From a virus, in IMG/VR virus record IMGVR_UViG_3300000976_000012, positions 1 to 64,000 of that record: DNA of 64,000 nucleotides; one strand, 5' to 3'. The notes beneath the pieces were generated by a model, which searched no databases, was not told the origin of the DNA, and saw only the letters and a list, made by a program, of their open reading frames with translations. Positions within the stretch are counted from its first letter, which is position 1. Each line of letters begins with the position of its first letter. Below are positions 1-64,000 of this stretch, in pieces. Both the position numbers and the translations under genes were made by a program.

Positions 1-499
1 GAATAACTGCTTGGTTTAAGCTCTCCGTGAAATTCAGTAGCTCTTGTTGGGATACGCCAAGGTCTTTTGCTGCTAGTCCAACACGGGCATATAGTTCTGC
101 TGTCGAATTATATGCGCTACGTGTTTTATTAGCGATGGTGAATAATCGATCCGTGACCACCGCTAATTCTTCGGTGCCAGATGTTACTAGCTTCAATCTG
201 TTTTGAATGTTGGTGTATTCATCTGCCAGCCGGACAGCTTCTCTAACAGCAAACGCCCCTGCCAAAGCCTGCATGGCCCTACCGAGTGAGACTATATTAC
301 CGCGTGCTTTGCGAGCCTCTTGGCCCGTTTTACGAATGCTATCACCTTGCTTACGAACCTGATCTCCAGATTTACGGGCGGCGGTGCCAGCCTTCCTCGA
401 CTGCTCCGCAACGCCTTGCAAATCACCTTTGAAGTTCTGAAGCGCAGCCTTCGCAGCATTACGCATTTTGATGGTGAATATCAGGTCACGATTTTTCAC
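1..499 (-). CDS. tail tape measure protein, N-terminal part (ORF runs off window start)
   Basis: My translation of the minus strand from GTG 499 (alt ATG 466) stays open to position 1: VKNRDLIFTIKMRNAAKAALQNF...TAELYARVGLAAKDLGVSQQELLNF, TMP-like. GTGA overlap with the upstream stop. Follows the G/GT chaperone pair. Confidence 0.7.
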   Translation of the reverse strand, partial: MKNRDLIFTIKMRNAAKAALQNFKGDLQGVAEQSRKAGTAARKSGDQVRKQGDSIRKTGQEARKARGNIVSLGRAMQALAGAFAVREAVRLADEYTNIQNRLKLVTSGTEELAVVTDRLFTIANKTRSAYNSTAELYARVGLAAKDLGVSQQELLNFTESLNQAVI

Positions 500-1337
500 C
501 TTGCACTCCGTCTGTTACCGCCGCGTCTTCCCTTATTCTCTGCGGCCCTCATTTTCCGTTTTTGCTCTTCATCCTCGGCTGATTGAATGGTATTCACTGC
601 ACCTTGGATCACGACAATGAACTCCATGAGAAGCGCCGGTTGATCAAGAAGCCCTCCGTCAACCGGCAATACGCCGCGCTTGTAATTATCGTAATACCAC
701 ATAATCTTCGACATGCCAGTGGGATTATCCAAAAACAGTCGCATGGGGCACCGGGTCAGAAGTTGGCCTTCAATTTCAACCTTTTCTTTGGCAGGCGCTG
801 TGCAACCCCACTGCACCTTTTGCCGAGCGTTACATTTAGAGCAATCGCGATCCGACAAAATGTGAGTGGAGAGTACAGCCTGCCTTAGTCGTTTTTTTCA
901 TCTGCCGACGCTTCGTTGTAGTTCAGAATTTGCTCGCCAAGCTCAGCTATGACATTTGACGGTACACGTCCTATAAATTCAGGGGTACATACTTCGTAGC
1001 CCTTACCACCAAGATTGGTTCGCTTGGTTTCGTACTTCACTTCCTTACCCTTGCTGTCCATGAAGTTGTCCGGCTCTGCCAGTCCAAAGGTGCAAAGGTC
1101 CATATACAGATCATGCTGCGCGACTTGCGTTCCAATCTCCGCATCAGGGTTATTAGGGTCCACGGTGATTTTCGTGGTCTTATCCTTCAGCTTACCCATA
1201 ACACGGCTATCAAGCGTCTTGATGCGCCACGTAGTGGGTTTCCAATCAACGTGGTCAGCGTGGTCTTCGGGTGGCCGGACGTCGGCCTTACAGACATAAT
1301 CTTTCAATTGTCCGGGTGTTAGTGCGGTAATAGCCAT
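496..1337 (-). CDS. tail assembly chaperone G-T fusion (programmed -1 frameshift product)
   Basis: ORF 885..1337 ends GAA AAA AAC GAC TAA. The -1 frame entered at A_AAA_AAC (897..891) is open and runs into ORF 496..858 with no stop. This is the lambda G/GT arrangement directly upstream of the TMP. Confidence 0.6.
885..1337 (-). CDS. tail assembly chaperone (gpG-like)
   Basis: 150 aa from ATG 1337, preceded by GAAGGAAGG. Lies between the tail tube gene and the TMP and carries a slippery site at its 3' end. Confidence 0.65.
   Translation of the reverse strand: MAITALTPGQLKDYVCKADVRPPEDHADHVDWKPTTWRIKTLDSRVMGKLKDKTTKITVDPNNPDAEIGTQVAQHDLYMDLCTFGLAEPDNFMDSKGKEVKYETKRTNLGGKGYEVCTPEFIGRVPSNVIAELGEQILNYNEASADEKND
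891..897 (-). other. -1 ribosomal slippery heptamer A_AAA_AAC
   Basis: The minus strand reads GA-A AAA AAC in the zero frame, 2 codons before the gpG-like stop. Confidence 0.6.
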
Positions 1338-1365
1338 TCTGTGGTTCCTTCCTTCTGTTGGCTTG

Positions 1366-1379
1366 TGCAACGGGTTGCA
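1366..1379. repeat. 14-bp palindromic motif copy 1
   Basis: Plus strand reads TGCAACGGGTTGCA. Intergenic, 29 nt upstream of the chaperone ATG at 1337. Confidence 0.9.
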
Positions 1380-1382
1380 CGG

Positions 1383-1628
1383 TTAGTCTTTGTCAGCGTA
1401 ACGAGTTTCTATCCAGCGGCCCGCCTGCTCGTCCTTCACTCGCTCAGCCGCCGCTAGTGTCAGCTTGGTAGCGATGATCCGTGTGTTCGATATGTGGCGA
1501 TCTCGAACGAAATTCTTCTGGAGCACTATGAACACCTTCACACGATATGAAGGCTTCCCACGACTACGACCCGTGGCTCCGGATGTAGAACCACGGGTCG
1601 CGTCAAGAGTGGTTGCGTTAGTCGCCAT
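1383..1628 (-). CDS. hypothetical protein
   Basis: 81-aa ORF between the tail tube gene and the chaperone. No recognisable domain. Confidence 0.4.
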   Translation of the reverse strand: MATNATTLDATRGSTSGATGRSRGKPSYRVKVFIVLQKNFVRDRHISNTRIIATKLTLAAAERVKDEQAGRWIETRYADKD

Positions 1629-1643
1629 AAGCCCCTGTGATGA

Positions 1644-2951
1644 TCAGCAGAAAACGATGATCGTTTCATCATCTCCGTCAATACGTTTAGGCATAGCAGT
1701 CTTCTCATAAGTGAGAGTACCGTTCCGATCACCAAAGCTCTGCTCTGATGTCTGTGTTTTACCGCAGAAAAACACCGTCTGGTTGCCCGGTTCAGTACCA
1801 ATACGAGTTACGAATACTTTCGACTTAGAGTTCACGAACTCATCCCAAAACGGATGATCCGCTTCAATGGTCGCCTCTGGGTTGAACCCAATGACAGGTA
1901 AACGACTGACAATACGCGAGCCAATGTATCCTTGAGGTCCGTTAACCGAGGGACGTGCTTGCACGTCATTAGCTTGTTCATATGTGATTTGCTCAACAAC
2001 TAGATTGCGATTGCCGCCCCATGTCATGGTGGACAATTCAACCTGTGGTGGCAGGCACACCTCGCCGTAATCTACATCCGGAATGAGTTCATCACCCGGC
2101 TGTACGAAATTGGTTGTGTAATTGAAAGTGAGCTTCGCGATGTCGCCTGCGTTAGCCTCAAGACTGAAACTACCAAGGCCACGCGTACCGATAAGTTTTA
2201 CGCCGTCGCGGTTCAATTCCATACGTGCGGTCTTTTGATCTCGTGAAATAGGTACAGCCTTCACGCCAACCGGAAATACCACAAGAGACCACTTCTGGCC
2301 TAATACAAGATCGCCGGTCCATGTTGGGGTGATTGAACCGCCCTTGGCTCCAAGTGTCAACGCCGTACCGGATGTGATCGTTTCTGATGCCGGAGCTGCG
2401 ATAACGTCTCCGTTCGTACCGTCACCTTCATCTGCTTTAGAGTTCGACGTGATCGTGATTTGCGCCGCGCCGGACGCACCCGCTGTGGTCACTTCGATAA
2501 TATAAAGAACGGGCTGCAACACAGACGTAGCAGCCGGGTCAGATGCCCAACTGATAGTCGGGTCAGTCTTCGCATTGTCTGCGTCGGCAATTACAGGGGA
2601 ATGACAATCAGGCCCTGCGGTCATAGGTAGCAAATCATAACCACATGCTTGGATCATATCAGCGATGATTGGGCGATCTACAAGTAAACCGGACTGTTGC
2701 TTCCCGTTCCCTCGCACCTCAGTGGTGACTTGGAAACCAGAAACAATCCGACCTACAATGCTCTCAAAAGGTGACAGGTCGTTCGATACGTAATCACGCT
2801 CAAGAACTTGTGGGTCCGTTGTATATTCAGGGGATGAAACTTCGATAGCATCGACGTTTGGGTCCAAAACCGGATCAACGCCGGGTGTCTCTTCGATGCC
2901 AAAAAGAAAAGTTGCTCGTCTTGTGAGAAGACCGCCAAGCTCTCCGCTCAT
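1644..2951 (-). CDS. major tail (tube) protein, putative
   Basis: 435 aa with an AAGGAG SD before ATG 2951. Sits after the neck genes and before the chaperone and TMP. No sheath/tube pair is present. Confidence 0.55.
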   Translation of the reverse strand: MSGELGGLLTRRATFLFGIEETPGVDPVLDPNVDAIEVSSPEYTTDPQVLERDYVSNDLSPFESIVGRIVSGFQVTTEVRGNGKQQSGLLVDRPIIADMIQACGYDLLPMTAGPDCHSPVIADADNAKTDPTISWASDPAATSVLQPVLYIIEVTTAGASGAAQITITSNSKADEGDGTNGDVIAAPASETITSGTALTLGAKGGSITPTWTGDLVLGQKWSLVVFPVGVKAVPISRDQKTARMELNRDGVKLIGTRGLGSFSLEANAGDIAKLTFNYTTNFVQPGDELIPDVDYGEVCLPPQVELSTMTWGGNRNLVVEQITYEQANDVQARPSVNGPQGYIGSRIVSRLPVIGFNPEATIEADHPFWDEFVNSKSKVFVTRIGTEPGNQTVFFCGKTQTSEQSFGDRNGTLTYEKTAMPKRIDGDDETIIVFC

Positions 2952-3052
2952 GATAGTTACTCCTTGCTATTGCTAATGCTATTGCTTGTTAGGGACTTCC
3001 CGTAGCAGTGGTTGTTTTACGTGTTCATCTGATCCGCGTCAAGATAATGTGA

Positions 3053-3553
3053 TCAACATTGCGTAGTTGGGTCATTGACGCGAGTGCGGTACTTGATTTC
3101 GACAATGAGCACACCCGCCACCACACCGGGATTGGATGATGTTATATCTAGTTCGCTACCCCGTTCTTCAATGTTCAGAGATAGCTTCTGGCCTGTGTTT
3201 TCTTCAGTGCAGTAAATGTCCAACCCTATGATACGTTGCACCTCTCCAAGCACTCGATTAGCGAAGTCGGCTGCATCATCACATTCAGCCAACTTCACAT
3301 GAAATTCCATAGCCACGCTCAATCGGCGTTCGTCTCGCTGCACATCCGGGCGAACTCGCTCGCTGGTGTCGTACAAACCTATGGCGTAGCCGGACTGCTG
3401 CTGTTCTTTAGTCAGAGGTAACCGACTAACCTCATCCCACGTAAATGATGCACCGTTGACATTGGCTACCTCGCACTCAAACCGTTTCTTCAAATGCTTC
3501 ATTATGCGGTTGCGGATTGGGTCGGGTCCGACTGGTTCGGGGGTCAAGCTCAT
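3053..3553 (-). CDS. tail completion/terminator-like protein, putative
   Basis: 166 aa. Start moved to ATG 3553 (ATGA overlap with the upstream gene). Call is by position in the neck module only. Confidence 0.4.
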   Translation of the reverse strand: MSLTPEPVGPDPIRNRIMKHLKKRFECEVANVNGASFTWDEVSRLPLTKEQQQSGYAIGLYDTSERVRPDVQRDERRLSVAMEFHVKLAECDDAADFANRVLGEVQRIIGLDIYCTEENTGQKLSLNIEERGSELDITSSNPGVVAGVLIVEIKYRTRVNDPTTQC

Positions 3554-4200
3554 GGTAGCCACTCATCTATTATGTTGGAAATTTCCTCAAACGTATTTTT
3601 TTCAAAATAGGTCATACGTGAATTGAACGCCTCTGTCATCTTCAACCGGGGCCGGATCGTAATCTCGGGCTTTAATACGTAAAGCGGCGTCACTTCATTG
3701 GCGTTGGGTAGTTTTCTAAAAATTAGCAGATTTCCTTTTTTCGACCGTGCAACAAATGTGTTGTCCCATGCTCTCGCACGCTCCCTCAAAGGTACGCCTC
3801 GGCTATCCAAAGCAGCAGGCAGTGGGATGGTAAGGTACTGCGAACGCGTCGCCCGGATCGTGCCACCTTCTTCATGAAACGACAGCTTGGCAGCGGATAT
3901 TTTACCAACTGCAAACTCAGTCCCCCCCTGCGCCCTAACCTGTATACTTTCTTGAATAGACCGCAAACCATCACCAGATCGGACTTGCAAATTATTCCCA
4001 GACGGCCCCCCACTCCACGGAGTGCCATGCTTCTTTTTCATCTCGTCTGCAACCTGTTGCAGCGCATCCTGCATCATTGCGGGAACTTCAAGCTCAGCAT
4101 AGTCGATTGCTTCTTCGAGTTGGTCATAGATGTCCATGAACGCGTGTTGCAGCGTTGGATAGCTCATTCGATTGAGCTGGACTTCTACGATGTTAAACAT
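3550..4200 (-). CDS. neck / head-tail joining protein, putative
   Basis: 216 aa with a TAATG overlap onto the connector gene. Call is by position only. Confidence 0.4.
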   Translation of the reverse strand: MFNIVEVQLNRMSYPTLQHAFMDIYDQLEEAIDYAELEVPAMMQDALQQVADEMKKKHGTPWSGGPSGNNLQVRSGDGLRSIQESIQVRAQGGTEFAVGKISAAKLSFHEEGGTIRATRSQYLTIPLPAALDSRGVPLRERARAWDNTFVARSKKGNLLIFRKLPNANEVTPLYVLKPEITIRPRLKMTEAFNSRMTYFEKNTFEEISNIIDEWLP

Positions 4201-4931
4201 TAGCCGCGCCCGGTGCGTACCCGTTTCAGGTGCGCCACAAAGCTCTGAGCTTCAGGGGTCAAGCCACCAAGCACGGCAAACTCACTTTGTGCAATGCTGT
4301 CTTTACCTGACACCTGACGTTCGTTCTTCATGCCTACGTTGTCCCTGCGTAACTTCATATGCAAGAACTGGATTTGCACAAGCGCAGCCATCTTTAACCA
4401 GTGAGGTGCGGCCACACTCAAGGTCGTTTCCCCGCCCTCTTCTGCGAAAGCGTAGCCTGCCGTATACGTGGCTTTGAATGCCCGCTGTCTAAACCGGGTG
4501 CCGATGTTCACGCTTACACGGTCATTATCGTAGTCAATCTGATAATCGCGCTCAGCAACCAACTTGGTGTCGTTTGAAAACGCATCGGTTCCAAAGTTGC
4601 TTGGGTCGTACCAGAGACTGAAGTTAGTGTCTGGGTCGATTACGGTACCGGTCAGAAATAGTGTTTGCGGTTTCACGTCTACGCGCAACCCGTCGTCCAG
4701 TATATTTGGTATGGAGTTACTTTGGAGATCGTAGCTGGTTCTACTGTTCGACCGCGCTGTAAAATACTCCGTGTGTTCTTGCTTGGTGAGATACCGCCCA
4801 GTCATCTTTTCGATCATCTGTGTTGCTGACGCTATCAATCGGTCAACATGGTCATCCTTGTCCGAATTGCTGTTGCGGATTTCAAGTACTTCTTTCGCTT
4901 CAGCGCGGGTCAGGATGGGGTGGCTCAGCAT
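4200..4931 (-). CDS. head-tail connector protein (gp6-like)
   Basis: The N-terminus LTRAEAKEVLEIRNSNSDKDDHVDRLIASATQMIEKMTGRYL resembles gp6-like connector proteins. AGGAGA SD upstream. Confidence 0.55.
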   Translation of the reverse strand: MLSHPILTRAEAKEVLEIRNSNSDKDDHVDRLIASATQMIEKMTGRYLTKQEHTEYFTARSNSRTSYDLQSNSIPNILDDGLRVDVKPQTLFLTGTVIDPDTNFSLWYDPSNFGTDAFSNDTKLVAERDYQIDYDNDRVSVNIGTRFRQRAFKATYTAGYAFAEEGGETTLSVAAPHWLKMAALVQIQFLHMKLRRDNVGMKNERQVSGKDSIAQSEFAVLGGLTPEAQSFVAHLKRVRTGRG

Positions 4932-4947
4932 GATGGTCTCCTAACAG

Positions 4948-4970
4948 AAAAAGGCCGGTGTTACCCGACC
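4948..4970 (-). terminator. rho-independent terminator candidate
   Basis: The minus strand reads GGTCGG-gtaaca-CCGGCC followed by TTTTT, 27 nt after the stop of 4997..5278. Confidence 0.55.
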
Positions 4971-4996
4971 CCTTCTATCTCGTTATGCGGGTGTTG

Positions 4997-5278
4997 TCAC
5001 TTGCTGCGTTTGCGAGGGTTCACCTTAGCATCGTCATCTTCGCTATCTACGTCGCCGAGATCGGTATCGGTCGCTGGCTCGAAGGTGAATTTGCAACGGG
5101 TTTCGTTTGTTTTCTCGTTACCCGTAGTGATTGTGATGGTATCCGTAGCATTAACCTCCAGATGCTCTTTGTCTTCATTCGAGATGATTTGACCTTCACC
5201 CTTTTTGAAGGGGATTCCGCCGTATGTATAAATACGACCGTGAGCGAGAGTGGCTTTCCAAGCCTTGGTATCCGACAT
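4997..5278 (-). CDS. small head-associated protein, putative
   Basis: 93 aa immediately after the MCP gene. C-terminus is KVNPRKRSK (basic tag family). Confidence 0.45.
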   Translation of the reverse strand: MSDTKAWKATLAHGRIYTYGGIPFKKGEGQIISNEDKEHLEVNATDTITITTGNEKTNETRCKFTFEPATDTDLGDVDSEDDDAKVNPRKRSK

Positions 5279-5328
5279 TGTATTGATCCTTCCTGCTGCT
5301 TCTTATGCTGCTGGTTTGGTTGAAACGG

Positions 5329-5365
5329 TAGACGGGAACTTAACGCGTAAGTTCCCGCCCGTCTA
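5329..5365 (-). terminator. strong stem-loop after the major capsid gene
   Basis: TAGACGGGCGGGAACTTA-cgcgt-TAAGTTCCCGTCTA (9 bp plus 6 bp with a bulge), 20 nt after the MCP stop. The U-tract is weak. Confidence 0.45.
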
Positions 5366-5384
5366 TTCGTTTCTCGTTTCCTTA

Positions 5385-6317
5385 TTAGGAACCGAGGTTG
5401 GTCAGCTTAACCGCTGCGTCAACTTCTTCGATTGCGAAGCCGATGCGCATGGTAAGCACGATGACCCAGCTACGTGCACGAATGTCACGTTCGCGCTCGA
5501 TCCGCACATTCCGTTGAAGGCCAAAGATGACATTCTTCGGATCGATCATAAGACCGTTTGCTTCCGGCATAAGTGCCACGCCCTGAAGCGGAACGCCCAG
5601 AACTGGAAGTGGTGCGTTGCCAAGCAACGTCGCGTCGCCAAGATCGGTGCCACGGCTGGCAACCTGCACGCGATAGTCACTCTCGACGTCCATCGAGTTG
5701 AGGTAACGCAGCGTACTCAGGTTTCGGCGATATCGAGTAGGCATCGCTTTCTTCAGATCGTTGAACACGTTGATCGAGATCGGGGAACCTGTAGCATCGA
5801 CCACGTTGGTGTTCACCATTTTGAGAACGCCGTCCAACGTCGCAAGGTATGCGTCACTAGATGCGGTGTCACCCGCGATCAGAAGCTCTTCGAGGTCAAG
5901 CGCTACGCGCTCAGCAAGCAACGTCATAATGGTGTCAGCCATTTGGTCGCGCTCAATGTTATCTTCGAGCAAATCATCGTGGAGATGGATTTCCGCAATA
6001 TACTCAGTCGTAGACAGGTTGACCTGACCAAAGTCCGGGACGGCGCGATCAACAGCATCGAGGTGCCGAGTATTCGAGCCGTCGTCTTGTGCGCCACCGC
6101 TGCCCGTATTAGGCGCAGGGCGTAAGACGCGAGAACCAAACCCTATTTTAGGGATTTTCATCTCAGGTGCGTTCATTGGCTGCTGGCGAACCTGATTGAT
6201 TAAGGTCGGCTCATCAATGATGTTTTGAAAAAAGGTGTTCTGATGCTCAGGGTCGAGCACGCCACCATTTGCGGTAAGATCGGCAAGAGCCAAATCTGCG
6301 CGTTGCACTTTATCCAT
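5385..6317 (-). CDS. major capsid protein (HK97-fold family)
   Basis: 310 aa with a capsid-family-like sequence. Lies after the protease and scaffold genes, has a GAAGGAA SD, and is followed by a stem-loop. Confidence 0.8.
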   Translation of the reverse strand: MDKVQRADLALADLTANGGVLDPEHQNTFFQNIIDEPTLINQVRQQPMNAPEMKIPKIGFGSRVLRPAPNTGSGGAQDDGSNTRHLDAVDRAVPDFGQVNLSTTEYIAEIHLHDDLLEDNIERDQMADTIMTLLAERVALDLEELLIAGDTASSDAYLATLDGVLKMVNTNVVDATGSPISINVFNDLKKAMPTRYRRNLSTLRYLNSMDVESDYRVQVASRGTDLGDATLLGNAPLPVLGVPLQGVALMPEANGLMIDPKNVIFGLQRNVRIERERDIRARSWVIVLTMRIGFAIEEVDAAVKLTNLGS

Positions 6318-6367
6318 GGTATTGTTCCTTCGAGTGGATGGTTTACGGTTATTCGGATGCTGCGATG

Positions 6368-7873
6368 TTACTTGGCGTGGCGACTGCCAGCGGCGCGAAG
6401 AATGTTGTTAGCAGTTTGGCTGCTCTCGCTAGTCTTCTTGGCTGGCTTGCTTTCATCACCAGATACATCATCTGCTCCCTTTTGGGTTTGGCCACGTGCG
6501 TTGTCCGCCGCCACCCGCTCTGCGAGTTCTTTACGAGCCTCGCCAGCATCCTCTTCAGCCTTAGTGGCTTTGGCTTCCGCCGCTTCCACCTTGTCATTCA
6601 AGGGTGCTACGGCCTTCTCGACTGCCGCCTTGACGGTGGCCTCCAGATCAGTACCGTTATCGTCCGACGCATCTGCATCGGCTGATTTCGTTTTGGATGT
6701 TTTCGCCGCGTCGTCGGACTTGGTTACTTCTCCATATTCATCGACAAGCTGAGCGGTCACATCGGTGAGCGCCTCAAGCGTCTGCATAGCAGCGCTCTTC
6801 AGCTTAGTAACGACCTCATCCGAGTAACCGGAATAGTCGGCATCCATGATGATCCAACGTAGCGTCATCACAACGTCAAGAATATCCATCACGCCATAAG
6901 CGTTAACTTTCTTGACTGTGACAGGAACGCCCGCTTTCTTGGCTTGCGCCATTACGCCGTCTATCTTTTCTTTCAGAGCCGCGTGTTCATCTTCGACCGG
7001 CTCCGCGTCCGGCAAGATCAATTGCGTCAGTGGGAAGCTGGCACGCTGCACGGTATCATCTGCGTCAAAACGCACAACGCTAGCTGTATCACCACCAATC
7101 TTTTCAATCGTGGCGAGCTTGCCTTTCATTTCATGATCTTCGTCTGCCACTCGGACGACCGAACCGGCTGCGATAACGGGCGTGTCATCAGACTTAGCAG
7201 CAGCACTATCATCGCCGGGTTTGTCGTCATCTGATTTTGCTACATCATCCTTATCCGCGTCGTCATCGGACTTGGTGGCATCATCTGTATCATTGTCAGA
7301 TTTGGCAGCGTCATCACCGTTGTCATCAGACTTAGACGTGTCGTCTTTGTCGCCTGCATCGTCGTCTGATTTTGTGGCATCACCATCGTCGTCAACGTCA
7401 ACGTCTTGTTCGTCTGCGGTCTTGCCGACAAACGCAGCAACGCCGTCAGCAACGCCATCAATCCGCTTGACAGAGCCTGTCTCAAATTTGAGCGTATTGT
7501 CTTCATCACTGGAAACTTCAAAGGTCTTTTCGGTTTCGATAATCTGGTAACCGTCGTAACCTCCTTCATCCAACCACGCCTTGACGGCGGTTTCATCGGC
7601 AAACTGGCTGTCACCGTCGCCTTTTTGGAAGTCAAATTGCATGACGGCAAAGCCCTTTGGAGCTATCGCCGCCACAGTGCTCTTACTGGCTTTGCGTTTC
7701 ATGTTTGGTTCCTTTACATTATCTTTGTCTCCGCATGCTTTCGCATCTGCTTTGACCACCGTGAACGGTTCTTTGTTAGCCCCGGCTGTCACCATTGAGA
7801 CGAATGCGGGGTTGGGATCGGTCAGCGCTGTCGCTGTCATGGTCTTTGTGATCGGTTTGATCTTCATGGTCAA
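6368..7873 (-). CDS. acidic scaffold-like protein
   Basis: 501 aa, very acidic, with KSDD-type repeats. Lies between the protease and MCP genes. ATGA overlap with the protease gene. Confidence 0.5.
   Translation of the reverse strand: MTMKIKPITKTMTATALTDPNPAFVSMVTAGANKEPFTVVKADAKACGDKDNVKEPNMKRKASKSTVAAIAPKGFAVMQFDFQKGDGDSQFADETAVKAWLDEGGYDGYQIIETEKTFEVSSDEDNTLKFETGSVKRIDGVADGVAAFVGKTADEQDVDVDDDGDATKSDDDAGDKDDTSKSDDNGDDAAKSDNDTDDATKSDDDADKDDVAKSDDDKPGDDSAAAKSDDTPVIAAGSVVRVADEDHEMKGKLATIEKIGGDTASVVRFDADDTVQRASFPLTQLILPDAEPVEDEHAALKEKIDGVMAQAKKAGVPVTVKKVNAYGVMDILDVVMTLRWIIMDADYSGYSDEVVTKLKSAAMQTLEALTDVTAQLVDEYGEVTKSDDAAKTSKTKSADADASDDNGTDLEATVKAAVEKAVAPLNDKVEAAEAKATKAEEDAGEARKELAERVAADNARGQTQKGADDVSGDESKPAKKTSESSQTANNILRAAGSRHAK
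7184..7411 (-). repeat. degenerate tandem acidic repeat (KSDD units) in the scaffold-like gene
   Basis: aa 155-230 read DVDVDDDGDATKSDDDAGDKDDTSKSDDNGDDAAKSDNDTDDATKSDDDADKDDVAKSDDDKPGDDSAAAKSDD. Confidence 0.7.
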
Positions 7874-8466
7874 GCTCCAACGTCAGGTATCGAAAAGCGA
7901 TGCGAATGGCCGTCTGTCTTAGCAGTCATTGTCGCGTGATTGATTTTGTGCACGTGGCCGTCTTCGCCTTCTGACGTAATGCCGCCGATGACATTCCCTA
8001 TGTCATCTGTCTGCACAAAGAAAATATGTTCGTGATCCACGCCTTTCTGTGTTGACGTCTCGCCTACATGATCTCGTGTGGTGGTCACTTCGATGTCATA
8101 ATCAGCAAGACGCACAAGCGCCTCAAAGCTGTAGCCATTGATATTGCCCGCCAACACCTCTGGCCAAATGGTGTCATCCACTTTGACACCCAATACCCAC
8201 TCACCAACGGCAAAGTCCACATCATCTAGGTTGCGATTGACGTAGCTTTCAATAGGGTAGGAGCCATTAGGTACGTTATCATGGTTGGTGTCGATCACAC
8301 CCGCCAAATCCAATTGCATAAAACGGTGCGCCATAGTCTCGATGTCTTCGGCAAGCATAAATTCACCATATGTATCGAGCGCGTTCGGAGCATACACACC
8401 CGCATAAACGATCTGCCTGTCAGCATCGATCCTTTTAATGCGTGCAATGGTCTCGCGTTTTTTCAT
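7870..8466 (-). CDS. prohead protease, XkdF-like (putative)
   Basis: The segment VYAPNALDTYGEFMLAEDIETMAHRF plus C-terminal HxH repeats recall XkdF/S78-type phage proteases (from memory). Position in the head module fits. Alternative start at 8484. Confidence 0.5.
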   Translation of the reverse strand: MKKRETIARIKRIDADRQIVYAGVYAPNALDTYGEFMLAEDIETMAHRFMQLDLAGVIDTNHDNVPNGSYPIESYVNRNLDDVDFAVGEWVLGVKVDDTIWPEVLAGNINGYSFEALVRLADYDIEVTTTRDHVGETSTQKGVDHEHIFFVQTDDIGNVIGGITSEGEDGHVHKINHATMTAKTDGHSHRFSIPDVGA

Positions 8467-8541
8467 GTTCGTGTCCAAAAACATCGTTCAAGTAGATTGC
8501 GATGTTTTTATGCGATGACCATGTGCACGTCAAGGCTCCAG

Positions 8542-8555
8542 TGCAACGGGTTGCA
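8542..8555. repeat. 14-bp palindromic motif copy 2
   Basis: TGCAACGGGTTGCA, 2 nt after the stop of 8557..9516 and upstream of TTGACG-17-TAAAAA and the protease gene. Confidence 0.9.
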
Positions 8556-8556
8556 A

Positions 8557-9516
8557 TTATTCCCAAACGAGACGCGACCGGCAATGGCCGTGGATGGGTG
8601 GTACTACCACACCAAGTGCTAGCAGTTGCGCTTCGTTAAGGCCGCGCACGTCATCTAGTCTTAGCCACGGTGTGATCGTTTTGATCTCTTCTGGTGTTGC
8701 TGTTGCTATACGGTCTGCGAGTATGTTGACATCTTGTGCTTTCCATCGTTTGCCTGCCAACTCCAAACATATCGCAGATGTCTTGCTGTCACGCACAATG
8801 GTATAGACGATGTGGCGCTTACCCATAAACACGCCGGTTTTGATATAGCCGTAATGGTACGCACGTGATGCCGACGCATTGGCCACGATATTCCAGTAAG
8901 GCACACTGCGCAGGCGGCGATCTAACAACTCGCGAATAGCTTGCAGTTCTTGTAGGTCATTAGACGTACCATTGAGCACGGCACTATGCACCGCATCGAC
9001 AAGCACAGGCATTACCTGTGTGTTGAAATAATTATTGGTGTAGTATTTCGCGCTCTGCGACATACCGGTAACAATACGCAAACGCTCAGTATCTGAAAGT
9101 GGCAAACTAAGTGGTACCTCGTGTTGTCCGAGCAACGTGGCACCGTCCAGAGCAATACCCACCTTAGCTTCAAGAGTGGACGGCCATGAATTGTTATCCC
9201 ATATAGCTGCCGAAGTGGCAGCGGCGGTGGCGACTGAGTTCTCATTGAGGCCGTCGCGATCAAGAGCGTCCAGTATTGGTTCCTCTACTTCGTCCGCAAG
9301 GCTTGATGCGTTTTCGGACAGCAACTCTGTCAGGTCCGCCTCGCTGTCCACGAACGGTGCATCACCTGTATCTATCTTCAGCGCAGTACGCAGCCCTGTA
9401 TAATCGCGGACGCGCCGTTCAAGTTGCATAACAGACAAATCATTGAGAATGCTTTCTGTAGCATTTGCACCACAACATCCGCACCTCGGATCGTGTTGAT
9501 CAAGATGGAAGTCCAT
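8557..9516 (-). CDS. minor head / head morphogenesis protein (SPP1 gp7 / Mu F-like)
   Basis: 319 aa with the segment IVRDSKTSAICLELAGKRW, typical of this family. TAATG overlap with the portal gene. Confidence 0.6.
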   Translation of the reverse strand: MDFHLDQHDPRCGCCGANATESILNDLSVMQLERRVRDYTGLRTALKIDTGDAPFVDSEADLTELLSENASSLADEVEEPILDALDRDGLNENSVATAAATSAAIWDNNSWPSTLEAKVGIALDGATLLGQHEVPLSLPLSDTERLRIVTGMSQSAKYYTNNYFNTQVMPVLVDAVHSAVLNGTSNDLQELQAIRELLDRRLRSVPYWNIVANASASRAYHYGYIKTGVFMGKRHIVYTIVRDSKTSAICLELAGKRWKAQDVNILADRIATATPEEIKTITPWLRLDDVRGLNEAQLLALGVVVPPIHGHCRSRLVWE

Positions 9517-11321
9517 TACGCAGCCTTATCGGTAGTAGTGTCGTCGTTCTCTGGATTAGAGCGAGTGCGTTTTGGTGGGTCATATCGTTTCTTGGATGCA
9601 AGCTCTAACACGTCGCGCAAATTACCTATTGCATGTCTCACTTGTCTAGGACCACCGTCTGTTTTGGTCGCGTCATCGTCATCATCTGCAACGGGTTGCA
9701 CGAGATTACTCTCGTTATTGCCAAGTTCGCCGCTTGCGTCATCGATCTCTTTTATGATGTCGTCAAAGCCCATGAGCTTACCTTGTGTGGCGAGTGCCTG
9801 CACAATCATAAATGGGTAGTTGCCCCATTCTTCTTCGACTAAAGACACGTCCAAACCGAATTGCTCGTTGGCCAAACCAATAGCTACGTTCGGCGTCATA
9901 GCGCCCACACTGTTGAAGGCAGACACAGCCTCAATGACCTCTTTCGGATCGGATATGCGAGGTGGGTTAGAGCGCACTTCCCAATACTCCACACCATACG
10001 GTGCTAACAAATGACGATTAACAAAATCATCTATCATTTCGCGCTCAGGACCAAACACCTGACCCTCTGCCACCTCATATGAAGTCTGCGCACTGGCACG
10101 TGTATAATCCTCCGAGTGGCCTGTGAAGATTGGCGGCAAACGGAAACTCGAACGCACCTTCTTGATCTGTGCGGCGTCGTATTCGAGAAACTGACCATCA
10201 TCGATCTTATCACCGGCTAGAGGCTTCAACTCAACTTTAGGAGCCGGAATAACTCCGTCGCGTGCAGCGGCGTTCTCATCACCTTCGACCTCTAGCAACA
10301 GCACGCGGTTATGGCTTGCGCGCCCACGGGCAGCGGTCACGTGCTCCTCAATTTGATCAATTGCATCACCCGTAAGAATGCCACCCGATACCAAAACAGC
10401 CATTGCCGGGATGGCGTTCTCTTTAAAATAATCAAGGTTGGTCAACTCGGCCTGACGCGAACCTTGGATCGCGACTAAGTTATTAAACCAGCGGGGAAGG
10501 CCGTAGAATTGGCCGGGGTAGTATTGCTTGAACATCACGATCTCTGTCGCAGTATCTTCAAACGCTAGGTTCGGTGTAACCTTGCCGTCCTTCGGATTGA
10601 CAAAACGGGGGTCACCAAATTCCTTAAACCAGATTTTCTTCGTTCCCAGTATTTGGATAAAACGCCGGAACCGACGTCGTACCATCGCATCAACACGCTT
10701 GCCAAAGCGCTCTTCAGACACATCCACTTCAACTTCATCCATATCAACAGACGTCGCCCGAACTGTATGTGCAGGGATATGGGATATGAAAATTGGCATA
10801 CCTTCTTTGGTGCGCCCGATCTCCAAATACCCAAAGCCAAGCGTCTCCATATCCCACCGAACGCGTTTGCGTATCTCGGTCATAGATTGCTCTGGATGAA
10901 GTGTTTCTAAGAAGCTCTCAATATGCTCCTTTTCCTTTTTGGATGCATCGGATTGGTCTCCGCCATCCGGTCCAGTGTATTCCATGCGCTGGCCGTGACC
11001 TTCGATATTGATCACCATTGTTTCTATGCACTGACGCAAAATCGAGTTGTCATTTGGCATACGCAACAGCGCAGCTAAGTTGACCGGAGGAGGCAAGATA
11101 CGCAGTTCCGATGTGCCGGACGCCGTGTACAGGCTCTGTTCTTTGAACGGGTCTTCTAACTGATTAGAGAAAGTGGCTCCGCGCTGAATATCTTGTAGTA
11201 CCTCGTCATCATCAACCTCTGTACCACGTCCTTTGAGAGAACCTAGATTGACGGCGCGACGAGTACGACGCTTGGGCGAATTGCCTACATTTCTCTCTAT
11301 CTGGTTTGAACGCTTTATCAT
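9516..11321 (-). CDS. portal protein
   Basis: 601 aa with a portal-like core, immediately upstream of the minor head protein. The C-terminal tail carries VQPVA (palindrome) and YDPPKRTR. Confidence 0.75.
   Translation of the reverse strand: MIKRSNQIERNVGNSPKRRTRRAVNLGSLKGRGTEVDDDEVLQDIQRGATFSNQLEDPFKEQSLYTASGTSELRILPPPVNLAALLRMPNDNSILRQCIETMVINIEGHGQRMEYTGPDGGDQSDASKKEKEHIESFLETLHPEQSMTEIRKRVRWDMETLGFGYLEIGRTKEGMPIFISHIPAHTVRATSVDMDEVEVDVSEERFGKRVDAMVRRRFRRFIQILGTKKIWFKEFGDPRFVNPKDGKVTPNLAFEDTATEIVMFKQYYPGQFYGLPRWFNNLVAIQGSRQAELTNLDYFKENAIPAMAVLVSGGILTGDAIDQIEEHVTAARGRASHNRVLLLEVEGDENAAARDGVIPAPKVELKPLAGDKIDDGQFLEYDAAQIKKVRSSFRLPPIFTGHSEDYTRASAQTSYEVAEGQVFGPEREMIDDFVNRHLLAPYGVEYWEVRSNPPRISDPKEVIEAVSAFNSVGAMTPNVAIGLANEQFGLDVSLVEEEWGNYPFMIVQALATQGKLMGFDDIIKEIDDASGELGNNESNLVQPVADDDDDATKTDGGPRQVRHAIGNLRDVLELASKKRYDPPKRTRSNPENDDTTTDKAA
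9687..9700. repeat. 14-bp palindromic motif copy 3
   Basis: Lies inside the portal 3' end and is translated V-Q-P-V-A. Confidence 0.9.
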
Positions 11322-11370
11322 GGTGCCTCACTAGAATATCGGATTTCCGGAGACAATAGGACAATGAGAC

Positions 11371-13005
11371 CTACAGATCAAGCAATGTGACTGCACGCGT
11401 TTCACGAGGCACTGATGCAACGGGTTGCACGTCTTCACGTCCTTCTTCGAGAGGCGACACAAAATCAAAATCAGTAGGACCCCATGCTTCAGTAAGTTTA
11501 CAAAGCTCTCCGCACACATCACCAATACCTAGGCGTTCAATTGCGCTTTCTGCGCGATATTCATAGCGAGGCCACGCCATTATCCTGCGGGGTGATCCTG
11601 TTGCTTCGATTTTTCTTAATTGGTAGCGGCTCCACACGTTTCGTATCAATACAGGTACTTCCGGGTAATGCAGCGTTTTCAGGTCCGGTGACATGTCGAT
11701 CTGACTGGTCAGGTATTGGAGCCGGTTAAGTGCGTGCGATATTGCAGATGCCATCGTACCGTAACTATTGATTGCGCCTCTGAGTTTAGGGTTCAGCCCC
11801 CGTTGTGGTTCTAAATTCATATGCTCTACACAGTCACTGTCGGACACATAGATAGGGAAAATGAACGCCAGTGGCACTGACAAACAATCCATTGAGTTTC
11901 GGACATGTACTACTTCTTTGATTATGAAACGCCACTCGCTGAGAACTCTATGGATTAAAATCTCCGGTACATCTTTGCCGTCATCGATATTAGGTATACG
12001 GAATTTACGCTTACCTGTTTTGATCAACCTGACCATGGGATGTCGGTTACGCTGAGCATCACCACTGGATCGCGTGTCTCGGCACATACTGGGAAATCTG
12101 ACATGCCCTATGTCTGTCAACTGCATCTGTCTTCGGCTTTTGTCTTTATCGGAATGTATCGTTCCTCGCGCATACTTAGTCACAGTGGCCGATTTGCCTT
12201 TGACCGCCCTAATAGCGTGGTTACGTGAAGGCGCTTTGTGGTTATCCATCCATGATCTATCAGGACAGAACGTGTGTTTGGTGGATTGCATAATGCGCCG
12301 CCACTGGGCACCGACTGTTTTTCCACTAAAACGCCCCGCCGTCCTTAACTTCACACTGGGTATCTTCGAGCGCTTGCTGTCGTAGAGGTGCACAAAGTTG
12401 TATATATCCCGAGGTCCGTTACTTCCCGGTGCACTGGAGTGACGACACATTTTTATCATACGATCTCTAGTACTTTGCATATCACACCGGATGTGGATGA
12501 TATTGGAAAACACCACATTGCTCGTGCATATTTTCTGTAATACCTTTTCCATGTGCTCGGCTGTGTTCTCGATCTCGACAGGCACATTCATAAAATGCAT
12601 CAAGCTGATCAGATTAGACAACAGCGCATCGGTGCTGACAGTCAACAGTTTCCCCATGGGGTGATCGTACAAGGTAAAAAATCCGGGCAGGTCTTTCGTT
12701 ACTCTGTCCGCTTCGTCTTCGTGTATCACAATACCTTCGATTTCATTGCCACCCTCAAGAACGGTTTTGTTGATAGCCACCACATGGACATCTAACAGCG
12801 TGACAGCCGACAGTGATTCTTCGAACTTATGCGGTCTAGCATCTTCATCCGCCATCTCTGATGAGCTGACAAAGGTAACACGGGGGTCTGCAATCTCACG
12901 CTGTTCGTTCTCTACATAACTATCTCCAGCCGTGTCTCGATCCTCGTAAGGTTCTTGCCAGCGGCCAGCTTTGATATATAGTGAATGCAGAATGATGTGA
13001 GCCAT
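11371..13005 (-). CDS. 544-aa ORFan, basic and Cys/His/Met/Arg-rich
   Basis: Only long open frame in this 1.6 kb. Has its own TTGACATAAAAT promoter and GTCGAAAGGGA leader, with ATG 13005 downstream of them. No confident domain; AGRFSGKT is a Walker-A-like string in mid-protein. Confidence 0.6.
   Translation of the reverse strand: MAHIILHSLYIKAGRWQEPYEDRDTAGDSYVENEQREIADPRVTFVSSSEMADEDARPHKFEESLSAVTLLDVHVVAINKTVLEGGNEIEGIVIHEDEADRVTKDLPGFFTLYDHPMGKLLTVSTDALLSNLISLMHFMNVPVEIENTAEHMEKVLQKICTSNVVFSNIIHIRCDMQSTRDRMIKMCRHSSAPGSNGPRDIYNFVHLYDSKRSKIPSVKLRTAGRFSGKTVGAQWRRIMQSTKHTFCPDRSWMDNHKAPSRNHAIRAVKGKSATVTKYARGTIHSDKDKSRRQMQLTDIGHVRFPSMCRDTRSSGDAQRNRHPMVRLIKTGKRKFRIPNIDDGKDVPEILIHRVLSEWRFIIKEVVHVRNSMDCLSVPLAFIFPIYVSDSDCVEHMNLEPQRGLNPKLRGAINSYGTMASAISHALNRLQYLTSQIDMSPDLKTLHYPEVPVLIRNVWSRYQLRKIEATGSPRRIMAWPRYEYRAESAIERLGIGDVCGELCKLTEAWGPTDFDFVSPLEEGREDVQPVASVPRETRAVTLLDL
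11416..11429. repeat. 14-bp palindromic motif copy 4
   Basis: Lies inside the ORFan 3' end (V-Q-P-V-A), 95 nt upstream of the portal ATG. Confidence 0.9.
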
Positions 13006-13026
13006 TTTTTCCCTTTCGACCATACA

Positions 13027-13055
13027 TCCTTAGCGTGTCTAAGATTTTATGTCAA
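13027..13055 (-). promoter_or_regulatory. cassette promoter (TTGACATAAAAT class)
   Basis: TTGACA, 17-nt spacer, then TAAGGA, followed by the GTCGAAAGGGA leader. Drives the ORFan. Confidence 0.55.
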
Positions 13056-13060
13056 GAGAA

Positions 13061-13795
13061 TTATTCGTCGTTTGCGTGCTCTAGTTTAGGCGGCTCTTCG
13101 TTCTTTTCCAAATCTAGTACAACGTGACGGCGCATGTTCATCCGTTTGAAAGGATCACGGAGGTCTTCGATCTCTATTTCAGACGGTCCCCATTTTTCTT
13201 TGGGTAACCGACCGCCCGCCAAGGTCAGCGTATCCATAAGAAACGGATGTGTATCTGCCTCTTCTGAATTACCGTTAGCCCAATCGCGCATCTCTTGCTG
13301 TATCCCTTCCCGGTGCAACGCGGTGCACGCAAAAAGGGTATCGTTCTCTGTGACAGCTGTCATGTGATAAATATCGTGCCGCCCGATCACATTTTCGTTC
13401 CTCTTCCAATAAGGCTCCGGTAGACCGTCAGGTCTTGTCCGGAACGCACGCCGGTATCCTGCTTGGCTTACTGCGTCCATCCACACCAAAGGCACATTGT
13501 CCGGCGCATAGTCTTGGCCATCCACCGGCTGTTTCTCACTAACAATAACCACACCATGTACGTCTTCGTAATTTGGTAAGATACTCGGAGGCAAGCCCGC
13601 ACCTTGGCGATTTGCCCACTGGATCATAGACGCGTTTCGATTAGCCTCTTCTTCTAACTGATCGATCCGTTTATCCAATTCGGCCTTATCCCATGTCAAA
13701 TTGGTGATCGTCCTACGAGCTTTTGAATTATCGAGCAATAACAAGAAATAAGCGGTACCAAGTCCGATGAACGCCCATCCTGAAACATCAATCAT
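13061..13795 (-). CDS. membrane-anchored hypothetical protein
   Basis: N-terminal TM helix GWAFIGLGTAYFLLLL. Start set at ATG 13795 with an AAAGGAAG SD. Confidence 0.55.
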   Translation of the reverse strand: MIDVSGWAFIGLGTAYFLLLLDNSKARRTITNLTWDKAELDKRIDQLEEEANRNASMIQWANRQGAGLPPSILPNYEDVHGVVIVSEKQPVDGQDYAPDNVPLVWMDAVSQAGYRRAFRTRPDGLPEPYWKRNENVIGRHDIYHMTAVTENDTLFACTALHREGIQQEMRDWANGNSEEADTHPFLMDTLTLAGGRLPKEKWGPSEIEIEDLRDPFKRMNMRRHVVLDLEKNEEPPKLEHANDE

Positions 13796-14150
13796 CGAAT
13801 GACTTCCTTTCAAATTTACCCCGTCCTTCCTCAAACGGGTAGTCCAACGGGTGTGTCCCGTTTTCAGAGCCTGACGCCCAATGACGAAAGTGATCGTCTA
13901 GTACGTAACAGGGCAATGTGGCATCTGGGAACTTCGATGCATTGGGGTGAGGCGTCTCTAGTGCCCGAATTGGCCAGCCGAGCGCTCTCAGCTCGGAGAC
14001 ACGTGAGCTGATCGTAAAGCAGTTCAACTCGTATATCGACACCATAGGCGTTATCTTATCCCCTGCCAGTAACGCATCGAGCACACGGCGATTAGCTGAC
14101 GTACTTTTTGGCCACGGGTTAGGACGTGTTGTGTGTTTCCCTTTCGACAT
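13788..14150 (-). CDS. winged-helix DNA-binding protein, putative
   Basis: 120 aa with the wHTH-like segment FTISSRVSELRALGWPI. The ATG lies 6 nt after the -10, so the mRNA may be leaderless. Codons 2-4 are the conserved leader motif. Confidence 0.55.
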   Translation of the reverse strand: MSKGKHTTRPNPWPKSTSANRRVLDALLAGDKITPMVSIYELNCFTISSRVSELRALGWPIRALETPHPNASKFPDATLPCYVLDDHFRHWASGSENGTHPLDYPFEEGRGKFERKSFDD

Positions 14151-14156
14151 GATTAC

Positions 14157-14185
14157 ATAGTGCCATGATTAACATCTTATGTCAA
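14157..14185 (-). promoter_or_regulatory. cassette promoter (variant TTGACATAAGAT)
   Basis: TTGACA-17-CACTAT immediately upstream of ATG 14150. Confidence 0.5.
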
Positions 14186-14388
14186 GAGAAAAGCCCCACC
14201 AATTAGTTGCTTGAGGCAGGTCAAACTGACAGGGCTTATGGACCGAGGTAATCGTCTCTCCGATTAGTCAAGCCTGCGTAAAGAGGGGCTTTCCTTGAAC
14301 CGCGCAGACCGGCTTACTGAGAGTGCGCCTTCCGATTGTCGAAAGGGTCGGCGCGGTAACTTCTGCAAACTCGCTGGTGCGATCTCGT

Positions 14389-14838
14389 TTACGTCCAACC
14401 GGACGCCTCATCACCGTGATTGTCAATGGTGATCAACTGATTGCCGTTCCGTGTAGGTCGGTACATGAATATGGCATGGTAGGGCTTGCGTTCATTGACG
14501 CCTCGGCTCGGCTGGATGACGAACCCGTCATCGATCTTTGCCCGGACGGCCTGAACCATAGGATGGCCTTCCAACTCAAGGTCAGAGACAACTGGACCCT
14601 GTACTTTGATGCTGCCAGAGCGCCCATCCATGGCGGACGGGGAACTGAAGCTCGCAGTCAAGGCACGCAAAATGCCCATGTAATTTTTTCGCATGTGCGT
14701 TGGGAATTGCCCGGTCACATAGACATATGCTGCCCGATCCCGAATGTCCTTACGGACTTTGGAATGGTCATTGAGTAGGTCATCGTGCTCGCCATAGAAC
14801 GGACGTGCAGCGATGCGCTTAGCGGCGGTGATAGCCAT
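14389..14838 (-). CDS. hypothetical protein
   Basis: 149 aa with its own promoter and a GGAAGGAG SD. The overlapping plus-strand ORF is rejected. Confidence 0.65.
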   Translation of the reverse strand: MAITAAKRIAARPFYGEHDDLLNDHSKVRKDIRDRAAYVYVTGQFPTHMRKNYMGILRALTASFSSPSAMDGRSGSIKVQGPVVSDLELEGHPMVQAVRAKIDDGFVIQPSRGVNERKPYHAIFMYRPTRNGNQLITIDNHGDEASGWT

Positions 14839-14886
14839 GTTCGTTCTCCTTCCAGTACACAGGCGGAATTGTTTGCCTGTGATCTA

Positions 14887-14915
14887 CTTGTACGATGCCC
14901 CGCATCTTTTGTCAA
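14887..14915 (-). promoter_or_regulatory. cassette promoter (variant TTGACAAAAGAT)
   Basis: TTGACA-17-TACAAG, with the palindrome 7 nt upstream of the -35. Confidence 0.5.
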
Positions 14916-14922
14916 GAAAAGG

Positions 14923-14936
14923 TGCAACCCGTTGCA
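14923..14936. repeat. 14-bp palindromic motif copy 5
   Basis: TGCAACCCGTTGCA, 4 nt after the stop of 14940..15374 and 7 nt upstream of the -35. Confidence 0.9.
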
Positions 14937-14939
14937 GCA

Positions 14940-15374
14940 TTATTCTGGAAGTTTCCTGCGCCGCTTTGGTGGGTCAACCTTCTTGGGTTCTTGTTCGCTT
15001 TTGGCGACGATCTCATTCCGACGTAATTGAATGCATTGCTCTAGGTTATCCAAAAAGTATGACTGGTCATCCGGCGTGTCGTGAATAATCTGTTCGATCT
15101 CAATCATATCATATGACCGCTCACGCCACTCGCTGATCTTATCTTCGGCAGGTGCCGGGATAGGTGCTTCCTCTGGTGGGGCACCAAACCGCTCGTCCTC
15201 AATAGGGACGTCATCTGGTTCTTTCTCGGCAAATATGTTGTTGAGGTAACCCATGAGGCCGTACTTGTCTGTAGGTACTGCGTGATCTTGATACTCTGGG
15301 TCTAATGCTTTGGCATCAGCTTGCGTGCCAACTAGGCGCGGCCCGTCTTCGGTACTGCAAATATAATAGTCCAT
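14940..15374 (-). CDS. hypothetical acidic protein with C-terminal VDPPKRRRK tag
   Basis: 144 aa. The cassette leader GTCGAAAGGGA precedes the ATG. Confidence 0.65.
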   Translation of the reverse strand: MDYYICSTEDGPRLVGTQADAKALDPEYQDHAVPTDKYGLMGYLNNIFAEKEPDDVPIEDERFGAPPEEAPIPAPAEDKISEWRERSYDMIEIEQIIHDTPDDQSYFLDNLEQCIQLRRNEIVAKSEQEPKKVDPPKRRRKLPE

Positions 15375-15399
15375 ATTGAAACTCCCTTTCGACCTTTAC

Positions 15400-15442
15400 A
15401 CAATGGCACAGGTCGAAAGGGATGTCAAGGATTTTATGTCAA
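15400..15442 (-). promoter_or_regulatory. tandem TTGACA promoter region
   Basis: TTGACATAAAATCC followed by TTGACA-17-CATTGT. The spacer contains the reverse complement of the leader motif. Confidence 0.5.
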
Positions 15443-15450
15443 CGCAAGGA

Positions 15451-15708
15451 CTACTCCGCTGCGTTGAGTGCGTCCGCAATCCGCTTTGCGATATTAGTTC
15501 GCACAGGCAACGCACTCGCTTGGAGAGATACAAACGCAACCTGTTTACGGTCAGCATCAAAAACACATGCACCATCATGGATGAATGGTCCGCGTACAGG
15601 GTCATCTGTTGCAGCTGGCACTGCTTCTGCTTTCTCAGCTAGTGCACCGGTAACTGCTTCGTCCGGCTTCTGACGCCGTGTCTTTGAGTTAGGGTCTTTA
15701 TTTTCCAC
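15451..15708 (-). CDS. hypothetical protein
   Basis: 85-aa ORF between thyX and the next promoter. Confidence 0.5.
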   Translation of the reverse strand: MENKDPNSKTRRQKPDEAVTGALAEKAEAVPAATDDPVRGPFIHDGACVFDADRKQVAFVSLQASALPVRTNIAKRIADALNAAE

Positions 15709-15722
15709 GGGTGATCTCCTCG

Positions 15723-16589
15723 TTAGACTTTGTGATTGTCGAATGTGTATTCATTGAAGCCATCGACAAATTGGCTTTGCATATCCTGATACAGATTAGG
15801 AAAGCGATTGGCTAGTGTTTCTGCTACCTGCCCGAATACCAGCCGGATTTCTTCTTCAGCTGAGCGGTGTGTCCGCTGAGCGACCATGAAACGCCACGCT
15901 CTATGATTAGCCGTCACACCAATAGACGTACTCAAACCGTAAGGAGCCAGCCTACGCATTGACGATGTGATCCGTTTCTTGAGATGGAATGCTCGTTTAT
16001 TCTCCTGTGGTATTTCATCCAACCCCAAACGCTCCGCTGTCTCAACTTGAAATTTCTCCATCATCTCGACAAGCTCTACCCACATCTGTTGTAGTTCTCC
16101 GTGCGCCACCTCTGCTTTCTCTTGCGGAAAAGGATCATCTTGCGCAGTAAATAATTCGGTAAGGAACTTTGTTTCAAATGCTTGCGGATAATATGTACCG
16201 ATCTCGGTCAATCGAACGAACCGCATGGAGACCTGACTGAATGCAGTACCGACGCGATGACGGACAAGCTCATGGGTCACAACCGGGCTGACATCCACAA
16301 AGCCGAACGTGGCATAGCTATGCTCTAGCACTGATCCGTGCTTCACACTCAGTATATTGCCAACGTACCCTTCGTTGCCTTCGCGGGTTCGCGTGATGTT
16401 GGCGTTCATGTCTGTACCAAAGCTCTTGTAGCATAGCCGCCCCATAGTCTCGATAAGCTCTTCGCTATCTGACGGTGCGTCCGTGCGCCAATCCTCCGGC
16501 GCCCCTAGCGCGTGAAGCATCTCTGCCATAGCCCCTTCATCAATTTGAGTGAATGCCACAAGGTGAGCGGACGGTGTTACAAATTTCAT
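15723..16589 (-). CDS. thyX: flavin-dependent thymidylate synthase
   Basis: 288 aa with the ThyX signature LVRHRVGTAFSQVSMRF. Confidence 0.9.
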   Translation of the reverse strand: MKFVTPSAHLVAFTQIDEGAMAEMLHALGAPEDWRTDAPSDSEELIETMGRLCYKSFGTDMNANITRTREGNEGYVGNILSVKHGSVLEHSYATFGFVDVSPVVTHELVRHRVGTAFSQVSMRFVRLTEIGTYYPQAFETKFLTELFTAQDDPFPQEKAEVAHGELQQMWVELVEMMEKFQVETAERLGLDEIPQENKRAFHLKKRITSSMRRLAPYGLSTSIGVTANHRAWRFMVAQRTHRSAEEEIRLVFGQVAETLANRFPNLYQDMQSQFVDGFNEYTFDNHKV

Positions 16590-16619
16590 TCTAGGTTCTC
16601 CCTAAGTTGATGATCGATA

Positions 16620-16648
16620 ATAATTACAATAGCTGCGTTTTTATGTCA
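16620..16648 (-). promoter_or_regulatory. cassette promoter (variant TTGACATAAAAA)
   Basis: TTGACA with TATTGTAAT/TAATTA-type -10 candidates at non-canonical spacing. Lies upstream of thyX. Confidence 0.45.
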
Positions 16649-16649
16649 A

Positions 16650-16681
16650 GAAAAAGGGTCGCTCCCTCTTCGGAAACGACC
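16650..16681 (-). terminator. rho-independent terminator
   Basis: The minus strand GGGTCGTTTCC-gaaga-GGGAGCGACCC forms about 11 bp including G-U pairs, followed by TTTTT. It lies 25 nt after the stop of 16707..17030. Confidence 0.6.
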
Positions 16682-16706
16682 CCTTCAAATGGGTGAGCCA
16701 TTGCTC

Positions 16707-17030
16707 TCAGATAGCTGTGCTGAAACTATCCCCCGGTGGGTGGTATCGGACAGCAAACGCAATGAACGCCAAAGCAGGTGGCCAGAGTATGACCAGAGTA
16801 AGCATCGGAACGACCATCAACCACGATCCAGATCGCATCTGTCGAGCCATATGCGCGAATTGCGGATCAAGTCCTGCATGGGAAAAAATCATGGCTTTTG
16901 CCCGATCCGCAAGCGCGACGCCAATCAACAGATAGACTGCGGCGGCAAGGGTGGTGGGTAGACCGTAGCTGATGAATGCGGTCGCCAAAACGGCGAATAA
17001 CATCGCCATCAGTAATAATAGGATTCTCAT
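16707..17030 (-). CDS. small integral membrane protein
   Basis: 107 aa with about 3 hydrophobic helices (LLLLMAMLFAVLATAFISYGL...). Confidence 0.55.
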   Translation of the reverse strand: MRILLLLMAMLFAVLATAFISYGLPTTLAAAVYLLIGVALADRAKAMIFSHAGLDPQFAHMARQMRSGSWLMVVPMLTLVILWPPALAFIAFAVRYHPPGDSFSTAI

Positions 17031-17063
17031 AAATACTCCTGTTCGCTGGATTGCAATTTTGGG

Positions 17064-17543
17064 CTAAGCGCCCGTACTTCCAAATCTGCCTTCACCGCGT
17101 TCAGTCTCATCGAGATCATTGGCTTCGACTTCTTGGATTTCTGCTTGCGAGACGGGCGCTATCACCATTTGGGCGATGCGCTCTGCGTGCTTCACATGAT
17201 ATGGGCCTTCCCCGTGATTGATTAGCATAATCATCACTTCGCCGCGATAATCGCTATCGATGGTGCCGGGGGCGTTAAGAACGGTGATCTTGAATTTTGC
17301 CGCTAGACCTGAGCGGGGACGTATCTGCCCTTCATATCCTTCGGGTATTGCGTATTTGAAACCTGTCTTCACAAGAGCCTTACCGTGAGGCCGGATAACT
17401 ATGTCACCTGCTTTACCCTCTGCATCGACAAGAAAAGCCTGTAGGTCAAAGGCAGCTGCACCGTTTGTTTGGTATGAAGGGATGGGTAAGTCACACCCGT
17501 CTACTCTGGCTATTTTGACGATAGGTTTAGATGGCACGCGCAC
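17064..17543 (-). CDS. dut: dUTP diphosphatase
   Basis: Trimeric dUTPase motifs AAAFDL, GTIDSDYRGE and RGEGRFGSTG. The alternative GTG start at 17537 has better SD spacing. Confidence 0.9.
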   Translation of the reverse strand: MRVPSKPIVKIARVDGCDLPIPSYQTNGAAAFDLQAFLVDAEGKAGDIVIRPHGKALVKTGFKYAIPEGYEGQIRPRSGLAAKFKITVLNAPGTIDSDYRGEVMIMLINHGEGPYHVKHAERIAQMVIAPVSQAEIQEVEANDLDETERGEGRFGSTGA

Positions 17544-17616
17544 TCTCCCTGCTGATTGGGCGTAGTTGGTATGTATGGATCATTATGCCCCCTAGATCAA
17601 GTACTTCATTCACTCG

Positions 17617-17829
17617 TCACACCACGGCGTAGGTCACCCGGTTGCCTCCATGTTGAGTTCGATTGAGTACACCTTCGACTGTTAATTCTTTTAGAGCTTT
17701 CGCTACCCTCGTGCTGGCTTCGCGATGCTCGTACCCCATCGCCTTGCCTAACTCAGTCGGACTGAAGGGACCGTCCATCTTCTTGGCTTGATCCAAAACC
17801 ACCTGAACTGATTGTTTGCGTGTACCCAT
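17617..17829 (-). CDS. small winged-helix DNA-binding protein, putative
   Basis: 70 aa. FSPTELGKAMGYEHREASTRVAKALKELTVEGVLNR looks like a MarR/ArsR-type wHTH. GGAGGGA SD. Confidence 0.55.
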   Translation of the reverse strand: MGTRKQSVQVVLDQAKKMDGPFSPTELGKAMGYEHREASTRVAKALKELTVEGVLNRTQHGGNRVTYAVV

Positions 17830-17874
17830 TATCGTATCCCTCCGGTTGATCCGAGTTAGTTAAGTTCTCCTGCG

Positions 17875-17903
17875 CCATATCAGTAGCCCTCATTTTTTGT
17901 CAA
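17875..17903 (-). promoter_or_regulatory. cassette promoter (variant TTGACAAAAAAT)
   Basis: Perfect -35 but a weak -10 (ATATGG at 17 nt). Confidence 0.4.
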
Positions 17904-17908
17904 GATTA

Positions 17909-18625
17909 TCATCGATCTATGATCTTATCACGAGCCGCTGTCTCTTCAAGCGCCTTCTCTATCTCTATGTTTGCTGCACCCGGTTGCACCCGAATGATCT
18001 TAGGTTCTTGGGTCTGACGAGCTGTCAGTTGTTCCATAGCTGCCCTAATGAGCGTGAGACCCTCTTCTTCATCTACAATCTCTTCGCCGTGCCGCCACAC
18101 CTCATAATCATTCATGCGTCTATTGGCAGTGTCGCTATAAGGCATGTACTTAGCGCCGGGTCCGAACGGAAAGTCTAAGCCGTAACTGTCAGAGACTAGT
18201 AACACGAATATATCAGGCCGTTCCGGCATAACCGTGGTGTCCAGCAACGCGCTAAACTTCGAGTTAGCTGCCATCTTACCTGCGTCGATCCTGCGCACAT
18301 ACTTGGGAGCGGCGAGGTATGGACAAACCATCATCGCATATCGGGCACATTCCCTGTGGTTGGGGCCGTCAGAATAGCACCCCTGCGGGTGGAATGCAGA
18401 ACCGGGGCCTCCAACAAAGCACATCTCCCCTTGGTTTATGGGATCACCACATATAGAGCACCCACCTATCTTGACGTTCTCGAACACTTTATCGGTATCA
18501 TTGATAGTGAATAATGGCTCTCCGTCGTTATTCACTGCCACTACAACCGGGATAGGGTATCCCCGCTTGTCTACCGGCAAATGCTTCATCCGATCTGGTA
18601 TCGGTACAGCTTCGGGTTTCATCAA
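17909..18625 (-). CDS. hypothetical Cys-containing protein
   Basis: 238 aa. ATGA-type overlap with the upstream gene. A variant palindrome near the 3' end encodes VQPGA. Confidence 0.6.
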   Translation of the reverse strand: MMKPEAVPIPDRMKHLPVDKRGYPIPVVVAVNNDGEPLFTINDTDKVFENVKIGGCSICGDPINQGEMCFVGGPGSAFHPQGCYSDGPNHRECARYAMMVCPYLAAPKYVRRIDAGKMAANSKFSALLDTTVMPERPDIFVLLVSDSYGLDFPFGPGAKYMPYSDTANRRMNDYEVWRHGEEIVDEEEGLTLIRAAMEQLTARQTQEPKIIRVQPGAANIEIEKALEETAARDKIIDR

Positions 18626-19377
18626 TCGAACTCCCGCTGCCCGGTAAGTCCTTCTACTTCATCCAACTTGACGACGCCTTCATCCCACCCAATTGGCCAA
18701 CGGAAATCGACATCGTCATACGCCCACATGTGGTACTGATTAGCGGTATCCACCATTCTGCTTTCAGCGGGAAATAACTGCACTGCTTCGTGCTCGTCAC
18801 TGAGCAATTGATTTTTGATGCGCTGCATATCGCGCCAATCGAAAATAGCTTCTTGATCGTGTCGCTTCACGCTGATGTGGATCATGTCAGGTCCAGACAT
18901 GTTTGATTGCATGGGCATCCGGCGCAAAATAACGTGATAGATATCGTTGCGATAATGATCATCATCCATCAATGAACGATACGTCTTCTCGATTTCTTCC
19001 ATCGACTTACCTGTCTTCCGAACAAGCTCTTCATATCGACACTGAACATCTGGACTTGTAAATTGATCTTCGTTGACCTCACATGGCTCCAAAGACTTGA
19101 AGCTGCCTTGCGCGGGTTTGTTCGCACGCTCACGGCGGTTACGCTCTTGCTTGAATTGCTTCAGTGCTTTGGTCACCATACCCATCTTCAACTCAGTAAT
19201 ACCTTCGCGAAGCAAAGGAGACAGCGCGGTCTGCAACGGCTTAGGCACTTCGCGTGCATTGCATTTGACAAGCTGCTGTAGGTTACGAATAGCATTGACG
19301 ATGCTGAGATCAGCTAATCCTTTAATCAGAGTTGCGTCCACGATCTGCGTATTTGTGCGTCCTTTATTGTATGACAT
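18622..19377 (-). CDS. hypothetical protein
   Basis: 251 aa. Cassette leader GTCGAAAGGGAAATT precedes the ATG. Confidence 0.65.
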   Translation of the reverse strand: MSYNKGRTNTQIVDATLIKGLADLSIVNAIRNLQQLVKCNAREVPKPLQTALSPLLREGITELKMGMVTKALKQFKQERNRRERANKPAQGSFKSLEPCEVNEDQFTSPDVQCRYEELVRKTGKSMEEIEKTYRSLMDDDHYRNDIYHVILRRMPMQSNMSGPDMIHISVKRHDQEAIFDWRDMQRIKNQLLSDEHEAVQLFPAESRMVDTANQYHMWAYDDVDFRWPIGWDEGVVKLDEVEGLTGQREFD

Positions 19378-19400
19378 AATTTCCCTTTCGACTTGTTTAC

Positions 19401-19429
19401 ATAGTAAGATAACCCGTATTTTATGTCAA
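19401..19429 (-). promoter_or_regulatory. cassette promoter
   Basis: TTGACATAAAAT with a -10 TACTAT at 17 nt. Confidence 0.55.
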
Positions 19430-19434
19430 GATAA

Positions 19435-20283
19435 TTAGTGAACAACCTTACGGTGTCGTTTGCTATAACCGGGTGGAGGTGATACGTGCGGAGGTTCGTA
19501 GGTTCCAATACCTTCGTCTTCCGGCCCAAACTCATCGTAGCGCTTGGCAAAATAGCTCTCTTGTATCCGATGCAAACCCATGAACGCTTCATTCGCCATA
19601 GGCATGGTATCAACCATCTCTCGGATCGATGTGTACATCTCAAAATTCGACATCATACCGTTGATCATCACTCGTATCATCCACGATACAGCATCCAGAG
19701 AGGGTACCTCTTCCTCAACACTAAGCACGGCCCCTTCTTCTAATACTGCTGTCAGGTGCTTGTATTCTGTGTCTGCCGCATCACCGACATAGTTCATGAA
19801 GTCTCGTTCAACCTCGATAATAGTAGCTGCGTTGGCCTTGACCATTTTCTCATCCGTATCGCGTGAACAGAAACCATGCTGTCGAACGAGCACAACCACA
19901 CCATGGATAGCACCCTTAAACTTAGCACCTTGTGTCAACAAACGCATTGCATTCAAGTTTAGAGGCAAGTCCTGTACTTCTGCGGCCTGCTTCGGGTCAT
20001 GAACATAAATGCCTAGGACGTATATATGGACCGGTTGACCAAATAGCTCTCTAACCGGAATACGCAAGAAATGAGGAGTGCCGAGCGCCTTTTGGATCAT
20101 TGGCATATCCACATAGAATGTTTGTTCGGGATTATCGTACTCGATAAAGTGGGGGGAGATGTTATGCGCAACCGGAATGATCATGGCTGGTGTCGGACTA
20201 TCCTGCTTCAGCAGCGTTGTCCAGTATGCGCGAAAATCCATGTCGCTCGATTGACGTGGGTCAGGCATCGGTGATGTTTTCAT
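19435..20283 (-). CDS. hypothetical protein
   Basis: 282-aa ORF with a 4-nt overlap onto the upstream gene. Confidence 0.65.
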   Translation of the reverse strand: MKTSPMPDPRQSSDMDFRAYWTTLLKQDSPTPAMIIPVAHNISPHFIEYDNPEQTFYVDMPMIQKALGTPHFLRIPVRELFGQPVHIYVLGIYVHDPKQAAEVQDLPLNLNAMRLLTQGAKFKGAIHGVVVLVRQHGFCSRDTDEKMVKANAATIIEVERDFMNYVGDAADTEYKHLTAVLEEGAVLSVEEEVPSLDAVSWMIRVMINGMMSNFEMYTSIREMVDTMPMANEAFMGLHRIQESYFAKRYDEFGPEDEGIGTYEPPHVSPPPGYSKRHRKVVH

Positions 20284-20891
20284 AGTGCTCTCAATTTACT
20301 CACATAGTGGTGTTCAATATATAACAAACTCTCAAGATAGAACGGGCCAAACGCCTGCGTAAATTCAATGTCCGTGATCCTACCATCTTCAACTGTGTAC
20401 ATGGATCGATTGACGGGGTCCCAGTCTTCTTCGTGGGCCTCCACGTATGCTTTCAGTTTCTCGTAAACCACATCACTCAAAAGAGCTTTGCCCAAATGCT
20501 TGCGCAGCCCGAACTCTGTCACAAAGCAGGGATAGACCATCGGCCAATGTTTACTTTCAAAATCTATGTCGTCTTGCCATGACAGGCTTATATCCACCCG
20601 ATACTGAACCGTAGGTGGTATGGTCTTCTCCCATAGCTTGTCACGAACGATCATGCATGGAAACATCCGGGGATCGGGAATGTCTGTAGGGGACGGGTGA
20701 CAAGATGCGTGTGACTTCTGACCAAATGCGAGAGGACGTGCTTCCGGCACATGCCTAAAGAAATTGGCCACAGTGATTGTGTCGTCACGCTGCTCTTCTA
20801 ATTGCATAGCGTGACATGGTGGCTTCCTACGTCGCTTGGGTGGGTTGATAACTGGAGCGACACGGCGGCGCTTGGGTGGGTCAACTTGCAT
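20280..20891 (-). CDS. hypothetical protein with tandem N-terminal DPPKRRR/NPPKRRR tags
   Basis: Start moved to ATG 20891 (AAAGGAAG SD). N-terminus is MQVDPPKRRRVAPVINPPKRRRKPP. Confidence 0.6.
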   Translation of the reverse strand: MQVDPPKRRRVAPVINPPKRRRKPPCHAMQLEEQRDDTITVANFFRHVPEARPLAFGQKSHASCHPSPTDIPDPRMFPCMIVRDKLWEKTIPPTVQYRVDISLSWQDDIDFESKHWPMVYPCFVTEFGLRKHLGKALLSDVVYEKLKAYVEAHEEDWDPVNRSMYTVEDGRITDIEFTQAFGPFYLESLLYIEHHYVSKLRAL

Positions 20892-21243
20892 CAGGTTCTT
20901 CCTTTGTAACCTCCGCGAAAACCTCAACACTGCCAACGGATACGCCAGCGCGGTTCGTTATCGCTTCTATATTAGCCTCCATCAACGCTTCTACACATTC
21001 CGACACATCGATCATTCCGCTTTTGTTTATCAGGCGTTCCTTGGCTTCCCACGGCTGGTATCGCCTGATACGGATCAGGTAATTCATCGACGCTTCGTAT
21101 AGTGCTTTGCTGTTGGTAACGCGGAAGTCCACAACATGCGTAACTGTGGTGTCAGGGGCAGGCTCAGGGTCCCTCGGAAGTCTTCTCCGAGCTGGTGTGA
21201 ATATCGGTGTTTCTGCTGTTTTCGAGACCCTCTTGAATACCAT
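20881..21243 (-). CDS. hypothetical protein
   Basis: 120 aa from ATG 21243, 5 nt after the upstream stop. Confidence 0.5.
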   Translation of the reverse strand: MVFKRVSKTAETPIFTPARRRLPRDPEPAPDTTVTHVVDFRVTNSKALYEASMNYLIRIRRYQPWEAKERLINKSGMIDVSECVEALMEANIEAITNRAGVSVGSVEVFAEVTKEEPDAS

Positions 21244-21248
21244 TGATG

Positions 21249-21866
21249 CTATAGGCTGACGCCCCTCCCTCCGATTGACCCTGATATATTGCAACGGGTT
21301 GCAGAGATCAGTGATGATGTGTTGCGTCTGAACGGGCGCGGCCCCGGCGTGAATTTATCCACGTCTTCGTCTTCCTTTAACACGTCAAAGACAAAACGCC
21401 ACTCCGAGGTGCCGTTGTCATGATGCCAGAGCACATTCCAATTACCCCCGCTGTAGAGATACAAGTACTCTTGTTCGTATTGAATTAGGTCTGTCACATC
21501 GGGATGAGTGTCTATTTCTAGCGGCTCTGGATTATTGGGGTCGTTGCGGTCTCGATGATAAAACAAACACATTTGATTACGAGGGTCGGCTTTTATCTTA
21601 TCCCAATCTATACTTGATACACCTGTCTTTGGATCAGTGTATTGCATATCATCACCATGACGCCACTCAAAATCGTGCTTTTCTCCTATTAGCGGATTTA
21701 ACACACTCATATGTCCGTGACTGATAAGTAATCCAGCCATGCCGGGGCTATTGTAATGTTCTATAAGCATCTTCCCGTTCCACGATGGATAGCCGTCAGA
21801 GTGGCAATAGATCGAATTGATCTTACCATTCGGGTATTGATATGCGATTGTGCTCCTAGTAGCCAT
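21249..21866 (-). CDS. hypothetical protein
   Basis: 205 aa. Cassette leader CGAAAGGGAAATC precedes the ATG. Confidence 0.65.
   Translation of the reverse strand: MATRSTIAYQYPNGKINSIYCHSDGYPSWNGKMLIEHYNSPGMAGLLISHGHMSVLNPLIGEKHDFEWRHGDDMQYTDPKTGVSSIDWDKIKADPRNQMCLFYHRDRNDPNNPEPLEIDTHPDVTDLIQYEQEYLYLYSGGNWNVLWHHDNGTSEWRFVFDVLKEDEDVDKFTPGPRPFRRNTSSLISATRCNISGSIGGRGVSL
21290..21303. repeat. 14-bp palindromic motif copy 6
   Basis: Lies inside the 3' end of 21249..21866 (frame A-T-R-C), 47 nt upstream of the next ATG. Confidence 0.9.
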
Positions 21867-21886
21867 GATTTCCCTTTCGTGTGATC

Positions 21887-21915
21887 AACTTAGATTAACC
21901 AAGATTTTATGTCAA
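21887..21915 (-). promoter_or_regulatory. cassette promoter
   Basis: TTGACATAAAAT with a -10 TAAGTT at 17 nt. Confidence 0.55.
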
Positions 21916-21924
21916 GAGGCTCTG

Positions 21925-22137
21925 TTAAGCCTCCACGTATTTATTATTGCGATGACCCCACCAACGGTTGGCATCACCATATCGGCACATGTTCTTACCC
22001 GTGTCGAGGCGCCACTTGGGGTGCTCATCAAGTAACGCTAAAATGGCTTCCGCGTGATCATCCGGGTCATCGGAGATGGTTGGCTTTAGTGCGTATGTGT
22101 CATCTCCGTATTCAGTATGTGGTGGTACTGTGATCAT
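21925..22137 (-). CDS. hypothetical protein
   Basis: 70 aa (MITVPPHTEYGDD...) starting 1 nt after the upstream stop. The longer 185-aa ORF is rejected. Confidence 0.5.
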   Translation of the reverse strand: MITVPPHTEYGDDTYALKPTISDDPDDHAEAILALLDEHPKWRLDTGKNMCRYGDANRWWGHRNNKYVEA

Positions 22138-22138
22138 G

Positions 22139-22627
22139 TTATTGATCCAACTGATCTTGGTGCTTAAACTGCATCTGATAATACCACTCAGGGACGCACC
22201 ATACTCGAACTCCATTATTCTTTGTTCGAGAAGTAAAATACCTGCTGTATAATTGATACTGTTTACGCAAAGTATCTGCCAAACTGGCTTGAATAGACCT
22301 AGGGGTTCTGTGCGAGGGGCACGGAACGAAAAAACTATCACCCGGCTGCATGTGCTCGAATGGAAAACGAGTTGCCTTATTCCGACGCATACAACGCCCT
22401 CTCCTTGTGGGAGGTGGTAACTCATGTCCGTGTTCAATCGGATACTGATCTTTACTAGGTAAAGAAACCACCGCGCAATCAACAGGTGTTTGAATTACCA
22501 AATGTTCCAAACCAACACGCACATGGGTCTCCTCTACTGGCCTTAAAAGGTCTTCAGCAGATCGCACATGGAGGCTGGTCTGCGACCAGTGTATAGGAAC
22601 CTCAACTTCTTGGATTTGTGTAGCCAT
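22139..22627 (-). CDS. hypothetical protein
   Basis: 162 aa. Cassette leader GTCGAAAGGGAAAATATC precedes the ATG. Confidence 0.6.
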   Translation of the reverse strand: MATQIQEVEVPIHWSQTSLHVRSAEDLLRPVEETHVRVGLEHLVIQTPVDCAVVSLPSKDQYPIEHGHELPPPTRRGRCMRRNKATRFPFEHMQPGDSFFVPCPSHRTPRSIQASLADTLRKQYQLYSRYFTSRTKNNGVRVWCVPEWYYQMQFKHQDQLDQ

Positions 22628-22651
22628 GATATTTTCCCTTTCGACCTTTAC

Positions 22652-22680
22652 GGGATAGCATGACCTACATTTTATGTCAA
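22652..22680 (-). promoter_or_regulatory. cassette promoter
   Basis: TTGACATAAAAT with a weak -10 TATCCC at 17 nt. Confidence 0.5.
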
Positions 22681-22686
22681 GAGGTT

Positions 22687-22947
22687 TTACCGCGTCTCTC
22701 TGGCAGTCGCCACGAAATACCGAGTGCCCTTTATGTATAAGTGTTCCCCTGCTGTGCTCGCAACATTATCAGTCAACTTATAATCGCCAAACCAATCCAC
22801 TGTATACATACGACGATTAAGTACCAGCGCGACTGTGGCGCGGATGGTCTGAGATTTCGTTATCTGAACCATCAACGGGCTTGAACGACCTGCTTGATAT
22901 GCTAGCCACACTCGACCCACCCACTCCACTCTGTTTTTCAACTTCAT
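22687..22947 (-). CDS. hypothetical protein
   Basis: 86 aa with a globular-looking sequence. Overlaps the 3' 131 nt of 22817..23194 in another frame. Confidence 0.45.
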   Translation of the reverse strand: MKLKNRVEWVGRVWLAYQAGRSSPLMVQITKSQTIRATVALVLNRRMYTVDWFGDYKLTDNVASTAGEHLYIKGTRYFVATARETR

Positions 22948-23194
22948 CGACTATCTCCGCTCTTATTCCGAAATAGAACCCGCTCGTGCCATTGCATCTC
23001 TCGATCCTATTCAGGGGTAATTTTGATCTGGACAACATGCGCTCAGTCATTGCGGCATCGAGTGCATCATGCACCTGCACCACAACGATCAACTTATCAT
23101 GTACGAACTGAAAAGTTACACCTTCGTCCCTGTGATTTCCAAATGAACAATGATCTTCGATCTTTCTGCTCAATTTCTTCAAGTCCCCTATCAT
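22817..23194 (-). CDS. hypothetical protein (3' extent uncertain)
   Basis: 125-aa ORF. The last ~40 codons are low-complexity and overlap the next ORF. Confidence 0.45.
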   Translation of the reverse strand: MIGDLKKLSRKIEDHCSFGNHRDEGVTFQFVHDKLIVVVQVHDALDAAMTERMLSRSKLPLNRIERCNGTSGFYFGIRAEIVDEVEKQSGVGGSSVASISSRSFKPVDGSDNEISDHPRHSRAGT

Positions 23195-23201
23195 AAGCCC
23201 C

Positions 23202-23717
23202 TCATCTGATCCTGCTATCTATCGGGTTGACATCTTGGTGCCTTAACTCCCGTGCAGTTCTTTCATCTATAGCATCTGGCACCCGGATTAGAAAGGGTTC
23301 CCACTGATATGGTTGAAGCTCATAGCCGAGCACGCTGTTCATTCTGAAGTGATGCGCAGCCTTGCAGTAGCGATGTGCGCCATCGATTATCAGATGCTCT
23401 TCTAACTCTGCGTCTTTGCCTACTCCGGGTATCCGTGCGACGATAACCGGATTGGCCATGATCTGTCGTTTAGTTATGCGATCATAGCGATGCTTCTCGA
23501 CCCCGCGATGCACCATGCAATAGCGGGCGAACGGCATGTCTATAGGAACTCGAATGATTGGCACTTGTGTGGCTGTGCGTAGCCACTTCTCTATTCGCGT
23601 GACAGCGAAGTGCCTAACCTCCCCAGTCTCGTTATCAACGTGAGAGAATGCAGTCTCAGTGGAATGCAAATTTCCGTCACCATCAACGGTTAAATCAAGG
23701 TCCGTCCATTCAATCAT
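23202..23717 (-). CDS. ParB/Srx-fold protein (fourth copy), putative
   Basis: The segment NPVIVARIPG...EEHLIIDGAHRYCKAAH matches the ParB N-domain DGxHR core. Confidence 0.5.
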   Translation of the reverse strand: MIEWTDLDLTVDGDGNLHSTETAFSHVDNETGEVRHFAVTRIEKWLRTATQVPIIRVPIDMPFARYCMVHRGVEKHRYDRITKRQIMANPVIVARIPGVGKDAELEEHLIIDGAHRYCKAAHHFRMNSVLGYELQPYQWEPFLIRVPDAIDERTARELRHQDVNPIDSRIR

Positions 23718-24513
23718 CTAAATTGGTTGCCCTTCGTTTTTTGGTGATCTCCAGATCAGTGCCTTTAGGCTTCAAAGATTTGGGTGCAACGGGTTGCACG
23801 GTCTCTCCGTATGAAGCACCAAAATCCTGCTGCATCGCATTACTGAAGTCACGCACCGACGCCCCGGATTGTGATGCAGCACGAGATAACTGCTCCATAG
23901 CTTGAGCCTGTGCTTGTGACGCGCTCGTTACTCCGTTCATTTGGGCACTGCGACGGTCACCTCCTAGTATTCGCTGCTCCATGTCTCGACCAAACGCTTC
24001 AGCTAGCCGCTGAGTTATTGTTTCACGCATGTTGGAAAACCTATCGTCTTCGATATTTTCCAACCTGACCTCTGATATAGGGGAGCGTATTGCTCTACCT
24101 ATTTGCTGTATATTCGGGCCGGGACTAAACACCCTCCTTGTTGGGCTTTGCCCACCTTCAAATGTAATGAACCCTGTTCGATCCGGGGTGGACGCCGGGT
24201 CCATTCCCATAATGGCCTCACCCTGTGGTCGTACAAGACGATCAGAAAACAACATACCGGGTTCCGATTGCGCGAATGCGTCAAACAACTCTCTGTTCAA
24301 TAAACCACCTGTTGCAAATAGATTAGAGCGCGATGGGCGCTCTGCCTCTCTGAGCCGCAAGACAGCTATCGCTTCTGGGTCTCCGGGAAATGCACGGCGC
24401 AACTGGCGACTGGTCATGTTCTCGTAGTCGGGCACCATCTCGCCCCATTCATTCCGCATGTGGGCATGGTTGTTACTAAAGTGCCCTGATCGATGATCCT
24501 TGTTTCTAATCAT
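23710..24513 (-). CDS. hypothetical protein
   Basis: 267 aa with an ATGA overlap. The C-terminal region carries VQPVA (palindrome) and KKRRATNLDD. Confidence 0.6.
   Translation of the reverse strand: MIRNKDHRSGHFSNNHAHMRNEWGEMVPDYENMTSRQLRRAFPGDPEAIAVLRLREAERPSRSNLFATGGLLNRELFDAFAQSEPGMLFSDRLVRPQGEAIMGMDPASTPDRTGFITFEGGQSPTRRVFSPGPNIQQIGRAIRSPISEVRLENIEDDRFSNMRETITQRLAEAFGRDMEQRILGGDRRSAQMNGVTSASQAQAQAMEQLSRAASQSGASVRDFSNAMQQDFGASYGETVQPVAPKSLKPKGTDLEITKKRRATNLDD
23785..23798. repeat. 14-bp palindromic motif copy 7
   Basis: Lies inside the 3' end of 23710..24513 (V-Q-P-V-A), 68 nt upstream of the ParB-fold gene ATG. Confidence 0.9.
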
Positions 24514-24902
24514 ATCCGGAAGGCTCTTTTATTGCTGGTGGGGGCGACCTTAGCTTTTCTTGGTTCACGTCGTTGCTTTGCCACGGGCACAAACGACCGG
24601 GCAAGTGCGACAGCGGCCTCATGGCCGTCCACAGCTTCTTCATAGCTTGTGTAGCGCCACATCTCTTGATCTATGTTTGGGTACCCGTCTGCGAATATAA
24701 GAGTTTCCCAAAGTACAGGGCCACCATCTCCACTGGGGTTATGGTCTAACCCTAGAAACACAGTGCTGACCCACATACCATCAACTATATCTGTTTTCCC
24801 CACACATGCTCTATCACTGCCCATAGGTGCGTTAGCATACGGTGAAGGTCTGTCCAAAGGAACAGGGTTATTACCCTTATCAAGATCGTACCATGAAGTC
24901 AC
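24510..24902 (-). CDS. hypothetical protein, C-terminal KRAFRI
   Basis: 130 aa. GTG start in a GTGA overlap. Confidence 0.6.
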   Translation of the reverse strand: MTSWYDLDKGNNPVPLDRPSPYANAPMGSDRACVGKTDIVDGMWVSTVFLGLDHNPSGDGGPVLWETLIFADGYPNIDQEMWRYTSYEEAVDGHEAAVALARSFVPVAKQRREPRKAKVAPTSNKRAFRI

Positions 24903-25468
24903 AGTCGAATTGCTCGTTTATTATCACCGGATAACGCATCCGGATGAAGTCGCTTATCCACCTCTTCTTGAACACGTTCTTCAAACTCGTCTTCCATTTC
25001 CTTAAAGGAACGCTCCATCTTCCGTCGATCGTTTATTAATTGCATGTGTTTAGCACGATACTCACGTTCAATAGTGTCAGTATAATCTCGTGCTCTTTCT
25101 TTAGCCTCACGGATCAGTACATTACTGTGGCGGCGTACACTCTTCAGGGTGTTATTATAAACCTGCTTAGCTTTCGATAAATCCAAAAGCTCAAAATCAT
25201 CCTCACCCTTCAATTTAGTCATGAACGTACAGAATATATCAGCGCGATCAAATAAATCTTCATAGGCATCTTGGTGCTCAAAACTCATAAGATCAACACG
25301 GTCCTTAGCCAGATCAAGTATCCGGTCCATATCATGTAGGTCTTTATGAAAACCTAAGGGATCACCTGTGGCATCTCTATAAGAAGCATCACCCACCGTA
25401 GCCGCCACGCGTATACTCTCTGCGTTCGATCTCAGCACCTTTGTTATACCTGTTATACCGACGCACAT
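24899..25468 (-). CDS. hypothetical coiled-coil-like protein, C-terminal KRAIRL (start uncertain)
   Basis: 189-aa ORF overlapping 25389..25613 by 80 nt. A GTG near 25394 is an alternative start. Confidence 0.5.
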   Translation of the reverse strand: MCVGITGITKVLRSNAESIRVAATVGDASYRDATGDPLGFHKDLHDMDRILDLAKDRVDLMSFEHQDAYEDLFDRADIFCTFMTKLKGEDDFELLDLSKAKQVYNNTLKSVRRHSNVLIREAKERARDYTDTIEREYRAKHMQLINDRRKMERSFKEMEDEFEERVQEEVDKRLHPDALSGDNKRAIRL

Positions 25469-25613
25469 ATTTCTTCAGAGTAGGCTTTAGCTTCCTGCGC
25501 CAAAACAAATTCCACAAAGTGGTTCCTAGGGTCAACGCGAGCACCCACGCCAATAACTCTCCGTTATCAAACGTGCGTTCGACACCTGCCCAATCCATTA
25601 ACATTTTTTCCAT
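25389..25613 (-). CDS. small membrane protein
   Basis: 74 aa with a TM helix LLAWVLALTLGTTLWNLFW. Cassette leader precedes the ATG. Confidence 0.55.
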   Translation of the reverse strand: MEKMLMDWAGVERTFDNGELLAWVLALTLGTTLWNLFWRRKLKPTLKKYVRRYNRYNKGAEIERREYTRGGYGG

Positions 25614-25638
25614 AGTAAATTCCCTTTCGACTAATCGC

Positions 25639-25667
25639 AGCCTAGGGGAACCGACATTTTATGTCAA
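25639..25667 (-). promoter_or_regulatory. cassette promoter
   Basis: TTGACATAAAAT with a -10 TAGGCT at 17 nt. Confidence 0.55.
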
Positions 25668-25673
25668 GAGGAA

Positions 25674-26009
25674 TTATACAGTCGGGAAGCCGCTTTTTTC
25701 GATGTCATATTTGAACTTATATTCGACCGACATAGGCACGGTGAGCGTTGTGTTCTCAATACACACGTAAACCAGATGGTCTGTCTCTTCCATGGTGGCC
25801 GTCTCGGCTGGTGTCAGGAACGCTAGAAACCGGGTATTCTCTGAGTTCTTGGCTGTGACCTCGCGTTCGATAGGAGGATCAGCAGTAGGCACACTGATGC
25901 GGCACGTATAGTTACTGTCCAGCGTGATCAAATCATCGCTGTCAGCATCCCGGTGGCCGATTGCCCACGGGCGGGCAGTCCTACCCCTTGGTGTCGATCT
26001 GTTGCTCAT
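25674..26009 (-). CDS. hypothetical protein
   Basis: 111-aa ORF at the end of the fibre-associated gene run. Confidence 0.5.
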   Translation of the reverse strand: MSNRSTPRGRTARPWAIGHRDADSDDLITLDSNYTCRISVPTADPPIEREVTAKNSENTRFLAFLTPAETATMEETDHLVYVCIENTTLTVPMSVEYKFKYDIEKSGFPTV

Positions 26010-26238
26010 GCTCTGTCACCTCTATTTCGTCACCATCTATTATATCGATCATCTCCTCCGGTCCATCCTCAATATCGATTTCCCGTGCAGCGTCTCGATA
26101 GTCCGCCACATCCACACCCTCTGCGCGGTAGTCTTCCAAATCCAATGTATCCGTAACACGCACCTCTGATCCGGTCGTAATGACCTTGCCGGATGAAAGC
26201 GCACCGAACGTGATAAAAGATAAGAGGTCTCTAATCAT
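25981..26238 (-). CDS. hypothetical acidic protein
   Basis: 85 aa with an ATGA overlap onto the upstream gene. Confidence 0.5.
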   Translation of the reverse strand: MIRDLLSFITFGALSSGKVITTGSEVRVTDTLDLEDYRAEGVDVADYRDAAREIDIEDGPEEMIDIIDGDEIEVTEHEQQIDTKG

Positions 26239-26792
26239 GGATCGATGTTCAATGCTCGCCGCGTCTGAGTAAGAGACAACGTGCCGTCACCTGTCGTATC
26301 TACTTGTAGATCATCGCCCGCTGTAACTAATTCCGGTGTGACAACCAATGGGTTATCTGGATCAAGCCCATGGCGCCTCCAGAGGTCATCTAAGCGCCGT
26401 GCTTGCTCTGCTGTGAATGACTGACCAATTAAACCGGCTGAGTTGGTTGGGATAACCTGTACGTCATTCCGAATGAGGATACCTCCTTCGATATCCCATA
26501 TATTATTATTGGAGCCTTTGAGGGTGACTGAATACAGCCCGTCTTCAAATTTGATCATCCACCCGTTTATGATCTCTATGCTCTGCGCCAGTGTGGTACC
26601 TGCGACAGTAAATTCAGCGTTTCTGTTATGAGTTATCGGGTATCCCATCCCTGCTGGAGACGCCTCTAGCTCCCTGAGATCACGGCGGAATACCTCAGTG
26701 TCAAGTTCGTATGACCCTTCACTTAGCTGTGTCAGATAAGAGACAGGTACGATTATGTGTAATACATTCCATTTGACAATCAGAGAGGACAT
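26235..26792 (-). CDS. hypothetical protein (possibly fibre/baseplate-associated)
   Basis: 185 aa. Call is by position downstream of the fibre genes only. Confidence 0.5.
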   Translation of the reverse strand: MSSLIVKWNVLHIIVPVSYLTQLSEGSYELDTEVFRRDLRELEASPAGMGYPITHNRNAEFTVAGTTLAQSIEIINGWMIKFEDGLYSVTLKGSNNNIWDIEGGILIRNDVQVIPTNSAGLIGQSFTAEQARRLDDLWRRHGLDPDNPLVVTPELVTAGDDLQVDTTGDGTLSLTQTRRALNIDP

Positions 26793-26801
26793 ACCTGTTC
26801 A

Positions 26802-27071
26802 TTACTCAGCCGCAAAAGCCTCAGTGATAACCTGAGCTTCTTTGACGTCAGTAGCGCCGTCAGTAACGCGCTTGTAGAGATCAGTCTTCTCTTCTTCATT
26901 CCAACCCGGCTTGTCTTTCTTGATACACAGCCGATGTTCTTCATTAGCAATAAAAAGCTCAATGCGGTCTTTGGTCCACAGAGGCTCAGCAACCTCGTCT
27001 TCCGACTTAGCTTTTTTCTTTTTAGATAAAACGCTTTGGGAATTTGCCACTCCTGATCTTTTTAACACCAT
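26802..27071 (-). CDS. hypothetical protein
   Basis: Start moved to ATG 27071 with an AAGGAGA SD. 89 aa. Confidence 0.55.
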   Translation of the reverse strand: MVLKRSGVANSQSVLSKKKKAKSEDEVAEPLWTKDRIELFIANEEHRLCIKKDKPGWNEEEKTDLYKRVTDGATDVKEAQVITEAFAAE

Positions 27072-27084
27072 GATGTATTCTCCT

Positions 27085-27345
27085 TTATTCCTTAACCGTT
27101 GACCCACCATTATAACCGGGTGGTATGCTGGGGACAGCAGGTGGTGCTCCTTCAAGCGCCGTTATTTTCTGCTCTAAAAGTGCAACCCGTTGCAGCAAAT
27201 CAGTATTAGCATTCTCTAACCTCTTATTGGTTTGGTTCATAGCATCTATGTTTTTAGACGTTGCTACTAACCATGCTAGCGTCACACCCGGCTCGCCTGA
27301 GCCGTGCTCTTCTAACACCTTCTCCAATAAGTTTTCGTCAGTCAT
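27085..27345 (-). CDS. small coiled-coil protein
   Basis: 86 aa with a GGGAGGG SD. Contains palindrome copy 8, read L-Q-R-V-A. Confidence 0.55.
   Translation of the reverse strand: MTDENLLEKVLEEHGSGEPGVTLAWLVATSKNIDAMNQTNKRLENANTDLLQRVALLEQKITALEGAPPAVPSIPPGYNGGSTVKE
27181..27194. repeat. 14-bp palindromic motif copy 8
   Basis: TGCAACCCGTTGCA inside 27085..27345, 110 nt upstream of the next ATG. Confidence 0.9.
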
Positions 27346-27371
27346 AATACCCTCCCATAAAATATAGGATA

Positions 27372-27400
27372 CTTCTAGAGCACCTCACATTTTACGTCAA
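27372..27400 (-). promoter_or_regulatory. cassette promoter (variant TTGACGTAAAAT)
   Basis: TTGACG-17-TAGAAG directly after the stop of the 566-aa fibre-like gene. Confidence 0.45.
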
Positions 27401-27406
27401 GACACC

Positions 27407-29107
27407 TTACTCGTCGGTGGTACGGATAACGGTTGCTGAACCGCCTGCCGAACCTAACGTGCCGGTAGTTTCAAACGGTTTGATGGGAGATGCCCCGCCA
27501 TCGCGTACCCGAATGAACAAAGGACGGTCAGCAAGGTAAACCGACGTGAAGCTTTCCGATGCCGACCCTGCTAACTTATCCACGTAGGATACGAATGCAT
27601 CGTTTCCAAGGTTGGCATTGTTACTACTGAAGTTAGCCACGTTAGGCACGGCTGCTTCAGATGCGGCGGGATCGATGGTGAACGTATCACCTGTATAGCT
27701 TGTATAAACAAGCCGATGCTCAAGGCCGTTGTTATCAACCACCCGAATTGTACCAACAGATGGGGTATCCGTTGGAATTGCGGCGTTCATCTGCACGGTT
27801 GTGATATTATCCGTGGTCAATGCAGCGGCCAATGAGAACTGATCCTTTTGCAATGAACCACCGCTTTCCGGTCCTACAAGAATACGATCCTCGGCTGGTA
27901 CAAGCCCAGACGTGGTGAATACCACGTTGTTTGGGGGAACCTGCTGGACATTGGCAAGATCGAATAGCTTGTCCGATGCGGTCAAATCGTTAGGGTCGAT
28001 GCCAAGGCCGTAAGAGCCGATAATGGATGAGCCGGTCGATGCACCTGCGAATGGGATAGAGATCGAACGGTCAGTTACGGTCACGTTGACCTCAGCTGTA
28101 GCAGCCGACGTTCCGCCCGTGATCACATCGTTATCCGATGGGGCACTACCTGATAGCAACTGTATCCACATCTTGGTGCCAGCGGTCGTGCTGTCGATTG
28201 CAAGCAACTGACCTGCGCCACCTGCCCATGTAACCCCTTCAGGTTCTTGGAACGTGCCAGTAGGGTTGTCGATGTCAATCTCATTGGTGATGCCTCGGAA
28301 CAACTCACCGGGAAGGCCATACACGGTCTCGACTGAGCCGTCACGGGTCAACCATTTGGTGCGCTCAAAGAAATCATTGATCGACTGCGGTCCTAAATCC
28401 CAATCCGAGTAGTAAAACTCGTCTGCGCCGTTGCCGTTAATGTCGAGACCAATATAGCCTTCATTCGAGTTCGTGATGCCTGTCATCAGCGCAACCGTAG
28501 CTTCGGCTGTCTGATTGTTCAGATCATCGCTCTCGGAAAGCGCAAGCACGTTGTTACCGCGCTGTGTGGCGTTGATGGAAAATTCAGAGTACGTCTTACC
28601 AAAGTTACGAGATGTACCGATCAAACGCCGGGTATCTATGTCGGCCCCACCGTCACGTACCTTAATCATAAAGCGATGCGAAATACCGGACGCTGCGTCT
28701 GAGTTCAAACCACCATTAGAGTTCCACCAATCATCCGCTATGATTGCGCCATTCTGTATGAGTTGTATTTGCGGACTATTACCGAAATTCACGATACCGT
28801 CATAGATCGTCGCGCCGGACGATTGAATGATCGATCCATCGTACAAATGCTCTGCTGCATTGTCGTCAATGTTATATCCATTGAGCAACGTGATAATGTT
28901 GTCAGTAGAACGATCCGATGGAGCGTCCTTGGTGATGTCCACCTGATCATCGCCAACAAACGACGCATCGTCTGCTAGACTTCCGAGCCAACGGTGGGCT
29001 TCGATTACAGTTGCGTAACTTGGTGACGACCCACCATGGTCATCACCTATGTAGCGGACGTTTTTGGTAGCTTGATCAACGCTCCAGTCAGTAGCGACTA
29101 TGGGCAT
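27407..29107 (-). CDS. tail fibre / virion structural protein, putative
   Basis: 566 aa, Gly/Ser/Thr/Asn-rich and beta-rich in composition. Adjacent to the 903-aa fibre-like gene. Confidence 0.5.
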   Translation of the reverse strand: MPIVATDWSVDQATKNVRYIGDDHGGSSPSYATVIEAHRWLGSLADDASFVGDDQVDITKDAPSDRSTDNIITLLNGYNIDDNAAEHLYDGSIIQSSGATIYDGIVNFGNSPQIQLIQNGAIIADDWWNSNGGLNSDAASGISHRFMIKVRDGGADIDTRRLIGTSRNFGKTYSEFSINATQRGNNVLALSESDDLNNQTAEATVALMTGITNSNEGYIGLDINGNGADEFYYSDWDLGPQSINDFFERTKWLTRDGSVETVYGLPGELFRGITNEIDIDNPTGTFQEPEGVTWAGGAGQLLAIDSTTAGTKMWIQLLSGSAPSDNDVITGGTSAATAEVNVTVTDRSISIPFAGASTGSSIIGSYGLGIDPNDLTASDKLFDLANVQQVPPNNVVFTTSGLVPAEDRILVGPESGGSLQKDQFSLAAALTTDNITTVQMNAAIPTDTPSVGTIRVVDNNGLEHRLVYTSYTGDTFTIDPAASEAAVPNVANFSSNNANLGNDAFVSYVDKLAGSASESFTSVYLADRPLFIRVRDGGASPIKPFETTGTLGSAGGSATVIRTTDE

Positions 29108-29181
29108 GTGCTGTCTCCTGATCTCTTTTGTATAATACGATGGAGACTTGTTTACTCAAATCATGTAGCTTACACAAGTGC

Positions 29182-31893
29182 CTAATCTGGTAGTTGGGAC
29201 ACAGACAAGGCATAACCAGTCTGGGTGATTGTCCCTGTTGTTTGAAATTGCTTGTAATAAGGGGCGCTAGACGACTTTCTTATTACTACTTTGATGGGCT
29301 GTCTGGCTGTAAACAAATAAGGAACCAGAACGGGGTCTGTCACTACCGATTCATTATATAACTCATCGCCTTGAGTAGCAGGCCCCCCTGCCAAAGCTTC
29401 TATGTAAATTCTGGAGCCCAGAACGGCCCCTAGTATTTCTAGGTTTAGCTGTAGACCGTTCACATCTTGAATAAACCCGGTAACGGTGGCTCCGTTAGAT
29501 AGTGTCACCGTTCCTGTACTTCTAACTGAGCCTGTGTACACGGTGGCTCGAAGTGTCACGGTTGAACCGTCAAAATCAAACGGGTCAGATGCGGTAGCGT
29601 CGATTACTAGATCATACTCACCACTATCAAATATATCACCTTCTCGAACACCCGGAAGGGTGTCTGTGGATGGTATTTCCAAGTTGGTAATCTTCCAAAG
29701 TTTCATTAAATCATACGCTTTAGCAGACGTGTCCGCGTTTGCGTACCCTGTTACAGTAACTTGAGATGTCTCTGTAACTAGAAAATCAGGAGCCAACTTC
29801 TGAGTTAGTTCTTTAACATTAGCGCCCTTTAGGGGCTCATCTAGGAATGGCTGATATTGGTGCAAATAAGACCAAATATGAATATCGAATAGATCACTAG
29901 AATTGTTATTCTTGCCGCGATAATCCCACGCATATCGCCCTGTATTCACGGCATCATTGGATGATCCGTTCTGTTGATCTGCAAAAGCGTTAGCGAGACG
30001 TACAGCGATCACGGGTGTTTGCCCAAATTGATCGGTTAGCTCTGTGTAAACACGATCTGCTAACTCATCAAAATTATTACCTTCATCGTCATAAACACGA
30101 CGGTCACCGTTGTCTGTGTCCCGAATGAAAACGACTGCATCAGGTACGGGCGTATTGGACTGGTCTATCAAGGATACGCGAATTTCCTCGTCAACCCTGA
30201 GACATCCAAAACTATTATTACTACCAATAATATGAGCACCTGTGTTTAATTGAGAACCGGTCACACTGTTGATTAAATAGGGGCGCGAACCTTGCCAGTG
30301 TTTAACGTCAATCACATTACCTCGGCCCCCTCCTGCATAATTGCGAACGATCACATCCTCATTCGGGGTCGCTCCAGAGAATGCTAACGCACCTCCACAA
30401 TGAGTAGTACGATAACCATTCAATTGCTGCTGCGTGCCAACAATTGTGAAATCCCCATTGACAAAATCAAAAGCCTCAGAGATGAAATCATCCGTCTCTT
30501 GACGTATCTGGTGTTGTTCCTCCGCAGTGTTATAGATCAGTTTGGCTTCAAGGCTATAGATGCGTACAGTGACACTATCTCCAAGAAAGCTGAATTTCCC
30601 GCTTTCCATGAAAATAACACCACCAAACCAATCAAAACGTGCGTTATCTACAAACTCCACACGGTCTGTGAATGAATTGACAGTACCTGTGTCCTCAAAA
30701 CGAATAGCAGTACCTGTGGAGTGCCGCCTAAAACCTTCGAAATCTATAGACCGGCCAACGATCAAATGCCCATTGCCTGTGACCCGGAAAAGTTCAGTGT
30801 TACCATCATAACCCATGAGTAATTCTTCAACCTCCGGGTCAATAAACAATTCACCAGTGACGTTCATCTGAAGAGAGCCGGTAGCAACATCGTACACGGT
30901 ACGGCCAGCCACTTGGCAGGCGGTTACTCCTGCGATTGCATCAAGCCCTTCAAGAGTACCACTCCCTGACTGAGTAATAATACCGCCAGCTAGGCTCCAT
31001 GTGCTTGCTCCAACAGGAAAATTGACGAACTCATCGTCGATAAATTGATATGGGTTAGGTGCGACAACATTTACACTACGCGTCTCTACTGTTTGATTTA
31101 AATCGGTATCTATAACTGTATAGGTAACGTCATAAGAGCCTATAACAGCCGTATCTACGGCATCTCCACCAACAACGATAGCTCCTGTGAGATCACCATC
31201 TTCCGTGTCTATTGCAGTAGCGCCCGGATCAATATAATTAGCACCAACTTCCAAAGTTAATGGATTATCACCTTGGATCGTAATTACAGGACTATCACCT
31301 ACTGAGTTAGCCACGCCCACAACAGTGATCGTATCCAACGCAAAGTCATTGTTCCATATGTCACCTGTTGTGCCAAGCGTAACAACCAAGCGAATACGGG
31401 TCTGAGCACTGCTCACCAACCCGGCAAGGTCAACATCACGCTCTATCCAGTTGGTACTCTGCTGTCCCGGTCCACCAAACAGGGGACCACGGTTAACCCA
31501 ACCTGCTCCTGCCTCATTAGTTTGGACCTGACACGTTGCTTCGTTTGCAGCACCATTCTGGTTAGTCCAAAAATTGATCGAAACACTGTTTGCATTAGCA
31601 TCTAAGTCTTGGTTCAACTCCACGGTGAAAACGTCACCAGCGGCAGCTGGAGAAGTCGCCTCGGTATAGATATAACCATCACCACCGACGCCTGTAGTTG
31701 AACCGACACCTCCTTGACCTCCAACTGGAGGACCGACCGCATTCGATCCCGATGCAGTGACATCAGTATCATGGCACCACCGCCGCGCAGTATTGGCAGG
31801 CTGTAACCCTGTGCCTACTGGATCAGAAAATACCCATTCTTGCGCATCTGCTCCGCCCTGCGTGTCAAATGTGTAAATGAAATTAAATGGCAT
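29182..31893 (-). CDS. large tail fibre / receptor-binding protein, putative
   Basis: 903 aa with an Ig-like segment DSPVITIQGDNPLTLEVGANYIDPGATAIDTEDGDLTG...YDVTYTVIDTDLN and beta-rich repeats. Confidence 0.6.
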   Translation of the reverse strand: MPFNFIYTFDTQGGADAQEWVFSDPVGTGLQPANTARRWCHDTDVTASGSNAVGPPVGGQGGVGSTTGVGGDGYIYTEATSPAAAGDVFTVELNQDLDANANSVSINFWTNQNGAANEATCQVQTNEAGAGWVNRGPLFGGPGQQSTNWIERDVDLAGLVSSAQTRIRLVVTLGTTGDIWNNDFALDTITVVGVANSVGDSPVITIQGDNPLTLEVGANYIDPGATAIDTEDGDLTGAIVVGGDAVDTAVIGSYDVTYTVIDTDLNQTVETRSVNVVAPNPYQFIDDEFVNFPVGASTWSLAGGIITQSGSGTLEGLDAIAGVTACQVAGRTVYDVATGSLQMNVTGELFIDPEVEELLMGYDGNTELFRVTGNGHLIVGRSIDFEGFRRHSTGTAIRFEDTGTVNSFTDRVEFVDNARFDWFGGVIFMESGKFSFLGDSVTVRIYSLEAKLIYNTAEEQHQIRQETDDFISEAFDFVNGDFTIVGTQQQLNGYRTTHCGGALAFSGATPNEDVIVRNYAGGGRGNVIDVKHWQGSRPYLINSVTGSQLNTGAHIIGSNNSFGCLRVDEEIRVSLIDQSNTPVPDAVVFIRDTDNGDRRVYDDEGNNFDELADRVYTELTDQFGQTPVIAVRLANAFADQQNGSSNDAVNTGRYAWDYRGKNNNSSDLFDIHIWSYLHQYQPFLDEPLKGANVKELTQKLAPDFLVTETSQVTVTGYANADTSAKAYDLMKLWKITNLEIPSTDTLPGVREGDIFDSGEYDLVIDATASDPFDFDGSTVTLRATVYTGSVRSTGTVTLSNGATVTGFIQDVNGLQLNLEILGAVLGSRIYIEALAGGPATQGDELYNESVVTDPVLVPYLFTARQPIKVVIRKSSSAPYYKQFQTTGTITQTGYALSVSQLPD

Positions 31894-31915
31894 AGATCGT
31901 GATCCCTAATAATGC

Positions 31916-31929
31916 TGCAACCCGTTGCA
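31916..31929. repeat. 14-bp palindromic motif copy 9
   Basis: Intergenic, 6 nt after the HNH stop and 23 nt upstream of the fibre ATG at 31893. Confidence 0.9.
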
Positions 31930-31934
31930 CCGGG

Positions 31935-32378
31935 CTAGTAAAGCCAGAGTATATGGTCTCCCTCGGAAAACGGCAATAAGAATACGTGATCCGAGACGGG
32001 AATACCCAAGTCACCTTTGCGCCCTTCGATCCTGCGACGCTGGTTCTCACCCGCTTCCACAAGCTCAAGATGCGCGGGATTAACACACAATGCGTTCTCA
32101 CACTTATGATCAAGGTTCATTCCGGCTGGCACCCGCATGGGTAGGGTGCGTGGTACTATTCCAGTTAGCCATGCGATATAAACGTGCGCCCGGACGCCCC
32201 CTGTAACCACACCACCCGGATTGAATGTTCCGTATATAGCCCGTGATGAAAATCTCTGCCCGCCACGGCTCTTGCCTCCTGTCCATTGCCAGCATCCTGT
32301 ATCAGGGTCCTCCTCAATATAATTGGTGAAGCGATTGACCACCTCGCATACATCTGGTTGGCGATCCTTGACACACAT
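31935..32378 (-). CDS. HNH homing endonuclease
   Basis: CWQWTGGKSRGGQ...LDHKCENALCVNPAHLELV is an HNH_3-type core. Confidence 0.75.
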   Translation of the reverse strand: MCVKDRQPDVCEVVNRFTNYIEEDPDTGCWQWTGGKSRGGQRFSSRAIYGTFNPGGVVTGGVRAHVYIAWLTGIVPRTLPMRVPAGMNLDHKCENALCVNPAHLELVEAGENQRRRIEGRKGDLGIPVSDHVFLLPFSEGDHILWLY

Positions 32379-32857
32379 CAGTCTAAGTCCAGTGTCACAC
32401 CGCGCTTATCAGTGCCTTTGTCGGACCTAGGTGTTTTCGTCGGCTTCATTGGATGATCCGGGAATGACGGCTGACTAGACAGCCCATCAAACATATACGA
32501 TCTCTCAGGCAATGATTGTCGTTGTGGGCGACGCGGTATAGATAATGCCTCCATTTCAGCTACAGCGTACAGCGTAATGGTTTGCCGCGTCTGTTCTTGT
32601 TGCATTTCCTGAACACGATACTGAACTCCATCATGTTCTAGGTAAAAATCGCCAGACTGCATATACGCAATCAATTGGTATGCGTTAGCACCATTATTAT
32701 CCTTCATATACTGGTCTATCTCTAGTCGCATAGTGTGGCGAGTACCTGTAACAACGCGCTGTGAGCCGCCTCCGATAAAATTCCTATTGACCCCATCAAG
32801 CTCGGTGCTCAACTCTAAGTTGATGTACGGAATATCCTCAACATTAATCGTCGTCAT
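32378..32857 (-). CDS. hypothetical protein
   Basis: Start moved to ATG 32857 with a GGGAGGG SD. 159 aa. Confidence 0.5.
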   Translation of the reverse strand: MTTINVEDIPYINLELSTELDGVNRNFIGGGSQRVVTGTRHTMRLEIDQYMKDNNGANAYQLIAYMQSGDFYLEHDGVQYRVQEMQQEQTRQTITLYAVAEMEALSIPRRPQRQSLPERSYMFDGLSSQPSFPDHPMKPTKTPRSDKGTDKRGVTLDLD

Positions 32858-33605
32858 TGAAGCCCTCCCAATGCTCAACGTCTGTTCCCGGATTGGCCAA
32901 TAGATAATCACGAATTTGGTGCTTCACGTCAACCGGGTAATGGCCAGCCTGTCTGTTGCACTTGGCGTGTGCCAGCGTCAGATTATGTTCGTCGTCCACT
33001 GTCTTTAATAATTGAGCAACGCGACGCGCTTCTCTTAACAGCCGTTTCTGCTTCCGGGTCAGCGACGTGCCCTCCTCCATCAGCTTGGTGAAGCTCTCAA
33101 CCCTCTGCTTGGCCGTCTTGTACTGCTTCTTGGATACAAGATGCTCAATAGTGATGTCGTCACCGCCGTCTTCTGCGCAGCCGATCATGGTGTGGCCGCA
33201 ATACCAGCAATCGTCGCCGTCTCGCATAAGGAGCCGAGGCGTCATACGTTTGTTCAGTGACTTGGACGGCTGGCGCTTCGGTTCTTTGTATCCGTCCGGA
33301 CGCGTCACCTTGGGCAGCTTCTTGCCTGCAATAAACGTATCCCAATGGAGCCGGGTATCCTGCGTCCACGTGAGTGCCCCGTTTGTCTTGCGGTACACAA
33401 TCTGTGTGACCATCTTGAATTTGCCCTTGACGATCTTCGGCACACGGTATCGCAGCACCTCGTATTCGTTTGTAGGTTTGTCCCTCTCGCACCCGCACGC
33501 TTCCAGCCACTTCACGAACTCATCACCGCGCTGTTGTAAGGTCTTCGTGATTTTGAGACTGGAGCCGTAAACTTCAGTCATATCGATGTGATATTTGAAG
33601 TTCAT
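32844..33605 (-). CDS. HNH endonuclease with N-terminal extension
   Basis: DGDDCWYCGHTM...ITIEHLVSKK...LTLAHAKCN matches an HNH core. Confidence 0.7.
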   Translation of the reverse strand: MNFKYHIDMTEVYGSSLKITKTLQQRGDEFVKWLEACGCERDKPTNEYEVLRYRVPKIVKGKFKMVTQIVYRKTNGALTWTQDTRLHWDTFIAGKKLPKVTRPDGYKEPKRQPSKSLNKRMTPRLLMRDGDDCWYCGHTMIGCAEDGGDDITIEHLVSKKQYKTAKQRVESFTKLMEEGTSLTRKQKRLLREARRVAQLLKTVDDEHNLTLAHAKCNRQAGHYPVDVKHQIRDYLLANPGTDVEHWEGFNDDD

Positions 33606-34204
33606 GCTTTCATAAGTTCCTTCAGATGTGACAGTAGCTGGATCACTCGATCTTCTGCCATATGCTCATATAGCCCGCCCAGCGACGATGGTTCTTTATC
33701 AAAGCCGGGTACGAATGTGGACGTCGGTACATCAATAGGAACCGTGTCGGCAAACTGATATAGCATAATCACCGTGTCATCATTGACCGCAATGGTGTGA
33801 ATTTCGTCGGCTCGACAATAGTAACTTTGACCCGTTTCATATCGCTCTTCTGCCACGCGCTCAAGATCGACTTCTCCAATCCACTCAAATCCATTGCCGT
33901 CAAGCAAGGGAGTTCTCCAATCAAACTTTTGATACCTAGTCATATCGTTCGGCAACATGTGACGCCTGACCGGGTGTTGGCTATATCTATAGTGGCCGGA
34001 CTGACCGGCAAGCACTTGCGTGTGGAATGGGTATCGATGATCGTGGGGGCATATTACTTCTGGAGCGGTTTGCCCACCTCTTTCAAAGAAGTACACTTTA
34101 ATGGTTAGTTCTTCTGACCTGTGCACGCACAAATAATCCAACCCCTTAGTGTGGAAATTGGAAAAACTATTACGGGCCATCACCTCTATTGGGTCATAAA
34201 TCAT
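33602..34204 (-). CDS. cupin-like metalloprotein (paralog A)
   Basis: CPHDHRYPFHTQVLAG and ADEIHT motifs are shared with 41923..42519. Confidence 0.5.
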   Translation of the reverse strand: MIYDPIEVMARNSFSNFHTKGLDYLCVHRSEELTIKVYFFERGGQTAPEVICPHDHRYPFHTQVLAGQSGHYRYSQHPVRRHMLPNDMTRYQKFDWRTPLLDGNGFEWIGEVDLERVAEERYETGQSYYCRADEIHTIAVNDDTVIMLYQFADTVPIDVPTSTFVPGFDKEPSSLGGLYEHMAEDRVIQLLSHLKELMKA

Positions 34205-34551
34205 AGGTGCACCGCTCTTTTTGTGGACAAAGGTGCCGCCTGCCTTTTCTTAGCCAAAACCCTGTTCAGCCACGTATCTTCGTCTTCATCAGTTTCAAAT
34301 TCAAAAAAAAGGATATCATAATCAGTGTCGATTTCATCTTCTCTACCATGATCCCACCAATCATTTGTTGTAAAAGAGTTAATACTAACAATATGTAAGT
34401 CTCCAAAACGATTTTTATAACCGTCTCGACAGTGATATCTCGTGGATAATTCTGCTAAAAAAGGAGGTAAACCAACGCCATCATGTGCCCATACCCTAGG
34501 GTCTAATGCGCGAATAAATTTCCTACCTACACAGATGACACTGTCAGTCAT
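34201..34551 (-). CDS. hypothetical protein, C-terminal KRAVHL
   Basis: 116 aa with ATGA overlaps at both ends. Confidence 0.55.
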   Translation of the reverse strand: MTDSVICVGRKFIRALDPRVWAHDGVGLPPFLAELSTRYHCRDGYKNRFGDLHIVSINSFTTNDWWDHGREDEIDTDYDILFFEFETDEDEDTWLNRVLAKKRQAAPLSTKRAVHL

Positions 34552-34958
34552 AGGTGAATTGCCCTTCTTAAGCGCTCTTCTTCAAGCACTGCTGCTTTGC
34601 GGTCTCGGTTCATATTATTGGCCTGTTCTTGCATTTGTACTTTCTCTAATGCTCGCTGTTCGGCAAGATCAACACCAGCACGCATGGCTTCGTCCATACT
34701 CAGGCTAGTGGAAATACGTCTGAGATCACCACTCAACAATCGAGAATAGAATGTATCATAATCAATTACAGTAACTCCACTGTGTCTCGCCTCAGTAGCC
34801 TTGCGGGTGTCTGTCCTAGATGCGACTAAGATGGTACTTGCACCATACGCACTATCCACAATATAATGGCCTTCATTGCGCGCCATGGTTGACCACGTGA
34901 CACGGTCCATGAATACCCCGTTTAGGTTACCTCTTCCTGTGAAACATATGGCTGCCAT
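34548..34958 (-). CDS. BRCT-domain-like protein, C-terminal RRAIHL
   Basis: AICFTGRGNLNG...STILVASRTDTRKATEARHSGVTVIDYDTFYSRL resembles a BRCT fold. Confidence 0.5.
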   Translation of the reverse strand: MAAICFTGRGNLNGVFMDRVTWSTMARNEGHYIVDSAYGASTILVASRTDTRKATEARHSGVTVIDYDTFYSRLLSGDLRRISTSLSMDEAMRAGVDLAEQRALEKVQMQEQANNMNRDRKAAVLEEERLRRAIHL

Positions 34959-34983
34959 TGTTCAATTCCCTTTCGACATGATT

Positions 34984-35012
34984 ACAATAGCGTAGCTGAC
35001 ATTTTATGTCAA
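34984..35012 (-). promoter_or_regulatory. cassette promoter
   Basis: TTGACATAAAAT with a -10 TATTGT at 17 nt. The palindrome lies 9 nt upstream. Confidence 0.6.
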
Positions 35013-35021
35013 GCGAAACAG

Positions 35022-35035
35022 TGCAACGGGTTGCA
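35022..35035. repeat. 14-bp palindromic motif copy 10
   Basis: Intergenic, 5 nt after the stop at 35040 and 9 nt upstream of the -35. Confidence 0.9.
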
Positions 35036-35039
35036 CGCA

Positions 35040-35636
35040 TCACACTCCTATAATAACGGCTCGTTTGCCTGTCCGATCTTCCGGTGCCCTGCCGTACAGG
35101 CGCTCATTCACTCGGCGCTCGACTTCGGCTTCGAGGTTACCTTCCTTGAGAGAATACTCGGCAACCATATTTTCCATGGCTGTCTCCATTTCACTCATCT
35201 GTAGTTGTGCAGCGGTCTTCTCCGCCATGGCGTGCATGATCTCATCTTGGCAACGCTGCTTAACTGCGTGCACTTCTGCACGGGCCTCATTCTGTGCCAC
35301 CGCCGTAGCGGCTTCCATAGCCGTGTCTTCAGCAGCAACCATCTTTCGGTTAGCCATGGCGTTGATCTCATCAAACAACGCACTCCGCTGCGACGCAGCG
35401 TCTCCCCATAGTATCGTGTCCAATACCAGCAATACATTCTCGATCTCATAGAAGTTATGGTTCTTCTCATCGCAGTACCGGGTATAAGCATCGTCCTCAC
35501 GCTCTTCCTTATCCTCTATGTCTTCGTCTTCCATGTTGGACAGGGGGAATTCCATCAGCCCACGCAACCGCTCTAGCGCAGCCTTCATATCAGGCACCCA
35601 CTTAGCCAATAGTGCTTGATACTCTGAAGGTGACAT
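35040..35636 (-). CDS. hypothetical coiled-coil protein
   Basis: 198 aa. C-terminus GKRAVIIGV is a variant tag. Confidence 0.6.
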   Translation of the reverse strand: MSPSEYQALLAKWVPDMKAALERLRGLMEFPLSNMEDEDIEDKEEREDDAYTRYCDEKNHNFYEIENVLLVLDTILWGDAASQRSALFDEINAMANRKMVAAEDTAMEAATAVAQNEARAEVHAVKQRCQDEIMHAMAEKTAAQLQMSEMETAMENMVAEYSLKEGNLEAEVERRVNERLYGRAPEDRTGKRAVIIGV

Positions 35637-35950
35637 TATTGCCCCGGTGGTATTTGATAAGTGTACAGTCCGCGATGAACGTGCCTCTTATCTACTCGGT
35701 AACCGCCAAAGCGTTCTTTTCGGAGATTGCGTAACTGAGCAGATATGGAAGCGGGCGGGTCTCCGGTAACTTCTGCTATTTGATCCAGCGTGCGCCACTG
35801 GCCGTCCAACATGAGGTCTCTAACCCTTCGTATCTGCTCGGTTAAACGCCTAGTTGCATCCGGGTTCATATCTGGCCCACTGAAATCAAGGTTCGGTCGT
35901 ATTCTTCTGCGGCGTGATCGCGGGTTCACTTGCTCTGGATCATACGTCAT
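35636..35950 (-). CDS. winged-helix DNA-binding protein, putative
   Basis: Start set at ATG 35950 (ATGA overlap). WRTLDQIAEVTGDPPASISAQLRNLRKERFGGYRV looks wHTH-like. N-terminus has VNPRSRRRRIRP. Confidence 0.55.
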   Translation of the reverse strand: MTYDPEQVNPRSRRRRIRPNLDFSGPDMNPDATRRLTEQIRRVRDLMLDGQWRTLDQIAEVTGDPPASISAQLRNLRKERFGGYRVDKRHVHRGLYTYQIPPGQ

Positions 35951-36168
35951 TTGAATGTCCTCCCTGTTCGGTTTACCAGCCACTCAGCAACCCGGACAAG
36001 CGGGTGCTCTTGCAGCACGTAACCCATGTCTCGTATCGCCAGATGGAACGCCATGGATTGCGAGGCATAGGTATCAGCCACTACCTTGATATTGTCCAAC
36101 GTCCGGGGCACGCCCCATCTGCGACACATGATCCGGGCAGCGCGCCATTGATGATCACCGCCCCTCAC
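35947..36168 (-). CDS. hypothetical protein
   Basis: 73 aa. GTG start in a GTGA overlap, ATGA overlap at the 3' end. Confidence 0.45.
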   Translation of the reverse strand: MRGGDHQWRAARIMCRRWGVPRTLDNIKVVADTYASQSMAFHLAIRDMGYVLQEHPLVRVAEWLVNRTGRTFK

Positions 36169-36458
36169 AGCGCGATCGCTCTCTTATTCGTAACAGGTGG
36201 GATGTATGGCTCACGTCTGTAATTCGGGTCTCCGGTCGGATCATACTTCTCGACAGCGATCATCCGGGGGATGCCCTCACAATGCTCCGCTGTGGTGGTG
36301 CGCTCTTCGCCAGCCGGGTTCATCACGGGGATGCTATTCCGGTCCATCGGATTGAGTGACGTCACTTCGTATATGGTTTCGTCTTGTGGCAGGCTGGGGA
36401 TCACTTGGTCCAGTGTCACCTTCTCGCCAATGAAGCGTCCGTAGTGTGTGCCGTTCAT
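36165..36458 (-). CDS. hypothetical protein, C-terminal KRAIAL
   Basis: 97-aa ORF overlapping its neighbours by 4 nt. Confidence 0.55.
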   Translation of the reverse strand: MNGTHYGRFIGEKVTLDQVIPSLPQDETIYEVTSLNPMDRNSIPVMNPAGEERTTTAEHCEGIPRMIAVEKYDPTGDPNYRREPYIPPVTNKRAIAL

Positions 36459-36640
36459 GATCCGTCTCCGACGTAGGGGCCGTCCGGCTGGTAGTGTGGT
36501 TCAGAGCACCACTCATATAGGTCGTTTGTTTGTCGGCAGTCGATCCTGCCTTGCTTGATCATGCCAACGTGGAACGATAGCAGGAATGCAATGCCTACCA
36601 GTACCAGTGCTGTATTCAATATGGTGAAGTGTTTTCTCAT
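36455..36640 (-). CDS. small membrane protein
   Basis: Start moved to ATG 36640, after the leader GTCGAAAGGGAGAACTCAT. TM helix FTILNTALVLVGIAFLLSF. Confidence 0.5.
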   Translation of the reverse strand: MRKHFTILNTALVLVGIAFLLSFHVGMIKQGRIDCRQTNDLYEWCSEPHYQPDGPYVGDGS

Positions 36641-36665
36641 ATGAGTTCTCCCTTTCGACACTCCA

Positions 36666-36694
36666 TATATGCCATAGCCGACATTTTATGTCAA
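36666..36694 (-). promoter_or_regulatory. cassette promoter
   Basis: TTGACATAAAAT with a -10 CATATA at 17 nt. Confidence 0.55.
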
Positions 36695-36769
36695 GCAAAA
36701 AGCATAAAGGGAGCACCGATTTCTCGACGCCCCCTGCGACCCTTCCGGGTTACTTGTTCGTGGTAGCGA

Positions 36770-36922
36770 TCAACGCAGATCGGTATTGTGGTCTTCACCA
36801 TCTCTGCGCCCGCGCCCGCCTGAGCCACTTCCACCACTTGGGCGGTTATTGGTTTTCTTCACGCGGGTGTAGATGAAATAGCCGAATGCCACGAGTGCGA
36901 CGGCTGCGATTGCGTATTCCAT
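36770..36922 (-). CDS. small membrane protein (below the ORF-track cutoff)
   Basis: My translation: MEYAIAAVALVAFGYFIYTRVKKTNNRPSGGSGSGGRGRRDGEDHNTDLR. AGGAG SD 6 nt upstream. Confidence 0.4.
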   Translation of the reverse strand: MEYAIAAVALVAFGYFIYTRVKKTNNRPSGGSGSGGRGRRDGEDHNTDLR

Positions 36923-36996
36923 GTGCTTGCTCCTGTTATTGGAAACTCATGTCTAGCAGGTCGAGGCCGTCTTGACAATGATTACAGGTTGTACGC

Positions 36997-37428
36997 TCAC
37001 CGAATACCTGTTTGGATATAGGCCGCGCAAACTTGTCCCGTTAATAACATATAGCGATCAGGTACGCCGCGAACAGAGCCGAACGTAATGACTTTATCAG
37101 GTAGACCACTGGCGACTTCTTTGATCTGATCCGCTGTCATGTCTGGGTGAAGTGCGGATGTGTAATATCGCAGCGTATCATCACACGTTTGGGTGATCCG
37201 GATCAGGGCAAGTTCGGAAACCGCCGTGCCATCGGTGTCTTGAGCAACGGCCCACACACCATTGGGGCGTACCATGTCCATTGCCGATTGCGGCTGGACT
37301 TCAGTTGCTTCTGCAACCTGCACCATCTCGACCGGATCATCCGGTACGGCCTCCTGTGCTGCAACCGGGTGCACGGCAACGGCCAGTGCGAGAGACGCCA
37401 TAGCGGCAATTCGAGTAAACATTTTCAT
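36997..37428 (-). CDS. secreted/periplasmic protein, putative
   Basis: Start moved to ATG 37428 (AGGAAGGA SD). Signal-peptide-like MKMFTRIAAMASLALAVAVHPVAAQEA. Confidence 0.55.
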   Translation of the reverse strand: MKMFTRIAAMASLALAVAVHPVAAQEAVPDDPVEMVQVAEATEVQPQSAMDMVRPNGVWAVAQDTDGTAVSELALIRITQTCDDTLRYYTSALHPDMTADQIKEVASGLPDKVITFGSVRGVPDRYMLLTGQVCAAYIQTGIR

Positions 37429-37442
37429 GGTAGTGATCCTTC

Positions 37443-37673
37443 CTACTTTCTTGGTGTGATGGTCAACGTGACCTGATCGCCGACTTCCATGCCACAATCG
37501 GCTGGTATCTCCAAGTTCTCATTGGAACCCAAATTCAGGGTGGCAATTCGTTCAGATGTGATGGAGGTGGGCTTACCGTCTGGGAAGCCGTGCTGATACT
37601 GCGCTTTCTTGGTGTCTGTGATCTTCACCACGTCCGCATAGATCTCAATGTAATCACCGTCTTGCATTATCAC
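37443..37673 (-). CDS. hypothetical protein
   Basis: 76 aa, preceded by an unusually long leader of ~125 nt. Confidence 0.5.
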   Translation of the reverse strand: MIMQDGDYIEIYADVVKITDTKKAQYQHGFPDGKPTSITSERIATLNLGSNENLEIPADCGMEVGDQVTLTITPRK

Positions 37674-37800
37674 ACTCTCTTATACGTGGGAGAGGAAGGC
37701 GCGTTTCAAGATGCGTTTCCGGTGCGAGCCTTGCGGCGGCATCCCGTACTTTGTCTCGCGTTGCGGTCCTACCCTGTCCCTTGTCTCTGTCTTTATAAAT

Positions 37801-37829
37801 ACAATAGCGCAACCCACATTTTATGTCAA
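37801..37829 (-). promoter_or_regulatory. cassette promoter
   Basis: TTGACATAAAAT with a -10 TATTGT at 17 nt. The palindrome lies 7 nt upstream. Confidence 0.6.
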
Positions 37830-37836
37830 GAGGTAT

Positions 37837-37850
37837 TGCAACCCGTTGCA
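37837..37850. repeat. 14-bp palindromic motif copy 11
   Basis: TGCAACCCGTTGCA, intergenic, 7 nt upstream of the -35. Confidence 0.9.
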
Positions 37851-37940
37851 CCGAATTATGTAGGTCGGGGGGCAGCGGGGAAAGCTGTAGTTCCCGTCTC
37901 GCTTGCACACTCGGCTGATCAAGACGCCTACCCCCTAAAC

Positions 37941-38339
37941 TCATATATTTCTCTTCGCTTCCAGCTTCGCAATCGCCACACGTGCTTCAGGTGGCGGGTT
38001 CTCGATCTCTTCCATGCCGTGTATTGCAGCTTCTGCCCCGGACGGGAAAAGCTCAATAGGACTGACGTAGTTGAAGGTCTCCGGATCAACCCGGTTAAAG
38101 CGCAGCGCTGCTAGATGATTGGTATCGTGACAGCCCACCCACCCGGCGCATAGGTGCCCGTCATTCTGGTGACAGTAGAATAGCGCGTGTGCTCCCTTAA
38201 TGATCTGGTCCATCGTCTCACCATCATACTGCGGTAGCTTCAGGTACTCATGCGCATCCCATATGCCGGACGGCACATCAGTGCGATAAGGGCAAGTGCC
38301 GCACGGCACCTTGCTCGGACAGGGTAGTTCTTCACTCAT
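37941..38339 (-). CDS. Cys-rich hypothetical protein
   Basis: 132 aa with CPSKVPCGTCPYR...FYCHQNDGHLCAGW, possibly a metal-binding cluster. Confidence 0.6.
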   Translation of the reverse strand: MSEELPCPSKVPCGTCPYRTDVPSGIWDAHEYLKLPQYDGETMDQIIKGAHALFYCHQNDGHLCAGWVGCHDTNHLAALRFNRVDPETFNYVSPIELFPSGAEAAIHGMEEIENPPPEARVAIAKLEAKRNI

Positions 38340-38524
38340 GCTTCAGTATCTCGAACACGGAACTCGCGTGCGGTTCCTTCGTCCTGCTCTTCCTCGATCC
38401 GACACGCCGCTGCGTCGCCTTCTTCGTGGAACGAATAAATCATTTCCCACTCGTTCTTATACGGCTTGGGCGGCGCAACGCGAAAGCGGCGCTCGACTAC
38501 AAATCTGAGATGCTGTTCGGTCAT
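38336..38524 (-). CDS. hypothetical acidic protein
   Basis: 62 aa. Cassette leader precedes the ATG. Confidence 0.5.
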   Translation of the reverse strand: MTEQHLRFVVERRFRVAPPKPYKNEWEMIYSFHEEGDAAACRIEEEQDEGTAREFRVRDTEA

Positions 38525-38550
38525 TGTTCATTTTCCCTTTCGACACTCAA

Positions 38551-38579
38551 TCAATAGCGTGGCTAAGATTTTATGTCAA
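38551..38579 (-). promoter_or_regulatory. cassette promoter
   Basis: TTGACATAAAAT with a -10 TATTGA at 17 nt. Part of a 38-bp segment identical to 58639..58676. Confidence 0.6.
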
Positions 38580-38587
38580 GAGAATAG

Positions 38588-38601
38588 TGCAACGGGTTGC
38601 A
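38588..38601. repeat. 14-bp palindromic motif copy 12
   Basis: Intergenic, 7 nt after the stop at 38608 and 8 nt upstream of the -35. Confidence 0.9.
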
Positions 38602-38607
38602 CCAAAA

Positions 38608-38778
38608 TCATAAGACATCCAGTACGTCTCTCATGATCCAAACCGACTGTGGTTCACCTGCCAGCGCTAATAGATACGTTATGCCGAATGCAGCACAGCC
38701 TGCGACCGCGTACACTACCAGTGACCACAGCAACCCGCTGCGCACTCCTTTGAAAAACTTGCGTCCCTCCGGTGTCAT
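38608..38778 (-). CDS. small membrane protein (below the ORF-track cutoff)
   Basis: My translation: MTPEGRKFFKGVRSGLLWSLVVYAVAGCAAFGITYLLALAGEPQSVWIMRDVLDVL. ATGA overlap with the upstream gene. Confidence 0.45.
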   Translation of the reverse strand: MTPEGRKFFKGVRSGLLWSLVVYAVAGCAAFGITYLLALAGEPQSVWIMRDVLDVL

Positions 38779-39245
38779 AACGTGATTGCCCTCTTCACCC
38801 GACCTAGCTTGTGCATACTCTTATACTTGCGACGCTCTGCCCGGTTCATATTCTCCATCTTGCGACGGTGCTCTCGAAGCTCTTCGTACTCCTGTGCGTC
38901 CAATGTCCGCTGCGCAGTCTGTGCCGCCGCCCTATCGGATGCGTTCAGATCAATCTCCATGTCAGGTAGATCGATGTGTGCCTGTGTCGTGTCCGGTTGG
39001 ATCACCAAACTATCCTCACGCATAACATAGGCCAGCAAGACTTGCCGGATGGCTATAGTGATTGGCTCCCCGTCATCCTCCACTGATCTCCGATAACTGA
39101 TCAAGCCGTCTTCATCGGGTTCGGGTACAGTGGTGTCCAGCCAGATGGATGTCATGTGACCGTCACGTGAGTTCCTGCATCCGATGATCAACCGGGCGCC
39201 TACTTTCGCATTGCGAAGCGTTATATTGATTATGCGCGTTGCCAT
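38775..39245 (-). CDS. hypothetical protein, C-terminal KRAITL
   Basis: Start set at ATG 39245, 5 nt after the upstream stop. 156 aa. Confidence 0.55.
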   Translation of the reverse strand: MATRIINITLRNAKVGARLIIGCRNSRDGHMTSIWLDTTVPEPDEDGLISYRRSVEDDGEPITIAIRQVLLAYVMREDSLVIQPDTTQAHIDLPDMEIDLNASDRAAAQTAQRTLDAQEYEELREHRRKMENMNRAERRKYKSMHKLGRVKRAITL

Positions 39246-39249
39246 CTGC

Positions 39250-39501
39250 TTACCAGAATACCCACCATGTCCAATTGCCTTTGACAACAATACCAACCGC
39301 TATCACCAATACAATGATCCCTGCAATAAACCACGCGCACCCTATGTTGCTTGTCCTGTCGCTCTCGGCGTTCGGAGCGGGCGTAATGTAACTGGTCATG
39401 GAAACCAGCAATGCAATCTCACACCATATCAACGCACCTACCACTACCATGCCTAGCACCGCCAATATGTAACCGGCTACTGTCATCATCATCATCTCCA
39501 T
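39250..39501 (-). CDS. small integral membrane protein
   Basis: 83 aa with two to three hydrophobic helices. Confidence 0.6.
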   Translation of the reverse strand: MEMMMMTVAGYILAVLGMVVVGALIWCEIALLVSMTSYITPAPNAESDRTSNIGCAWFIAGIIVLVIAVGIVVKGNWTWWVFW

Positions 39502-39610
39502 GTCGCATACTCCCTTTCTGGTTAAATTCCTGTTTCCACTCCTACTGGCTCATATCTCTCTATGCTAGTCCCGTGTGTTTCCCCCGGTAAACTGCGGGTA
39601 TGCGCCCCTA

Positions 39611-39961
39611 TTAGTTTCCGTGAGCCTTTTGATCATAATACAGCGCGTCGCGTATTTCCTCTATGCCCTCGGCATCCTCTGTGTTCCTGAATGCGCCCTC
39701 TTTGTTGATCTCATCGAAATCGACTTGGATGCGCTCATGTAGTATTGCCAGCATCTGATCACTAAGTTGGTGATTGGACCCTGTTTTATAGAGGATGCCG
39801 TCATCTACTGCCTGCTGGTTCATTGTGACTTCACACATCAACCTAGGCACCGTGCGCTGTGGGTCTTCTTGCCAATTAACCCCTACTGTGATTGTGGGCA
39901 ATCCGTCCCCTTGCTTCCGGCCATATGTGAACCGCGTGTTCTCCATGGTGATACGCTTCAT
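39611..39961 (-). CDS. hypothetical protein
   Basis: 116-aa ORF with a purine-rich SD region. Confidence 0.6.
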   Translation of the reverse strand: MKRITMENTRFTYGRKQGDGLPTITVGVNWQEDPQRTVPRLMCEVTMNQQAVDDGILYKTGSNHQLSDQMLAILHERIQVDFDEINKEGAFRNTEDAEGIEEIRDALYYDQKAHGN

Positions 39962-39980
39962 CGTTTCATCCTCTCTGCCC

Positions 39981-40196
39981 TCAATGCGTAGACAACGGGT
40001 TCCGGTATGCGTCCGCGCTGGCCACGATGTCTCCGTTACCGTGTAACGTCCCGTCTGGGTCTTCTATTGCAACTGTGACTGAAGCGGCGGCGCGCTTCCC
40101 TGCCTCTGTGATCTCTTCTGACGTGCGACCGCAACCGATGCACACGTTCTTCTCTAGCCTGCATACACCGATGCACCTGATTGTGTCGTTTGTCAT
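39981..40196 (-). CDS. small Cys-rich protein (DUF1289-like, from memory)
   Basis: Contains CIGVCRLEKNVCIGCGRTSEEI. Confidence 0.5.
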   Translation of the reverse strand: MTNDTIRCIGVCRLEKNVCIGCGRTSEEITEAGKRAAASVTVAIEDPDGTLHGNGDIVASADAYRNPLSTH

Positions 40197-40495
40197 GTCG
40201 CGTATACCTCAAAAACGGTGCAATCATTGACGGCTTGCATAAGTCTACTCACGAGGCTTCGGAGACACGGCTCCCTGCTGACATGTGCTTCCTTGCAAAA
40301 CCACTTCTCGCTTGCAGGCCAGTAATTAACAACGACAGGCGTGTCTCGATATAAAATACGTAATTGAATGTGCCATCCCTTATTAGACACCCTCCATAAT
40401 ATCTGGGGATTTACACGCATAAAACGCCGAATACGCTCCGTGCCAATGCGATTGTTTTCGTACCGCCTCATTATTGATGTGTTTGTTCTTCCCAT
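40193..40495 (-). CDS. hypothetical basic protein (start uncertain)
   Basis: ATG 40495 overlaps the upstream stop (TGATG). GTG 40522 is the alternative. Confidence 0.45.
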   Translation of the reverse strand: MGRTNTSIMRRYENNRIGTERIRRFMRVNPQILWRVSNKGWHIQLRILYRDTPVVVNYWPASEKWFCKEAHVSREPCLRSLVSRLMQAVNDCTVFEVYAT

Positions 40496-40758
40496 CAAAA
40501 GTATTCTTTGTCTTCTAGACACACATGTGGATCAATGCGCTGTCCGCACTTACAGATATACTCCAGTGCAACGGGTTGCAGCGAATGGTCAGCTTCCAAT
40601 GCAACTTCTCCGAGCACGATGTGCTTCCCATTACCTGCGAAGTAATAGTCAGCAGCCCACTGTTCTTCACCCGTTCCAGCATATGCGTCGCGGATGCGTT
40701 GCTCTACTTCCTGCCATGCAAGCCGGGAAACCTTCAGGATCGTGTAGGTGCAGCTCAT
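40495..40758 (-). CDS. hypothetical protein
   Basis: 87 aa. Contains palindrome copy 13, read L-Q-P-V-A. Confidence 0.5.
   Translation of the reverse strand: MSCTYTILKVSRLAWQEVEQRIRDAYAGTGEEQWAADYYFAGNGKHIVLGEVALEADHSLQPVALEYICKCGQRIDPHVCLEDKEYF
40567..40580. repeat. 14-bp palindromic motif copy 13
   Basis: Lies inside 40495..40758, about 45-72 nt upstream of the next start. Confidence 0.9.
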
Positions 40759-41051
40759 ATCATCAATTCCCTTATACGGTTCTGCAAGACATGCTGTTCA
40801 CCTCCACATTTTTTGATGTAATCAAACTGATCTAGAGCGCGCTGTAGGTTTCCAGAAAGTATTCGTTCAGCCAAACACTTACAACTAAAACCATTATGCT
40901 TAGATACGATAGGATCACCTTCGTGATAAAGAGTGTGAGTATCCTTCTCTTCATGCCACCTTATGGCAAAGCCACCCACGTCAAAAGTAAGCAAAGAATT
41001 GGAGCTATTAGGAAGAATGGAACGTGTGCCTCTATGCAACTGATTGCTCAT
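40755..41051 (-). CDS. hypothetical protein
   Basis: 98 aa with a TAATG overlap onto the upstream small ORF. Confidence 0.5.
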   Translation of the reverse strand: MSNQLHRGTRSILPNSSNSLLTFDVGGFAIRWHEEKDTHTLYHEGDPIVSKHNGFSCKCLAERILSGNLQRALDQFDYIKKCGGEQHVLQNRIRELMI

Positions 41052-41212
41052 TATTTTGTCCCTCTCGTTTTGTGACGGAATTTCTTCCCTCTGTTATGTG
41101 GTCCTAGCAACCCGGGACCGCGCAAGCCGGACATGCCACCTGCTTTAGGACATGCGATCCTACACTCCATGCGTTGACGTATCTCTGTGCACTGGCATCC
41201 GTCTGTGATCAT
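41051..41212 (-). CDS. small Cys-rich basic protein (below the ORF-track cutoff)
   Basis: My translation: MITDGCQCTEIRQRMECRIACPKAGG...KKFRHKTRGTK. It fills the gap exactly, with ATGA and TAATG overlaps. Confidence 0.35.
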   Translation of the reverse strand: MITDGCQCTEIRQRMECRIACPKAGGMSGLRGPGLLGPHNRGKKFRHKTRGTK

Positions 41213-41529
41213 ATCCTTGTTGCCCGCTTTCTTATTGGAGTGGCCGGGGGAGGCAACGGCGCAGGTTGATCTTTGACGCGTACTTGATCTTTGGCTTCTT
41301 CAAGTGCCTCAAAATATGCGCGACAAGCTATATCGCTAGCCCACTCCTCCAATTCTCGCTCTGAAGGTCCGATCCGTATCAATCCAAACAGATAACGCTT
41401 TGGCTTAGGCACGCTCATCCGCTCTGAGTGGGTTAGCCAGTCAAGCAAGTTCCCTCCGGCTGCGCGAAAGGTCTGGATCATACGCTCGATCTTATCTTCA
41501 GCGCTATCATCAGCCATTTCTAGTTCCAT
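41209..41529 (-). CDS. hypothetical protein, C-terminal RKRATRI
   Basis: 106-aa ORF. Confidence 0.55.
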   Translation of the reverse strand: MELEMADDSAEDKIERMIQTFRAAGGNLLDWLTHSERMSVPKPKRYLFGLIRIGPSERELEEWASDIACRAYFEALEEAKDQVRVKDQPAPLPPPATPIRKRATRI

Positions 41530-41926
41530 CTTTCAACGCAGTATGTTCTTCCAGAATGTGTACTGATTGGTTCAACGCCTGTAGTTCATCATAGCAGAAG
41601 CCACCTGCTGATTTTGGATCATATGCGTTCTTACCGTTGACTAACCAGTTCATTGTCATGAGCACAGTATCATACGCGATTGGAGGGCCGTGGGGTTCAT
41701 GCTGCATTGTTGCGCGGTATAGATTATCTCTTGGCACACCGCGCAACCACGCACCTAGGCAAACAGACCACCATATAATTTTAGCCGAAAACCCTTTGGG
41801 TGGCATCAATTCTTTACAGACCACAAACGCAGCGAGGTACGGATAAAGCTCAGTTGGTAAGAGATCGATACGGTTTCGCAAAGAAATCAGGTCAGATTTA
41901 TTCGTGTAATCAATACTAGGCGTCAT
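41510..41926 (-). CDS. hypothetical protein
   Basis: 138 aa with an ATGA overlap onto the upstream gene. Confidence 0.55.
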   Translation of the reverse strand: MTPSIDYTNKSDLISLRNRIDLLPTELYPYLAAFVVCKELMPPKGFSAKIIWWSVCLGAWLRGVPRDNLYRATMQHEPHGPPIAYDTVLMTMNWLVNGKNAYDPKSAGGFCYDELQALNQSVHILEEHTALKDGTRNG

Positions 41927-42519
41927 CTCGTTCTCCCCGCACGTTCAAACGTGTCTTCAATAATGTCAATCATCTCCGCGTGACCAAGCGCACCATCTCG
42001 ATCAAACCCATTGTCGGGGTCGTGTCCTATCCGGCAAAGGACGCGGGGCTGTAATCGTTCGTCTGTCACGGTCTTCTGCATGAAGGTGATAGTGGGTTCA
42101 TTAGTTAGCGTCTCATGGAACTCACCGGGGCGCATAATGTACTGAGCACCGCTGCGCTTCAACACCATATTAAATAGAAACGGAATGCATGTCTTATCCC
42201 TATGAGCTATCAGCTTGGTGTCTTCGGAGCCGGGACGGCTCGGTTCAAACGTGCAAGCAAAATGCGTGGCGCGGTGATCTTCACTTACTGGTTGAAATTT
42301 GTACCATACATTGACCAGCGATCCGAATACCACTGTGCTCTTGAAACCGAACCTATGATCATGGATCGGTGTTGGCTCTATCTGGCGTGGCACGCCCGGA
42401 TGACCAAATATGTGAATGCGCTCACCCTTTCCCACGTCGGCTTGGATAAAGCCGTTACCGTGGATGCGGATGTTCTTGGCGTGCTCTCGCACCCAGTTGA
42501 GGTCAATGTGGTCTGTCAT
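41923..42519 (-). CDS. cupin-like metalloprotein (paralog B)
   Basis: PIHDHRFGFKSTVVFG and GEFHET motifs are shared with 33602..34204. Confidence 0.5.
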   Translation of the reverse strand: MTDHIDLNWVREHAKNIRIHGNGFIQADVGKGERIHIFGHPGVPRQIEPTPIHDHRFGFKSTVVFGSLVNVWYKFQPVSEDHRATHFACTFEPSRPGSEDTKLIAHRDKTCIPFLFNMVLKRSGAQYIMRPGEFHETLTNEPTITFMQKTVTDERLQPRVLCRIGHDPDNGFDRDGALGHAEMIDIIEDTFERAGRTR

Positions 42520-42884
42520 TGCGGTAGCGCACTCCCTACCGGCTTAGATGCCTGCTTGGCGCGTATCTTTTCCACGATCTCGTGTGCTTCGATCCGCTCG
42601 ACTTCAGTCTCTCCGGCCTGTGCCATGGATATGTCATTTGGTGTGCAGAGTGCAGCTAGAGTGACCAATACACCACCTACTTCCTGTGGCGGGTCACCAA
42701 CATCTCTACCATAAACGTAATCGACCAAAGCAAGTACACGTTCTTTTGGCATTCCGAGAGACTGGACAAGCTCAAGTGCTTCTTCCGTGAAGCGATCATT
42801 CCGCTCCATCTTGTCGGCTGCGATCTCCGCGCCAAAGCATTTCTGCATCCATCGCGCCACTCTCTGCTGGAAATTATCGATCAT
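42516..42884 (-). CDS. MazG-like nucleotide pyrophosphohydrolase, putative
   Basis: 122 aa, all-alpha. ERNDRFTEEALELVQSLG resembles the MazG EExxE region. Confidence 0.55.
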   Translation of the reverse strand: MIDNFQQRVARWMQKCFGAEIAADKMERNDRFTEEALELVQSLGMPKERVLALVDYVYGRDVGDPPQEVGGVLVTLAALCTPNDISMAQAGETEVERIEAHEIVEKIRAKQASKPVGSALPQ

Positions 42885-43219
42885 ACGGCCTCTCCTGTTG
42901 CAACGCGTTGCACCACGCCTTCGGCATAGCAGAAACGCTGTTCACCTCCTCGAATAAAGTAGGAAAATTCTCCATCTCCTTGAGCGACATATGTTAAATC
43001 CTGTTGGATTTGGGTTATCTCCGCCTTTGAAAATATACTCATCTGGTTGTCATGCTTGTCGTGGTGACAGCCGACTTTCAGAGAACCGTCGTTCATGGAG
43101 TGTACTCTAAAATACACACCTAATAACTTGTCGTGTACGTCGTACCCCTCCATCCAAATAGATGCCCCCTTACGCAAGCGCTTACCTGTCTTCGTATCTC
43201 TGAAAGTTAGTTTGGTCAT
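42881..43219 (-). CDS. hypothetical protein
   Basis: 112 aa. A variant perfect palindrome TGCAACGCGTTGCA at the 3' end encodes VQRVA. Confidence 0.55.
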   Translation of the reverse strand: MTKLTFRDTKTGKRLRKGASIWMEGYDVHDKLLGVYFRVHSMNDGSLKVGCHHDKHDNQMSIFSKAEITQIQQDLTYVAQGDGEFSYFIRGGEQRFCYAEGVVQRVATGEAV

Positions 43220-43258
43220 TTCTTCTCCGATATGTGCGTGATGTTGCTGGTGTGAATG

Positions 43259-43453
43259 TCATGGTTGACTATGTTCCGTGCACATGTGGAGCCATTTATC
43301 CCCACTCTTATACACACGCCATTTCTCAGCTTTCATGTCAACCAACGCGTCATGGAAATTTTTGTGCTCGGTTTCACAAACATCGGAACACCCAGATGCA
43401 TGGTCACACAAGAATGAGATGGGGCCGTTATAGTACTCCCGTTCAATCGTCAT
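43259..43453 (-). CDS. small Cys/His-rich protein
   Basis: 64 aa with CDHASGCSDVCETEH...MCTEH. Confidence 0.5.
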   Translation of the reverse strand: MTIEREYYNGPISFLCDHASGCSDVCETEHKNFHDALVDMKAEKWRVYKSGDKWLHMCTEHSQP

Positions 43454-43530
43454 GGCATGTCCTTGTCGTGGCGGAATTCTTCAATTGTCTCTAGTTGACG
43501 GCTCATAGCCTTTTCCTCTCTACTGTGCAC

Positions 43531-43559
43531 ACAGTGCCATAGCACCAATTTTATGTCAA
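43531..43559 (-). promoter_or_regulatory. cassette promoter
   Basis: TTGACATAAAAT with a -10 CACTGT at 17 nt. Confidence 0.55.
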
Positions 43560-43568
43560 GAGGAAAAA

Positions 43569-43832
43569 CTACCGGCCCCACCTGTACTCAGTCACTTCAT
43601 CTCCAAAGCTGGTACGGTGTACCCAAAACTTCCCTTTACCGTCCGGGCGGCTCATCCGGATCAAACCAAGCCTGCGTAGATCATAACGCAATTTGCCCTT
43701 ACCAGTCTTCTTTCCCATACGTGCTCGATCTCGTGCGTCTGCATCGTGCCGAGACGGTATCTCCTGAAGGTGTGCCCACTGCGCAGCATTCAGTTCATCT
43801 GCGGTCTGTTTCACATAACTACTTACGGCCAT
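43569..43832 (-). CDS. hypothetical basic protein
   Basis: 87-aa ORF. Confidence 0.5.
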   Translation of the reverse strand: MAVSSYVKQTADELNAAQWAHLQEIPSRHDADARDRARMGKKTGKGKLRYDLRRLGLIRMSRPDGKGKFWVHRTSFGDEVTEYRWGR

Positions 43833-44341
43833 AGTGTTGGTTCCAACTCATAAGGTAAATATAGTGGGTGCTCTGGCCATCCATTAGGTGACACGCGAAT
43901 GGCATGAAACTGAGCCTCTGCCTGTTTCGCCATCTCCGTTACGTGCTCGATCCGAGCAATGATAGCGCGCTGAACTGCGGCCTTACCTTTTGGTGTTCCC
44001 CATGCGGCGATTAATATGCCATTATTCTCTTTGACGATCTTAAACGCCTGTCTTAGCGCATAATCTGCCCAACGGCACGTCAACCCCTCCGAGGTCAGGT
44101 CTTTAGCATCCGTAGCGCAGCGGGTTACCACATTGGTGAATATCATATCAGTGTAACCCCATCGCTCTGCAAAGCCCTGCCCTTTTCGGGAGGTTGCATC
44201 ATCGTCGTCTGCGTTAGCTGTGCTTGGGTTGTGTAGTACAAATACCGACGGTTTGAAACCAATCGGTTTGATCGCGACGCGACGGCGTAACCACAGTCTG
44301 TGGTCACCAGTAAATATCGCGTCCTTATTCGTATCAAACAA
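43823..44341 (-). CDS. DUF1643-like protein (from memory)
   Basis: VFVLHNPSTANADDDDATSRKGQGFAERWGY matches the family hallmark. TTG start with a GGGAGA SD. Confidence 0.55.
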   Translation of the reverse strand: MFDTNKDAIFTGDHRLWLRRRVAIKPIGFKPSVFVLHNPSTANADDDDATSRKGQGFAERWGYTDMIFTNVVTRCATDAKDLTSEGLTCRWADYALRQAFKIVKENNGILIAAWGTPKGKAAVQRAIIARIEHVTEMAKQAEAQFHAIRVSPNGWPEHPLYLPYELEPTLWP

Positions 44342-44363
44342 AATCAGTCTCCCTGTAGTGCTT

Positions 44364-44392
44364 CACTTAGCAAGGGACGTATTTTATGTCAA
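44364..44392 (-). promoter_or_regulatory. cassette promoter
   Basis: TTGACATAAAAT with a -10 TAAGTG at 17 nt. Preceded by the stem ACGCCCG...CGGGCGT-TTTC. Confidence 0.5.
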
Positions 44393-44498
44393 GAAACGCC
44401 CGCCACACTCAGGGAGAAGCGCGACGGGCGTCCATGTAGGTTGGGGGGCTTGTCCAACCCGGAGCCATTTACAAGTAGCTTACGCTCAATGTCAACGG

Positions 44499-44512
44499 TG
44501 CAACGGGTTGCA
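44499..44512. repeat. 14-bp palindromic motif copy 14
   Basis: Intergenic, 11 nt after the stop at 44523 and 3 nt upstream of a further TTGACA-17-GTAAAT. Confidence 0.9.
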
Positions 44513-44522
44513 CATGCCTGTA

Positions 44523-45281
44523 TTATGCTTGGTTCTCGATAGACCAGTTGATAGCATCGGTCTCACCACCTTCATCATCCGCAATTTTGAACGTGCCTGT
44601 CCATGTCTGCGCAACGGCGGTAGCATTAGACGTGATAACGCCTGTAGCTTTCGTCAGCGTAAATTTCTTGGTTCCAATAAAGAAGTCCTGCGTCAGATTA
44701 TCATTCGAGTAATCAACCGCATCCCCGTTAAATTCGCTGACACGCAAGACATCACTATCCGCGTCGGCACCCGCTGCCACAGTGATAAAGTTCACTGAGA
44801 TAGGTGTGTTGTTAGCGAATTGCTGTACTGGAATATCTGATCCAGTTGGATCGACATTGGCTGTTGCCCAATCATCATCGATCTGGTTCGGGCCTTCGTA
44901 GGTGTCGTTGGCCGTGCCCTTATCTTGTGCGAACTCAGTGAGCGTAGCATCAATATCAGCGGCGGTAGCGAAACGAGGATGCGACGCCTTGACAGCGGAC
45001 AGCGCATCAACTGCTTCTGCCCGTGCAGCTACAATCTCTGCATCCCATGATGCGACTGAACCTGCCACGTCTGCGTCACTGGCCTGATCCGCGCCAAGCA
45101 AAGCCGCTTCAAGGCGTGCAAGAGCGATTGCCGCTAGTGCCGTTGCCGAAGTGGACGCCATCGCAGGGAAGCTGTTGGCCGCATCTGCAAGAGGTGCCAA
45201 TTTGGGAAGGTTATGGTCGATGGCAAAGTGCCGATTGAGGTAGTGTGCTGGAACCTGTTGGTTGCCGGGAACGATATTCAT
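44523..45281 (-). CDS. hypothetical protein (possibly virion-associated)
   Basis: 252 aa, Ala/Asp/Thr-rich. First gene after terL. The RBS lies inside a 9-bp hairpin. Confidence 0.55.
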   Translation of the reverse strand: MNIVPGNQQVPAHYLNRHFAIDHNLPKLAPLADAANSFPAMASTSATALAAIALARLEAALLGADQASDADVAGSVASWDAEIVAARAEAVDALSAVKASHPRFATAADIDATLTEFAQDKGTANDTYEGPNQIDDDWATANVDPTGSDIPVQQFANNTPISVNFITVAAGADADSDVLRVSEFNGDAVDYSNDNLTQDFFIGTKKFTLTKATGVITSNATAVAQTWTGTFKIADDEGGETDAINWSIENQA

Positions 45282-45282
45282 T

Positions 45283-45315
45283 GGATGTCTCCACGATCTT
45301 GTTTCAGAGACATCC
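45283..45315 (-). promoter_or_regulatory. RBS-sequestering hairpin
   Basis: GGATGTCTC-15 nt-GAGACATCC is a perfect 9-bp stem. Its 3' arm holds the GGAGA SD, 1 nt before ATG 45281. Confidence 0.55.
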
Positions 45316-45338
45316 TCGCTATCACCCTAAATAAGCAA

Positions 45339-45367
45339 GTGCAAGTATATCTTAGATTTGTTGTCAA
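45339..45367 (-). promoter_or_regulatory. second-class promoter candidate (TTGACAACAAATC)
   Basis: The 15-nt CGTTGACAACAAATC is shared with 53998..54012. The -35 overlaps the terL stop. The -10 is poor. Confidence 0.35.
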
Positions 45368-47370
45368 CGCCTCCTACGGCTCTGAGGACGGTCGATAGAT
45401 TGCTTGCGCTCACGCTCCCTTGGCCGCACCTTCTTACGGCGTAGCGGTGACGTGCTATCTCCTTCACCTCCTCGGACAACCTGCATGTTGTTTCTGATCT
45501 CGCGAGACAGCAAGGCACCTTGTACGGCCCCGGCAAGGGCGTCAGCAATATCCTTGGTTCCACGGGGCGGGTGATCCACTTTGTTACGCTGCTGATACCA
45601 TTCAACTGTTGCTAGTTCCAGCCGCAAGCCCTCGCAATCGCCTTGGATGTCGAGACGATCCTGATAGATCATATCCCTCAAATCCTCGTATGGAACCGGG
45701 GTACGGTCCACACTAATGACTTCCGAATGGATGCCTGCCTTGCGTACTTGTTGAATTGTTTCGCTCGATGCAAAACCATCGAACGTCACTGATTTCAAGT
45801 TCACCCCGTGCTGTAAGAGAGACAGCAAGAAACCCCTTACCTCTGCAATATCTATTTCATGCACTGCATTTGGCTTGATGCCGATACCTGCCACCACGGT
45901 CAACTGTGGCACCTTCTCATATACATTGCCCTCACTACCTTCCAATTCCTTCAGTACCATACCCTCAAATCGTACAAGACAAATACCACATTTATCTCCG
46001 CTCTTGGATAAATCGGCATGAGCGAAGTGTGGTCGATCAAGCACGTTCTGCGGTGGAAACATGTCTAGCTCCCATTCTGGCATACCGTCCGTAGCAAGCT
46101 CGTATTCGTCTTGTTTGGTAAGCATAGGCACCTCCCGGTCGATCCCGCGTTGCATCGCTTTTGTGATCTTGTTTCTACGTCTGAAGAATGGCGTGATCGC
46201 ATCAGTGGCGACGCCCACTACATCTCGCAGTGCCGCGTCAGGGTCTTTCAAAAAGTCTGGTTTGTACGGCATCGGTATAGACAGAATTTCACCGTCATCT
46301 GGGAAGTGAATACCTCGCTCATCTCCCTCCTCTAGCACCCGTGTCAGATACTCATCTGTACCTACCAAAATATCAAACGTGTCGTAATTACCGTCGGAAA
46401 AACGAGGGTTCACTTCATACTGCTTATGACGGAATGACAGATGATTTGGCTCATAATCTCTGTTGGCTCTAGTCTCAACAGCGGCAATCGTATCCATCTC
46501 ATCGATCTTACGATCTAAGAAGTCCATCCGGTAACGTGTCGATGATACCGTGCAGATGTTACCAATAGACATACCACGGGTTGTGTAAGAGCGCTTCCTA
46601 CGACGTGAGATATTTGAGTAAATGATCTCAGCTTGATCGAAGTGACCGCCAAGGCCCTGCGGACCTGCTACTGTCTTTGAGTTTTCCACAATCTGCATGA
46701 AGTTGACCTCATCCAAAATCGCGCCTGCCACAGCTTGACCTAGAATTGTTTGCAAGCTCGCTGCTGCCGGGATGATGTGGACGTTGTTCGACAACTCCAG
46801 AACACTTTCCTTACGCTCATTCCACTGGCACCACTTACGAACATAAGGCATGTTCAAAAACATCGCCCGAAACGGCTCGTAGAGCACTCTCTTCGTCACT
46901 GTTGGGTTTACACTCTGAAGCATGAATACCATGGGCGTCATTGGTGTTAGTCCGAACAACTTCTGTGGCACATCAAAGCACGTAGAGAGATACACCTGAT
47001 ATGCGATACTGGCTGTGGATAAGTGAGACTTACCTGTACCTGTAGCGCCCCCTAGCAACACCTCGTGAATGGGTGTCTCCCCTGCCAGAACATCTGGGTT
47101 CATCCTGCGTAGGTCATCTCTCAACGTGTGCCAGATAGCAAAGTCCACGCCAGCCAAAAACTCTTCGCTATCCACGAACTCGTCTATGGTAACAGGAACC
47201 TTATTCATGCGCGATATAGCGTTAAAGAAATCCGGATTGTTGTGGTCGATTATTTGCTCAGCCGCATTGCGAAATATCTCGCCAGTCCGATGCATACCGG
47301 ATGCCAACGCATGCTTATACGCCCGCTCCGCTGCGACTTTCTTGTCCCTCAGAGGGTCGATACGGGTCAC
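45364..47370 (-). CDS. terL: terminase large subunit
   Basis: 668 aa. Walker A LLGGATGTGKS, Walker B AILDEVNFM, and a C-terminal RNaseH-like nuclease region (ADLSKSGDKCGICLV, VTFDGFASSE, KDIADALAGA). Confidence 0.85.
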   Translation of the reverse strand: MTRIDPLRDKKVAAERAYKHALASGMHRTGEIFRNAAEQIIDHNNPDFFNAISRMNKVPVTIDEFVDSEEFLAGVDFAIWHTLRDDLRRMNPDVLAGETPIHEVLLGGATGTGKSHLSTASIAYQVYLSTCFDVPQKLFGLTPMTPMVFMLQSVNPTVTKRVLYEPFRAMFLNMPYVRKWCQWNERKESVLELSNNVHIIPAAASLQTILGQAVAGAILDEVNFMQIVENSKTVAGPQGLGGHFDQAEIIYSNISRRRKRSYTTRGMSIGNICTVSSTRYRMDFLDRKIDEMDTIAAVETRANRDYEPNHLSFRHKQYEVNPRFSDGNYDTFDILVGTDEYLTRVLEEGDERGIHFPDDGEILSIPMPYKPDFLKDPDAALRDVVGVATDAITPFFRRRNKITKAMQRGIDREVPMLTKQDEYELATDGMPEWELDMFPPQNVLDRPHFAHADLSKSGDKCGICLVRFEGMVLKELEGSEGNVYEKVPQLTVVAGIGIKPNAVHEIDIAEVRGFLLSLLQHGVNLKSVTFDGFASSETIQQVRKAGIHSEVISVDRTPVPYEDLRDMIYQDRLDIQGDCEGLRLELATVEWYQQRNKVDHPPRGTKDIADALAGAVQGALLSREIRNNMQVVRGGEGDSTSPLRRKKVRPRERERKQSIDRPQSRRRR

Positions 47371-48125
47371 GCGACATCCTCTTCCTCTAATATGCGCTCA
47401 TCCGACCGGATCGACTTACGCGTGGTTTCCGGGTCGAAATCGCCTTGTAGGAAACTAGTAGCCAATTGCTTCAGAGCATCGGCCTCGCCTTTACCTTCTT
47501 CGTTGTACGTGATGGCAGGTCGCATAGGTGCATTATCAAAGAAGCCCCCAAGCTGCATCATTTTGGTGATTTCGCTGGTAGCTTTCATAGCAACCTCAAC
47601 ACCGCGCATCCTACGTGACCACTCCATAGCCTTGGCAGATGCAGCCTCTCTCCAACCTGCGGCCTGTGCTTCTCTATACTGTGTTACTTGCACGCCGATG
47701 CCATATGCGGGGTCAAGTCCTTTGATGTACTCTCTTTCGCGATCTCGCAACTCAGCTTTCCAGCGTTTGATCGTACTGAGACTAACGCCAAGCCTAATAG
47801 CGCATAAGTCGTTCGGCATGTTGGTGAGTACAAGCTGCTGTAGTGTATCTAAAGCAAACTCATGTGCCGCACCCCATCCGGATGTATCTTCGAGCGTCTT
47901 TATCCGGCTCACAAAGTCTGTGGCGGATGTGGTGCCGATCAAGCTATCTTCGATGAGTTCGTAAAGTGGCTCAGCAGTCACATGCTCCTGCGCAGCCATT
48001 ACCTTCTGGGTAGCCACCTTGGCCTTCTTTGGTTTGGGTGATCCTTTCGGGCGACCTACTTTCTTCTTCGCCGTTGGCTTAGAAGGTGGGTCTTCTTTCT
48101 TCTCTGATTTACGAACGAACGCCAT
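47367..48125 (-). CDS. terS: terminase small subunit, putative
   Basis: 252 aa with a basic N-terminus and HTH-like LGVSLSTIKRWKAEL. GTGA overlap into terL. Confidence 0.55.
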   Translation of the reverse strand: MAFVRKSEKKEDPPSKPTAKKKVGRPKGSPKPKKAKVATQKVMAAQEHVTAEPLYELIEDSLIGTTSATDFVSRIKTLEDTSGWGAAHEFALDTLQQLVLTNMPNDLCAIRLGVSLSTIKRWKAELRDREREYIKGLDPAYGIGVQVTQYREAQAAGWREAASAKAMEWSRRMRGVEVAMKATSEITKMMQLGGFFDNAPMRPAITYNEEGKGEADALKQLATSFLQGDFDPETTRKSIRSDERILEEEDVA

Positions 48126-48139
48126 TTGCCACCGTCCGA

Positions 48140-48745
48140 CTAACTGGCAGTGTCAGGTATCTTCGGCCCTCGGTCTTTCGGACCCCATGCGCGACTGTAC
48201 TTGTGCTCGTCAATCTTCATCTTGGTGAAGACGCTCTCCTGAAGCAATAACTCAATCTCAGCGCGGTCGGCACCAAGTTCTTTCATCAACTGTTCGATGG
48301 GAATATCATGGTCCTCTACCAATGAAGTCACAAGGTCGTGCATTCTAGCGGAAACATGAGTACCCTTGGCGCGGTTGATCCTAACGGTCAACATCTTGCG
48401 CTCAGCTTCATCAATATCCATGACAGCGCAAGGCACCTTTGTGCCAAACGCTTCTTGAATTTCCGTATCTGTCTTGGTCAATGTGCAACGGTGAAAGCCA
48501 TCGATAATCGTGTACTGATCTGGTTGATCAGGATGAGGCACCACGAGTACAGGCTGTATCCAACCCTGCTTCAGCATAGACAGCTTCAGCAACCTAAACT
48601 CAGGCCCAATAACGACGTTGGGATTATAGTCATTGGCGTTCAATTGATCGACATCAATCCACTGAATACCGTCGATAGGGTGCTTCATATCATCCGTCCT
48701 AATCTGCTGTGCAACCCGTTGCATGGGTCCACTGCTGCTGAACAC
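48140..48745 (-). CDS. ParB/IbrB-like protein
   Basis: NANDYNPNVV...GWIQPVLVV...YTIIDGFHRC matches the ParB N-domain. Candidate ATG 48724 overlaps palindrome copy 15. Confidence 0.7.
   Translation of the reverse strand: MFSSSGPMQRVAQQIRTDDMKHPIDGIQWIDVDQLNANDYNPNVVIGPEFRLLKLSMLKQGWIQPVLVVPHPDQPDQYTIIDGFHRCTLTKTDTEIQEAFGTKVPCAVMDIDEAERKMLTVRINRAKGTHVSARMHDLVTSLVEDHDIPIEQLMKELGADRAEIELLLQESVFTKMKIDEHKYSRAWGPKDRGPKIPDTAS
48710..48723. repeat. 14-bp palindromic motif copy 15
   Basis: TGCAACCCGTTGCA overlaps the candidate start ATG 48724 of the ParB-like gene (M-Q-R-V-A). Confidence 0.9.
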
Positions 48746-48814
48746 TTCTGTCCGTGTAGCTCATATTTTATGGTCAGGTCAACCTCTATGCCACACTCGC
48801 CCTGTCTTTATTGC

Positions 48815-49012
48815 CTACACAAGAGATCGACTTACACCATAATCATTCGCAACCACTCTATCTACCCTACCATCTACTTTGATAGTATCGGCTTGTTTCT
48901 GTGTTAAAATAGAATTTCCATTCTTCTCGCCTATGTTACGACGTCCCCGTTTTCCTTGATCATCCATATTGTCTTGGTGTGTTCCGGACAGAAGGTGCAT
49001 GGGATTACAACA
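48815..49012 (-). pseudogene. truncated HNH_3 homing-endonuclease remnant
   Basis: The frame reads CCNPMHLLSGTHQDNMDDQGKRGRRNIGEKNGNSILTQKQ...DYGVSRSLV. The HNH N-terminal half is missing: the frame is cut by the TGA at 49013..49015, which is also the stop of the dioxygenase gene. Confidence 0.6.
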
Positions 49013-49945
49013 TCAACCCCCGTCCCAGACATGAGGGTATCGATGATCCGCCTTTACACCTGCCTCTGGTGTCTTTGTCATATACATCCGCTGTAACCAC
49101 CGATGGTCCCCGGTAGAAAAATCAGGGGTAAATCCAACCCTCCCATGAGCAGCTTTTCTGTTATTGATCACCATACATTGACCGGGTTGCAACTCTACTT
49201 CGATGCTCCGCTGAGAGACCCAATCACGTAGCCATAAAAGCGCCTCTTTCGCACGTTCTTCAGTTGCGTACATCTCAGCTAAATCAACCCGGAATAGGGG
49301 ATCACCTTGATTGTACTCTATGATTGGTTTCCAGAACGTCTTATCGTGTCCAAAGCTCTCTCCGATGCGAATGCCAAACTTAGGCTGCGTCAACATAAAG
49401 CACACACCATCAGGTGCCTCGCTTATCACGTCCTCCAACAGTACGTAGCTGGTACGACCCTTCTCATGGTTCTTCAACGGTATCAGCGCGATGGTATCAG
49501 GTGGTGTTTCATGGTGTGGTGCTTCTATATGAAAATCAAACAGGTCCGATCCCCTGTTGGAGTTAGACGCTTCACAACCGGGAACCGGACTAATCTGATG
49601 TATCAACTCCCCGTCTTTCTCATTGTGAAAAGCAACCGGACACTGATCTAGTATGGCAGCTACTGCGTTCAGAACAGCCTCACTTATATTAGCGGGCTTG
49701 GTAACCCTTTTGCCATCCATTGGAGACGCGGGCAAGCATGTGTCCACAGGCAAATCGGTAAGAATAGCTACACCTTTGGAAACACACTCAACAAAGCCGT
49801 GCGGATCATCGAGACCTACCCACAGCAAATCAGCTAATTCCTCACTGCGTCGCCCACCGGGGCGATAAGGGTCCGACGCTCTGGCCACATCTAATAACTG
49901 GTCTCGATACGCGCCGTTCCAACTGAAATAAATACTACTCGCCAT
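49013..49945 (-). CDS. Fe(II)/2-oxoglutarate dioxygenase, clavaminate-synthase/TauD-like
   Basis: 310 aa from ATG 49945. HxE triad candidate FDFHIEAPHH and distal NRKAAHGRVGF. Confidence 0.6.
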   Translation of the reverse strand: MASSIYFSWNGAYRDQLLDVARASDPYRPGGRRSEELADLLWVGLDDPHGFVECVSKGVAILTDLPVDTCLPASPMDGKRVTKPANISEAVLNAVAAILDQCPVAFHNEKDGELIHQISPVPGCEASNSNRGSDLFDFHIEAPHHETPPDTIALIPLKNHEKGRTSYVLLEDVISEAPDGVCFMLTQPKFGIRIGESFGHDKTFWKPIIEYNQGDPLFRVDLAEMYATEERAKEALLWLRDWVSQRSIEVELQPGQCMVINNRKAAHGRVGFTPDFSTGDHRWLQRMYMTKTPEAGVKADHRYPHVWDGG

Positions 49946-51182
49946 GCGTCGCCTCAGCTGCGTCTGCTTCAGCTTCACGCTCATACCGAATCATGTCGTG
50001 GTCTGGGTTGCTGTGCACTTGGATGCCTTTGAGATAATCGCCCTTCACAATTTTCTTGAACACATGCAGAATTGGGTAACCGTAACAGTATCCCGGATCG
50101 GCATACTTGCCTTTGCGCATATTGTTCTGCTTCCCTTTATATGTGGTCTCCACAATCTTCTTCGCCCTCGCCACGTTGGCAGGTTCTTCAATGGTGTCAT
50201 CAATATACGCCATGATCCCTTCAAAGCTCTTGGGGTATCGATTAATGATGCCGTAGCGATCAAAGTCCTTCCAATAACGCTCGTGCGTAGCAACGCCGGG
50301 AAACACGGCACATAGCTGCTCAAAAAACTTGGGATACATCTGACGTAACCGTGACAGGTACGCGTAAGCCTGATCATGGAGAGGCGTGCTTACTCGCAAA
50401 TGACTATTGGCTGTGCCGGACAGCATCTGGCGATCATATATCTTGCAATACTTGATCTCACGCTCCCAAAAGAACCTGAAAATATCTTCCGTGCTCCAAT
50501 CATAAATAGGTTTGATGAAGCTGGTGTCTTTTGCGCCCCCTGCATCTCCAGCGATGTAGTTATACGCGTTCTTGGTGAGGTTACATGACCGGAACCGTAG
50601 CAAACTTTCTTGTGCTCGAATGCCGTTGAACATCCCGATCTTACCTGTCCATCCGAGCCGGATATTGATCAATGCCTGCATTTCCGTTTGGATCATGGGC
50701 TTCCCTTCCGGGTGCACATCGGTGATGGCGAAGTCTGGCTTCTGTCTTACCCAGTTATCCCGGCGCTCTTCATCCCACTGGATGTAACTGTGGTGTTTGC
50801 CGAGCAAAAAGAATTGGTTGATCATAGGCACCGCAAAGAAGTGTAGCGTCCACTTATCCGGCTCATCACGTAACTCAGTCACCTTATCGATGACCTCTCC
50901 CGGTATAAGCTCTTCGTCTCTGAATACGACATCCAGCGGGAAGTTCCAGCCCATCTCATCCATCACCTCACGCACAAGGTAAAGTACAACATGACTATCT
51001 TTGCCTCCAGAATAAGAGACAGCGCACCTGTCATAGCTTAGTAGACAATGGCGAATGCGCTTCTTAGCTTCAGTCAGCACGTCGCTATCTACGTAGTGAA
51101 CGCGGGTGTCTGAAAAAATGTGTGGCCGATCCTGCGGTGGTATTTCGCGCTCGGTCTCTGTGCTAAGTGGTTGCCCCATCAT
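49935..51182 (-). CDS. PP-loop ATPase of the PAPS-reductase / DndC / IbrA family
   Basis: PP-loop VSYSGGKDSHVV and GIRAQESLLR, plus a long C-terminal domain (PIYDWSTEDIFRFF...) as in IbrA-type proteins. Confidence 0.8.
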   Translation of the reverse strand: MMGQPLSTETEREIPPQDRPHIFSDTRVHYVDSDVLTEAKKRIRHCLLSYDRCAVSYSGGKDSHVVLYLVREVMDEMGWNFPLDVVFRDEELIPGEVIDKVTELRDEPDKWTLHFFAVPMINQFFLLGKHHSYIQWDEERRDNWVRQKPDFAITDVHPEGKPMIQTEMQALINIRLGWTGKIGMFNGIRAQESLLRFRSCNLTKNAYNYIAGDAGGAKDTSFIKPIYDWSTEDIFRFFWEREIKYCKIYDRQMLSGTANSHLRVSTPLHDQAYAYLSRLRQMYPKFFEQLCAVFPGVATHERYWKDFDRYGIINRYPKSFEGIMAYIDDTIEEPANVARAKKIVETTYKGKQNNMRKGKYADPGYCYGYPILHVFKKIVKGDYLKGIQVHSNPDHDMIRYEREAEADAAEATHGE

Positions 51183-51876
51183 TAATCTCCCTGCTGACCG
51201 TGCCACCGTCTTCTATGAACTTGGCGATGCGTGCGCTTATCGACGGTTCCGTTGGGTATTTGCCTCTTAGCACCCCTAATAACTCGACAAATCGTGTGTA
51301 ATTAGTGTCGTTTGAAAACTGTAAATTGGTTCGATGGATCGTGGGAACGAAACCCGTCCACGCTGCCTTGTTCTGACCATGCGCGTCAAATCCCACTTCC
51401 GACGCCTCCCCGGTTGGTGTAGCATTATCGCCGTTGACGATGCCGGTGGAACCACCTGCTCGTGGCAAAAATAAAGCATCCTCCTCACTAAAGCCAAGAG
51501 ACGTGTAATCGTCTCGCCCTACTCCAATGCGGTCAAACTCGTCAGATACAGCCGACAAGTCCATCGGTGTCATTTGCTGAATTTGATTGTGGGCAATGCC
51601 GTAACCCCTGCGCTTTGCCTCATCCAATTGAAGCACGATGACAGGCACCGTCTCTATGTTTAATTCTTCCGCTGCGGAAAGCCTACCATGGCCCTCCACG
51701 ATCATGAATGCACCGTCTTCATCTGGGTGATCCACAACGCCAAGCGGGTCCAAAAACCCGAACCGCGTGATGGACGCCTTAATCTGTGCGAGGTTCACTT
51801 CGTTATGGCGTTTCACGTTATCAGGGTCAGGCAAGACAGTAGATGTAGCGACGTGCTGAATATCAAGCTGCTTCAT
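51163..51876 (-). CDS. ParB-like N-domain protein (tandem copy 2)
   Basis: Start ATG 51876 with a GAGGAGG SD. LPDPDNVKRHNE...FGFLDPLGV...MIVEGHGRLSAAEELNIETVPV. Confidence 0.75.
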   Translation of the reverse strand: MKQLDIQHVATSTVLPDPDNVKRHNEVNLAQIKASITRFGFLDPLGVVDHPDEDGAFMIVEGHGRLSAAEELNIETVPVIVLQLDEAKRRGYGIAHNQIQQMTPMDLSAVSDEFDRIGVGRDDYTSLGFSEEDALFLPRAGGSTGIVNGDNATPTGEASEVGFDAHGQNKAAWTGFVPTIHRTNLQFSNDTNYTRFVELLGVLRGKYPTEPSISARIAKFIEDGGTVSREINDGATT

Positions 51877-52564
51877 GTTCGACCTCCTCATCCGCGATGC
51901 CTGCTTGATGATCGAGGGAAATCGTACCGGGCACCATCAAACAAAGCTGTTCCCATATCTCAGGGTGGTCTCGTTGGATCATTGCCATAAACACTTCGCC
52001 GCTGCCCATCGCTTTGTCCGCTCCGCGTTCATCTTCGTCGGCTAAGAACTGCTTGAACAATTCCTTTTGCTCTTTGTCTTCCCAGATGACCTCGTAACTC
52101 AGCGCACCGCTATCCGCAGCGCGACTTTCACCCTCTTCTTCTGGATCAGCTTCACCGAAATTCTGGAAAAGATTACCTACGATTGCGTCATTGAAACCCA
52201 TGTCTTCATAAGAAATCCCATCCTCTCCCACCACGTCTTGCAAAGCGGAAAACAGGGCAGCAAAATCAAACTGACTAGTCAATGCAATTTTGTTGTGTGC
52301 GATGCGATAGAGATCGTACTGATCTTCAGTCAGGCCCTCTATAACCATAACTGGTACAGCTTCTATCCCTAAGTTCTGCGCTGCTTGATGACGCCCGTGG
52401 CCTTCAATGATAACCATACCCGTAGTAACAGCAATTGGATCGTTAAACCCGAAACGCTCGATGGAGCGCATTATAGCACTCACATCTTCATCATTGTGGT
52501 GCTTCGAGTTGGTGTCATACGGCAAGAGATCGCCTGTATTTTTCCGTTCTAATCGTAGTTTCAT
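51863..52564 (-). CDS. ParB-like N-domain protein (tandem copy 1)
   Basis: LLPYDTNSKHHND...FGFNDPIAV...VIIEGHGRHQAAQNLGIEAVPV. Confidence 0.75.
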   Translation of the reverse strand: MKLRLERKNTGDLLPYDTNSKHHNDEDVSAIMRSIERFGFNDPIAVTTGMVIIEGHGRHQAAQNLGIEAVPVMVIEGLTEDQYDLYRIAHNKIALTSQFDFAALFSALQDVVGEDGISYEDMGFNDAIVGNLFQNFGEADPEEEGESRAADSGALSYEVIWEDKEQKELFKQFLADEDERGADKAMGSGEVFMAMIQRDHPEIWEQLCLMVPGTISLDHQAGIADEEVEHEAA

Positions 52565-52628
52565 GGTCTGCTGCTTCCTATGCTGCTGACTTACTGTTCG
52601 CTACTTACTATCTCGAAGACCTTTTCAT

Positions 52629-52642
52629 TGCAACCCGTTGCA
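52629..52642. repeat. 14-bp palindromic motif copy 16
   Basis: Lies in the leader of the ParB operon, 15 nt downstream of TGACATAAAAT and 65 nt upstream of ATG 52564. Confidence 0.9.
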
Positions 52643-52669
52643 CCTGCAAAAGCGTATATTTTATGTCAC
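52641..52669 (-). promoter_or_regulatory. cassette promoter variant (GTGACATAAAAT)
   Basis: The -35-like GTGACA overlaps the stop of 52666..53265. There is no good -10 at 17 nt. The palindrome sits downstream, not upstream. Confidence 0.4.
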
Positions 52670-53265
52670 GCTCTCTTGCGCTTTGGTGGGTTAATGAATC
52701 GAGAAGGTAGGATGCCCTTTGGCTTACTGACTTCAGGAAAGCCCCAAAAGAAACGGATAGGGTCTCGTAGATCACGCGACAGAAATAAGTCTCGGCTGAT
52801 GCCTGCTTCTGTAGCGAACGCTTCCCAAAACTCTCCATCTTTAGGCAACCCTACCGGATAAACCTCATCATATGATCGATACATTTTGACAGGCGACATC
52901 ACCAACATAGTCCACCAAGCACCGTGTTTGTAATTCCGTGCCACAAAGTCAAACCACGAACGCGGGTCCACAAAACGGGCATGAAGCAAGCGATGTGCTA
53001 GTTTGGACACGGGCAACCATTCTGTAGACTTTTCAATGGAATAGTCTTCTAGATGGGTGAACATATAACCAGCACCCTTCGGATCGTCAGGTCGAGTGTA
53101 CCCCGTAATGGAGCACACTGTTGGGTTGTTACCTCGCTGGTAGCGCTCCACTCGTTGGGGTTGGTTCACCCCATTTCGCGCTTGGGGACTGAAGCCGTTG
53201 TACCAGCGGTCCTTACTCACCTTACGCCCTGCGGCGATGTAATCGTTAAGCCCCTGCATCTTCAT
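52666..53265 (-). CDS. hypothetical protein, C-terminal INPPKRKRA
   Basis: 199 aa. Start overlaps the methyltransferase stop. No recognised domain. Confidence 0.6.
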   Translation of the reverse strand: MKMQGLNDYIAAGRKVSKDRWYNGFSPQARNGVNQPQRVERYQRGNNPTVCSITGYTRPDDPKGAGYMFTHLEDYSIEKSTEWLPVSKLAHRLLHARFVDPRSWFDFVARNYKHGAWWTMLVMSPVKMYRSYDEVYPVGLPKDGEFWEAFATEAGISRDLFLSRDLRDPIRFFWGFPEVSKPKGILPSRFINPPKRKRA

Positions 53266-53948
53266 TATGCGCGCTCCAAAATGACAGCGGCGTCTTCAGA
53301 CTTCTTGGAGCGGAACGTCTCTTTCCAGAGCGGGCCGATAGCTTCGATCTCAATGTCTGTGTTATAAATCGGGTGTGCCAGCCGGTTCCTATACGGTCCG
53401 TAGAGACGGCCTTCGAGCACTATGTACTCAATACCTGCATCGGCGGCGGCTTTGCCAAAAGCATGTCCAGCAGGTAGCCAAATATCGCGACCTGTCTCCA
53501 TGTGAACAGCGGCTTTGCCAAACGTAGTGGCAAAAAGCTCGGACAAAACACGACGACAAAGGAACGTATTGATCCCTTGGCTTACCCAGTCACGACACAT
53601 AACCGCAAATTCTTCGGTACGTACATCGAGCTTAGCTGTTTGGAGAGTAACCCCATCTGTGCGGACAAATTGGTTATAGGCGTCCACCGCCTTCTGGTTC
53701 ATTTCCAACCCAATGACAGGCCCCCACCCCATTTTCCGGGCACGGATCGATAACATCCCGTGACATGCGCCGAAATCGATAGCACCTCCGCGCTTGTCTT
53801 TAGGTACTTGCTCCATGGCAATACCCATTTGCTTATGGATGTTGGGGAGTTTTCCTTCATCCAGATATTTTTGGATGTGTTTGAAATGTCCGTAGATTGC
53901 GCCACCGTCTAATTTAGTGGGGTTCGGGTTTGTGTTTGCAGTTGTCAT
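53265..53948 (-). CDS. class I SAM-dependent methyltransferase
   Basis: Motif I AIDFGACHG and an acidic beta-2 end VIGLEMN. No DPPY/NPPY or C5 PC/ENV motifs, so the substrate is unclear. Confidence 0.65.
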   Translation of the reverse strand: MTTANTNPNPTKLDGGAIYGHFKHIQKYLDEGKLPNIHKQMGIAMEQVPKDKRGGAIDFGACHGMLSIRARKMGWGPVIGLEMNQKAVDAYNQFVRTDGVTLQTAKLDVRTEEFAVMCRDWVSQGINTFLCRRVLSELFATTFGKAAVHMETGRDIWLPAGHAFGKAAADAGIEYIVLEGRLYGPYRNRLAHPIYNTDIEIEAIGPLWKETFRSKKSEDAAVILERA

Positions 53949-53981
53949 GAAAGTCCTTTCAGCCCTGAATTTCTATGAATT

Positions 53982-54010
53982 ATAATACCGTACCTCTGAT
54001 TTGTTGTCAA
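53982..54010 (-). promoter_or_regulatory. sigma70-like promoter (TTGACAACAAATC class)
   Basis: TTGACA-17-TATTAT, 34 nt upstream of ATG 53948. Confidence 0.6.
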
Positions 54011-54019
54011 CGATCTAGA

Positions 54020-54514
54020 CTACGTTTCCGCGTACAATTCTCGGTCATTCGCTGTCTTTACTGTGTGGCAGGGTGGGCATCGAGTTGCCATGTTTTTCAG
54101 TGTCCATAGCTCATGCGGGTTACCTTGTTTTGGAGCCTCGGATAACGGGATAATGTGATCTAATTCCCACCGCCCTAAAGCTAACGGCTTCAACCCCGGT
54201 TTGCCATAATCAACCGGGTTCAATATCTCTTCTATAATGCGACGAACTTGATCACTAGATTGACCACCCGGTGAACAATCCATACCACAATCAGCGCAGA
54301 TACCCCGATCCCTTACGAATACAAATCGACGGGCAACCTGCGGATTATTCATAATAGACCATTTAAGAGAGCACTCTGAATGCCAGAACGCTCCCTTATT
54401 GATCTTACCTTGCCGGTCGATGATACGATCACCACAAAACTTGCAGTGACCACGCTTTGGCTTGAGCATAAAGCGTGGCCGAGGCGGTATTCGGTGTCGC
54501 CCCTTCCTACGCAT
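54020..54514 (-). CDS. HNH endonuclease
   Basis: Start set at ATG 54514 (TAATG overlap with the nrdJ stop). CKFCG...HSEC...ELDHIIPLSE...CPPCHTVKT. Confidence 0.75.
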   Translation of the reverse strand: MRRKGRHRIPPRPRFMLKPKRGHCKFCGDRIIDRQGKINKGAFWHSECSLKWSIMNNPQVARRFVFVRDRGICADCGMDCSPGGQSSDQVRRIIEEILNPVDYGKPGLKPLALGRWELDHIIPLSEAPKQGNPHELWTLKNMATRCPPCHTVKTANDRELYAET

Positions 54515-57063
54515 TACTTCTCCTCGTTGAACTCCACGGGGCAAGCACCGCCGTCGCAATCAATATGGACTTTGTTGATGTCCTCGCTGATGTCACCTGA
54601 TTTTGAGATGGCTCGTGCAATACCCTCAAACTCCGCTTTAGATACTGATTGCTCAGGGAGATATTCGTATGCCCCCATATCGTCAACCTGCGGCATGACA
54701 CTCACACAGCGCACCTCTGGTTGGTGATGTGCGATAGTCCGGGCAAACTCTTCGTAGGGCGTATCACTCGGCTTGTACTTGAGTGTGTAACTGATCTGGT
54801 TGCCATACGGCTCTAGCGTTTTCATGTCCGCTTGGAAACTGGCCGGATCGTGGCCTTCCAGCCAAAACGCCTCACCTAGTTTTAGCCATAAGAATTGCTG
54901 GTCCATGCTGGCCTCGCCAGCGGTTACGATGTGCTCTTCAATACCTTCAAGTTCGGTGATTGTTGGTATAGTTGGGAAGCCAACAATGGTGTGGCCTTTG
55001 TACTCTTTCAATTCACGTACCGGATAACCGAGTTCGCGATAAGTATCCACCAATGAGTCACCGTTGCGATACTGAACCCACCTCATGTAACGCTTCATTG
55101 CGGGCAAGTGCCAGCCTTCAGTCAATCCAAACAACTTAGACACTGATCCAGATGGTTTAATGGTCGTGACCGTGTGTGGAGGCTCTACGCCAAGCTCATC
55201 TGCGTAATGACGGCTCTCTAAATAGGACGCCCGTGACAGCTTGCCGAGACAGTTCCAAAACGCTGCGGCCCGGACGCAGGGATTATCGTGATTTGCACCG
55301 GGGCAATAGCTGTCATCCTTGCCTTGATACTCTTCTATCCATACCTCAAAGTCAGGATGGATAAGGTGATTAAAACCGATGTTGAAAAACTTCCACGCAA
55401 ACTCATGCACACCAGTCAATCCTACGCCAATGCGGTTCGTTCTGGCTACCTCTGCGTTATACAGGCTGTCCATGAGATTGACCCGTATCAAAGCGCGTGT
55501 CGTGGATCGTATGGCATCCTCTGCCTGCTCCAGCGTATCTGCGTGGAACGGAACGACGTCCGCAATGACGCAAAAACCTCCTAGAACAAACAGGGCGATC
55601 TCGCCGCATGGATTTGTGATATATCCATTTGGTTTCTTGCGAACGGCTTTCGCGAGCCTCTGAAGATATATGCGTGTCTCGTCTTTGGTGGTGTACCGCT
55701 TCGACCGCACGTAGTCACCGGAACGGTACGCCCCTTCATCTGTGCCAGCACGATTGTCATGCAGCATGTCGCTGTTGATCAGTCCCGGCTCACCTGTGCC
55801 GTCTCCATAAGAGCACTCAGATACGCGTTTCAGGACGGCACGTGCCTTGACGCTAAGCGGTGATTGATAATCAGCGTGATCCTCGGTGAGCTTGGCGCGA
55901 CGCCAAAACTCTTTGTCCACTGTCACACTGTTGTTGGATGACCATAAGAAAGCCATGGGCGGGAAGTCGAGGTCAGCAGTGTACGCCTGCACCTCGTCCA
56001 TTGTCATGCCTTCAAATTCGATTGGACGTTTGATCTCAATGAAGTCGAGAATGTCTGGATCACTCCAGTGCTTTGTGCTCATCCGAGCGGCGCGACGCGC
56101 TCCACCCACAAGCACAGGCTCCGCTAGAAAATGATCGATGTATAGCGCTTGCATCCATGGCTTGAGGCCAGCACCCTTGATCTTGGCGATCTTCTCTATG
56201 GTATTCATTAGAGGGACCGGGCCGGATGATGGGCGTCCTTGCATTCCTATGATTGGTGCACCTTCCGGGCGGACATCGCTGAAGTCGATAATCAACATGT
56301 CGTCTTTGTAGGCTTTCTGGAAAGCCATGACTTCCATAAGCTCGATAGCCTCTGCCCACCCCTCACGACTGTCAGGCACCTTAAACCAATGCACACTATC
56401 ACCCTTACCGTATAGGTGTTGCGCATCTCGTACAGCGGTGTGTTGGCCAAACTTAAAATCGGCATGGCCTTCAGCGAGCACCACGCGGACAGTCGGCATG
56501 TGATCCCAATTGATCAATACCATATCATCATCGTAGCACCTACCTACCCCGGCACCATTCAGCAACAAATAGAACAGTGCAAAGCTAGACGCCGATGTGG
56601 CGCAGTTACAGAATACTTCCATAGGTCGTTTGGTCTGATGGGTGTCGCCTTGCTGAAGGTGCCGCCCAGACATCAACGTCCTACCTGTAGCGATATGTCC
56701 TTGCAGCGCAGCCAACTCAGCGTCTGTATGCTCAATAGACCAATCTTGGTCTGTCAGTGACAAGAGACTAACATTGCCTGTTGCAACGCGTTGCGCAACC
56801 TCTCCCCATTCTTCCCACCGCGTAGGAGGCTCTTGACCACGCATAGGTGCGTTTTCATCCATCGTGACATCGAACCCACCTGTGTTGTGTAGTGCCACAA
56901 GCCACGGTCGCATATCTGGATCATTCGGATTAATCTTAATATCTGCGTCAAGCAAACTCATTGCTTCGTCTGTCAGCACCTTCCGCAGGTATGTTCGTTC
57001 AGCTACGGCTTTACCCATTCCGGGGTGAAGTGGGCGATAAGGTACAACGGCATTGGACTGCAT
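54514..57063 (-). CDS. nrdJ: ribonucleotide reductase, class II (B12-dependent) type
   Basis: 849 aa with the active-site ITNPCGEI and a C-terminal Cys pair CDGGACP. No NrdB partner or ATP-cone is seen in the window. Confidence 0.8.
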   Translation of the reverse strand: MQSNAVVPYRPLHPGMGKAVAERTYLRKVLTDEAMSLLDADIKINPNDPDMRPWLVALHNTGGFDVTMDENAPMRGQEPPTRWEEWGEVAQRVATGNVSLLSLTDQDWSIEHTDAELAALQGHIATGRTLMSGRHLQQGDTHQTKRPMEVFCNCATSASSFALFYLLLNGAGVGRCYDDDMVLINWDHMPTVRVVLAEGHADFKFGQHTAVRDAQHLYGKGDSVHWFKVPDSREGWAEAIELMEVMAFQKAYKDDMLIIDFSDVRPEGAPIIGMQGRPSSGPVPLMNTIEKIAKIKGAGLKPWMQALYIDHFLAEPVLVGGARRAARMSTKHWSDPDILDFIEIKRPIEFEGMTMDEVQAYTADLDFPPMAFLWSSNNSVTVDKEFWRRAKLTEDHADYQSPLSVKARAVLKRVSECSYGDGTGEPGLINSDMLHDNRAGTDEGAYRSGDYVRSKRYTTKDETRIYLQRLAKAVRKKPNGYITNPCGEIALFVLGGFCVIADVVPFHADTLEQAEDAIRSTTRALIRVNLMDSLYNAEVARTNRIGVGLTGVHEFAWKFFNIGFNHLIHPDFEVWIEEYQGKDDSYCPGANHDNPCVRAAAFWNCLGKLSRASYLESRHYADELGVEPPHTVTTIKPSGSVSKLFGLTEGWHLPAMKRYMRWVQYRNGDSLVDTYRELGYPVRELKEYKGHTIVGFPTIPTITELEGIEEHIVTAGEASMDQQFLWLKLGEAFWLEGHDPASFQADMKTLEPYGNQISYTLKYKPSDTPYEEFARTIAHHQPEVRCVSVMPQVDDMGAYEYLPEQSVSKAEFEGIARAISKSGDISEDINKVHIDCDGGACPVEFNEEK

Positions 57064-57135
57064 AAGTAGGTTCCTATTTTTAGTTTGAGAATTTACTTAT
57101 GAAAAACTCAAACCTACTTGTCCAGAATTTTCGAC

Positions 57136-57149
57136 TGCAACCCGTTGCA
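57136..57149. repeat. 14-bp palindromic motif copy 17
   Basis: Intergenic, 73 nt upstream of the nrdJ ATG and next to a long inverted repeat. Confidence 0.9.
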
Positions 57150-57213
57150 CCATACAGAAAGGCCCGATGCCATTACAGCACCGAGCCACCCTGACAAGGA
57201 TTGCAGGATTTTA

Positions 57214-58575
57214 TCAGGCGGCCTTTTCTTCCGCCTCCTCTTCGCTGGCTTCTTCTGTCTCGCCAACCGGGGTAGTAGTGATCTTCACACCAAAACGTGC
57301 TTCTGCCAGTTCCACGGTCTGTTCGAGTGTCATGTCAGAGCCATCCGAGTGACCACGCCAATCGTTCACAATATATGCAAACGCCTTGCCCATATCTTCC
57401 TCGCCGATTGCCGCCATGGCTTCCGTGATACCTTCATTGACGCCAATAGCATCTTCTTCCGCTACACTGAAGCTGAACTTAGTCATCTTCACGGTGTCAC
57501 CACCGCGAGTTGCGACTTCGTAGTTCTTCTTGATGTGCTCAGTAAGTTCATCGCGAGTAGTAGTCTTTGCCATTTCCAGCAAAGCGTCCTTGTCGCGCTT
57601 GAGATCGTCGATGGCGATCCGAGCAATTTCCTTAGCTTTCGACCAACCGATGTCAGCCAGTTCCGTTTCGCCGATATTGGCCAGCGAACACGCACGATAG
57701 ACTGAGATCAGATAGCGCGCCTTGCGATATTCCAGATCGAGCTCACCATCGATATAGTCTTTGAAAGCGTTCTTGCCGTCATAGCCCATCTGCTTATGGA
57801 TGCCGGTCTGGTCAACGTGGTCCAAAACACCACCAAGGGTGAAGTAAGTTCGCTCAACCTGCTCAATCAAATGACGGGCAGCGTCCGTGGCATTGTCCGC
57901 ATCGGACAGTGCTTTGGTGACTGATGCCATCGGAGCAATCTGCTCTGGCTCGGACTTCTTGACTTCCGTCTTTTTGTTCTTCGCTTCCGCTTTTGGTTTT
58001 TCTTCTTCAACAGGGGCCGACCTGGCAGCTTCGATAGCTTCAATGCGGTCTTTCTTGGTGACTGCATTCGAGATGTCCGCACCTTCGTCTTTGGCAATGG
58101 CCGCAATTTCCTTGACGGTCATCCGTTCATTCAGGGCGGGGAGGTCTTCAGAGGCGCTCTCGCTATCCCTGACCGCTTCACTGTCACCTGCTTCACTGTC
58201 ACCTGCTTCAGCTTCGCTGGAGTTATCTTCAGCTTCTTCGATGTCGTCACCGCCTTCAGCATCACCTGTTTCCAGTTCGGCTGCTTCGATTTCTGAGAGG
58301 AATACCCGCTCAGCATGTGACGGTTCACCACTGTCTTTATCCAGCAATTCGTTACCGTCTTCATCAACGCCTACAACTACAATGTCGCCTTCGCCTTCAT
58401 CGAAACGAATGATCTTCACAGGCATGTCTTTTTCGAGGATTTCTTCCTCTCCTTCGACTGCGGATGAGTATCCGTTAAACAAGGCGAACGCACCAGTTGT
58501 GATGCCTACTGCCTTAGCTTGAGCTTTGAGGCTCTGCTTGTCTTCGTCTGCCATTTTCTTCATCTCCTGTGGCAT
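57214..58575 (-). CDS. acidic HeH/SAP-motif protein
   Basis: 453 aa with a very acidic centre, HeH-like MTVKEIAAIAKDEGADIS, and a C-terminal helical domain with weak ParB-HTH flavour. Confidence 0.55.
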   Translation of the reverse strand: MPQEMKKMADEDKQSLKAQAKAVGITTGAFALFNGYSSAVEGEEEILEKDMPVKIIRFDEGEGDIVVVGVDEDGNELLDKDSGEPSHAERVFLSEIEAAELETGDAEGGDDIEEAEDNSSEAEAGDSEAGDSEAVRDSESASEDLPALNERMTVKEIAAIAKDEGADISNAVTKKDRIEAIEAARSAPVEEEKPKAEAKNKKTEVKKSEPEQIAPMASVTKALSDADNATDAARHLIEQVERTYFTLGGVLDHVDQTGIHKQMGYDGKNAFKDYIDGELDLEYRKARYLISVYRACSLANIGETELADIGWSKAKEIARIAIDDLKRDKDALLEMAKTTTRDELTEHIKKNYEVATRGGDTVKMTKFSFSVAEEDAIGVNEGITEAMAAIGEEDMGKAFAYIVNDWRGHSDGSDMTLEQTVELAEARFGVKITTTPVGETEEASEEEAEEKAA

Positions 58576-58623
58576 TTACATGGATTGCAAAACCACCACA
58601 AAAATTGCTGCGGTGGTGGTTAC

Positions 58624-58652
58624 ACAATACGGCGCGACAGATTTTATGTCAA
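58624..58652 (-). promoter_or_regulatory. cassette promoter
   Basis: TTGACATAAAAT with a -10 TATTGT at 17 nt. The palindrome lies 8 nt upstream. 38 bp are identical to 38566..38603. Confidence 0.6.
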
Positions 58653-59272
58653 GAGAATAGTGCAACGGGTTGCACCGGCTCTAGTCCGTGTCTCTTACGT
58701 AAATTGAGGATAAGCCCCTTCTGTTCGTCATCGATTTCTATATGCTCGTCTGTCCAAACGCAAGCGGCGATTAACGCCAACACTGCTGCATCAGCTTCGT
58801 CGTCCTGCGGAATGTCCAACCCCCATCGTTCCTTCAAAGCCGCGATGACTGCGGGCTTAGGTGAATTACCCTTACCTGTGGCAAACTGCTTCAGTTCGTT
58901 TGGCGTCACCTCTATATAAGAGACGCCCATATCATGCAGTAATAAACGCGCTACACCTCCCCATTCCCCTATATTAGCGAGACGACCTCTCGATCCCATG
59001 CTGTACCCTTCGATAGCTAGCAAGGTGGGTAAAAGCCCACTGAAATTGTTTTCTAACTGATCCCGCAAACTAGCGAGCCGATGTGCTCCTCGTTTCTTTG
59101 TTTGCGGTTTGATGCACCCGTGCCTCATCTGCCCATATCGGATTGTGGCATCTCCCGTGCTGGTTAGAGATAAATCCAGTCCACTAAATTTCTCAGTGAA
59201 CGAAGGGAAACCTCCTATCGGTGCACCGTATAAAACTGGGTTACCTCGCTTGCGTTTAGGTGGATCAATCAT
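58649..59272 (-). CDS. RuvC-like Holliday junction resolvase
   Basis: GLDLSLTSTGDA, AIEGYSMG and DEADAAVLAL fit the RuvC acidic residues. Start ATG 59272 (ATGA overlap) gives the N-terminus MIDPPKRKRGNP. Confidence 0.6.
   Translation of the reverse strand: MIDPPKRKRGNPVLYGAPIGGFPSFTEKFSGLDLSLTSTGDATIRYGQMRHGCIKPQTKKRGAHRLASLRDQLENNFSGLLPTLLAIEGYSMGSRGRLANIGEWGGVARLLLHDMGVSYIEVTPNELKQFATGKGNSPKPAVIAALKERWGLDIPQDDEADAAVLALIAACVWTDEHIEIDDEQKGLILNLRKRHGLEPVQPVALFS
58661..58674. repeat. 14-bp palindromic motif copy 18
   Basis: Lies inside the last codons of the RuvC-like gene (P-V-Q-P-V-A-L-F-S-stop), 8 nt upstream of the -35. Confidence 0.9.
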
Positions 59273-60216
59273 AGGCTGAAACACAGATTGGCGCGACGGC
59301 AAGACTTGGCTTTCTTACAATCAATTGTGTCGCATATCTCACGTCGGGGGAGGGTACGCGCCCTGTTACTCCGAGCGATAATGCCGGCACGTCTAAACAA
59401 TGATTGTACTTGGCCTTCCCACTCATCTGCTTCGATACGATACTCTTTGTAAATCGACTTGTCTTTGGTCTTCCATTGAAAGTCTTTCCGGACATACAGT
59501 ATCTTGACGAAAGGAAATACTTGCATTCCGGCAAGGCGATAAAGCTCTCTGTACATCATCGCCTGCAATATATGATCTGCCAGAGCTTCCTTCAATTTGT
59601 CGAATTGCTCTTTATTCATGGATTTAACTTCGATCACCATATACCAGCCACGCTCCACAAGCGTGATGTCTGGTGAGCCAATGACACCTGCGGTATGATC
59701 AACCAATAGAGGTTCTTCGTAACGCGTCAACGACCCTCCACAGCGAGTGCACTTATGGCTTTCGTTTGGTTTGTTCAAATCTCGGACCTTGGAGCCTCCG
59801 CACCGACAACTCCACACTCCGTAAATACCCATGCCGCCACGCGATGCGATGATTCCGTCTTTGACATGCTTTTCGGCTGCGCGGCCTAATGCCCACACTA
59901 CCTTCATAGCCCCCTGCACCTCTTCACTCAACGGTAATCCGTACTGGTAGCTGATTACTTGCTCTCTTTCACAACAACCAATCAATGAAGATACATGCGA
60001 GTACCCTTCGATCCCTTCCTGCTTCGATCCCCCTGATCGGGTCTCGACCGGCACACGATCTGATCTCTCCAACATCTCTTTGAGCACATCGTTTTCGATA
60101 GTGGGAGCGCTAGAGGATATACCCGCCCCTTCTGGAATAGACGGGCGATCTGCAACCTGTTGCACAGGCCGAGACCTGCGTGCTTTACTTCCTATCGCGC
60201 TGAGCAAGCTACTCAT
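59269..60216 (-). CDS. Cas4/RecB-like PD-(D/E)XK exonuclease
   Basis: DITLV...VIEVKS and QAMMY motifs. Cys clusters CRCGG..CTRCGG and a C-terminal CDTIDCKKAKSC. Confidence 0.6.
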   Translation of the reverse strand: MSSLLSAIGSKARRSRPVQQVADRPSIPEGAGISSSAPTIENDVLKEMLERSDRVPVETRSGGSKQEGIEGYSHVSSLIGCCEREQVISYQYGLPLSEEVQGAMKVVWALGRAAEKHVKDGIIASRGGMGIYGVWSCRCGGSKVRDLNKPNESHKCTRCGGSLTRYEEPLLVDHTAGVIGSPDITLVERGWYMVIEVKSMNKEQFDKLKEALADHILQAMMYRELYRLAGMQVFPFVKILYVRKDFQWKTKDKSIYKEYRIEADEWEGQVQSLFRRAGIIARSNRARTLPRREICDTIDCKKAKSCRRANLCFSL

Positions 60217-60572
60217 TTCTTAGCCCCGTCTATCAGGGCATCCAATGCCCACGTTGGTATGACCGCAACGGAAACCGGGTCATTTTGATTATCAATCTCG
60301 ATCTCCAAAACCGGCAACTCTCCTACAGACAGGGCTTGCATCTCTATCGTCTCAATGATCTCACGGGTCACCCTGAAACTCTTGTGCTGCGTGGTCTTAG
60401 CCTCCAGTCGGACAATTCCCTCAATCTGTACGTCACCCTTACAGTCTCCTGCCCCTGATCCTTTGACCTGTTGAGCGCCAAGCCGGGCGGCAATGCTCGC
60501 CTCCTGTACCTTTGACCTCTTAACAGACGCGTGCTGTCCTTTCAGTCGCTTGGGCAGACGTAGCTCAGTCAT
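60213..60572 (-). CDS. small PD-(D/E)XK (Hjc-like) nuclease, putative
   Basis: 119 aa with GSGAGDCKGDV...RLEAKTT. Confidence 0.4.
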   Translation of the reverse strand: MTELRLPKRLKGQHASVKRSKVQEASIAARLGAQQVKGSGAGDCKGDVQIEGIVRLEAKTTQHKSFRVTREIIETIEMQALSVGELPVLEIEIDNQNDPVSVAVIPTWALDALIDGAKK

Positions 60573-61678
60573 AGATAATTACGGTCTAGGCCACGACTCT
60601 CTCGATAGTCGCCAATCAATCGCGTCTTGAAGTGGTCAAAGAAATCAAAGTTAGAGTACATATAATCTGCGATCTCTTGAAGCCTTCCAAACTTCTGATC
60701 TACCCCATCAACTCGCCATGTAGAGCCACCACCTGATACCACGCCAGTAGATTTACCCCACTTCACCACGGTCTCAGCATCATCTACAAAACCCTGACCA
60801 AGTGGGTGATCTGGATTACGGATCATCTTAAAATTGCCTTCACGGGGGCCGTTGCCTACCTTGTTCTTTTTGATGTTGAATGGATGCTCATTGTAGTCGA
60901 TCTGGTGATGGCCGTCGTCGTCTCGACCGTCCTTCTCTTTGTTCTTGAAATCGATCTTGATGCTGGCGAGATAGTGCTGCGCCGTGCCACCGGGCAGTAC
61001 ACGGGGGTCACCGTACACCTGCCCTACTTTGTAGCGCCACTGGTTGACCAAATAGACTGCGACATTATGTCCTCGATGTCGTTCCGCAATCATTTCTGAT
61101 TGGATCGTGGCACAAAACCGATTTATCAACCTAGCCTGTTCTGCAACCACTGCGTCCTCAAACGACTTTTGCTTGGTCTTCATCGGCATAATACCGGACA
61201 GACTATCGATCATAAGACAACTTACTTCAGCAGTCTTGATCATGGCCACAGCGATGTCGAGAGCCTGCTCTCCGTTCTCCGGTTGGACAAGAGCTAGGTT
61301 CTCGTTGTCGATGCCATGCACAGCGCCCCAATCAAGATCGTAGGTGCCTTCAGTGTCGATAAGTACAGGCGTTTTCTTTGGGTATTTTTTCTGCGCTTGT
61401 CCAAGCATTCGCAAACCCATAGTTGTTTTACCGCTGTGCTCCCATCCAAAACCGAGCGTAGCCAAGCCTTCTGGCAACCCACCAAACATGGCTATGTCAA
61501 GAGAAAAGATACCCGTGCTTATGTGTTTCCAACGTGGCTTCATATCAGCACGGGTCAATACAGCGGGGCCGTGCGCCTTAGAAATCATGCCCATGGCTTT
61601 GGATAGCTCAGAGCTGCTGTCATTCAGCGCGTTCTTCGCCACTTTCTTACGGCGTGCAGGTGGGTTCACATCGGTCAT
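60569..61678 (-). CDS. RecA-like recombination ATPase
   Basis: Walker A GWEHSGKTT and Walker B CLMIDSL. N-terminus is MTDVNPPARRKKV. Confidence 0.65.
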   Translation of the reverse strand: MTDVNPPARRKKVAKNALNDSSSELSKAMGMISKAHGPAVLTRADMKPRWKHISTGIFSLDIAMFGGLPEGLATLGFGWEHSGKTTMGLRMLGQAQKKYPKKTPVLIDTEGTYDLDWGAVHGIDNENLALVQPENGEQALDIAVAMIKTAEVSCLMIDSLSGIMPMKTKQKSFEDAVVAEQARLINRFCATIQSEMIAERHRGHNVAVYLVNQWRYKVGQVYGDPRVLPGGTAQHYLASIKIDFKNKEKDGRDDDGHHQIDYNEHPFNIKKNKVGNGPREGNFKMIRNPDHPLGQGFVDDAETVVKWGKSTGVVSGGGSTWRVDGVDQKFGRLQEIADYMYSNFDFFDHFKTRLIGDYRESRGLDRNYL

Positions 61679-62094
61679 AGTCTCTCCTCAAGTGAAGCGA
61701 CATCATCCACCTCACCAATTTCGTAGGACAGATAATCTTCCACCGTGCGGCTTGCGAAGTCATAGGTATGATCGATGTCGTCCTTATTTGGTTGGCAAGG
61801 TAGCTCCACTGCAACGTCTATTCTGGCAAACTCAAAGTTGCCAAGACTGCGTGTGACGCCCCCGGATACCCGAACTTTGGCAGGCGGTCCTTCTATCACG
61901 GGCACGGGTATCTTGACTTCACGCAAATTATCAGTGCCGTAGCTTGTCATGCGCACCAACACACTGCCATCAGGTGCGCTAAGCGCAGCCGCATCAGTCA
62001 TGTCTCTCAAAGGGATGCGAGACTTCCTTTTGGGTGGGTCAATCGCAGGTCTCTCTGGCACCTCAACAGGTATTTTCTTGGATCGTACTATCAT
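61675..62094 (-). CDS. hypothetical protein with IDPPKRKSR tag
   Basis: 139-aa ORF with a 4-nt overlap onto the RecA-like gene. Confidence 0.55.
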   Translation of the reverse strand: MIVRSKKIPVEVPERPAIDPPKRKSRIPLRDMTDAAALSAPDGSVLVRMTSYGTDNLREVKIPVPVIEGPPAKVRVSGGVTRSLGNFEFARIDVAVELPCQPNKDDIDHTYDFASRTVEDYLSYEIGEVDDVASLEERL

Positions 62095-62119
62095 ATTTAA
62101 GCCCTCTTGAATTTTGATC

Positions 62120-62626
62120 CTAACCGGATTTACGAACCTCGTCCACCGCCGAGTAAACGGACGTTATTGCAGCCGCATTGTCTTTCCGGAAATAAAGCAA
62201 ATCGGCTAGAAATGGACCTAAGCTTTCGATGATTGCAGCAGCTTCCTTCTGCGTATAGCAATCCAACATCACGATGTCGTTCTTACCTCTTGCCCGGACG
62301 GCTGTCTTTGGCAACCGGCCATCTGCTATCCATGTGCGTACTTGCTTAACCGGACGACCTAATAGATCAGCCATCTCTGATTTAGAGAACGTCAACACAG
62401 CGCCGTCTGTGCTCCCGTCCACATCACGTAGTGATCCAAAGGACGCGAACTTCCACACGTTGGTTCTTGGATCAAACGGCTCCGGTGATCCCGCTGCTTT
62501 ACGGTATCCGTCACGCGCCGCTTTGTTCTCTTTGCTTCTGTAATCCGCTTCCGAATGGTAGCGCTCTTTGCGTCTCTCGTTCCGGTCGTCAAACCACGGG
62601 CCGGTATATGGTCCCTTTTTGGTCAT
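62120..62626 (-). CDS. HTH DNA-binding protein, putative
   Basis: Start ATG 62626 with a GAGGAG SD. LTFSKSEMADLLGRPVKQVRTWIADGRLP is MerR/excisionase-like. Confidence 0.5.
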   Translation of the reverse strand: MTKKGPYTGPWFDDRNERRKERYHSEADYRSKENKAARDGYRKAAGSPEPFDPRTNVWKFASFGSLRDVDGSTDGAVLTFSKSEMADLLGRPVKQVRTWIADGRLPKTAVRARGKNDIVMLDCYTQKEAAAIIESLGPFLADLLYFRKDNAAAITSVYSAVDEVRKSG

Positions 62627-62636
62627 GCTGCGCTCC

Positions 62637-63980
62637 TCAAATTTTTCCTTCAATCACAGTACAAGTACCATCTAATCGATAATCCTTCAATCGTGACATA
62701 AAATATCGGCGTGACATCCAGTCACCCTCGTCAACTATAGTGATCCAGAGTGCTTTATCTTTGCCGGGGTGTGGTCTGCGGACACGCCCAATTGTCTGCT
62801 TTGCTTTCGATTGCGGTGACAACTCAATGCCTGCGTCCAGTCGTGGTTCGTCTATCCCTTCTTTGAACGAACCGTATGTAGCAAACACGATGTCCGCATT
62901 CTCTTTGGCGTGATCAAACTCTTCCCGTGTAACCTTTTTCTTGGTGACCTTCACACCGTTCCTGATGTGTCGCTCTCCCGTGCACTGTCCCATGGCACTA
63001 GGAGGGATACCAGCCTGTGCACACAACTGCATAATCACTTGCACGTGGCCTACGTGGTCTCCAATGGCCAGTATCTTGCGGCCTGAGTTCCAAAGGCGTT
63101 TAATATAGTGCACAAGCATCTGATTACGCATTCCGTCTTCAGTCAGCTTCTTGATCCTAAAGCCGTGGTCACTAACTTTCTTGCCCTTTTTCTTCTTCAG
63201 GGGAGGGATAGCTGCCATACGTCCACCATCATCATATCGCTTGACGTATATATGGCAGTCTACCGCAGTCGCGACACTGCGAACCTTGCGAGGTCCAATG
63301 TGCCAAAAGATGACGCGATCACTGCCGTCAGTTCTATCCAATGTTGCGGACATTCCGAAACGAACGCGAGCTGGGAACTGTGTCGTGATCATAGCTAACT
63401 CTGGCGTGCCTAGTCTGTGTGCTTCATCTACAATAACAGTGCCGACGCTTTTGTAGAACTCCGGATGATACCGTCGCATCCCCATCGACTTCATCATGCA
63501 GAGCACAAAATCTTTATCTTCCCACTCACACGTATCTGACTGGACAACCCCTATCTTGTTTTCAGGTATGCCAAGGTGGGTGGCTATCTCTTTGTGCCAC
63601 TGATCCATCAGTCGTTCTAACGGTACAAGTACCGCTGTCTTACGTCCTCTTATAGCAGCAGACCGCATAGAACAGACTGTTTTCCCTGATCCAGTGGTTG
63701 CTTCAGCTAAGAAGTGTTGCTCTTGAATTACTGCCTGATCCAACTCAGCCATGAACTTGGCCTGTGCCTTGGGTTCTTTGACAGCTGGGTGATTGGGGTC
63801 AGGTAAACGAGCAGGTGGAGCAGTGAATGCTAAGCCATCTGTTCTATGATCTTCAACGGCAAGTTGGGGGTATCGAAGCATACCATATGCTCTGGGCATC
63901 CCAAGGTAACCATCGCCGGGTAAATCTTTGAACATTCGGATTGGCTTATCGCCGTCATGGTATCTGGATTTCCATGTCAA
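62637..63980 (-). CDS. SF2 DEAD/DEAH-box DNA helicase
   Basis: Motifs ATTGSGKT, VIVDEAHRLG, MSATL and QTIGRVRR. The listed start is TTG and the frame stays open to position 64000, so the true start may lie beyond the window. Confidence 0.8.
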   Translation of the reverse strand: MTWKSRYHDGDKPIRMFKDLPGDGYLGMPRAYGMLRYPQLAVEDHRTDGLAFTAPPARLPDPNHPAVKEPKAQAKFMAELDQAVIQEQHFLAEATTGSGKTVCSMRSAAIRGRKTAVLVPLERLMDQWHKEIATHLGIPENKIGVVQSDTCEWEDKDFVLCMMKSMGMRRYHPEFYKSVGTVIVDEAHRLGTPELAMITTQFPARVRFGMSATLDRTDGSDRVIFWHIGPRKVRSVATAVDCHIYVKRYDDGGRMAAIPPLKKKKGKKVSDHGFRIKKLTEDGMRNQMLVHYIKRLWNSGRKILAIGDHVGHVQVIMQLCAQAGIPPSAMGQCTGERHIRNGVKVTKKKVTREEFDHAKENADIVFATYGSFKEGIDEPRLDAGIELSPQSKAKQTIGRVRRPHPGKDKALWITIVDEGDWMSRRYFMSRLKDYRLDGTCTVIEGKI

Positions 63981-64000
63981 ATTATTCCGCTCTGTCCGAA

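Follow-up and report, generated by a model that had tools for sequence, protein, structure and literature searches.

The window analysed here, a stretch of 64,000 nucleotides of viral DNA in which all plausible genes lie on the minus strand, carries 19 copies of the palindrome TGCAAC-SS-GTTGCA (matches to TGCAACSSGTTGCA) and 21 copies if the central two bases are left free (TGCAAC-NN-GTTGCA). The expected number is 0, and among 100 dinucleotide-preserving shuffles of the window both the mean and the maximum number of matches were 0. A first-pass annotation had listed eighteen exact copies, all of which are indeed TGCAAC-GG/CC-GTTGCA; the count rises to 19 because the site at 42899 has a GC centre, and the free centre brings in the sites at 60151 and 4048 (both TGCAACCTGTTGCA), the latter of which had been overlooked. 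The annotation also described correctly the one-mismatch variants at 13314, 17975, 37360 and 56782, and such variants are concentrated at arm position 3/12, which is also the position that varies between lineages. The flanks in the window phage hold little information (a weak G at -1), and three further sites occur within 8.5 kb past the end of the window.

The palindrome array characterises a siphovirus (tailed phage) family and is not confined to the window phage. In Rhizobium phage L338C, TGCAAC-N2-GTTGCA occurs 47 times and a form with a 1-nt spacer 12 times more; Aeromonas phage HJ05 carries 16 copies of the TGCAAC type, Rhodobacter phage RcTiptonus has 21 of TGCAAT-N2-ATTGCA, and Agrobacterium phage JP1, in which no TGCAAC copies were found, has 33 of TGCAAA-N2-TTTGCA. 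Arms among uncultured IMG/VR relatives include TGAACC, TGAAAC, TGAAAT, TGCAAG, TGCAGG and TATAAC. Nearly every version follows the general form TG-N4-N2-N4-CA, lengthened in HJ05 and JP1 to a palindrome with T...A or TT...AA ends. The arms differ from lineage to lineage but stay constant inside each genome, where the centre is what varies.

If the phages were recruiting or titrating a host regulator, for example of the LacI/PurR type, or if the motif were a host REP-like element, its form should follow the host. LacI/PurR-type operators do resemble TGNAAN-CG-NTTNCA, the JP1 site TTGCAAACGTTTGCAA has a 12-bp core in common with the E. coli pur-box consensus, and CG or YR centres are dominant in JP1, HJ05 and RcTiptonus. 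However, Rhizobium and Aeromonas phages both use TGCAAC, whereas Rhizobium and Agrobacterium phages differ; arm position 6, invariant per genome, differs between phages of related hosts; and the window phage and L338C have no CG centre. Equal abundance in the host chromosome had been named at the outset as grounds for discarding a phage-specific site, and 50 kb of one replicon of the L338C host contained no copies even with one mismatch allowed. We therefore regard a host factor or host-type repeat as extremely improbable, and the independence of motif type from host suggests a phage-encoded reader.

With gene starts picked by their ribosome-binding sites, 11 of the 21 sites are wholly intergenic (probability for a random 14-mer, 0.054; P = 2e-9), and for 19 the next start codon is no more than 175 nt downstream (random positions, 0.27; P = 2e-9). 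The original description, with every copy just ahead of a gene start, is thus borne out statistically but overstated, since 10 of the 21 sites fall in ORFs and mid-gene sites are numerous among the relatives. A stop codon lies 1–10 nt before seven of the 11 intergenic sites, and several sites are 11–30 nt ahead of a start codon. The intergenic site at 1366..1379 follows a stop codon by 3 nt and precedes the ATG at 1337 by 28 nt; that at 31916..31929 lies between the stop of an HNH gene (5 nt before) and the start of a 903-aa fibre-like gene (22 nt on); and that at 8542..8555, 1 nt past the upstream stop, has TTGACG (8533-8528) 8 nt downstream and precedes the protease gene. The site at 48710..48723 has a promoter-like element upstream and an IbrB-like ParB gene (ATG 48688) 21 nt downstream, and L338C gp090 is preceded by a palindrome at the same place. 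Two more are intergenic: 52629..52642, with the ATG at 52564 of the first gene of the ParB cluster 64 nt downstream, and 57136..57149, between the EndoVII-like gene and nrdJ, with equivalents in L338C and JP1.

ORF-internal sites are mostly at 3' ends. The last 9–110 nt of upstream ORFs hold the sites at 21290..21303 (ORF 21249-21866; next start 46 nt on), 23785..23798 (ORF 23710-24513; 67 nt), 27181..27194 (small ORF 27085-27345; 109 nt), 40567..40580 (small ORF 40495-40758), 42899..42912 (the last 15 nt of ORF 42881-43219, with an ATG at 42884 14 nt on) and 58661..58674 (a RuvC-like ORF). The palindrome at 11416..11429 encodes V-Q-P-V-A at the 3' end of a 550-aa ORF, 94 nt ahead of the portal start, and the one at 9687..9700 lies within the 601-aa portal ORF itself (9516-11321), whose stop is 171 nt further; the statement that no copy occurs in the interior of long genes is therefore not strictly true. 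The remaining two, with CT/AG centres, are found 52 nt into a Cas4-like exonuclease ORF (60151..60164; start 60216) and, at 4048..4061, 139 nt from the start of a 216-aa ORF (3550-4200), where the palindrome encodes A-L-Q-Q-V-A. Roughly 45–70% of sites in relatives are internal to called ORFs (59% of the sites in L338C), although some count as such only through longest-ORF calls that carry 5' ends too far. That about half of the relatives' sites are in ORFs speaks against an operator, in that a pure initiation regulator would not need them.

Site positions are syntenic across phages whose proteins are only 35–60% identical. Among the eight loci compared, a site occurs upstream of the portal gene (11416) in 8/8 relatives, upstream of the protease gene (8542) in 8/8, and after the tail-tube gene cluster (1366) in 7/8. 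An intragenic site (4048) keeps its codon position in 5/8, with identical codons within the site and flanks that differ synonymously. Moreover, spacing is more regular than random, with a site about every 3 kb and a CV of 0.48 in the window (P = 0.0008), 0.53 in L338C (P < 0.0002) and 0.55 in JP1 (P = 0.0004). The closest described analogue of such an array is the 17-bp repeat array of Cluster O mycobacteriophages, itself unexplained.

One explanation for this regularity is that the palindromes are centromere-like or compaction sites, at which a phage protein nucleates and then organises, anchors or condenses the replicating chromosome, with promoter effects being secondary, after the models of RacA-ram, ParB-parS/Noc-NBS and KorB-OB. 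The many ORF-internal sites far from promoters agree with this, as does the presence of ParB-fold proteins in all family members. Unfortunately for such an explanation, these proteins have DGFHR/EGHGR at the place of GERRxRA, the motif of ParB CTPases, and no recognisable HTH was found in them, the widespread IbrB-like one excepted. In addition, the strong conservation of positions at gene boundaries, together with a fixed distance to the -35 hexamer in a subset of sites, argues for local, promoter-linked roles and not for density alone. We consider genome architecture an unlikely primary function.

The promoter geometry is clearest at the junction of the RuvC and EndoVII-like genes, where a palindrome followed by a sigma-70-like promoter occurs in 5/5 complete genomes, although the palindrome sequence differs, and the gap between them is 8–11 nt in four of the five: 8 nt before TTGACA-17-TATTGT in the window, 8 nt before TTGACA-17-TAGATT in L338C, 11 nt before TTGCCA-17-TATATT in JP1, 9 nt before TTGACA-17-TAACTT in RcTiptonus, and 28 nt before TGGACA-17-TATTAT in HJ05. 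In the window this is the site at 58661, the promoter of the EndoVII-like gene being TTGACA(58652)-17-TATTGT(58624). Similar arrangements follow the sites at 14923..14936 (3 nt past the upstream stop; promoter-like TTGACA(14915)-17-TACAAG 7 nt downstream), 35022..35035 (4 nt past a stop; TTGACA(35012)-17-TATTGT(34984), 9 nt), 37837..37850 (TTGACA(37829)-17-TATTGT(37801), 7 nt) and 38588..38601 (6 nt past a stop; TTGACA(38579)-17-TATTGA, 8 nt). At 44499..44512, 10 nt past the upstream stop, TTGACA follows after only 3 nt, and some 110 nt beyond it comes a second promoter, TTGACATAAAAT. Of the 29 conserved promoters in L338C (TTGACAaaggatcggttc..TAGATT), 15 have a palindrome upstream, 11 of these with a gap of 8–9 nt; by a strict scan, 16 of its 59 sites are promoter-linked, against a background of 0.65%. 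Most sites are not beside a recognisable promoter: in the window an adjacent one is convincing for 5/21, and in HJ05, JP1 and RcTiptonus just one site each passes the strict scan. This weighs against the operator view.

Any inverted repeat can by its nature fold into a hairpin too, a point against the operator view, and the transcribed sites could alternatively act in RNA, as short intercistronic hairpins that tune the processing, stability or translation of the mRNAs of adjoining genes and that might be recognised by a sequence-specific RNA-binding protein or nuclease. Their location just past stop codons and shortly before starts would suit such an element, and predicted hairpins beat shuffles in some contexts (z about -3). 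L338C tolerates spacers of both 1 nt and 2 nt, which a rigid dimer would rarely allow and a hairpin would accommodate more readily. Relative to transcription, the centre is also modestly strand-biased (L338C, TT 11 vs AA 2; JP1, CA 9 vs TG 0; HJ05, TG 8 vs CA 1), which favours an RNA element and is not predicted by a symmetric reader of double-stranded DNA, although coding constraints or ATG avoidance could yield it. However, at -3.2 to -7.8 kcal/mol these hairpins have little stability, and those with a GG centre do not outperform shuffles. Stem covariation was not found within a genome, and it is sequence that is conserved and not pairing; the loop is the least conserved part, opposite to most RNA-protein hairpin recognition; and no Rfam family was found. 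Furthermore, several sites are flanked by an intrinsic-terminator-like hairpin, complete with T-run, on one side and by the next promoter on the other, at a fixed spacing before the -35. This gap is the least transcribed place of the genome, and little RNA would be made there. A role in RNA is, in our estimation, quite unlikely.

A site-specific enzyme, the other option raised by the first-pass annotation, might modify or nick the palindrome, and suitable genes exist: the 48140-53948 cluster, which L338C also has, encodes three ParB_N proteins, a PAPS reductase, a TauD-like dioxygenase and a methyltransferase-like protein, and a 446-aa EndoVII/HNH-like protein, which might instead be the enzyme, is universal in the family, its gene always following a site and promoter. 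But cutting or nicking both strands of a symmetric 14-bp site would fragment the phage's own genome, neither an enzyme nor modification gained any positive support, and HJ05, JP1 and RcTiptonus all have arrays yet lack the PAPS-reductase/IbrB module. Since an enzyme target would also leave the fixed promoter geometry unexplained, we view it as very improbable.

Gene control across the whole genome is the most likely role of the palindrome, and judging from sequence comparison the 14-mers probably form a putative operator array for one phage-encoded, dimeric protein that co-evolves with its sites and acts on transcription at least at the promoter-proximal ones. A dimeric, sequence-specific DNA-binding protein, as opposed to an RNA hairpin, had been proposed from the window alone, as had the motif's independence of any one promoter class; both belong to the best-supported reading after comparison, because the arms are invariant per genome yet differ by lineage around a variable centre, and because sites lie between terminators and promoters with the -35 distance fixed in a subset. 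Each subunit would most likely read one 6-bp arm, TG outermost, over the loose 2-bp centre, and co-evolution of protein and sites would give each lineage its own arm sequence while many positions are kept. Where the operator is 7–9 nt upstream of the -35 of a sigma-70-type promoter, its centre would be near -50/-51, and a dimer bound there may modulate RNA polymerase or shield the promoter against upstream read-through. The other sites (after stops, before ribosome-binding sites and in ORFs) would most likely serve as roadblocks or insulators between transcription units or, alternatively, as architectural anchor points of the same protein.

The binders named initially fared less well than the reading itself. 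None of the three small winged-helix proteins is found in all motif-bearing phages: they are confined to some of these or to the window phage. The HTH-bearing, IbrB-like ParB protein (48140-48688) was rejected because its homologues are 33–56% identical even in unrelated Mycobacterium, Arthrobacter, Streptococcus and Flavobacterium phages, so that it is spread too widely and conserved too well to be a binder that differs by lineage. The leading candidate is a family-specific protein of 168 aa (62120-62626, minus strand) with a predicted MerR/excisionase-type winged HTH at about residues 76-125 and long helices at its C-terminus. Its recognition-helix region does not sort cleanly by motif type across the family, a point against the operator view. 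As a precedent, the MerR-like winged-HTH protein RacA binds to 25 scattered palindromes of 14 bp, TGACGCCGGCGTCA, whose TG/CA ends are specifically contacted (PMC4914108); this ram site matches the window palindrome in its 6-2-6 architecture and TG...CA ends, a likeness that also favours architecture sites, as do the MerR-like winged HTH and long helices of the candidate. A second precedent, among phage proteins, is Gp36 of phage D29, a MerR-like gene regulator (PMC12266134). The genes for the candidate's homologues in relatives usually sit between those for the helicase and RecA, and in JP1 the gene is downstream of the EndoVII-like gene.

The palindrome array holds up on analysis: it departs strongly from chance, and a large phage family conserves it in versions that co-evolve. 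Matches to TGCAACSSGTTGCA occur 19 times in the 64-kb window and not once in 100 dinucleotide-preserving shuffles, so the enrichment claimed by the first-pass annotation holds: the 18 exact copies that it listed are all among these matches, and the nineteenth, at 42899, has a GC centre. When any centre dinucleotide is allowed (i.e., TGCAAC-N2-GTTGCA), the count rises to 21 with the addition of 60151 and 4048, the latter having been overlooked. Across all palindromes with 6-bp arms and spacers of 0–6 bp, this is the only one that is repeated in the window, which is part of a 93.4-kb contig, and three further sites lie in the 8.5 kb past the window end.

All plausible genes of the window are on the minus strand, and placement statistics were based on gene starts picked by ribosome-binding-site support. 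Fully intergenic positions account for 11 of the 21 sites, against a probability of 0.054 for a random 14-mer (P = 2e-9), and for 19 sites the next start codon follows within 175 nt (random probability 0.27; P = 2e-9). Of the intergenic sites, seven start 1–10 nt past the stop codon of the upstream gene. The preference for gene boundaries is thus real, but the earlier statement that copies are always just upstream of a gene start was too strong, in that ten sites are within ORFs: six in the last 9–110 nt, two in the 5′ parts, one in the portal gene (171 nt from the gene end), and one in a 550-aa ORF that has no tblastn match in the phage collection. These last two sites also run against the claim that long genes are free of the motif. 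The centre is used in both orientations, as had been noted (CC in 11 sites, GG in seven); the arms are perfectly symmetric, and the 2-bp centre is the only asymmetric part. Past the window end, a palindrome at 8516-8529 (coordinates of the contig segment beyond the window) nearly fills the 18-nt gap between the stop codon of an SSB-like gene (8511) and the called helicase start (8530). A ribosome-binding site would have no space there, which means that this start has been called wrongly or that palindrome and translation signals overlap.

The window has no nucleotide-level relative in the phage collection. Its proteins place the phage in a family of 79–110-kb siphoviruses, and the nearest phages by protein are siphoviruses of Rhizobium, Aeromonas, Agrobacterium and Rhodobacter. 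Portal identity is 50% with Rhizobium phage vB_RleS_L338C (L338C below), 44% with Aeromonas phage HJ05, 38% with Agrobacterium phage JP1, and 36% with Rhodobacter phages of cluster RcF; the L338C major capsid protein shares 64% identity with that of the window. A major-capsid-protein profile recovered 379 relatives from IMG/VR, and an IMG/VR scan for the exact 14-mer yielded multi-copy contigs that are 65–74% nucleotide relatives of the window.

Palindrome arms are constant inside one genome and different between lineages. L338C contains 47 copies of TGCAAC-N2-GTTGCA with any centre dinucleotide, together with 12 that have a 1-nt spacer (59 in total), and HJ05 contains 16 copies, most of which are extended to TTTGCAAC-YG-GTTGCAAA. 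JP1 has no palindrome of the TGCAAC type and carries 33 copies of TGCAAA-N2-TTTGCA (CG centre in 23); Rhodobacter phage RcTiptonus carries 21 copies of TGCAAT-N2-ATTGCA (CG centre in 19). The capsid and RecA loci of uncultured relatives display the arms TGAACC, TGAAAC, TGAAAT, TGCAAT, TGCAAG, TGCAGG, TGCACA, TGACCA and TATAAC; IMG/VR contigs that represent single motif types are 3300037780_000016 (TGAACC), 2936046547_000001 (TGCAGG) and 3300022555_000027 (TGAAAC). Almost all lineage variants retain the form TG-N4-N2-N4-CA, and a few arrays in uncultured relatives have other geometries. Arrays of different geometry (TTGCAA-N3-TTGCAA in seven copies, TGACCG-N1-CGGTCA in four, and TTTGCA-N5-TGCAAA in five) are also present among more distant RecA-anchored relatives, one of which is IMGVR_UViG_3300014804_000005, which suggests that dispersed palindrome arrays may reach beyond the family and that spacer length may evolve as well.

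The host does not predict which motif a phage carries: TGCAAC is common to Rhizobium and Aeromonas phages, whereas Rhizobium and Agrobacterium phages differ. Copies with up to one mismatch were absent from 50 kb of pRL12, a small sample of a replicon from the host of L338C (which may not be the host of the window phage), as compared to a phage density of about 27 per 50 kb, and the possibility that the motif is a REP-like host element, which the first-pass annotation had put forward as a refutation, was not borne out. Because motif type is independent of host and the host sample contains no copy, the simplest reading is that the array would be read by a phage-encoded protein that co-evolves with its sites.

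The positions of individual sites are conserved as well. Across eight loci whose structural proteins are only 35–60% identical to those of the window, sites are present upstream of the portal and protease genes in all eight, after the tail-tube gene in seven, and upstream of the g14838 homologue in six, so the positional conservation in related phages, whose absence the first-pass annotation had named as part of a refutation, is observed. In five of the eight loci, a site is located at the same codon offset inside the homologue of g4200 (the ORF at 3550-4200, which holds site 4048), where it encodes A-L-Q-(Q/L)-V-A. Since the codons of this site are identical in five lineages and the flanking codons are synonymously different, it is the nucleotide sequence as such that is under selection.

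Site conservation is most striking where the RuvC-like gene meets the conserved EndoVII-like gene: at this junction a palindrome is followed by a sigma-70-like promoter in all five complete genomes, despite there being three different palindromes among them. The arrangement is TGCAACCCGTTGCA, 8 nt, TTGACA-17-TATTGT in the window; TGCAACTTGTTGCA, 8 nt, TTGACA-17-TAGATT in L338C; TGCAAACGTTTGCA, 11 nt, TTGCCA-17-TATATT in JP1; TGCAATCGATTGCA, 9 nt, TTGACA-17-TAACTT in RcTiptonus; and TGCAACCGGTTGCA, 28 nt, TGGACA-17-TATTAT in HJ05.

In the window as a whole, reading the minus strand, a near-consensus sigma-70 promoter begins 7–9 nt after five sites, four of which (35022, 37837, 38588 and 58661) precede TTGACA-17-TATTGT or TTGACA-17-TATTGA and one of which (14923) precedes TTGACA-17-TACAAG; sites 8542 and 44499 have a weaker promoter match downstream. 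The window also contains a second repeat, a promoter-plus-leader cassette in about 16 minus-strand copies, which runs in the order cTCTTGACATAAAAT, about 17 nt, the −10 element, GTCGAAAGGGAA (the ribosome-binding site), and ATG. Examples, by the position of their ATAAAAT, are at 13050, 19424, 21910, 22675, 25662, 35007, 36689, 37824, 38574, 43554 and 58647, and they resemble a group of almost identical early promoters that have a 5′ leader in common. Only four of the approximately 16 cassettes carry the palindrome upstream; palindrome and promoter are thus separate elements joined at a fixed distance, which puts the palindrome centre near −50/−51. L338C has its own version of the conserved promoter, TTGACAaaggatcggttc..gTTAGATT, in 29 copies, of which 15 have the palindrome upstream (at a distance of 8–9 nt in 11 cases), and a strict promoter scan linked 16 of its 59 sites to a promoter, against a background of 0.65%. 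Overall, scans for generic promoters and terminators showed no enrichment over shuffles, and only the specific conserved promoters are informative. The geometry of the promoter-proximal sites supports a transcriptional role for them.

Any inverted repeat could also fold into a hairpin, and symmetry alone cannot decide between DNA and RNA. That the repeat is transcribed and acts as an RNA hairpin is, however, unlikely: the predicted hairpins are weak (−3.2 to −7.8 kcal/mol), with the GG-centre form folding no better than shuffles; the arms are conserved in sequence and not only in their ability to pair; the bases that would form the loop are conserved least; and there is no match to an Rfam family. 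Several sites fall in the gap that separates a terminator-like hairpin and its T-run from the following −35, and would on the RNA reading be poorly placed. Nor do the sites resemble intrinsic terminators, since they lack a stable GC-rich hairpin with a U-tract, no general T-run follows them, and a loose terminator scan flagged only 2–3 sites. Among DNA-level alternatives, a LacI/GalR-type operator, an even palindrome that a LacI-type HTH with a hinge helix reads, was rejected for want of the obligatory central CG (the centre is CC or GG in the window and any dinucleotide in L338C); an ad hoc LacI-HTH profile matched no ORF in the window or its relatives (best E = 0.05). The array is best explained as a set of operators for a putative phage-encoded dimeric DNA-binding protein. 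A sequence-specific dimeric binder was one of the two kinds of reader that the first-pass annotation had favored, even though the particular proteins that it named fared poorly (see below).

Several features go beyond those of a pure promoter operator. The strict promoter scan passed one site apiece in HJ05, JP1 and RcTiptonus, and about half of the sites in relatives are within ORFs. Sites are more evenly spaced than expected by chance in the window (CV 0.48, P = 0.0008), L338C (CV 0.53, P < 0.0002) and JP1 (CV 0.55, P = 0.0004), with no significant regularity in HJ05. L338C tolerates 1-nt as well as 2-nt spacers, and the preferred centre dinucleotides differ by lineage and are mildly biased between strands. 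Because these features resemble the distributions of stoperators, KorB operators and RacA ram sites, an architectural or roadblock role is conceivable, and the sites that are remote from promoters may serve in insulation or genome architecture.

Dispersed operators read by a single protein have been described in several systems. On plasmid RK2, 12 copies of a 13-bp palindrome (OB) are spread over the replicon and bound by KorB, a global regulator of the ParB family, with some copies immediately upstream of a −35 and others far from any promoter. The present palindromes show this same mixture, and the phage family always encodes ParB-fold proteins; but these are phages and not plasmids, their ParB-fold proteins lack a GERR-type CTP motif and mostly lack an HTH, and the sole HTH-bearing one is a widespread IbrB-like protein. 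In the Streptomyces phage phiC31, conserved inverted-repeat operators (CIRs) are found in many intergenic copies near early promoters and terminators, all bound by the products of one regulatory gene, the c repressor. The resemblance to our array lies in the many-copy inverted repeats; CIRs differ in being 17 bp long, in being concentrated in the early region of a temperate actinophage, and in having a known repressor. Stoperators of the Cluster A mycobacteriophages L5, Bxb1 and D29 occur at about one site per 2–3 kb genome-wide, in short intergenic gaps or at gene ends and sometimes overlapping promoters, and one phage protein binds all of them and blocks transcription across the genome. They are asymmetric 13-mers, oriented with transcription and bound by the immunity repressor of temperate phages. 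The array approaches stoperators (summarised in PMC4351075 and PMC12266134) in its site density, its placement in gaps and at gene ends, and the closeness of some members to promoters, but its sites are symmetric and have centres in both orientations. No integrase is annotated in L338C, HJ05 or JP1, the RcTiptonus annotation includes an 'immunity repressor', and we identified no repressor or integrase system for the present array.

In Bacillus subtilis, RacA, a MerR-like winged-HTH protein of ~180 aa with C-terminal helices, reads a 14-bp palindrome (ram) with about 25 dispersed copies, in which the TG/CA ends matter for specificity (PMC4914108). The palindrome length, terminal TG/CA and dispersal are all found in our array. 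The ram sites are GC-rich and clustered near the origin, and belong to a chromosomal sporulation system whose role is anchoring and compaction and not the control of promoters (PMC4914108). RacA-ram, KorB-OB, phiC31 CIRs and Cluster A stoperators are functional analogues of the array and not its relatives.

The nearest described phenomenon is the 17-bp dyad repeat TGTTCGG-N3-CCGAACA of the Cluster O mycobacteriophages (Corndog and its relatives), which is dispersed through a large siphovirus genome in more than 30 copies (34 in ~70 kb), with about one-third to one-half in ORFs, the rest intergenic, and most not adjoining predicted promoters (PMC4351075). Both arrays consist of tens of dispersed copies with invariant arms and a variable centre, and in both cases the phages have no integrase and encode proteins with ParB-like domains and an AAA ATPase. 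The Cluster O repeat differs in its sequence and its 7-3-7 geometry (6-2-6, or 14 bp, here), comes from an unrelated host phylum, and has been described in one tight cluster only; the present array is traced across a deep family, with more than 10 arm variants, syntenic and regularly spaced sites, and a promoter geometry that is fixed. The two are analogous and not the same element. The Cluster O authors infer a dimeric DNA-binding protein whose action is not mainly at promoters, and state that the function of the repeat is unsolved; dispersed invariant palindromes, noted in a few phage groups, are likewise unsolved where no repressor is known (PMC4351075). Our literature search did not find the 14-mer, and reports on L338C or RcTiptonus do not include the repeat. 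The array thus belongs to a known but poorly understood kind of element.

Proteins common to the window phage, L338C, HJ05 and JP1 are structural, replication or recombination, and ParB-fold proteins, an EndoVII-like protein of 446 aa, and an AAA/DUF1257/DUF2997 trio. The window encodes three ParB_N proteins, which have DGFHR, EGHGR and EGHGR in place of the GERRxRA CTP motif. Only that at 48140-48688 aligns through the ParB/Noc HTH region (to Noc and Spo0J), and a site is directly upstream of its gene in the window and of the L338C counterpart. This protein, one of the ParB-fold proteins that the first-pass annotation had proposed for binding assays, was rejected as the specific reader: it is IbrB-like and widespread, being 33–56% identical in many unrelated phages without this motif, and it is missing from HJ05. 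The three winged-helix proteins proposed at the same time are also confined to subsets of the family: 13788-14150 has orthologues in some loci only, with a recognition helix that is unchanged between TGCAAC and TGAAAC phages; 17617-17829 is present in only one relative; and 35636-35950 occurs only in the window phage. None of the other annotated HTH proteins of JP1 and RcTiptonus is common across the family, and a putative initiator upstream of DnaB (the L338C gp055 family) was not detected in RcTiptonus.

A better distributed protein is the minus-strand 168-aa product of 62120-62626. Its homologues are encoded between helicase and RecA in L338C (gp067), HJ05 (gp82) and RcTiptonus (gp76), at another location in JP1 (JP1_076), and in IMG/VR relatives of six motif types, and it has no match outside the family in the phage collection. 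PHROGs labels it a transcriptional regulator (E = 2.8e-5), and its AlphaFold2 model (pLDDT 75.7) consists of a winged HTH followed by two long helices. Its size and domain order are those of RacA. The best Foldseek matches are MerR-family proteins, Xis, RacA and BldC, none with E < 0.1 (best 0.15), and a profile search ranked BldC best (E = 0.008), with RacA at E = 0.41; similarity to RacA is therefore weak, and the two kinds of search together point consistently but weakly to MerR-type domains (CueR, CvkR, BldC, Xis, TerS and RacA). In RecA-anchored loci the presence of the protein is associated with that of an array (odds ratio 10, P = 2e-4), an association confounded by relatedness. Comparison of the recognition helix with motif type in 18 homologues gave no clean code and mostly followed phylogeny, and the family alignment contains no stretch conserved enough for an IMG/VR scan. 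Precedents for such a reader are RacA itself, whose MerR-like winged HTH reads dispersed 14-bp TG...CA palindromes (PMC4914108), and Gp36 of D29, a phage MerR-like regulator (PMC12266134). We regard the 62120-62626 protein as a tentative candidate for the binder, possible but doubtful.

A more ambitious reading, which we consider improbable, is that this family binds evenly spaced TG-N10-CA palindromes and splits the phage chromosome into insulated domains, serving both as a transcriptional insulator or roadblock and as a RacA/KorB-like organiser of phage DNA during replication, and re-specifying along with its sites. If true, each lineage would possess an 'address code' of its own, and this could also restrict recombination or regulatory cross-talk when related phages infect the same cell; and a general, uncharacterised layer of genome organisation in large phages would be indicated, which might explain the Cluster O repeats. 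The family is well suited to this problem, with at least ten natural specificity variants, conserved positions, one orthologous palindrome-plus-promoter, and members in culture on Rhizobium, Agrobacterium, Rhodobacter and Aeromonas. Identifying the binder would show how a ~90–110-kb phage transcribed from one strand partitions or times its transcription, and together with the arm variants could provide orthogonal operator–protein pairs for synthetic biology. The palindrome is also a simple signature by which these phages can be recognised and sub-typed in metagenomes.

Some observations concern neighboring genes. The minus-strand cluster at 48140-53948, which adjoins terL, encodes the three ParB_N proteins, an IbrA-like PAPS-reductase, a TauD-like dioxygenase and a methyltransferase-like protein, and may be a DNA-modification or IbrA/IbrB-type module. 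Its ParB and PAPS-reductase part is common to L338C (gp086-090), and the PAPS-reductase part is absent from HJ05, JP1 and RcTiptonus. In L338C (16658-17295), gp086 (73 aa) matches the N-terminal half and gp087 (139 aa) the C-terminal half of the 233-aa window ParB protein (51863-52564), and so the L338C gene looks to be split by a frameshift or mis-annotated. The order of the terL and portal modules reflects a large rearrangement within the family: terL (45364-47370) and portal (9516-11321) are separated in the window by ~34 kb of small early-type and fibre genes, as opposed to terL being within ~2–10 kb upstream of portal in L338C, JP1 and RcTiptonus. JP1_104 (JP1 locus 23633-24313), annotated as an HTH protein, contains a segment (RRADVALADLAANGGSL...) that matches the conserved N-terminus of the family major capsid protein, and a jackhmmer search showed it cross-matching capsid genes; the N-terminal region of the capsid protein has apparently been fused or partly duplicated here. 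An AAA ATPase of the classic clade, followed by DUF1257 and DUF2997 proteins, is kept outside the window in every complete genome of the family (gp050, gp052 and gp053 in L338C, at 40500-43819, with homologues in HJ05, JP1 and RcTiptonus). Finally, the window has two HNH endonuclease genes (54020-54514 and 31935-32378), one of which is directly downstream of nrdJ; the L338C annotation divides the ribonucleotide reductase into three successive ORFs (gp077-079) and places an HNH gene (gp082) three genes beyond them, which hints at homing-endonuclease activity around nrdJ.

Follow-up and report, generated by a model that had tools for sequence, protein, structure and literature searches.

In the bacteriophage T4, the N-terminal KRKST 'LAST' motif of gp32 is almost identical to the residues by which gp32 contacts ssDNA, and the neighbouring protein offers an acidic surface to which the LAST peptide binds (PMC12424627). 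In phi29, the N-terminal 14 residues of the connector are needed to bind its packaging RNA (PMC1636484), and the N-domain of the terminal protein binds DNA non-specifically, by which the replication machinery is localised to the nucleoid (PMC4974454). Arginine-rich motifs of RNase E bind RNA (PMC11964227). In the 64,000-nucleotide stretch of viral DNA analysed here, to which we refer as the window, a basic, proline-containing tag recurs at the ends of different proteins, and those of known function all handle DNA.

Identification of a recurrent terminal tag

The initial annotation of the window had described a peptide of the form [VIY]-[DN]-P-P-[KA]-R-x-[RKS] on at least nine proteins. All nine were found where they had been placed, in genes on the minus strand, but the number is an undercount, with further tags located within the window (Table 1) and beyond position 64000. 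The described form is real, but [VIY][DN]PPKR, as found in the window, is one dialect of a family-wide core, hydrophobic-R-x-R-x-R(-P), which had been missed. The tag, a short linear motif specific to this phage lineage, has the form hydrophobic-[D/N]-P-[P/R]-[K/A/S]-R-x-[R/K]-x-x-P in this genome.

The motif is strongly enriched, terminal and located in disordered regions. Its frequency is far above a shuffled background: among the proteins of the window, the seven-residue form [DNS]P[PR][KAPS]R.[RKS] matched 10 times against 0.06 expected, with a maximum of 2 in any of 1000 shuffles, and the shorter [DN]PP[KA]R matched 8 times against 0.04 expected in 2000 within-protein shuffles, a procedure that is blind to the local basic composition of disordered tails, for which control genomes compensate only partly. 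The noted vicinity to termini was equally borne out, since all 10 matches of the seven-residue form reside no more than 20 residues from a terminus, an outcome to which uniform placement in their own proteins would give a probability of about 2e-7. Pfam domain boundaries locate the tags outside of folds, and in an AlphaFold2 model of RecA residues 1-23 precede the first helix as coil with a pLDDT of 68-79, compared to 94 overall.

Table 1. Tagged proteins and candidate acidic partners encoded in the window.
Protein	Tag	Coordinates	Strand	Gene	Remarks
93-aa protein	VNPRKRSK-COOH (loose), C-terminus	5000..5023	-	4997-5278	downstream of major capsid gene
Scaffold-like acidic protein, 501 aa	none in window	6368..7873	-		long KSDD-type acidic linker
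Portal	YDPPKRTR, residues 580-587 of 601, C-terminal tail	9561..9584	-	9516-11321	Pfam and PHROG
Portal, second tag	SPKRRTRR (in NSPKRRTRRAV), residues 15-22, N-terminus	11256..11279	-		not listed initially
144-aa acidic ORFan	VDPPKRRR(KLPE-COOH), C-terminus	14955..14978	-	14940-15374	
203-aa protein	VDPPKRRR and INPPKRRR, N-terminal tandem	20826..20885	-	20280-20891	
115-aa protein	QVNPRSRRRRIRP (loose), near N-terminus	35894..35929	-	35636-35983	
Putative large terminase	VRPRERERK (tag-like; in KVRPRERERK), basic C-terminal tail	45403..45429	-	45364-47370	not listed initially
199-aa ORFan	FINPPKRKRA-COOH, C-terminus	52669..52698	-	52666-53265	
Acidic 453-aa protein		57214..58575	-		pI 4.4, acidic C-tail; adjoins RuvC; conserved
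RuvC-like resolvase	IDPPKRKR, residues 2-9	59246..59269	-	58649-59272	ATG start
Cas4/RecB-like exonuclease	KARRSRP (tag-like; in SKARRSRP), residues 11-17, N-terminus	60166..60186	-	59269-60216	not listed initially
Resolvase-like 119-aa protein	LPKRLK (tag-like; in LPKRLKG), residues 6-11, N-terminus	60540..60557	-	60213-60572	not listed initially
RecA/UvsX-like recombinase	VNPPARRKKV, residues 4-13	61640..61669	-	60569-61678	
139-aa ORFan	IDPPKRKSR, residues 18-26	62017..62043	-	61675-62094	directly upstream of RecA

Conservation of the tag in orthologous proteins

The initial assignments of RecA, RuvC and the portal agree with Pfam and PHROGs (Pfam RecA, 7.6e-40). The alignment of 81 RecA homologues of 40-65% identity begins with a conserved RxRxR...P, followed by a variable Pro/Ala linker and the fold, with R11 being at least 90% conserved. 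The start of the RuvC-like resolvase, MIDPPKRKRGNP, is the one called in a public assembly, and its orthologues carry MIEPRARKRP (L005), SPAPRTRP (L006), VNPPSRRVP (L007) and MIVPRARTRPPVIVDPPRRTRP (L008). N-terminal basic tags are found in orthologues of the exonuclease (MLLRRLRTR in HJ05, LKRRRSS in SM1), and LPKRLKG or LPKRLRG is kept in the resolvase-like protein of L005 and L007. The sequence past position 64000 (locus L009) belongs to the same genome, with 0 mismatches over an overlap of 5354 nt. It encodes a DNA polymerase (PolA) with the C-terminus LSPRKRKRVCV-COOH, an SSB-like protein with the N-terminus DPAPRKRRATP and another tagged protein of 144 residues, MSQINPRPRRRG. The C-terminus of PolA in relatives, VVNPRPRTRV, and the loose tag of the 115-aa protein share the form Phi-N-P-R-x-R-x-R.

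In the portal, the C-terminal tag is present in nearly all homologues of at least 57% identity (INPPPRTRP, VDPPPRTRP, YNPPART, PAPRRRRV and others), with more distant ones ending in VR[KHT]R[AV]R[GK], and relatives contain [IV]NPP[AP]R[TE]R near the N-terminus, at residue 6. Portal orthologues are tagged at one or both ends. The putative large terminase has a weak PHROG terminase match and corresponds to an L338C gene annotated as large terminase. Positional orthologues of the 93-aa protein also terminate in tags (PAARTRKRS-COOH in L338C gp023, SPRARGRRVHPA in L002, EPRRRGR in L003), those of the 139-aa ORFan carry N-terminal tags (TVRTRNRVPPP in L338C gp068, PPARPRRRL in a 112-aa protein of HJ05), and orthologues of the scaffold-like protein contain an internal [AV]IDPPAR[TV]R. 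The product of the two-tag gene (record P0241; 203 residues) starts with MQVDPPKRRR. Both tags are retained in the 68% identical P0242 (VDVPKRRR and IDPPKRRRR), and a homologue in L003 contains three (SPPPRSRP, EPRARSRP and NPPPRRP).

Tags switch termini between orthologues of the portal, RuvC and PolA, with RuvC being tagged at the N-terminus in the window and at the C-terminus in HJ05, and PolA at the C-terminus in this genome and at the N-terminus in HJ05. Either end of the same protein can accommodate a tag. Conservation in orthologues, named at the outset as one of the points on which the proposal depended, is seen on RecA, portal, RuvC and polymerase. Selection had been proposed to act on the peptide, which is supported by the different codons used in relatives and by the preservation of the motif across the RecA homologues; the tag is under purifying selection at the peptide level.

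Distribution of the tag in related phages

The tag is a lineage trait of a siphovirus supergroup of ~80-110 kb that includes the Rhizobium phage L338C and the Aeromonas phage HJ05 and, more weakly, the Agrobacterium phage JP1 and the Pseudomonas phage SM1. Terminal motifs were counted 21 times in the window (6.1 in shuffled sequences), 16-21 times in L338C (~5), 20 times in HJ05 (2.7), 22 times in SM1 (7.5) and 22 times in JP1 (8.5). Among the controls, counts indicate absence of the tag in lambda (1 against 1.7), T7 (2 against 1.3) and the Rhizobium phage 16-3 (3 against 2.2), and a tag that is weak at most in phiKMV (5 against 1.5). The cultured relatives infect Rhizobium, Aeromonas, Agrobacterium, Rhodobacter and Pseudomonas. 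Each genome has its own dialect. The first arginine is preceded by V in 12 of 25 tags of L338C, mostly by P in L002-L008, by A or P in HJ05 and by [DN]-P in the window. In distant relatives, the motif degenerates into a generic basic cluster. The GC content is 50% in this genome and 60-63% in relatives.

Association with DNA-handling proteins and possible function

Tags were found on 8 of 15 annotated DNA-handling proteins, compared to 0 of 10 proteins with annotated roles in metabolism, the capsid shell or the tail (Fisher p = 0.006, with classes that follow our own classification). They are absent from several DNA-handling proteins of this genome, namely a helicase, DnaB, a primase and ParB-like proteins. 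Three roles had been considered initially, docking to a common partner, a localisation or packaging signal and a nucleic-acid-contacting arm, which the data narrow without deciding between them. The observed bias speaks for an arm that contacts nucleic acid, or for a hub of replication and packaging, rather than for capsid cargo, and a specific protein partner stays in play because the dialects are genome-specific. The tags sit on most of the proteins that copy, recombine or package DNA and are retained in relatives with other bacterial hosts, which suggests that these proteins are gathered, in a manner not described before, on phage DNA or a common partner.

Our preferred reading, to which we give slightly less than even confidence, is that of a portable polyanion-docking arm, which would tether DNA-handling proteins to phage DNA. 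The prolines would hold a stretch extended whose arginines and lysines touch a polyanion, most likely the phosphate backbone of phage DNA. Carried by flexible extensions at the N- or C-terminus of DNA polymerase, SSB-like protein, RecA, RuvC, exonuclease, resolvase-like protein, portal, terminase and small ORFans, such an arm could keep proteins of replication, recombination and packaging concentrated on the DNA on which they act. Speaking against it are the untagged DNA-handling proteins named above, the conserved non-basic positions (the hydrophobic residue, [D/N]-P and the trailing P) and the dialects, which diverge even where GC contents are similar; such dialects exceed the needs of non-specific backbone binding and look like co-evolution with a specific partner. 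Moreover, the scaffold-like protein, which is not expected to bind DNA, has a tag embedded in its acidic linker in relatives.

The same features would be accounted for if the tag docked on a single phage-encoded hub protein and served as zip code for the assembly of a factory for replication, recombination and packaging, the main alternative, which we consider less likely than the arm, yet well ahead of those discussed below. The tag follows the phage lineage irrespective of whether the host is an alpha- or a gamma-proteobacterium and is absent in the unrelated phage 16-3 of the same host, which points to a phage-borne partner. The change of termini is typical for docking motifs, and the presence of one protein with two to three tandem tags in every lineage suggests multivalency. 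Acidic candidates are conserved. SSB-like proteins have an acidic C-tip (DDVPF, DDDVPF or DDEPF), and the window encodes the scaffold-like protein with its KSDD linker and the 453-aa protein next to RuvC, at whose position L005-L008 and L338C contain a gene of similar size. The AAA+ ATPase of the family is a further candidate. The 453-aa protein is a possible partner of the tags, and the scaffold-like protein a possible one for those of head proteins, with the LAST peptide of gp32 on its neighbour's acidic surface as parallel (PMC12424627). Conversely, the difference between the K-rich dialect of this genome and the A/P/T-rich ones of relatives partly tracks GC content, dialects might also originate from the copying of tags within a genome, and the degenerate basic cluster of distant relatives is at least as compatible with a partner bound electrostatically, such as DNA.

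Further alternatives

By analogy to the capsid-targeting sequence of T4 or the cargo-loading peptides of encapsulins, tagged proteins might be loaded into procapsids and possibly ejected with the DNA. Tags at both ends of the portal and on the small protein beside the capsid gene, together with the tagged scaffold-like protein and the tagged protein preceding the portal in relatives, would be in line with such a role, and the huge acidic linker of the scaffold-like protein could bind basic tags. Still, we regard it as improbable, as most tagged proteins of known function (PolA, SSB, RecA, RuvC and exonuclease) are needed in the cytoplasm during replication and the terminase works from outside the capsid. 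The tag is not known to resemble capsid- or encapsulin-targeting peptides in sequence.

Slightly less probable still is a regulatory element, either a degron or unfoldase tag of the ClpX or Lon type, or an EF-P-dependent pause at DPP, NPP or PPP that tunes expression. D-P-P, P-P-P and P-P-K are strong contexts for polyproline stalling, and basic C-terminal tails can serve as ClpX signals, as in MuA. The codons of the tags vary at wobble positions, as initially described, except for that of the first proline, for which 8 of 8 strict sites use CCA, compared to 27% of proline codons genome-wide and 43% (21/49) at the first position of other Pro-Pro pairs, hinting at a constraint at the level of translation. 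However, the family core RxRxR in L338C, HJ05 and most RecA homologues is devoid of Pro-Pro, and stalling can therefore not be the conserved function. Tags at both termini and in internal positions are unlike classical degrons, and there is no reason why a degron should be restricted to DNA-handling proteins.

We assign very little probability to a tag without selected peptide function that would arise from a repeat at the DNA level, from ribosome-binding sites or from composition. The strict sites share RAYCCACCNAARCG, which occurs 6 times on the coding strand and not at all on the opposite one, and a different C-terminal peptide that recurs in this genome, [KR]RA[IV]x[LI]-COOH, is a genuine by-product of ribosome-binding sites. 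The tags, however, are not located at gene junctions, and in case of FINPPKRKRA-COOH an origin from a ribosome-binding site is precluded since the next gene begins ~100 nt downstream. The flanking DNA is unrelated from site to site, relatives encode the motif by different codons, and composition is excluded by the shuffles and the four control genomes. With the motif in RecA kept over 40-65% identity, this explanation is already contradicted.

Finally, the noted likeness to nuclear localisation signals holds formally, in that the K-R-x-R core following the prolines fits the monopartite consensus K-K/R-x-K/R and sequences functional as such signals occur in the terminal proteins of phages (PMC4974454), but a native role in a eukaryotic nucleus, to which we give next to no credence, is effectively refuted by the bacterial hosts of the cultured relatives and a prokaryotic genome architecture, with ~100 tightly coupled genes on one strand, ATGA/GTGA overlaps and SD-like sites at 40% of starts (13% background). 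In most relatives, the x positions of RxRxR are occupied by T, S or A, which matches the consensus poorly. The resemblance is incidental.

Occurrence of the tag in the phage genome

The initial annotation had described a short basic, proline-capped peptide of the form [VIY]-[DN]-P-P-[KA]-R-x-[RKS] at the termini of functionally unrelated proteins, and every instance listed there was found in its place. In a regular-expression search of the window with within-protein shuffles as background, [DN]PP[KA]R is observed 8 times compared to 0.04 expected occurrences. The 7-residue form [DNS]P[PR][KAPS]R.[RKS] is observed 10 times compared to 0.06 expected, with a maximum of 2 in any of 1000 shuffles, which preserve the composition of each protein and not its local composition. 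The proposed terminal placement is borne out by all 10 matches of the 7-residue form, which reside within 20 residues of a terminus (chance of about 2e-7 under uniform placement), with N-terminal calls resting on predicted starts. The N-termini assigned earlier are correct for RuvC, whose start MIDPPKRKRGNP is the one called in the public assembly of the same genome (L009), and for the 203-aa product, which is on record as MQVDPPKRRR....

The original list was incomplete, as more tags are found in the window and in the adjoining sequence of the same genome (see the table of features). In total, the carriers comprise more than 15 unrelated proteins. When considering the window together with L009, the tag is found in 8 of 15 annotated DNA-handling proteins (PolA, the SSB-like protein, RecA, RuvC, exonuclease, resolvase-like protein, terminase and portal) and is missing from all 10 proteins annotated as metabolic, capsid-shell, protease or tail (Fisher p = 0.006), in a functional classification that is our own and relies on sparse annotation. 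The remaining carriers are small ORFans, for which no Pfam or PHROG function was found. For the 203-aa protein, which contains multiple tags, a homologue search retrieved one relative only and the AlphaFold model (pLDDT 36) was unusable.

Features of the window and of adjoining or related sequences
Feature	Position	Strand	Assignment or peptide
Portal	9516-11321	minus	Pfam and PHROGs
S78-type protease region, capsid gene, scaffold-like gene	window	minus	Pfam/PHROGs
Scaffold-like 501-aa protein between protease and capsid gene	6368-7873
Acidic repeats in scaffold-like linker	~7170-7410		KSDD and DDxxK units
550-aa ORF directly before portal	11371-13023		no family match
Likely large terminase	45364-47370		weak PHROG match
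Cluster of TauD-like, PAPS-reductase-like and ParB-like proteins	49013-53948
PAPS-reductase-like protein between two ParB-like proteins; methyltransferase	window	minus	Pfam/PHROGs
TauD-like oxygenase	window	minus	Pfam/PHROGs
Class II ribonucleotide reductase	window	minus	Pfam/PHROGs
Cas4/RecB-like exonuclease, second resolvase-like protein, helicase	window	minus	Pfam/PHROGs
RuvC-like resolvase	58649-59272	minus	Pfam/PHROGs
RecA/UvsX-like recombinase	60569-61678	minus	Pfam/PHROGs
SSB-like protein, this genome	L009 6445-7563 (just past window position 64000)
SSB-like protein, metagenomic relatives	L007 6218-7399; L008 6047-7156
Strict tag sites with CCA	62026-62040, 61652-61666, 59252-59266, 52678-52692, 20868-20882, 20832-20846, 14961-14975, 9567-9581
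Portal N-terminus tag	window		NSPKRRTRRAV; absent from initial annotation
Large-terminase C-terminus tag	window		KVRPRERERK; absent from initial annotation
Exonuclease N-terminus tag	window		SKARRSRP; absent from initial annotation
Resolvase-like protein tag	window		LPKRLKG; absent from initial annotation
PolA C-terminus tag	same genome, just outside window		LSPRKRKRVCV-COOH
144-aa protein tag	same genome, just outside window		MSQINPRPRRRG
SSB-like protein tag	same genome, just outside window		DPAPRKRRATP; C-terminus ends DDVPF
Second recurrent C-terminal peptide, examples	38775-39296, 36165-36458, 34548-34958, 34201-34551, 24899-25468, 24510-24902, 41209-41529		[KR]RA[IVF]x[LI]-COOH

Genomic context

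Shine-Dalgarno (SD)-like sequences precede 40% of starts, compared to a background of 13%, and there are many gene overlaps in the form of ATGA or GTGA. The genome is that of a tailed phage of a bacterium. Its long open reading frames are all located on the minus strand at a GC content of about 50%. Within the 64-kb window we found neither tRNA genes nor Rfam families at gathering threshold, nor a packaging RNA or another known RNA partner. Entries for its portal (P0001) and for its RecA (P0121) each come from a 93,409-bp contig, and L009, a second public assembly that is identical to the window across an overlap of 5354 nt, adds 7.7 kb beyond position 64000. As judged by portal identity, the closest cultured relatives are the Rhizobium phages vB_RleS_L338C (L338C), P11VFA and RHph_I4 (50%) and the Aeromonas phage HJ05 (44%), followed by the Agrobacterium phage JP1 (38%), Rhodobacter phages (36%) and Pseudomonas SM1-like phages (32%).

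The ORF directly before the portal is not detectably a terminase; its region has no match among GenBank phages in megablast and tblastn searches. A scan of IMG/VR returned one distant locus only. The likely large terminase is encoded about 34 kb away from the portal, and the corresponding gene of L338C is annotated as terminase. Enlarged homologues of RecA (P0140, 611 aa) and of the portal (P0112 and P0120, 939 and 979 aa) contain HNH, intein or LAGLIDADG Pfam domains, which suggests intein or homing-endonuclease insertions in both genes within this phage group.

Conservation and anatomy of the tag

In close homologues of the portal (57-69% identity), a tag is found in the C-terminal tail of nearly all proteins, with sequences such as INPPPRTRP, VDPPPRTRP, YNPPART and PAPRRRRV, and several contain an additional tag [IV]NPP[AP]R[TE]R at residue 6, while distant portals terminate in VR[KHT]R[AV]R[GK]. 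In the five metagenomic relatives that were compared (within L002-L008), tagged orthologues include RecA and RuvC (both at the N-terminus), PolA (at the C-terminus, VVNPRPR[TA]RV) and the ~145-aa protein following PolA, and also a small protein after the capsid gene and a homologue of the multi-tag protein. Their scaffold-like protein carries an internal [AV]IDPPAR[TV]R within an acidic, E/A/P-rich linker; the equivalent linker in the window is extremely acidic and of low complexity.

An alignment of 81 RecA homologues of 40-65% identity shows the consensus xxxxxxRxRxRxxxP, with one arginine of the tag conserved in at least 90% of sequences. Next come a linker rich in Pro and Ala, which varies in both length and sequence, and the fold. 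In an AlphaFold2 model based on this alignment (pLDDT 94), residues 1-23 preceding the first helix are in a coil conformation with pLDDT values of 68-79. Such a layout is that of a short linear motif attached by a flexible tether. The core of the tag in the family is hydrophobic-R-x-R-x-R(-P), with [VIY][DN]P[PR]KR.R..P of the window constituting one dialect. In HJ05, RuvC is tagged at its C-terminus and PolA at its N-terminus, inverse to the arrangement in the window, and DnaB is tagged too. This switch of termini indicates that selection retains the tag on the protein and not at a fixed site. The generic properties of short linear motifs, namely a length of 3-11 residues, disorder, few fixed positions, conservation while flanks vary and convergent gain, loss or relocation, are all present, as manifested in the alignment and model of RecA, in the N- or C-terminal location in portals and in the terminus switching of PolA and RuvC.

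Distribution across phages and dialects

For a comparison between phages, basic motifs falling within the N-terminal 30 or C-terminal 25 residues of proteins were counted and related to within-protein shuffles. We used our own gene caller based on codon usage, which found 136 of the 166 stops annotated in L338C and placed no gene of the window on the wrong strand.

Basic motifs at protein termini in tagged and control phages
Genome	Motif	Observed	Expected
Window	[KR]R.[RK]	21	6.1 ± 2.4
L338C, own gene calls	R.R.[RK]	16	4.5 ± 2.2
L338C, annotated genes	R.R.[RK]	21	5.6
HJ05	R.R.[RK]	20	2.7 ± 1.5
JP1	[KR]R.[RK]	22	8.5
SM1	[KR]R.[RK]	22	7.5
Lambda, control	R.R.[RK]	1	1.7
T7, control	R.R.[RK]	2	1.3
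Rhizobium phage 16-3, control, same host genus, 59% GC	R.R.[RK]	3	2.2
phiKMV, control, 62% GC	R.R.[RK]	5	1.5

The shuffles and the four control genomes, among them one phage of high GC content and one unrelated phage that shares the host genus, rule out an artefact of composition or GC content. The tag is thus a property of a phage supergroup and not of a host clade or GC content, and it grows more generic with evolutionary distance. A partner limited to alpha-proteobacteria, such as PopZ or a type IV secretion signal, is incompatible with the tagged family phages of Aeromonas and Pseudomonas and the untagged Rhizobium phage 16-3.

When aligned on the core [RP].R.[RK], terminal tags show dialects that differ between genomes. 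In the window, [DN] and P are each found in 11 of 21 tags in the two residues ahead of the core, whose first position is often P followed by K. V precedes the first arginine in 12 of 25 tags in L338C, whereas this position is mostly P in L002-L008 and either A or P in HJ05. Since the GC content of L338C, L002-L008 and HJ05 is alike (59-63%), the dialects are not only compositional; the K-richness of the window tags, however, probably is.

Selection at the level of the peptide

The strict tag sites have RAYCCACCNAARCG in common, on the coding strand only, and CCA encodes the leading proline of the Pro-Pro pair in 8 of 8 cases, compared to a CCA usage of 27% genome-wide and of 43% (21/49) in the first codon of other Pro-Pro pairs. 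The DNA flanking the sites is unrelated and the same peptide is encoded in relatives by CCG, CCA or CCT and by other arginine codons, with the CCA bias not being common to these relatives. Unrelated flanks, different codons in relatives and the preference for CCA already found in other Pro-Pro pairs thus support the previous assertion that selection acts on the peptide, and the first two rule out a DNA-level repeat or mobile mini-element. For the leftover CCA bias (about 0.43^8), intragenomic copying of tags or a constraint on translation may be responsible.

A second recurrent C-terminal peptide, [KR]RA[IVF]x[LI]-COOH, is found on about 10 proteins between positions 23710 and 41529. Its K-R-A codons double as the SD-like sites AAGAGGGC, AAGAGAGC or AAAAGAGC, located 8-13 nt ahead of an overlapping ATGA or GTGA start, and the peptide is therefore a by-product of translational coupling and no protein tag. 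The same origin, which would place SD-like sequences 6-13 nt before an overlapping start, does not apply to the tags, as these lie either downstream of a start or some 100 nt away from the following gene.

Comparison with known motifs

Basic peptides that contact nucleic acids or acidic partners are already known from single phage proteins. In gp32 of T4, the N-terminal KRKST or 'LAST' motif, (Lys/Arg)3(Ser/Thr)2, is nearly identical to residues of the same protein contacting ssDNA, and it also contacts the neighbouring molecule at an acidic surface and mediates cooperativity (PMC12424627). The resemblance lies in a short peptide that is rich in K/R, contains Ser/Thr and is placed at the flexible N-terminus of a phage protein handling DNA, and in the composition of some tags (KRKS, KRTRS), with RTRSR or RSRSR read by others, but LAST was described for one protein (PMC12424627) and not for more than 15 unrelated ones, it lacks a proline cap or hydrophobic position, and many tags, such as KRRRV and KRKRG, do not conform to it. 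The SSB-like protein of this genome starts with MAFKRKET, recalling MFKRKST in gp32, and ends in an acidic SSB-type tip (DDVPF in this genome; DDVPF, DDEPF or DDDVPF across this genome, L007 and L008). Its syntenic gene in JP1 is annotated as 'ssDNA binding protein', but homology to gp32 is not detectable, with no gp32 or SSB family found in Pfam (no match) or PHROGs (a family of unknown function only).

In the connector (portal) of phi29, which has a basic N-terminus, the N-terminal 14 residues are needed to bind packaging RNA (PMC1636484), which is reminiscent of the family portals with their tags at the N- and/or C-terminus, although the phi29 case is confined to one protein and its dedicated RNA, of which no counterpart was found in the window. 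The phi29 terminal protein binds DNA non-specifically through its N-terminal domain and in this way brings the replication machinery to the nucleoid, and phage terminal proteins carry sequences that work as nuclear localisation signals (NLS) (PMC4974454); in the literature, the two activities are regarded as independent functions. The likeness of phage replication proteins with NLS-like sequences contrasts with the difference between a helical domain of about 70 residues in one protein and a linear motif of 8-11 residues across a proteome. In RNase E, another case of motifs in disordered regions of a bacterial protein, arginine-rich (AR) motifs bind RNA and the NDPR motif ALNDPREKRRLQRE binds PNPase (PMC11964227). 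The latter is superficially similar to Phi-N-P-R-x-R-x-R but contains an extra residue and requires a subsequent helical segment; nothing ties the phage tags to PNPase, the resemblance is only loose, and we regard mimicry of this motif as no more than a lead. By analogy, the tag's mode of action would come closest to that of gp32 LAST or of the phi29 connector terminus.

The AT-hook (P-R-G-R-P), a minor-groove DNA-binding motif, shares a proline-flanked R-x-R in a disordered region with the tags, which in relatives often read P-R-[T/S/A]-R-P, but its defining central glycine is replaced by T, S, A, K, R or P. We found no glycine between the arginines of strict window tags or of the family-core instances inspected and no Pfam AT_hook match on tagged proteins, which argues against this identity; R-G-R is read by a few loose terminal matches in HJ05 and L338C. 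A Tat signal (S/T-R-R-x-F-L-K, followed by an h-region and a cleavage site) is incompatible with the absence of a hydrophobic stretch after the tags, with the C-terminal location of many of them and with their presence on cytoplasmic enzymes. Encapsulin cargo-loading peptides, the T4 capsid-targeting sequence and motifs binding clamps or SSB tails are alike in concept, as one terminal peptide, at either terminus, is reused on unrelated proteins to bring them to a shared destination or hub. The tag sequences are not known to be related to any of these peptides.

Discussion

What distinguishes the tag from known systems is the reuse of one motif on more than 15 unrelated proteins and its conservation across a supergroup. 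In the literature, we found no description of a motif that recurs across most of the DNA-handling proteome of a phage, is shared by a supergroup, moves between termini and is subject to genome-wide dialects. With somewhat less than even confidence, we infer that the tag acts as a portable polyanion-docking arm, which tethers DNA-handling proteins to phage DNA. In such an arm, a proline-stiffened extended peptide would touch the nucleic-acid backbone with its arginines and lysines and thereby hold replication, recombination and packaging proteins on the phage DNA. If correct, it would provide a simple modular way to keep enzymes on the genome in phages that apparently lack a sliding clamp, and it would explain many unannotated terminal extensions.

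The main rival, which we regard as somewhat less likely, is the docking of the tags to a single phage-encoded hub. It would account for non-basic positions being conserved, for dialects that run through whole genomes, for a trait that follows the phage lineage across hosts and for one protein with 2-3 tandem tags in every lineage, although dialects could also originate from tag copying within a genome rather than from co-evolution with a partner. Putative acidic hub candidates are the DDVPF tip of the SSB-like protein, the scaffold-like protein with its KSDD linker and an acidic protein of 453 aa encoded next to RuvC. If present, a docking code would make the membership of a viral factory, ORFans among it, readable from sequence and would help to find its organiser. 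Slightly less probable still is a more elaborate version, where one phage-encoded receptor would read the tag including its non-basic positions, as part of a virus-encoded protein zip code that gathers polymerase, SSB, recombinase, resolvases, terminase, portal and ORFans into one cytoplasmic replication and packaging compartment or condensate, with the dialect co-evolving with the receptor in each lineage. It would constitute a bacterial-virus analogue of signal-based protein sorting.

A targeting of tagged proteins to the capsid is unlikely, as the tagged enzymes act in the cytoplasm and as the functions of the carriers speak against a capsid or encapsulin cargo peptide; virion proteomics for the family was not found. 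Polyproline stalling or a degron cannot explain the tag, whose core does not contain Pro-Pro in most relatives. The initial annotation had also noted a resemblance to eukaryotic NLS peptides, which holds for the window dialect only, where P-P-K-R-K/R-R on disordered termini (KRKR, KRRR, KRTR) resembles the classical monopartite K-K/R-x-K/R core (SV40 PKKKRKV), whereas the family core RxRxR has small residues (T, S or A) at x. The hosts are bacteria, as evident from the prokaryotic gene organisation and the infection of Proteobacteria by cultured relatives, which excludes a native role in nuclear import, a process that would require importin-alpha and the nucleus of a eukaryotic cell.

Both the tethering to DNA and the docking to a hub are testable in cultured relatives, with L338C growing on R. 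leguminosarum 3841, HJ05 on A. hydrophila and SM1 on P. aeruginosa.

As a separate observation, the TauD-like oxygenase of the window clusters with the PAPS-reductase-like protein (PHROG 2302, E = 6e-101), the two ParB-like proteins, a tagged 199-aa ORFan and the methyltransferase, and in L338C a PAPS reductase is likewise located between ParB-like genes. This cluster may constitute a module for DNA modification, of potential relevance if the tags tell phage DNA from host DNA.
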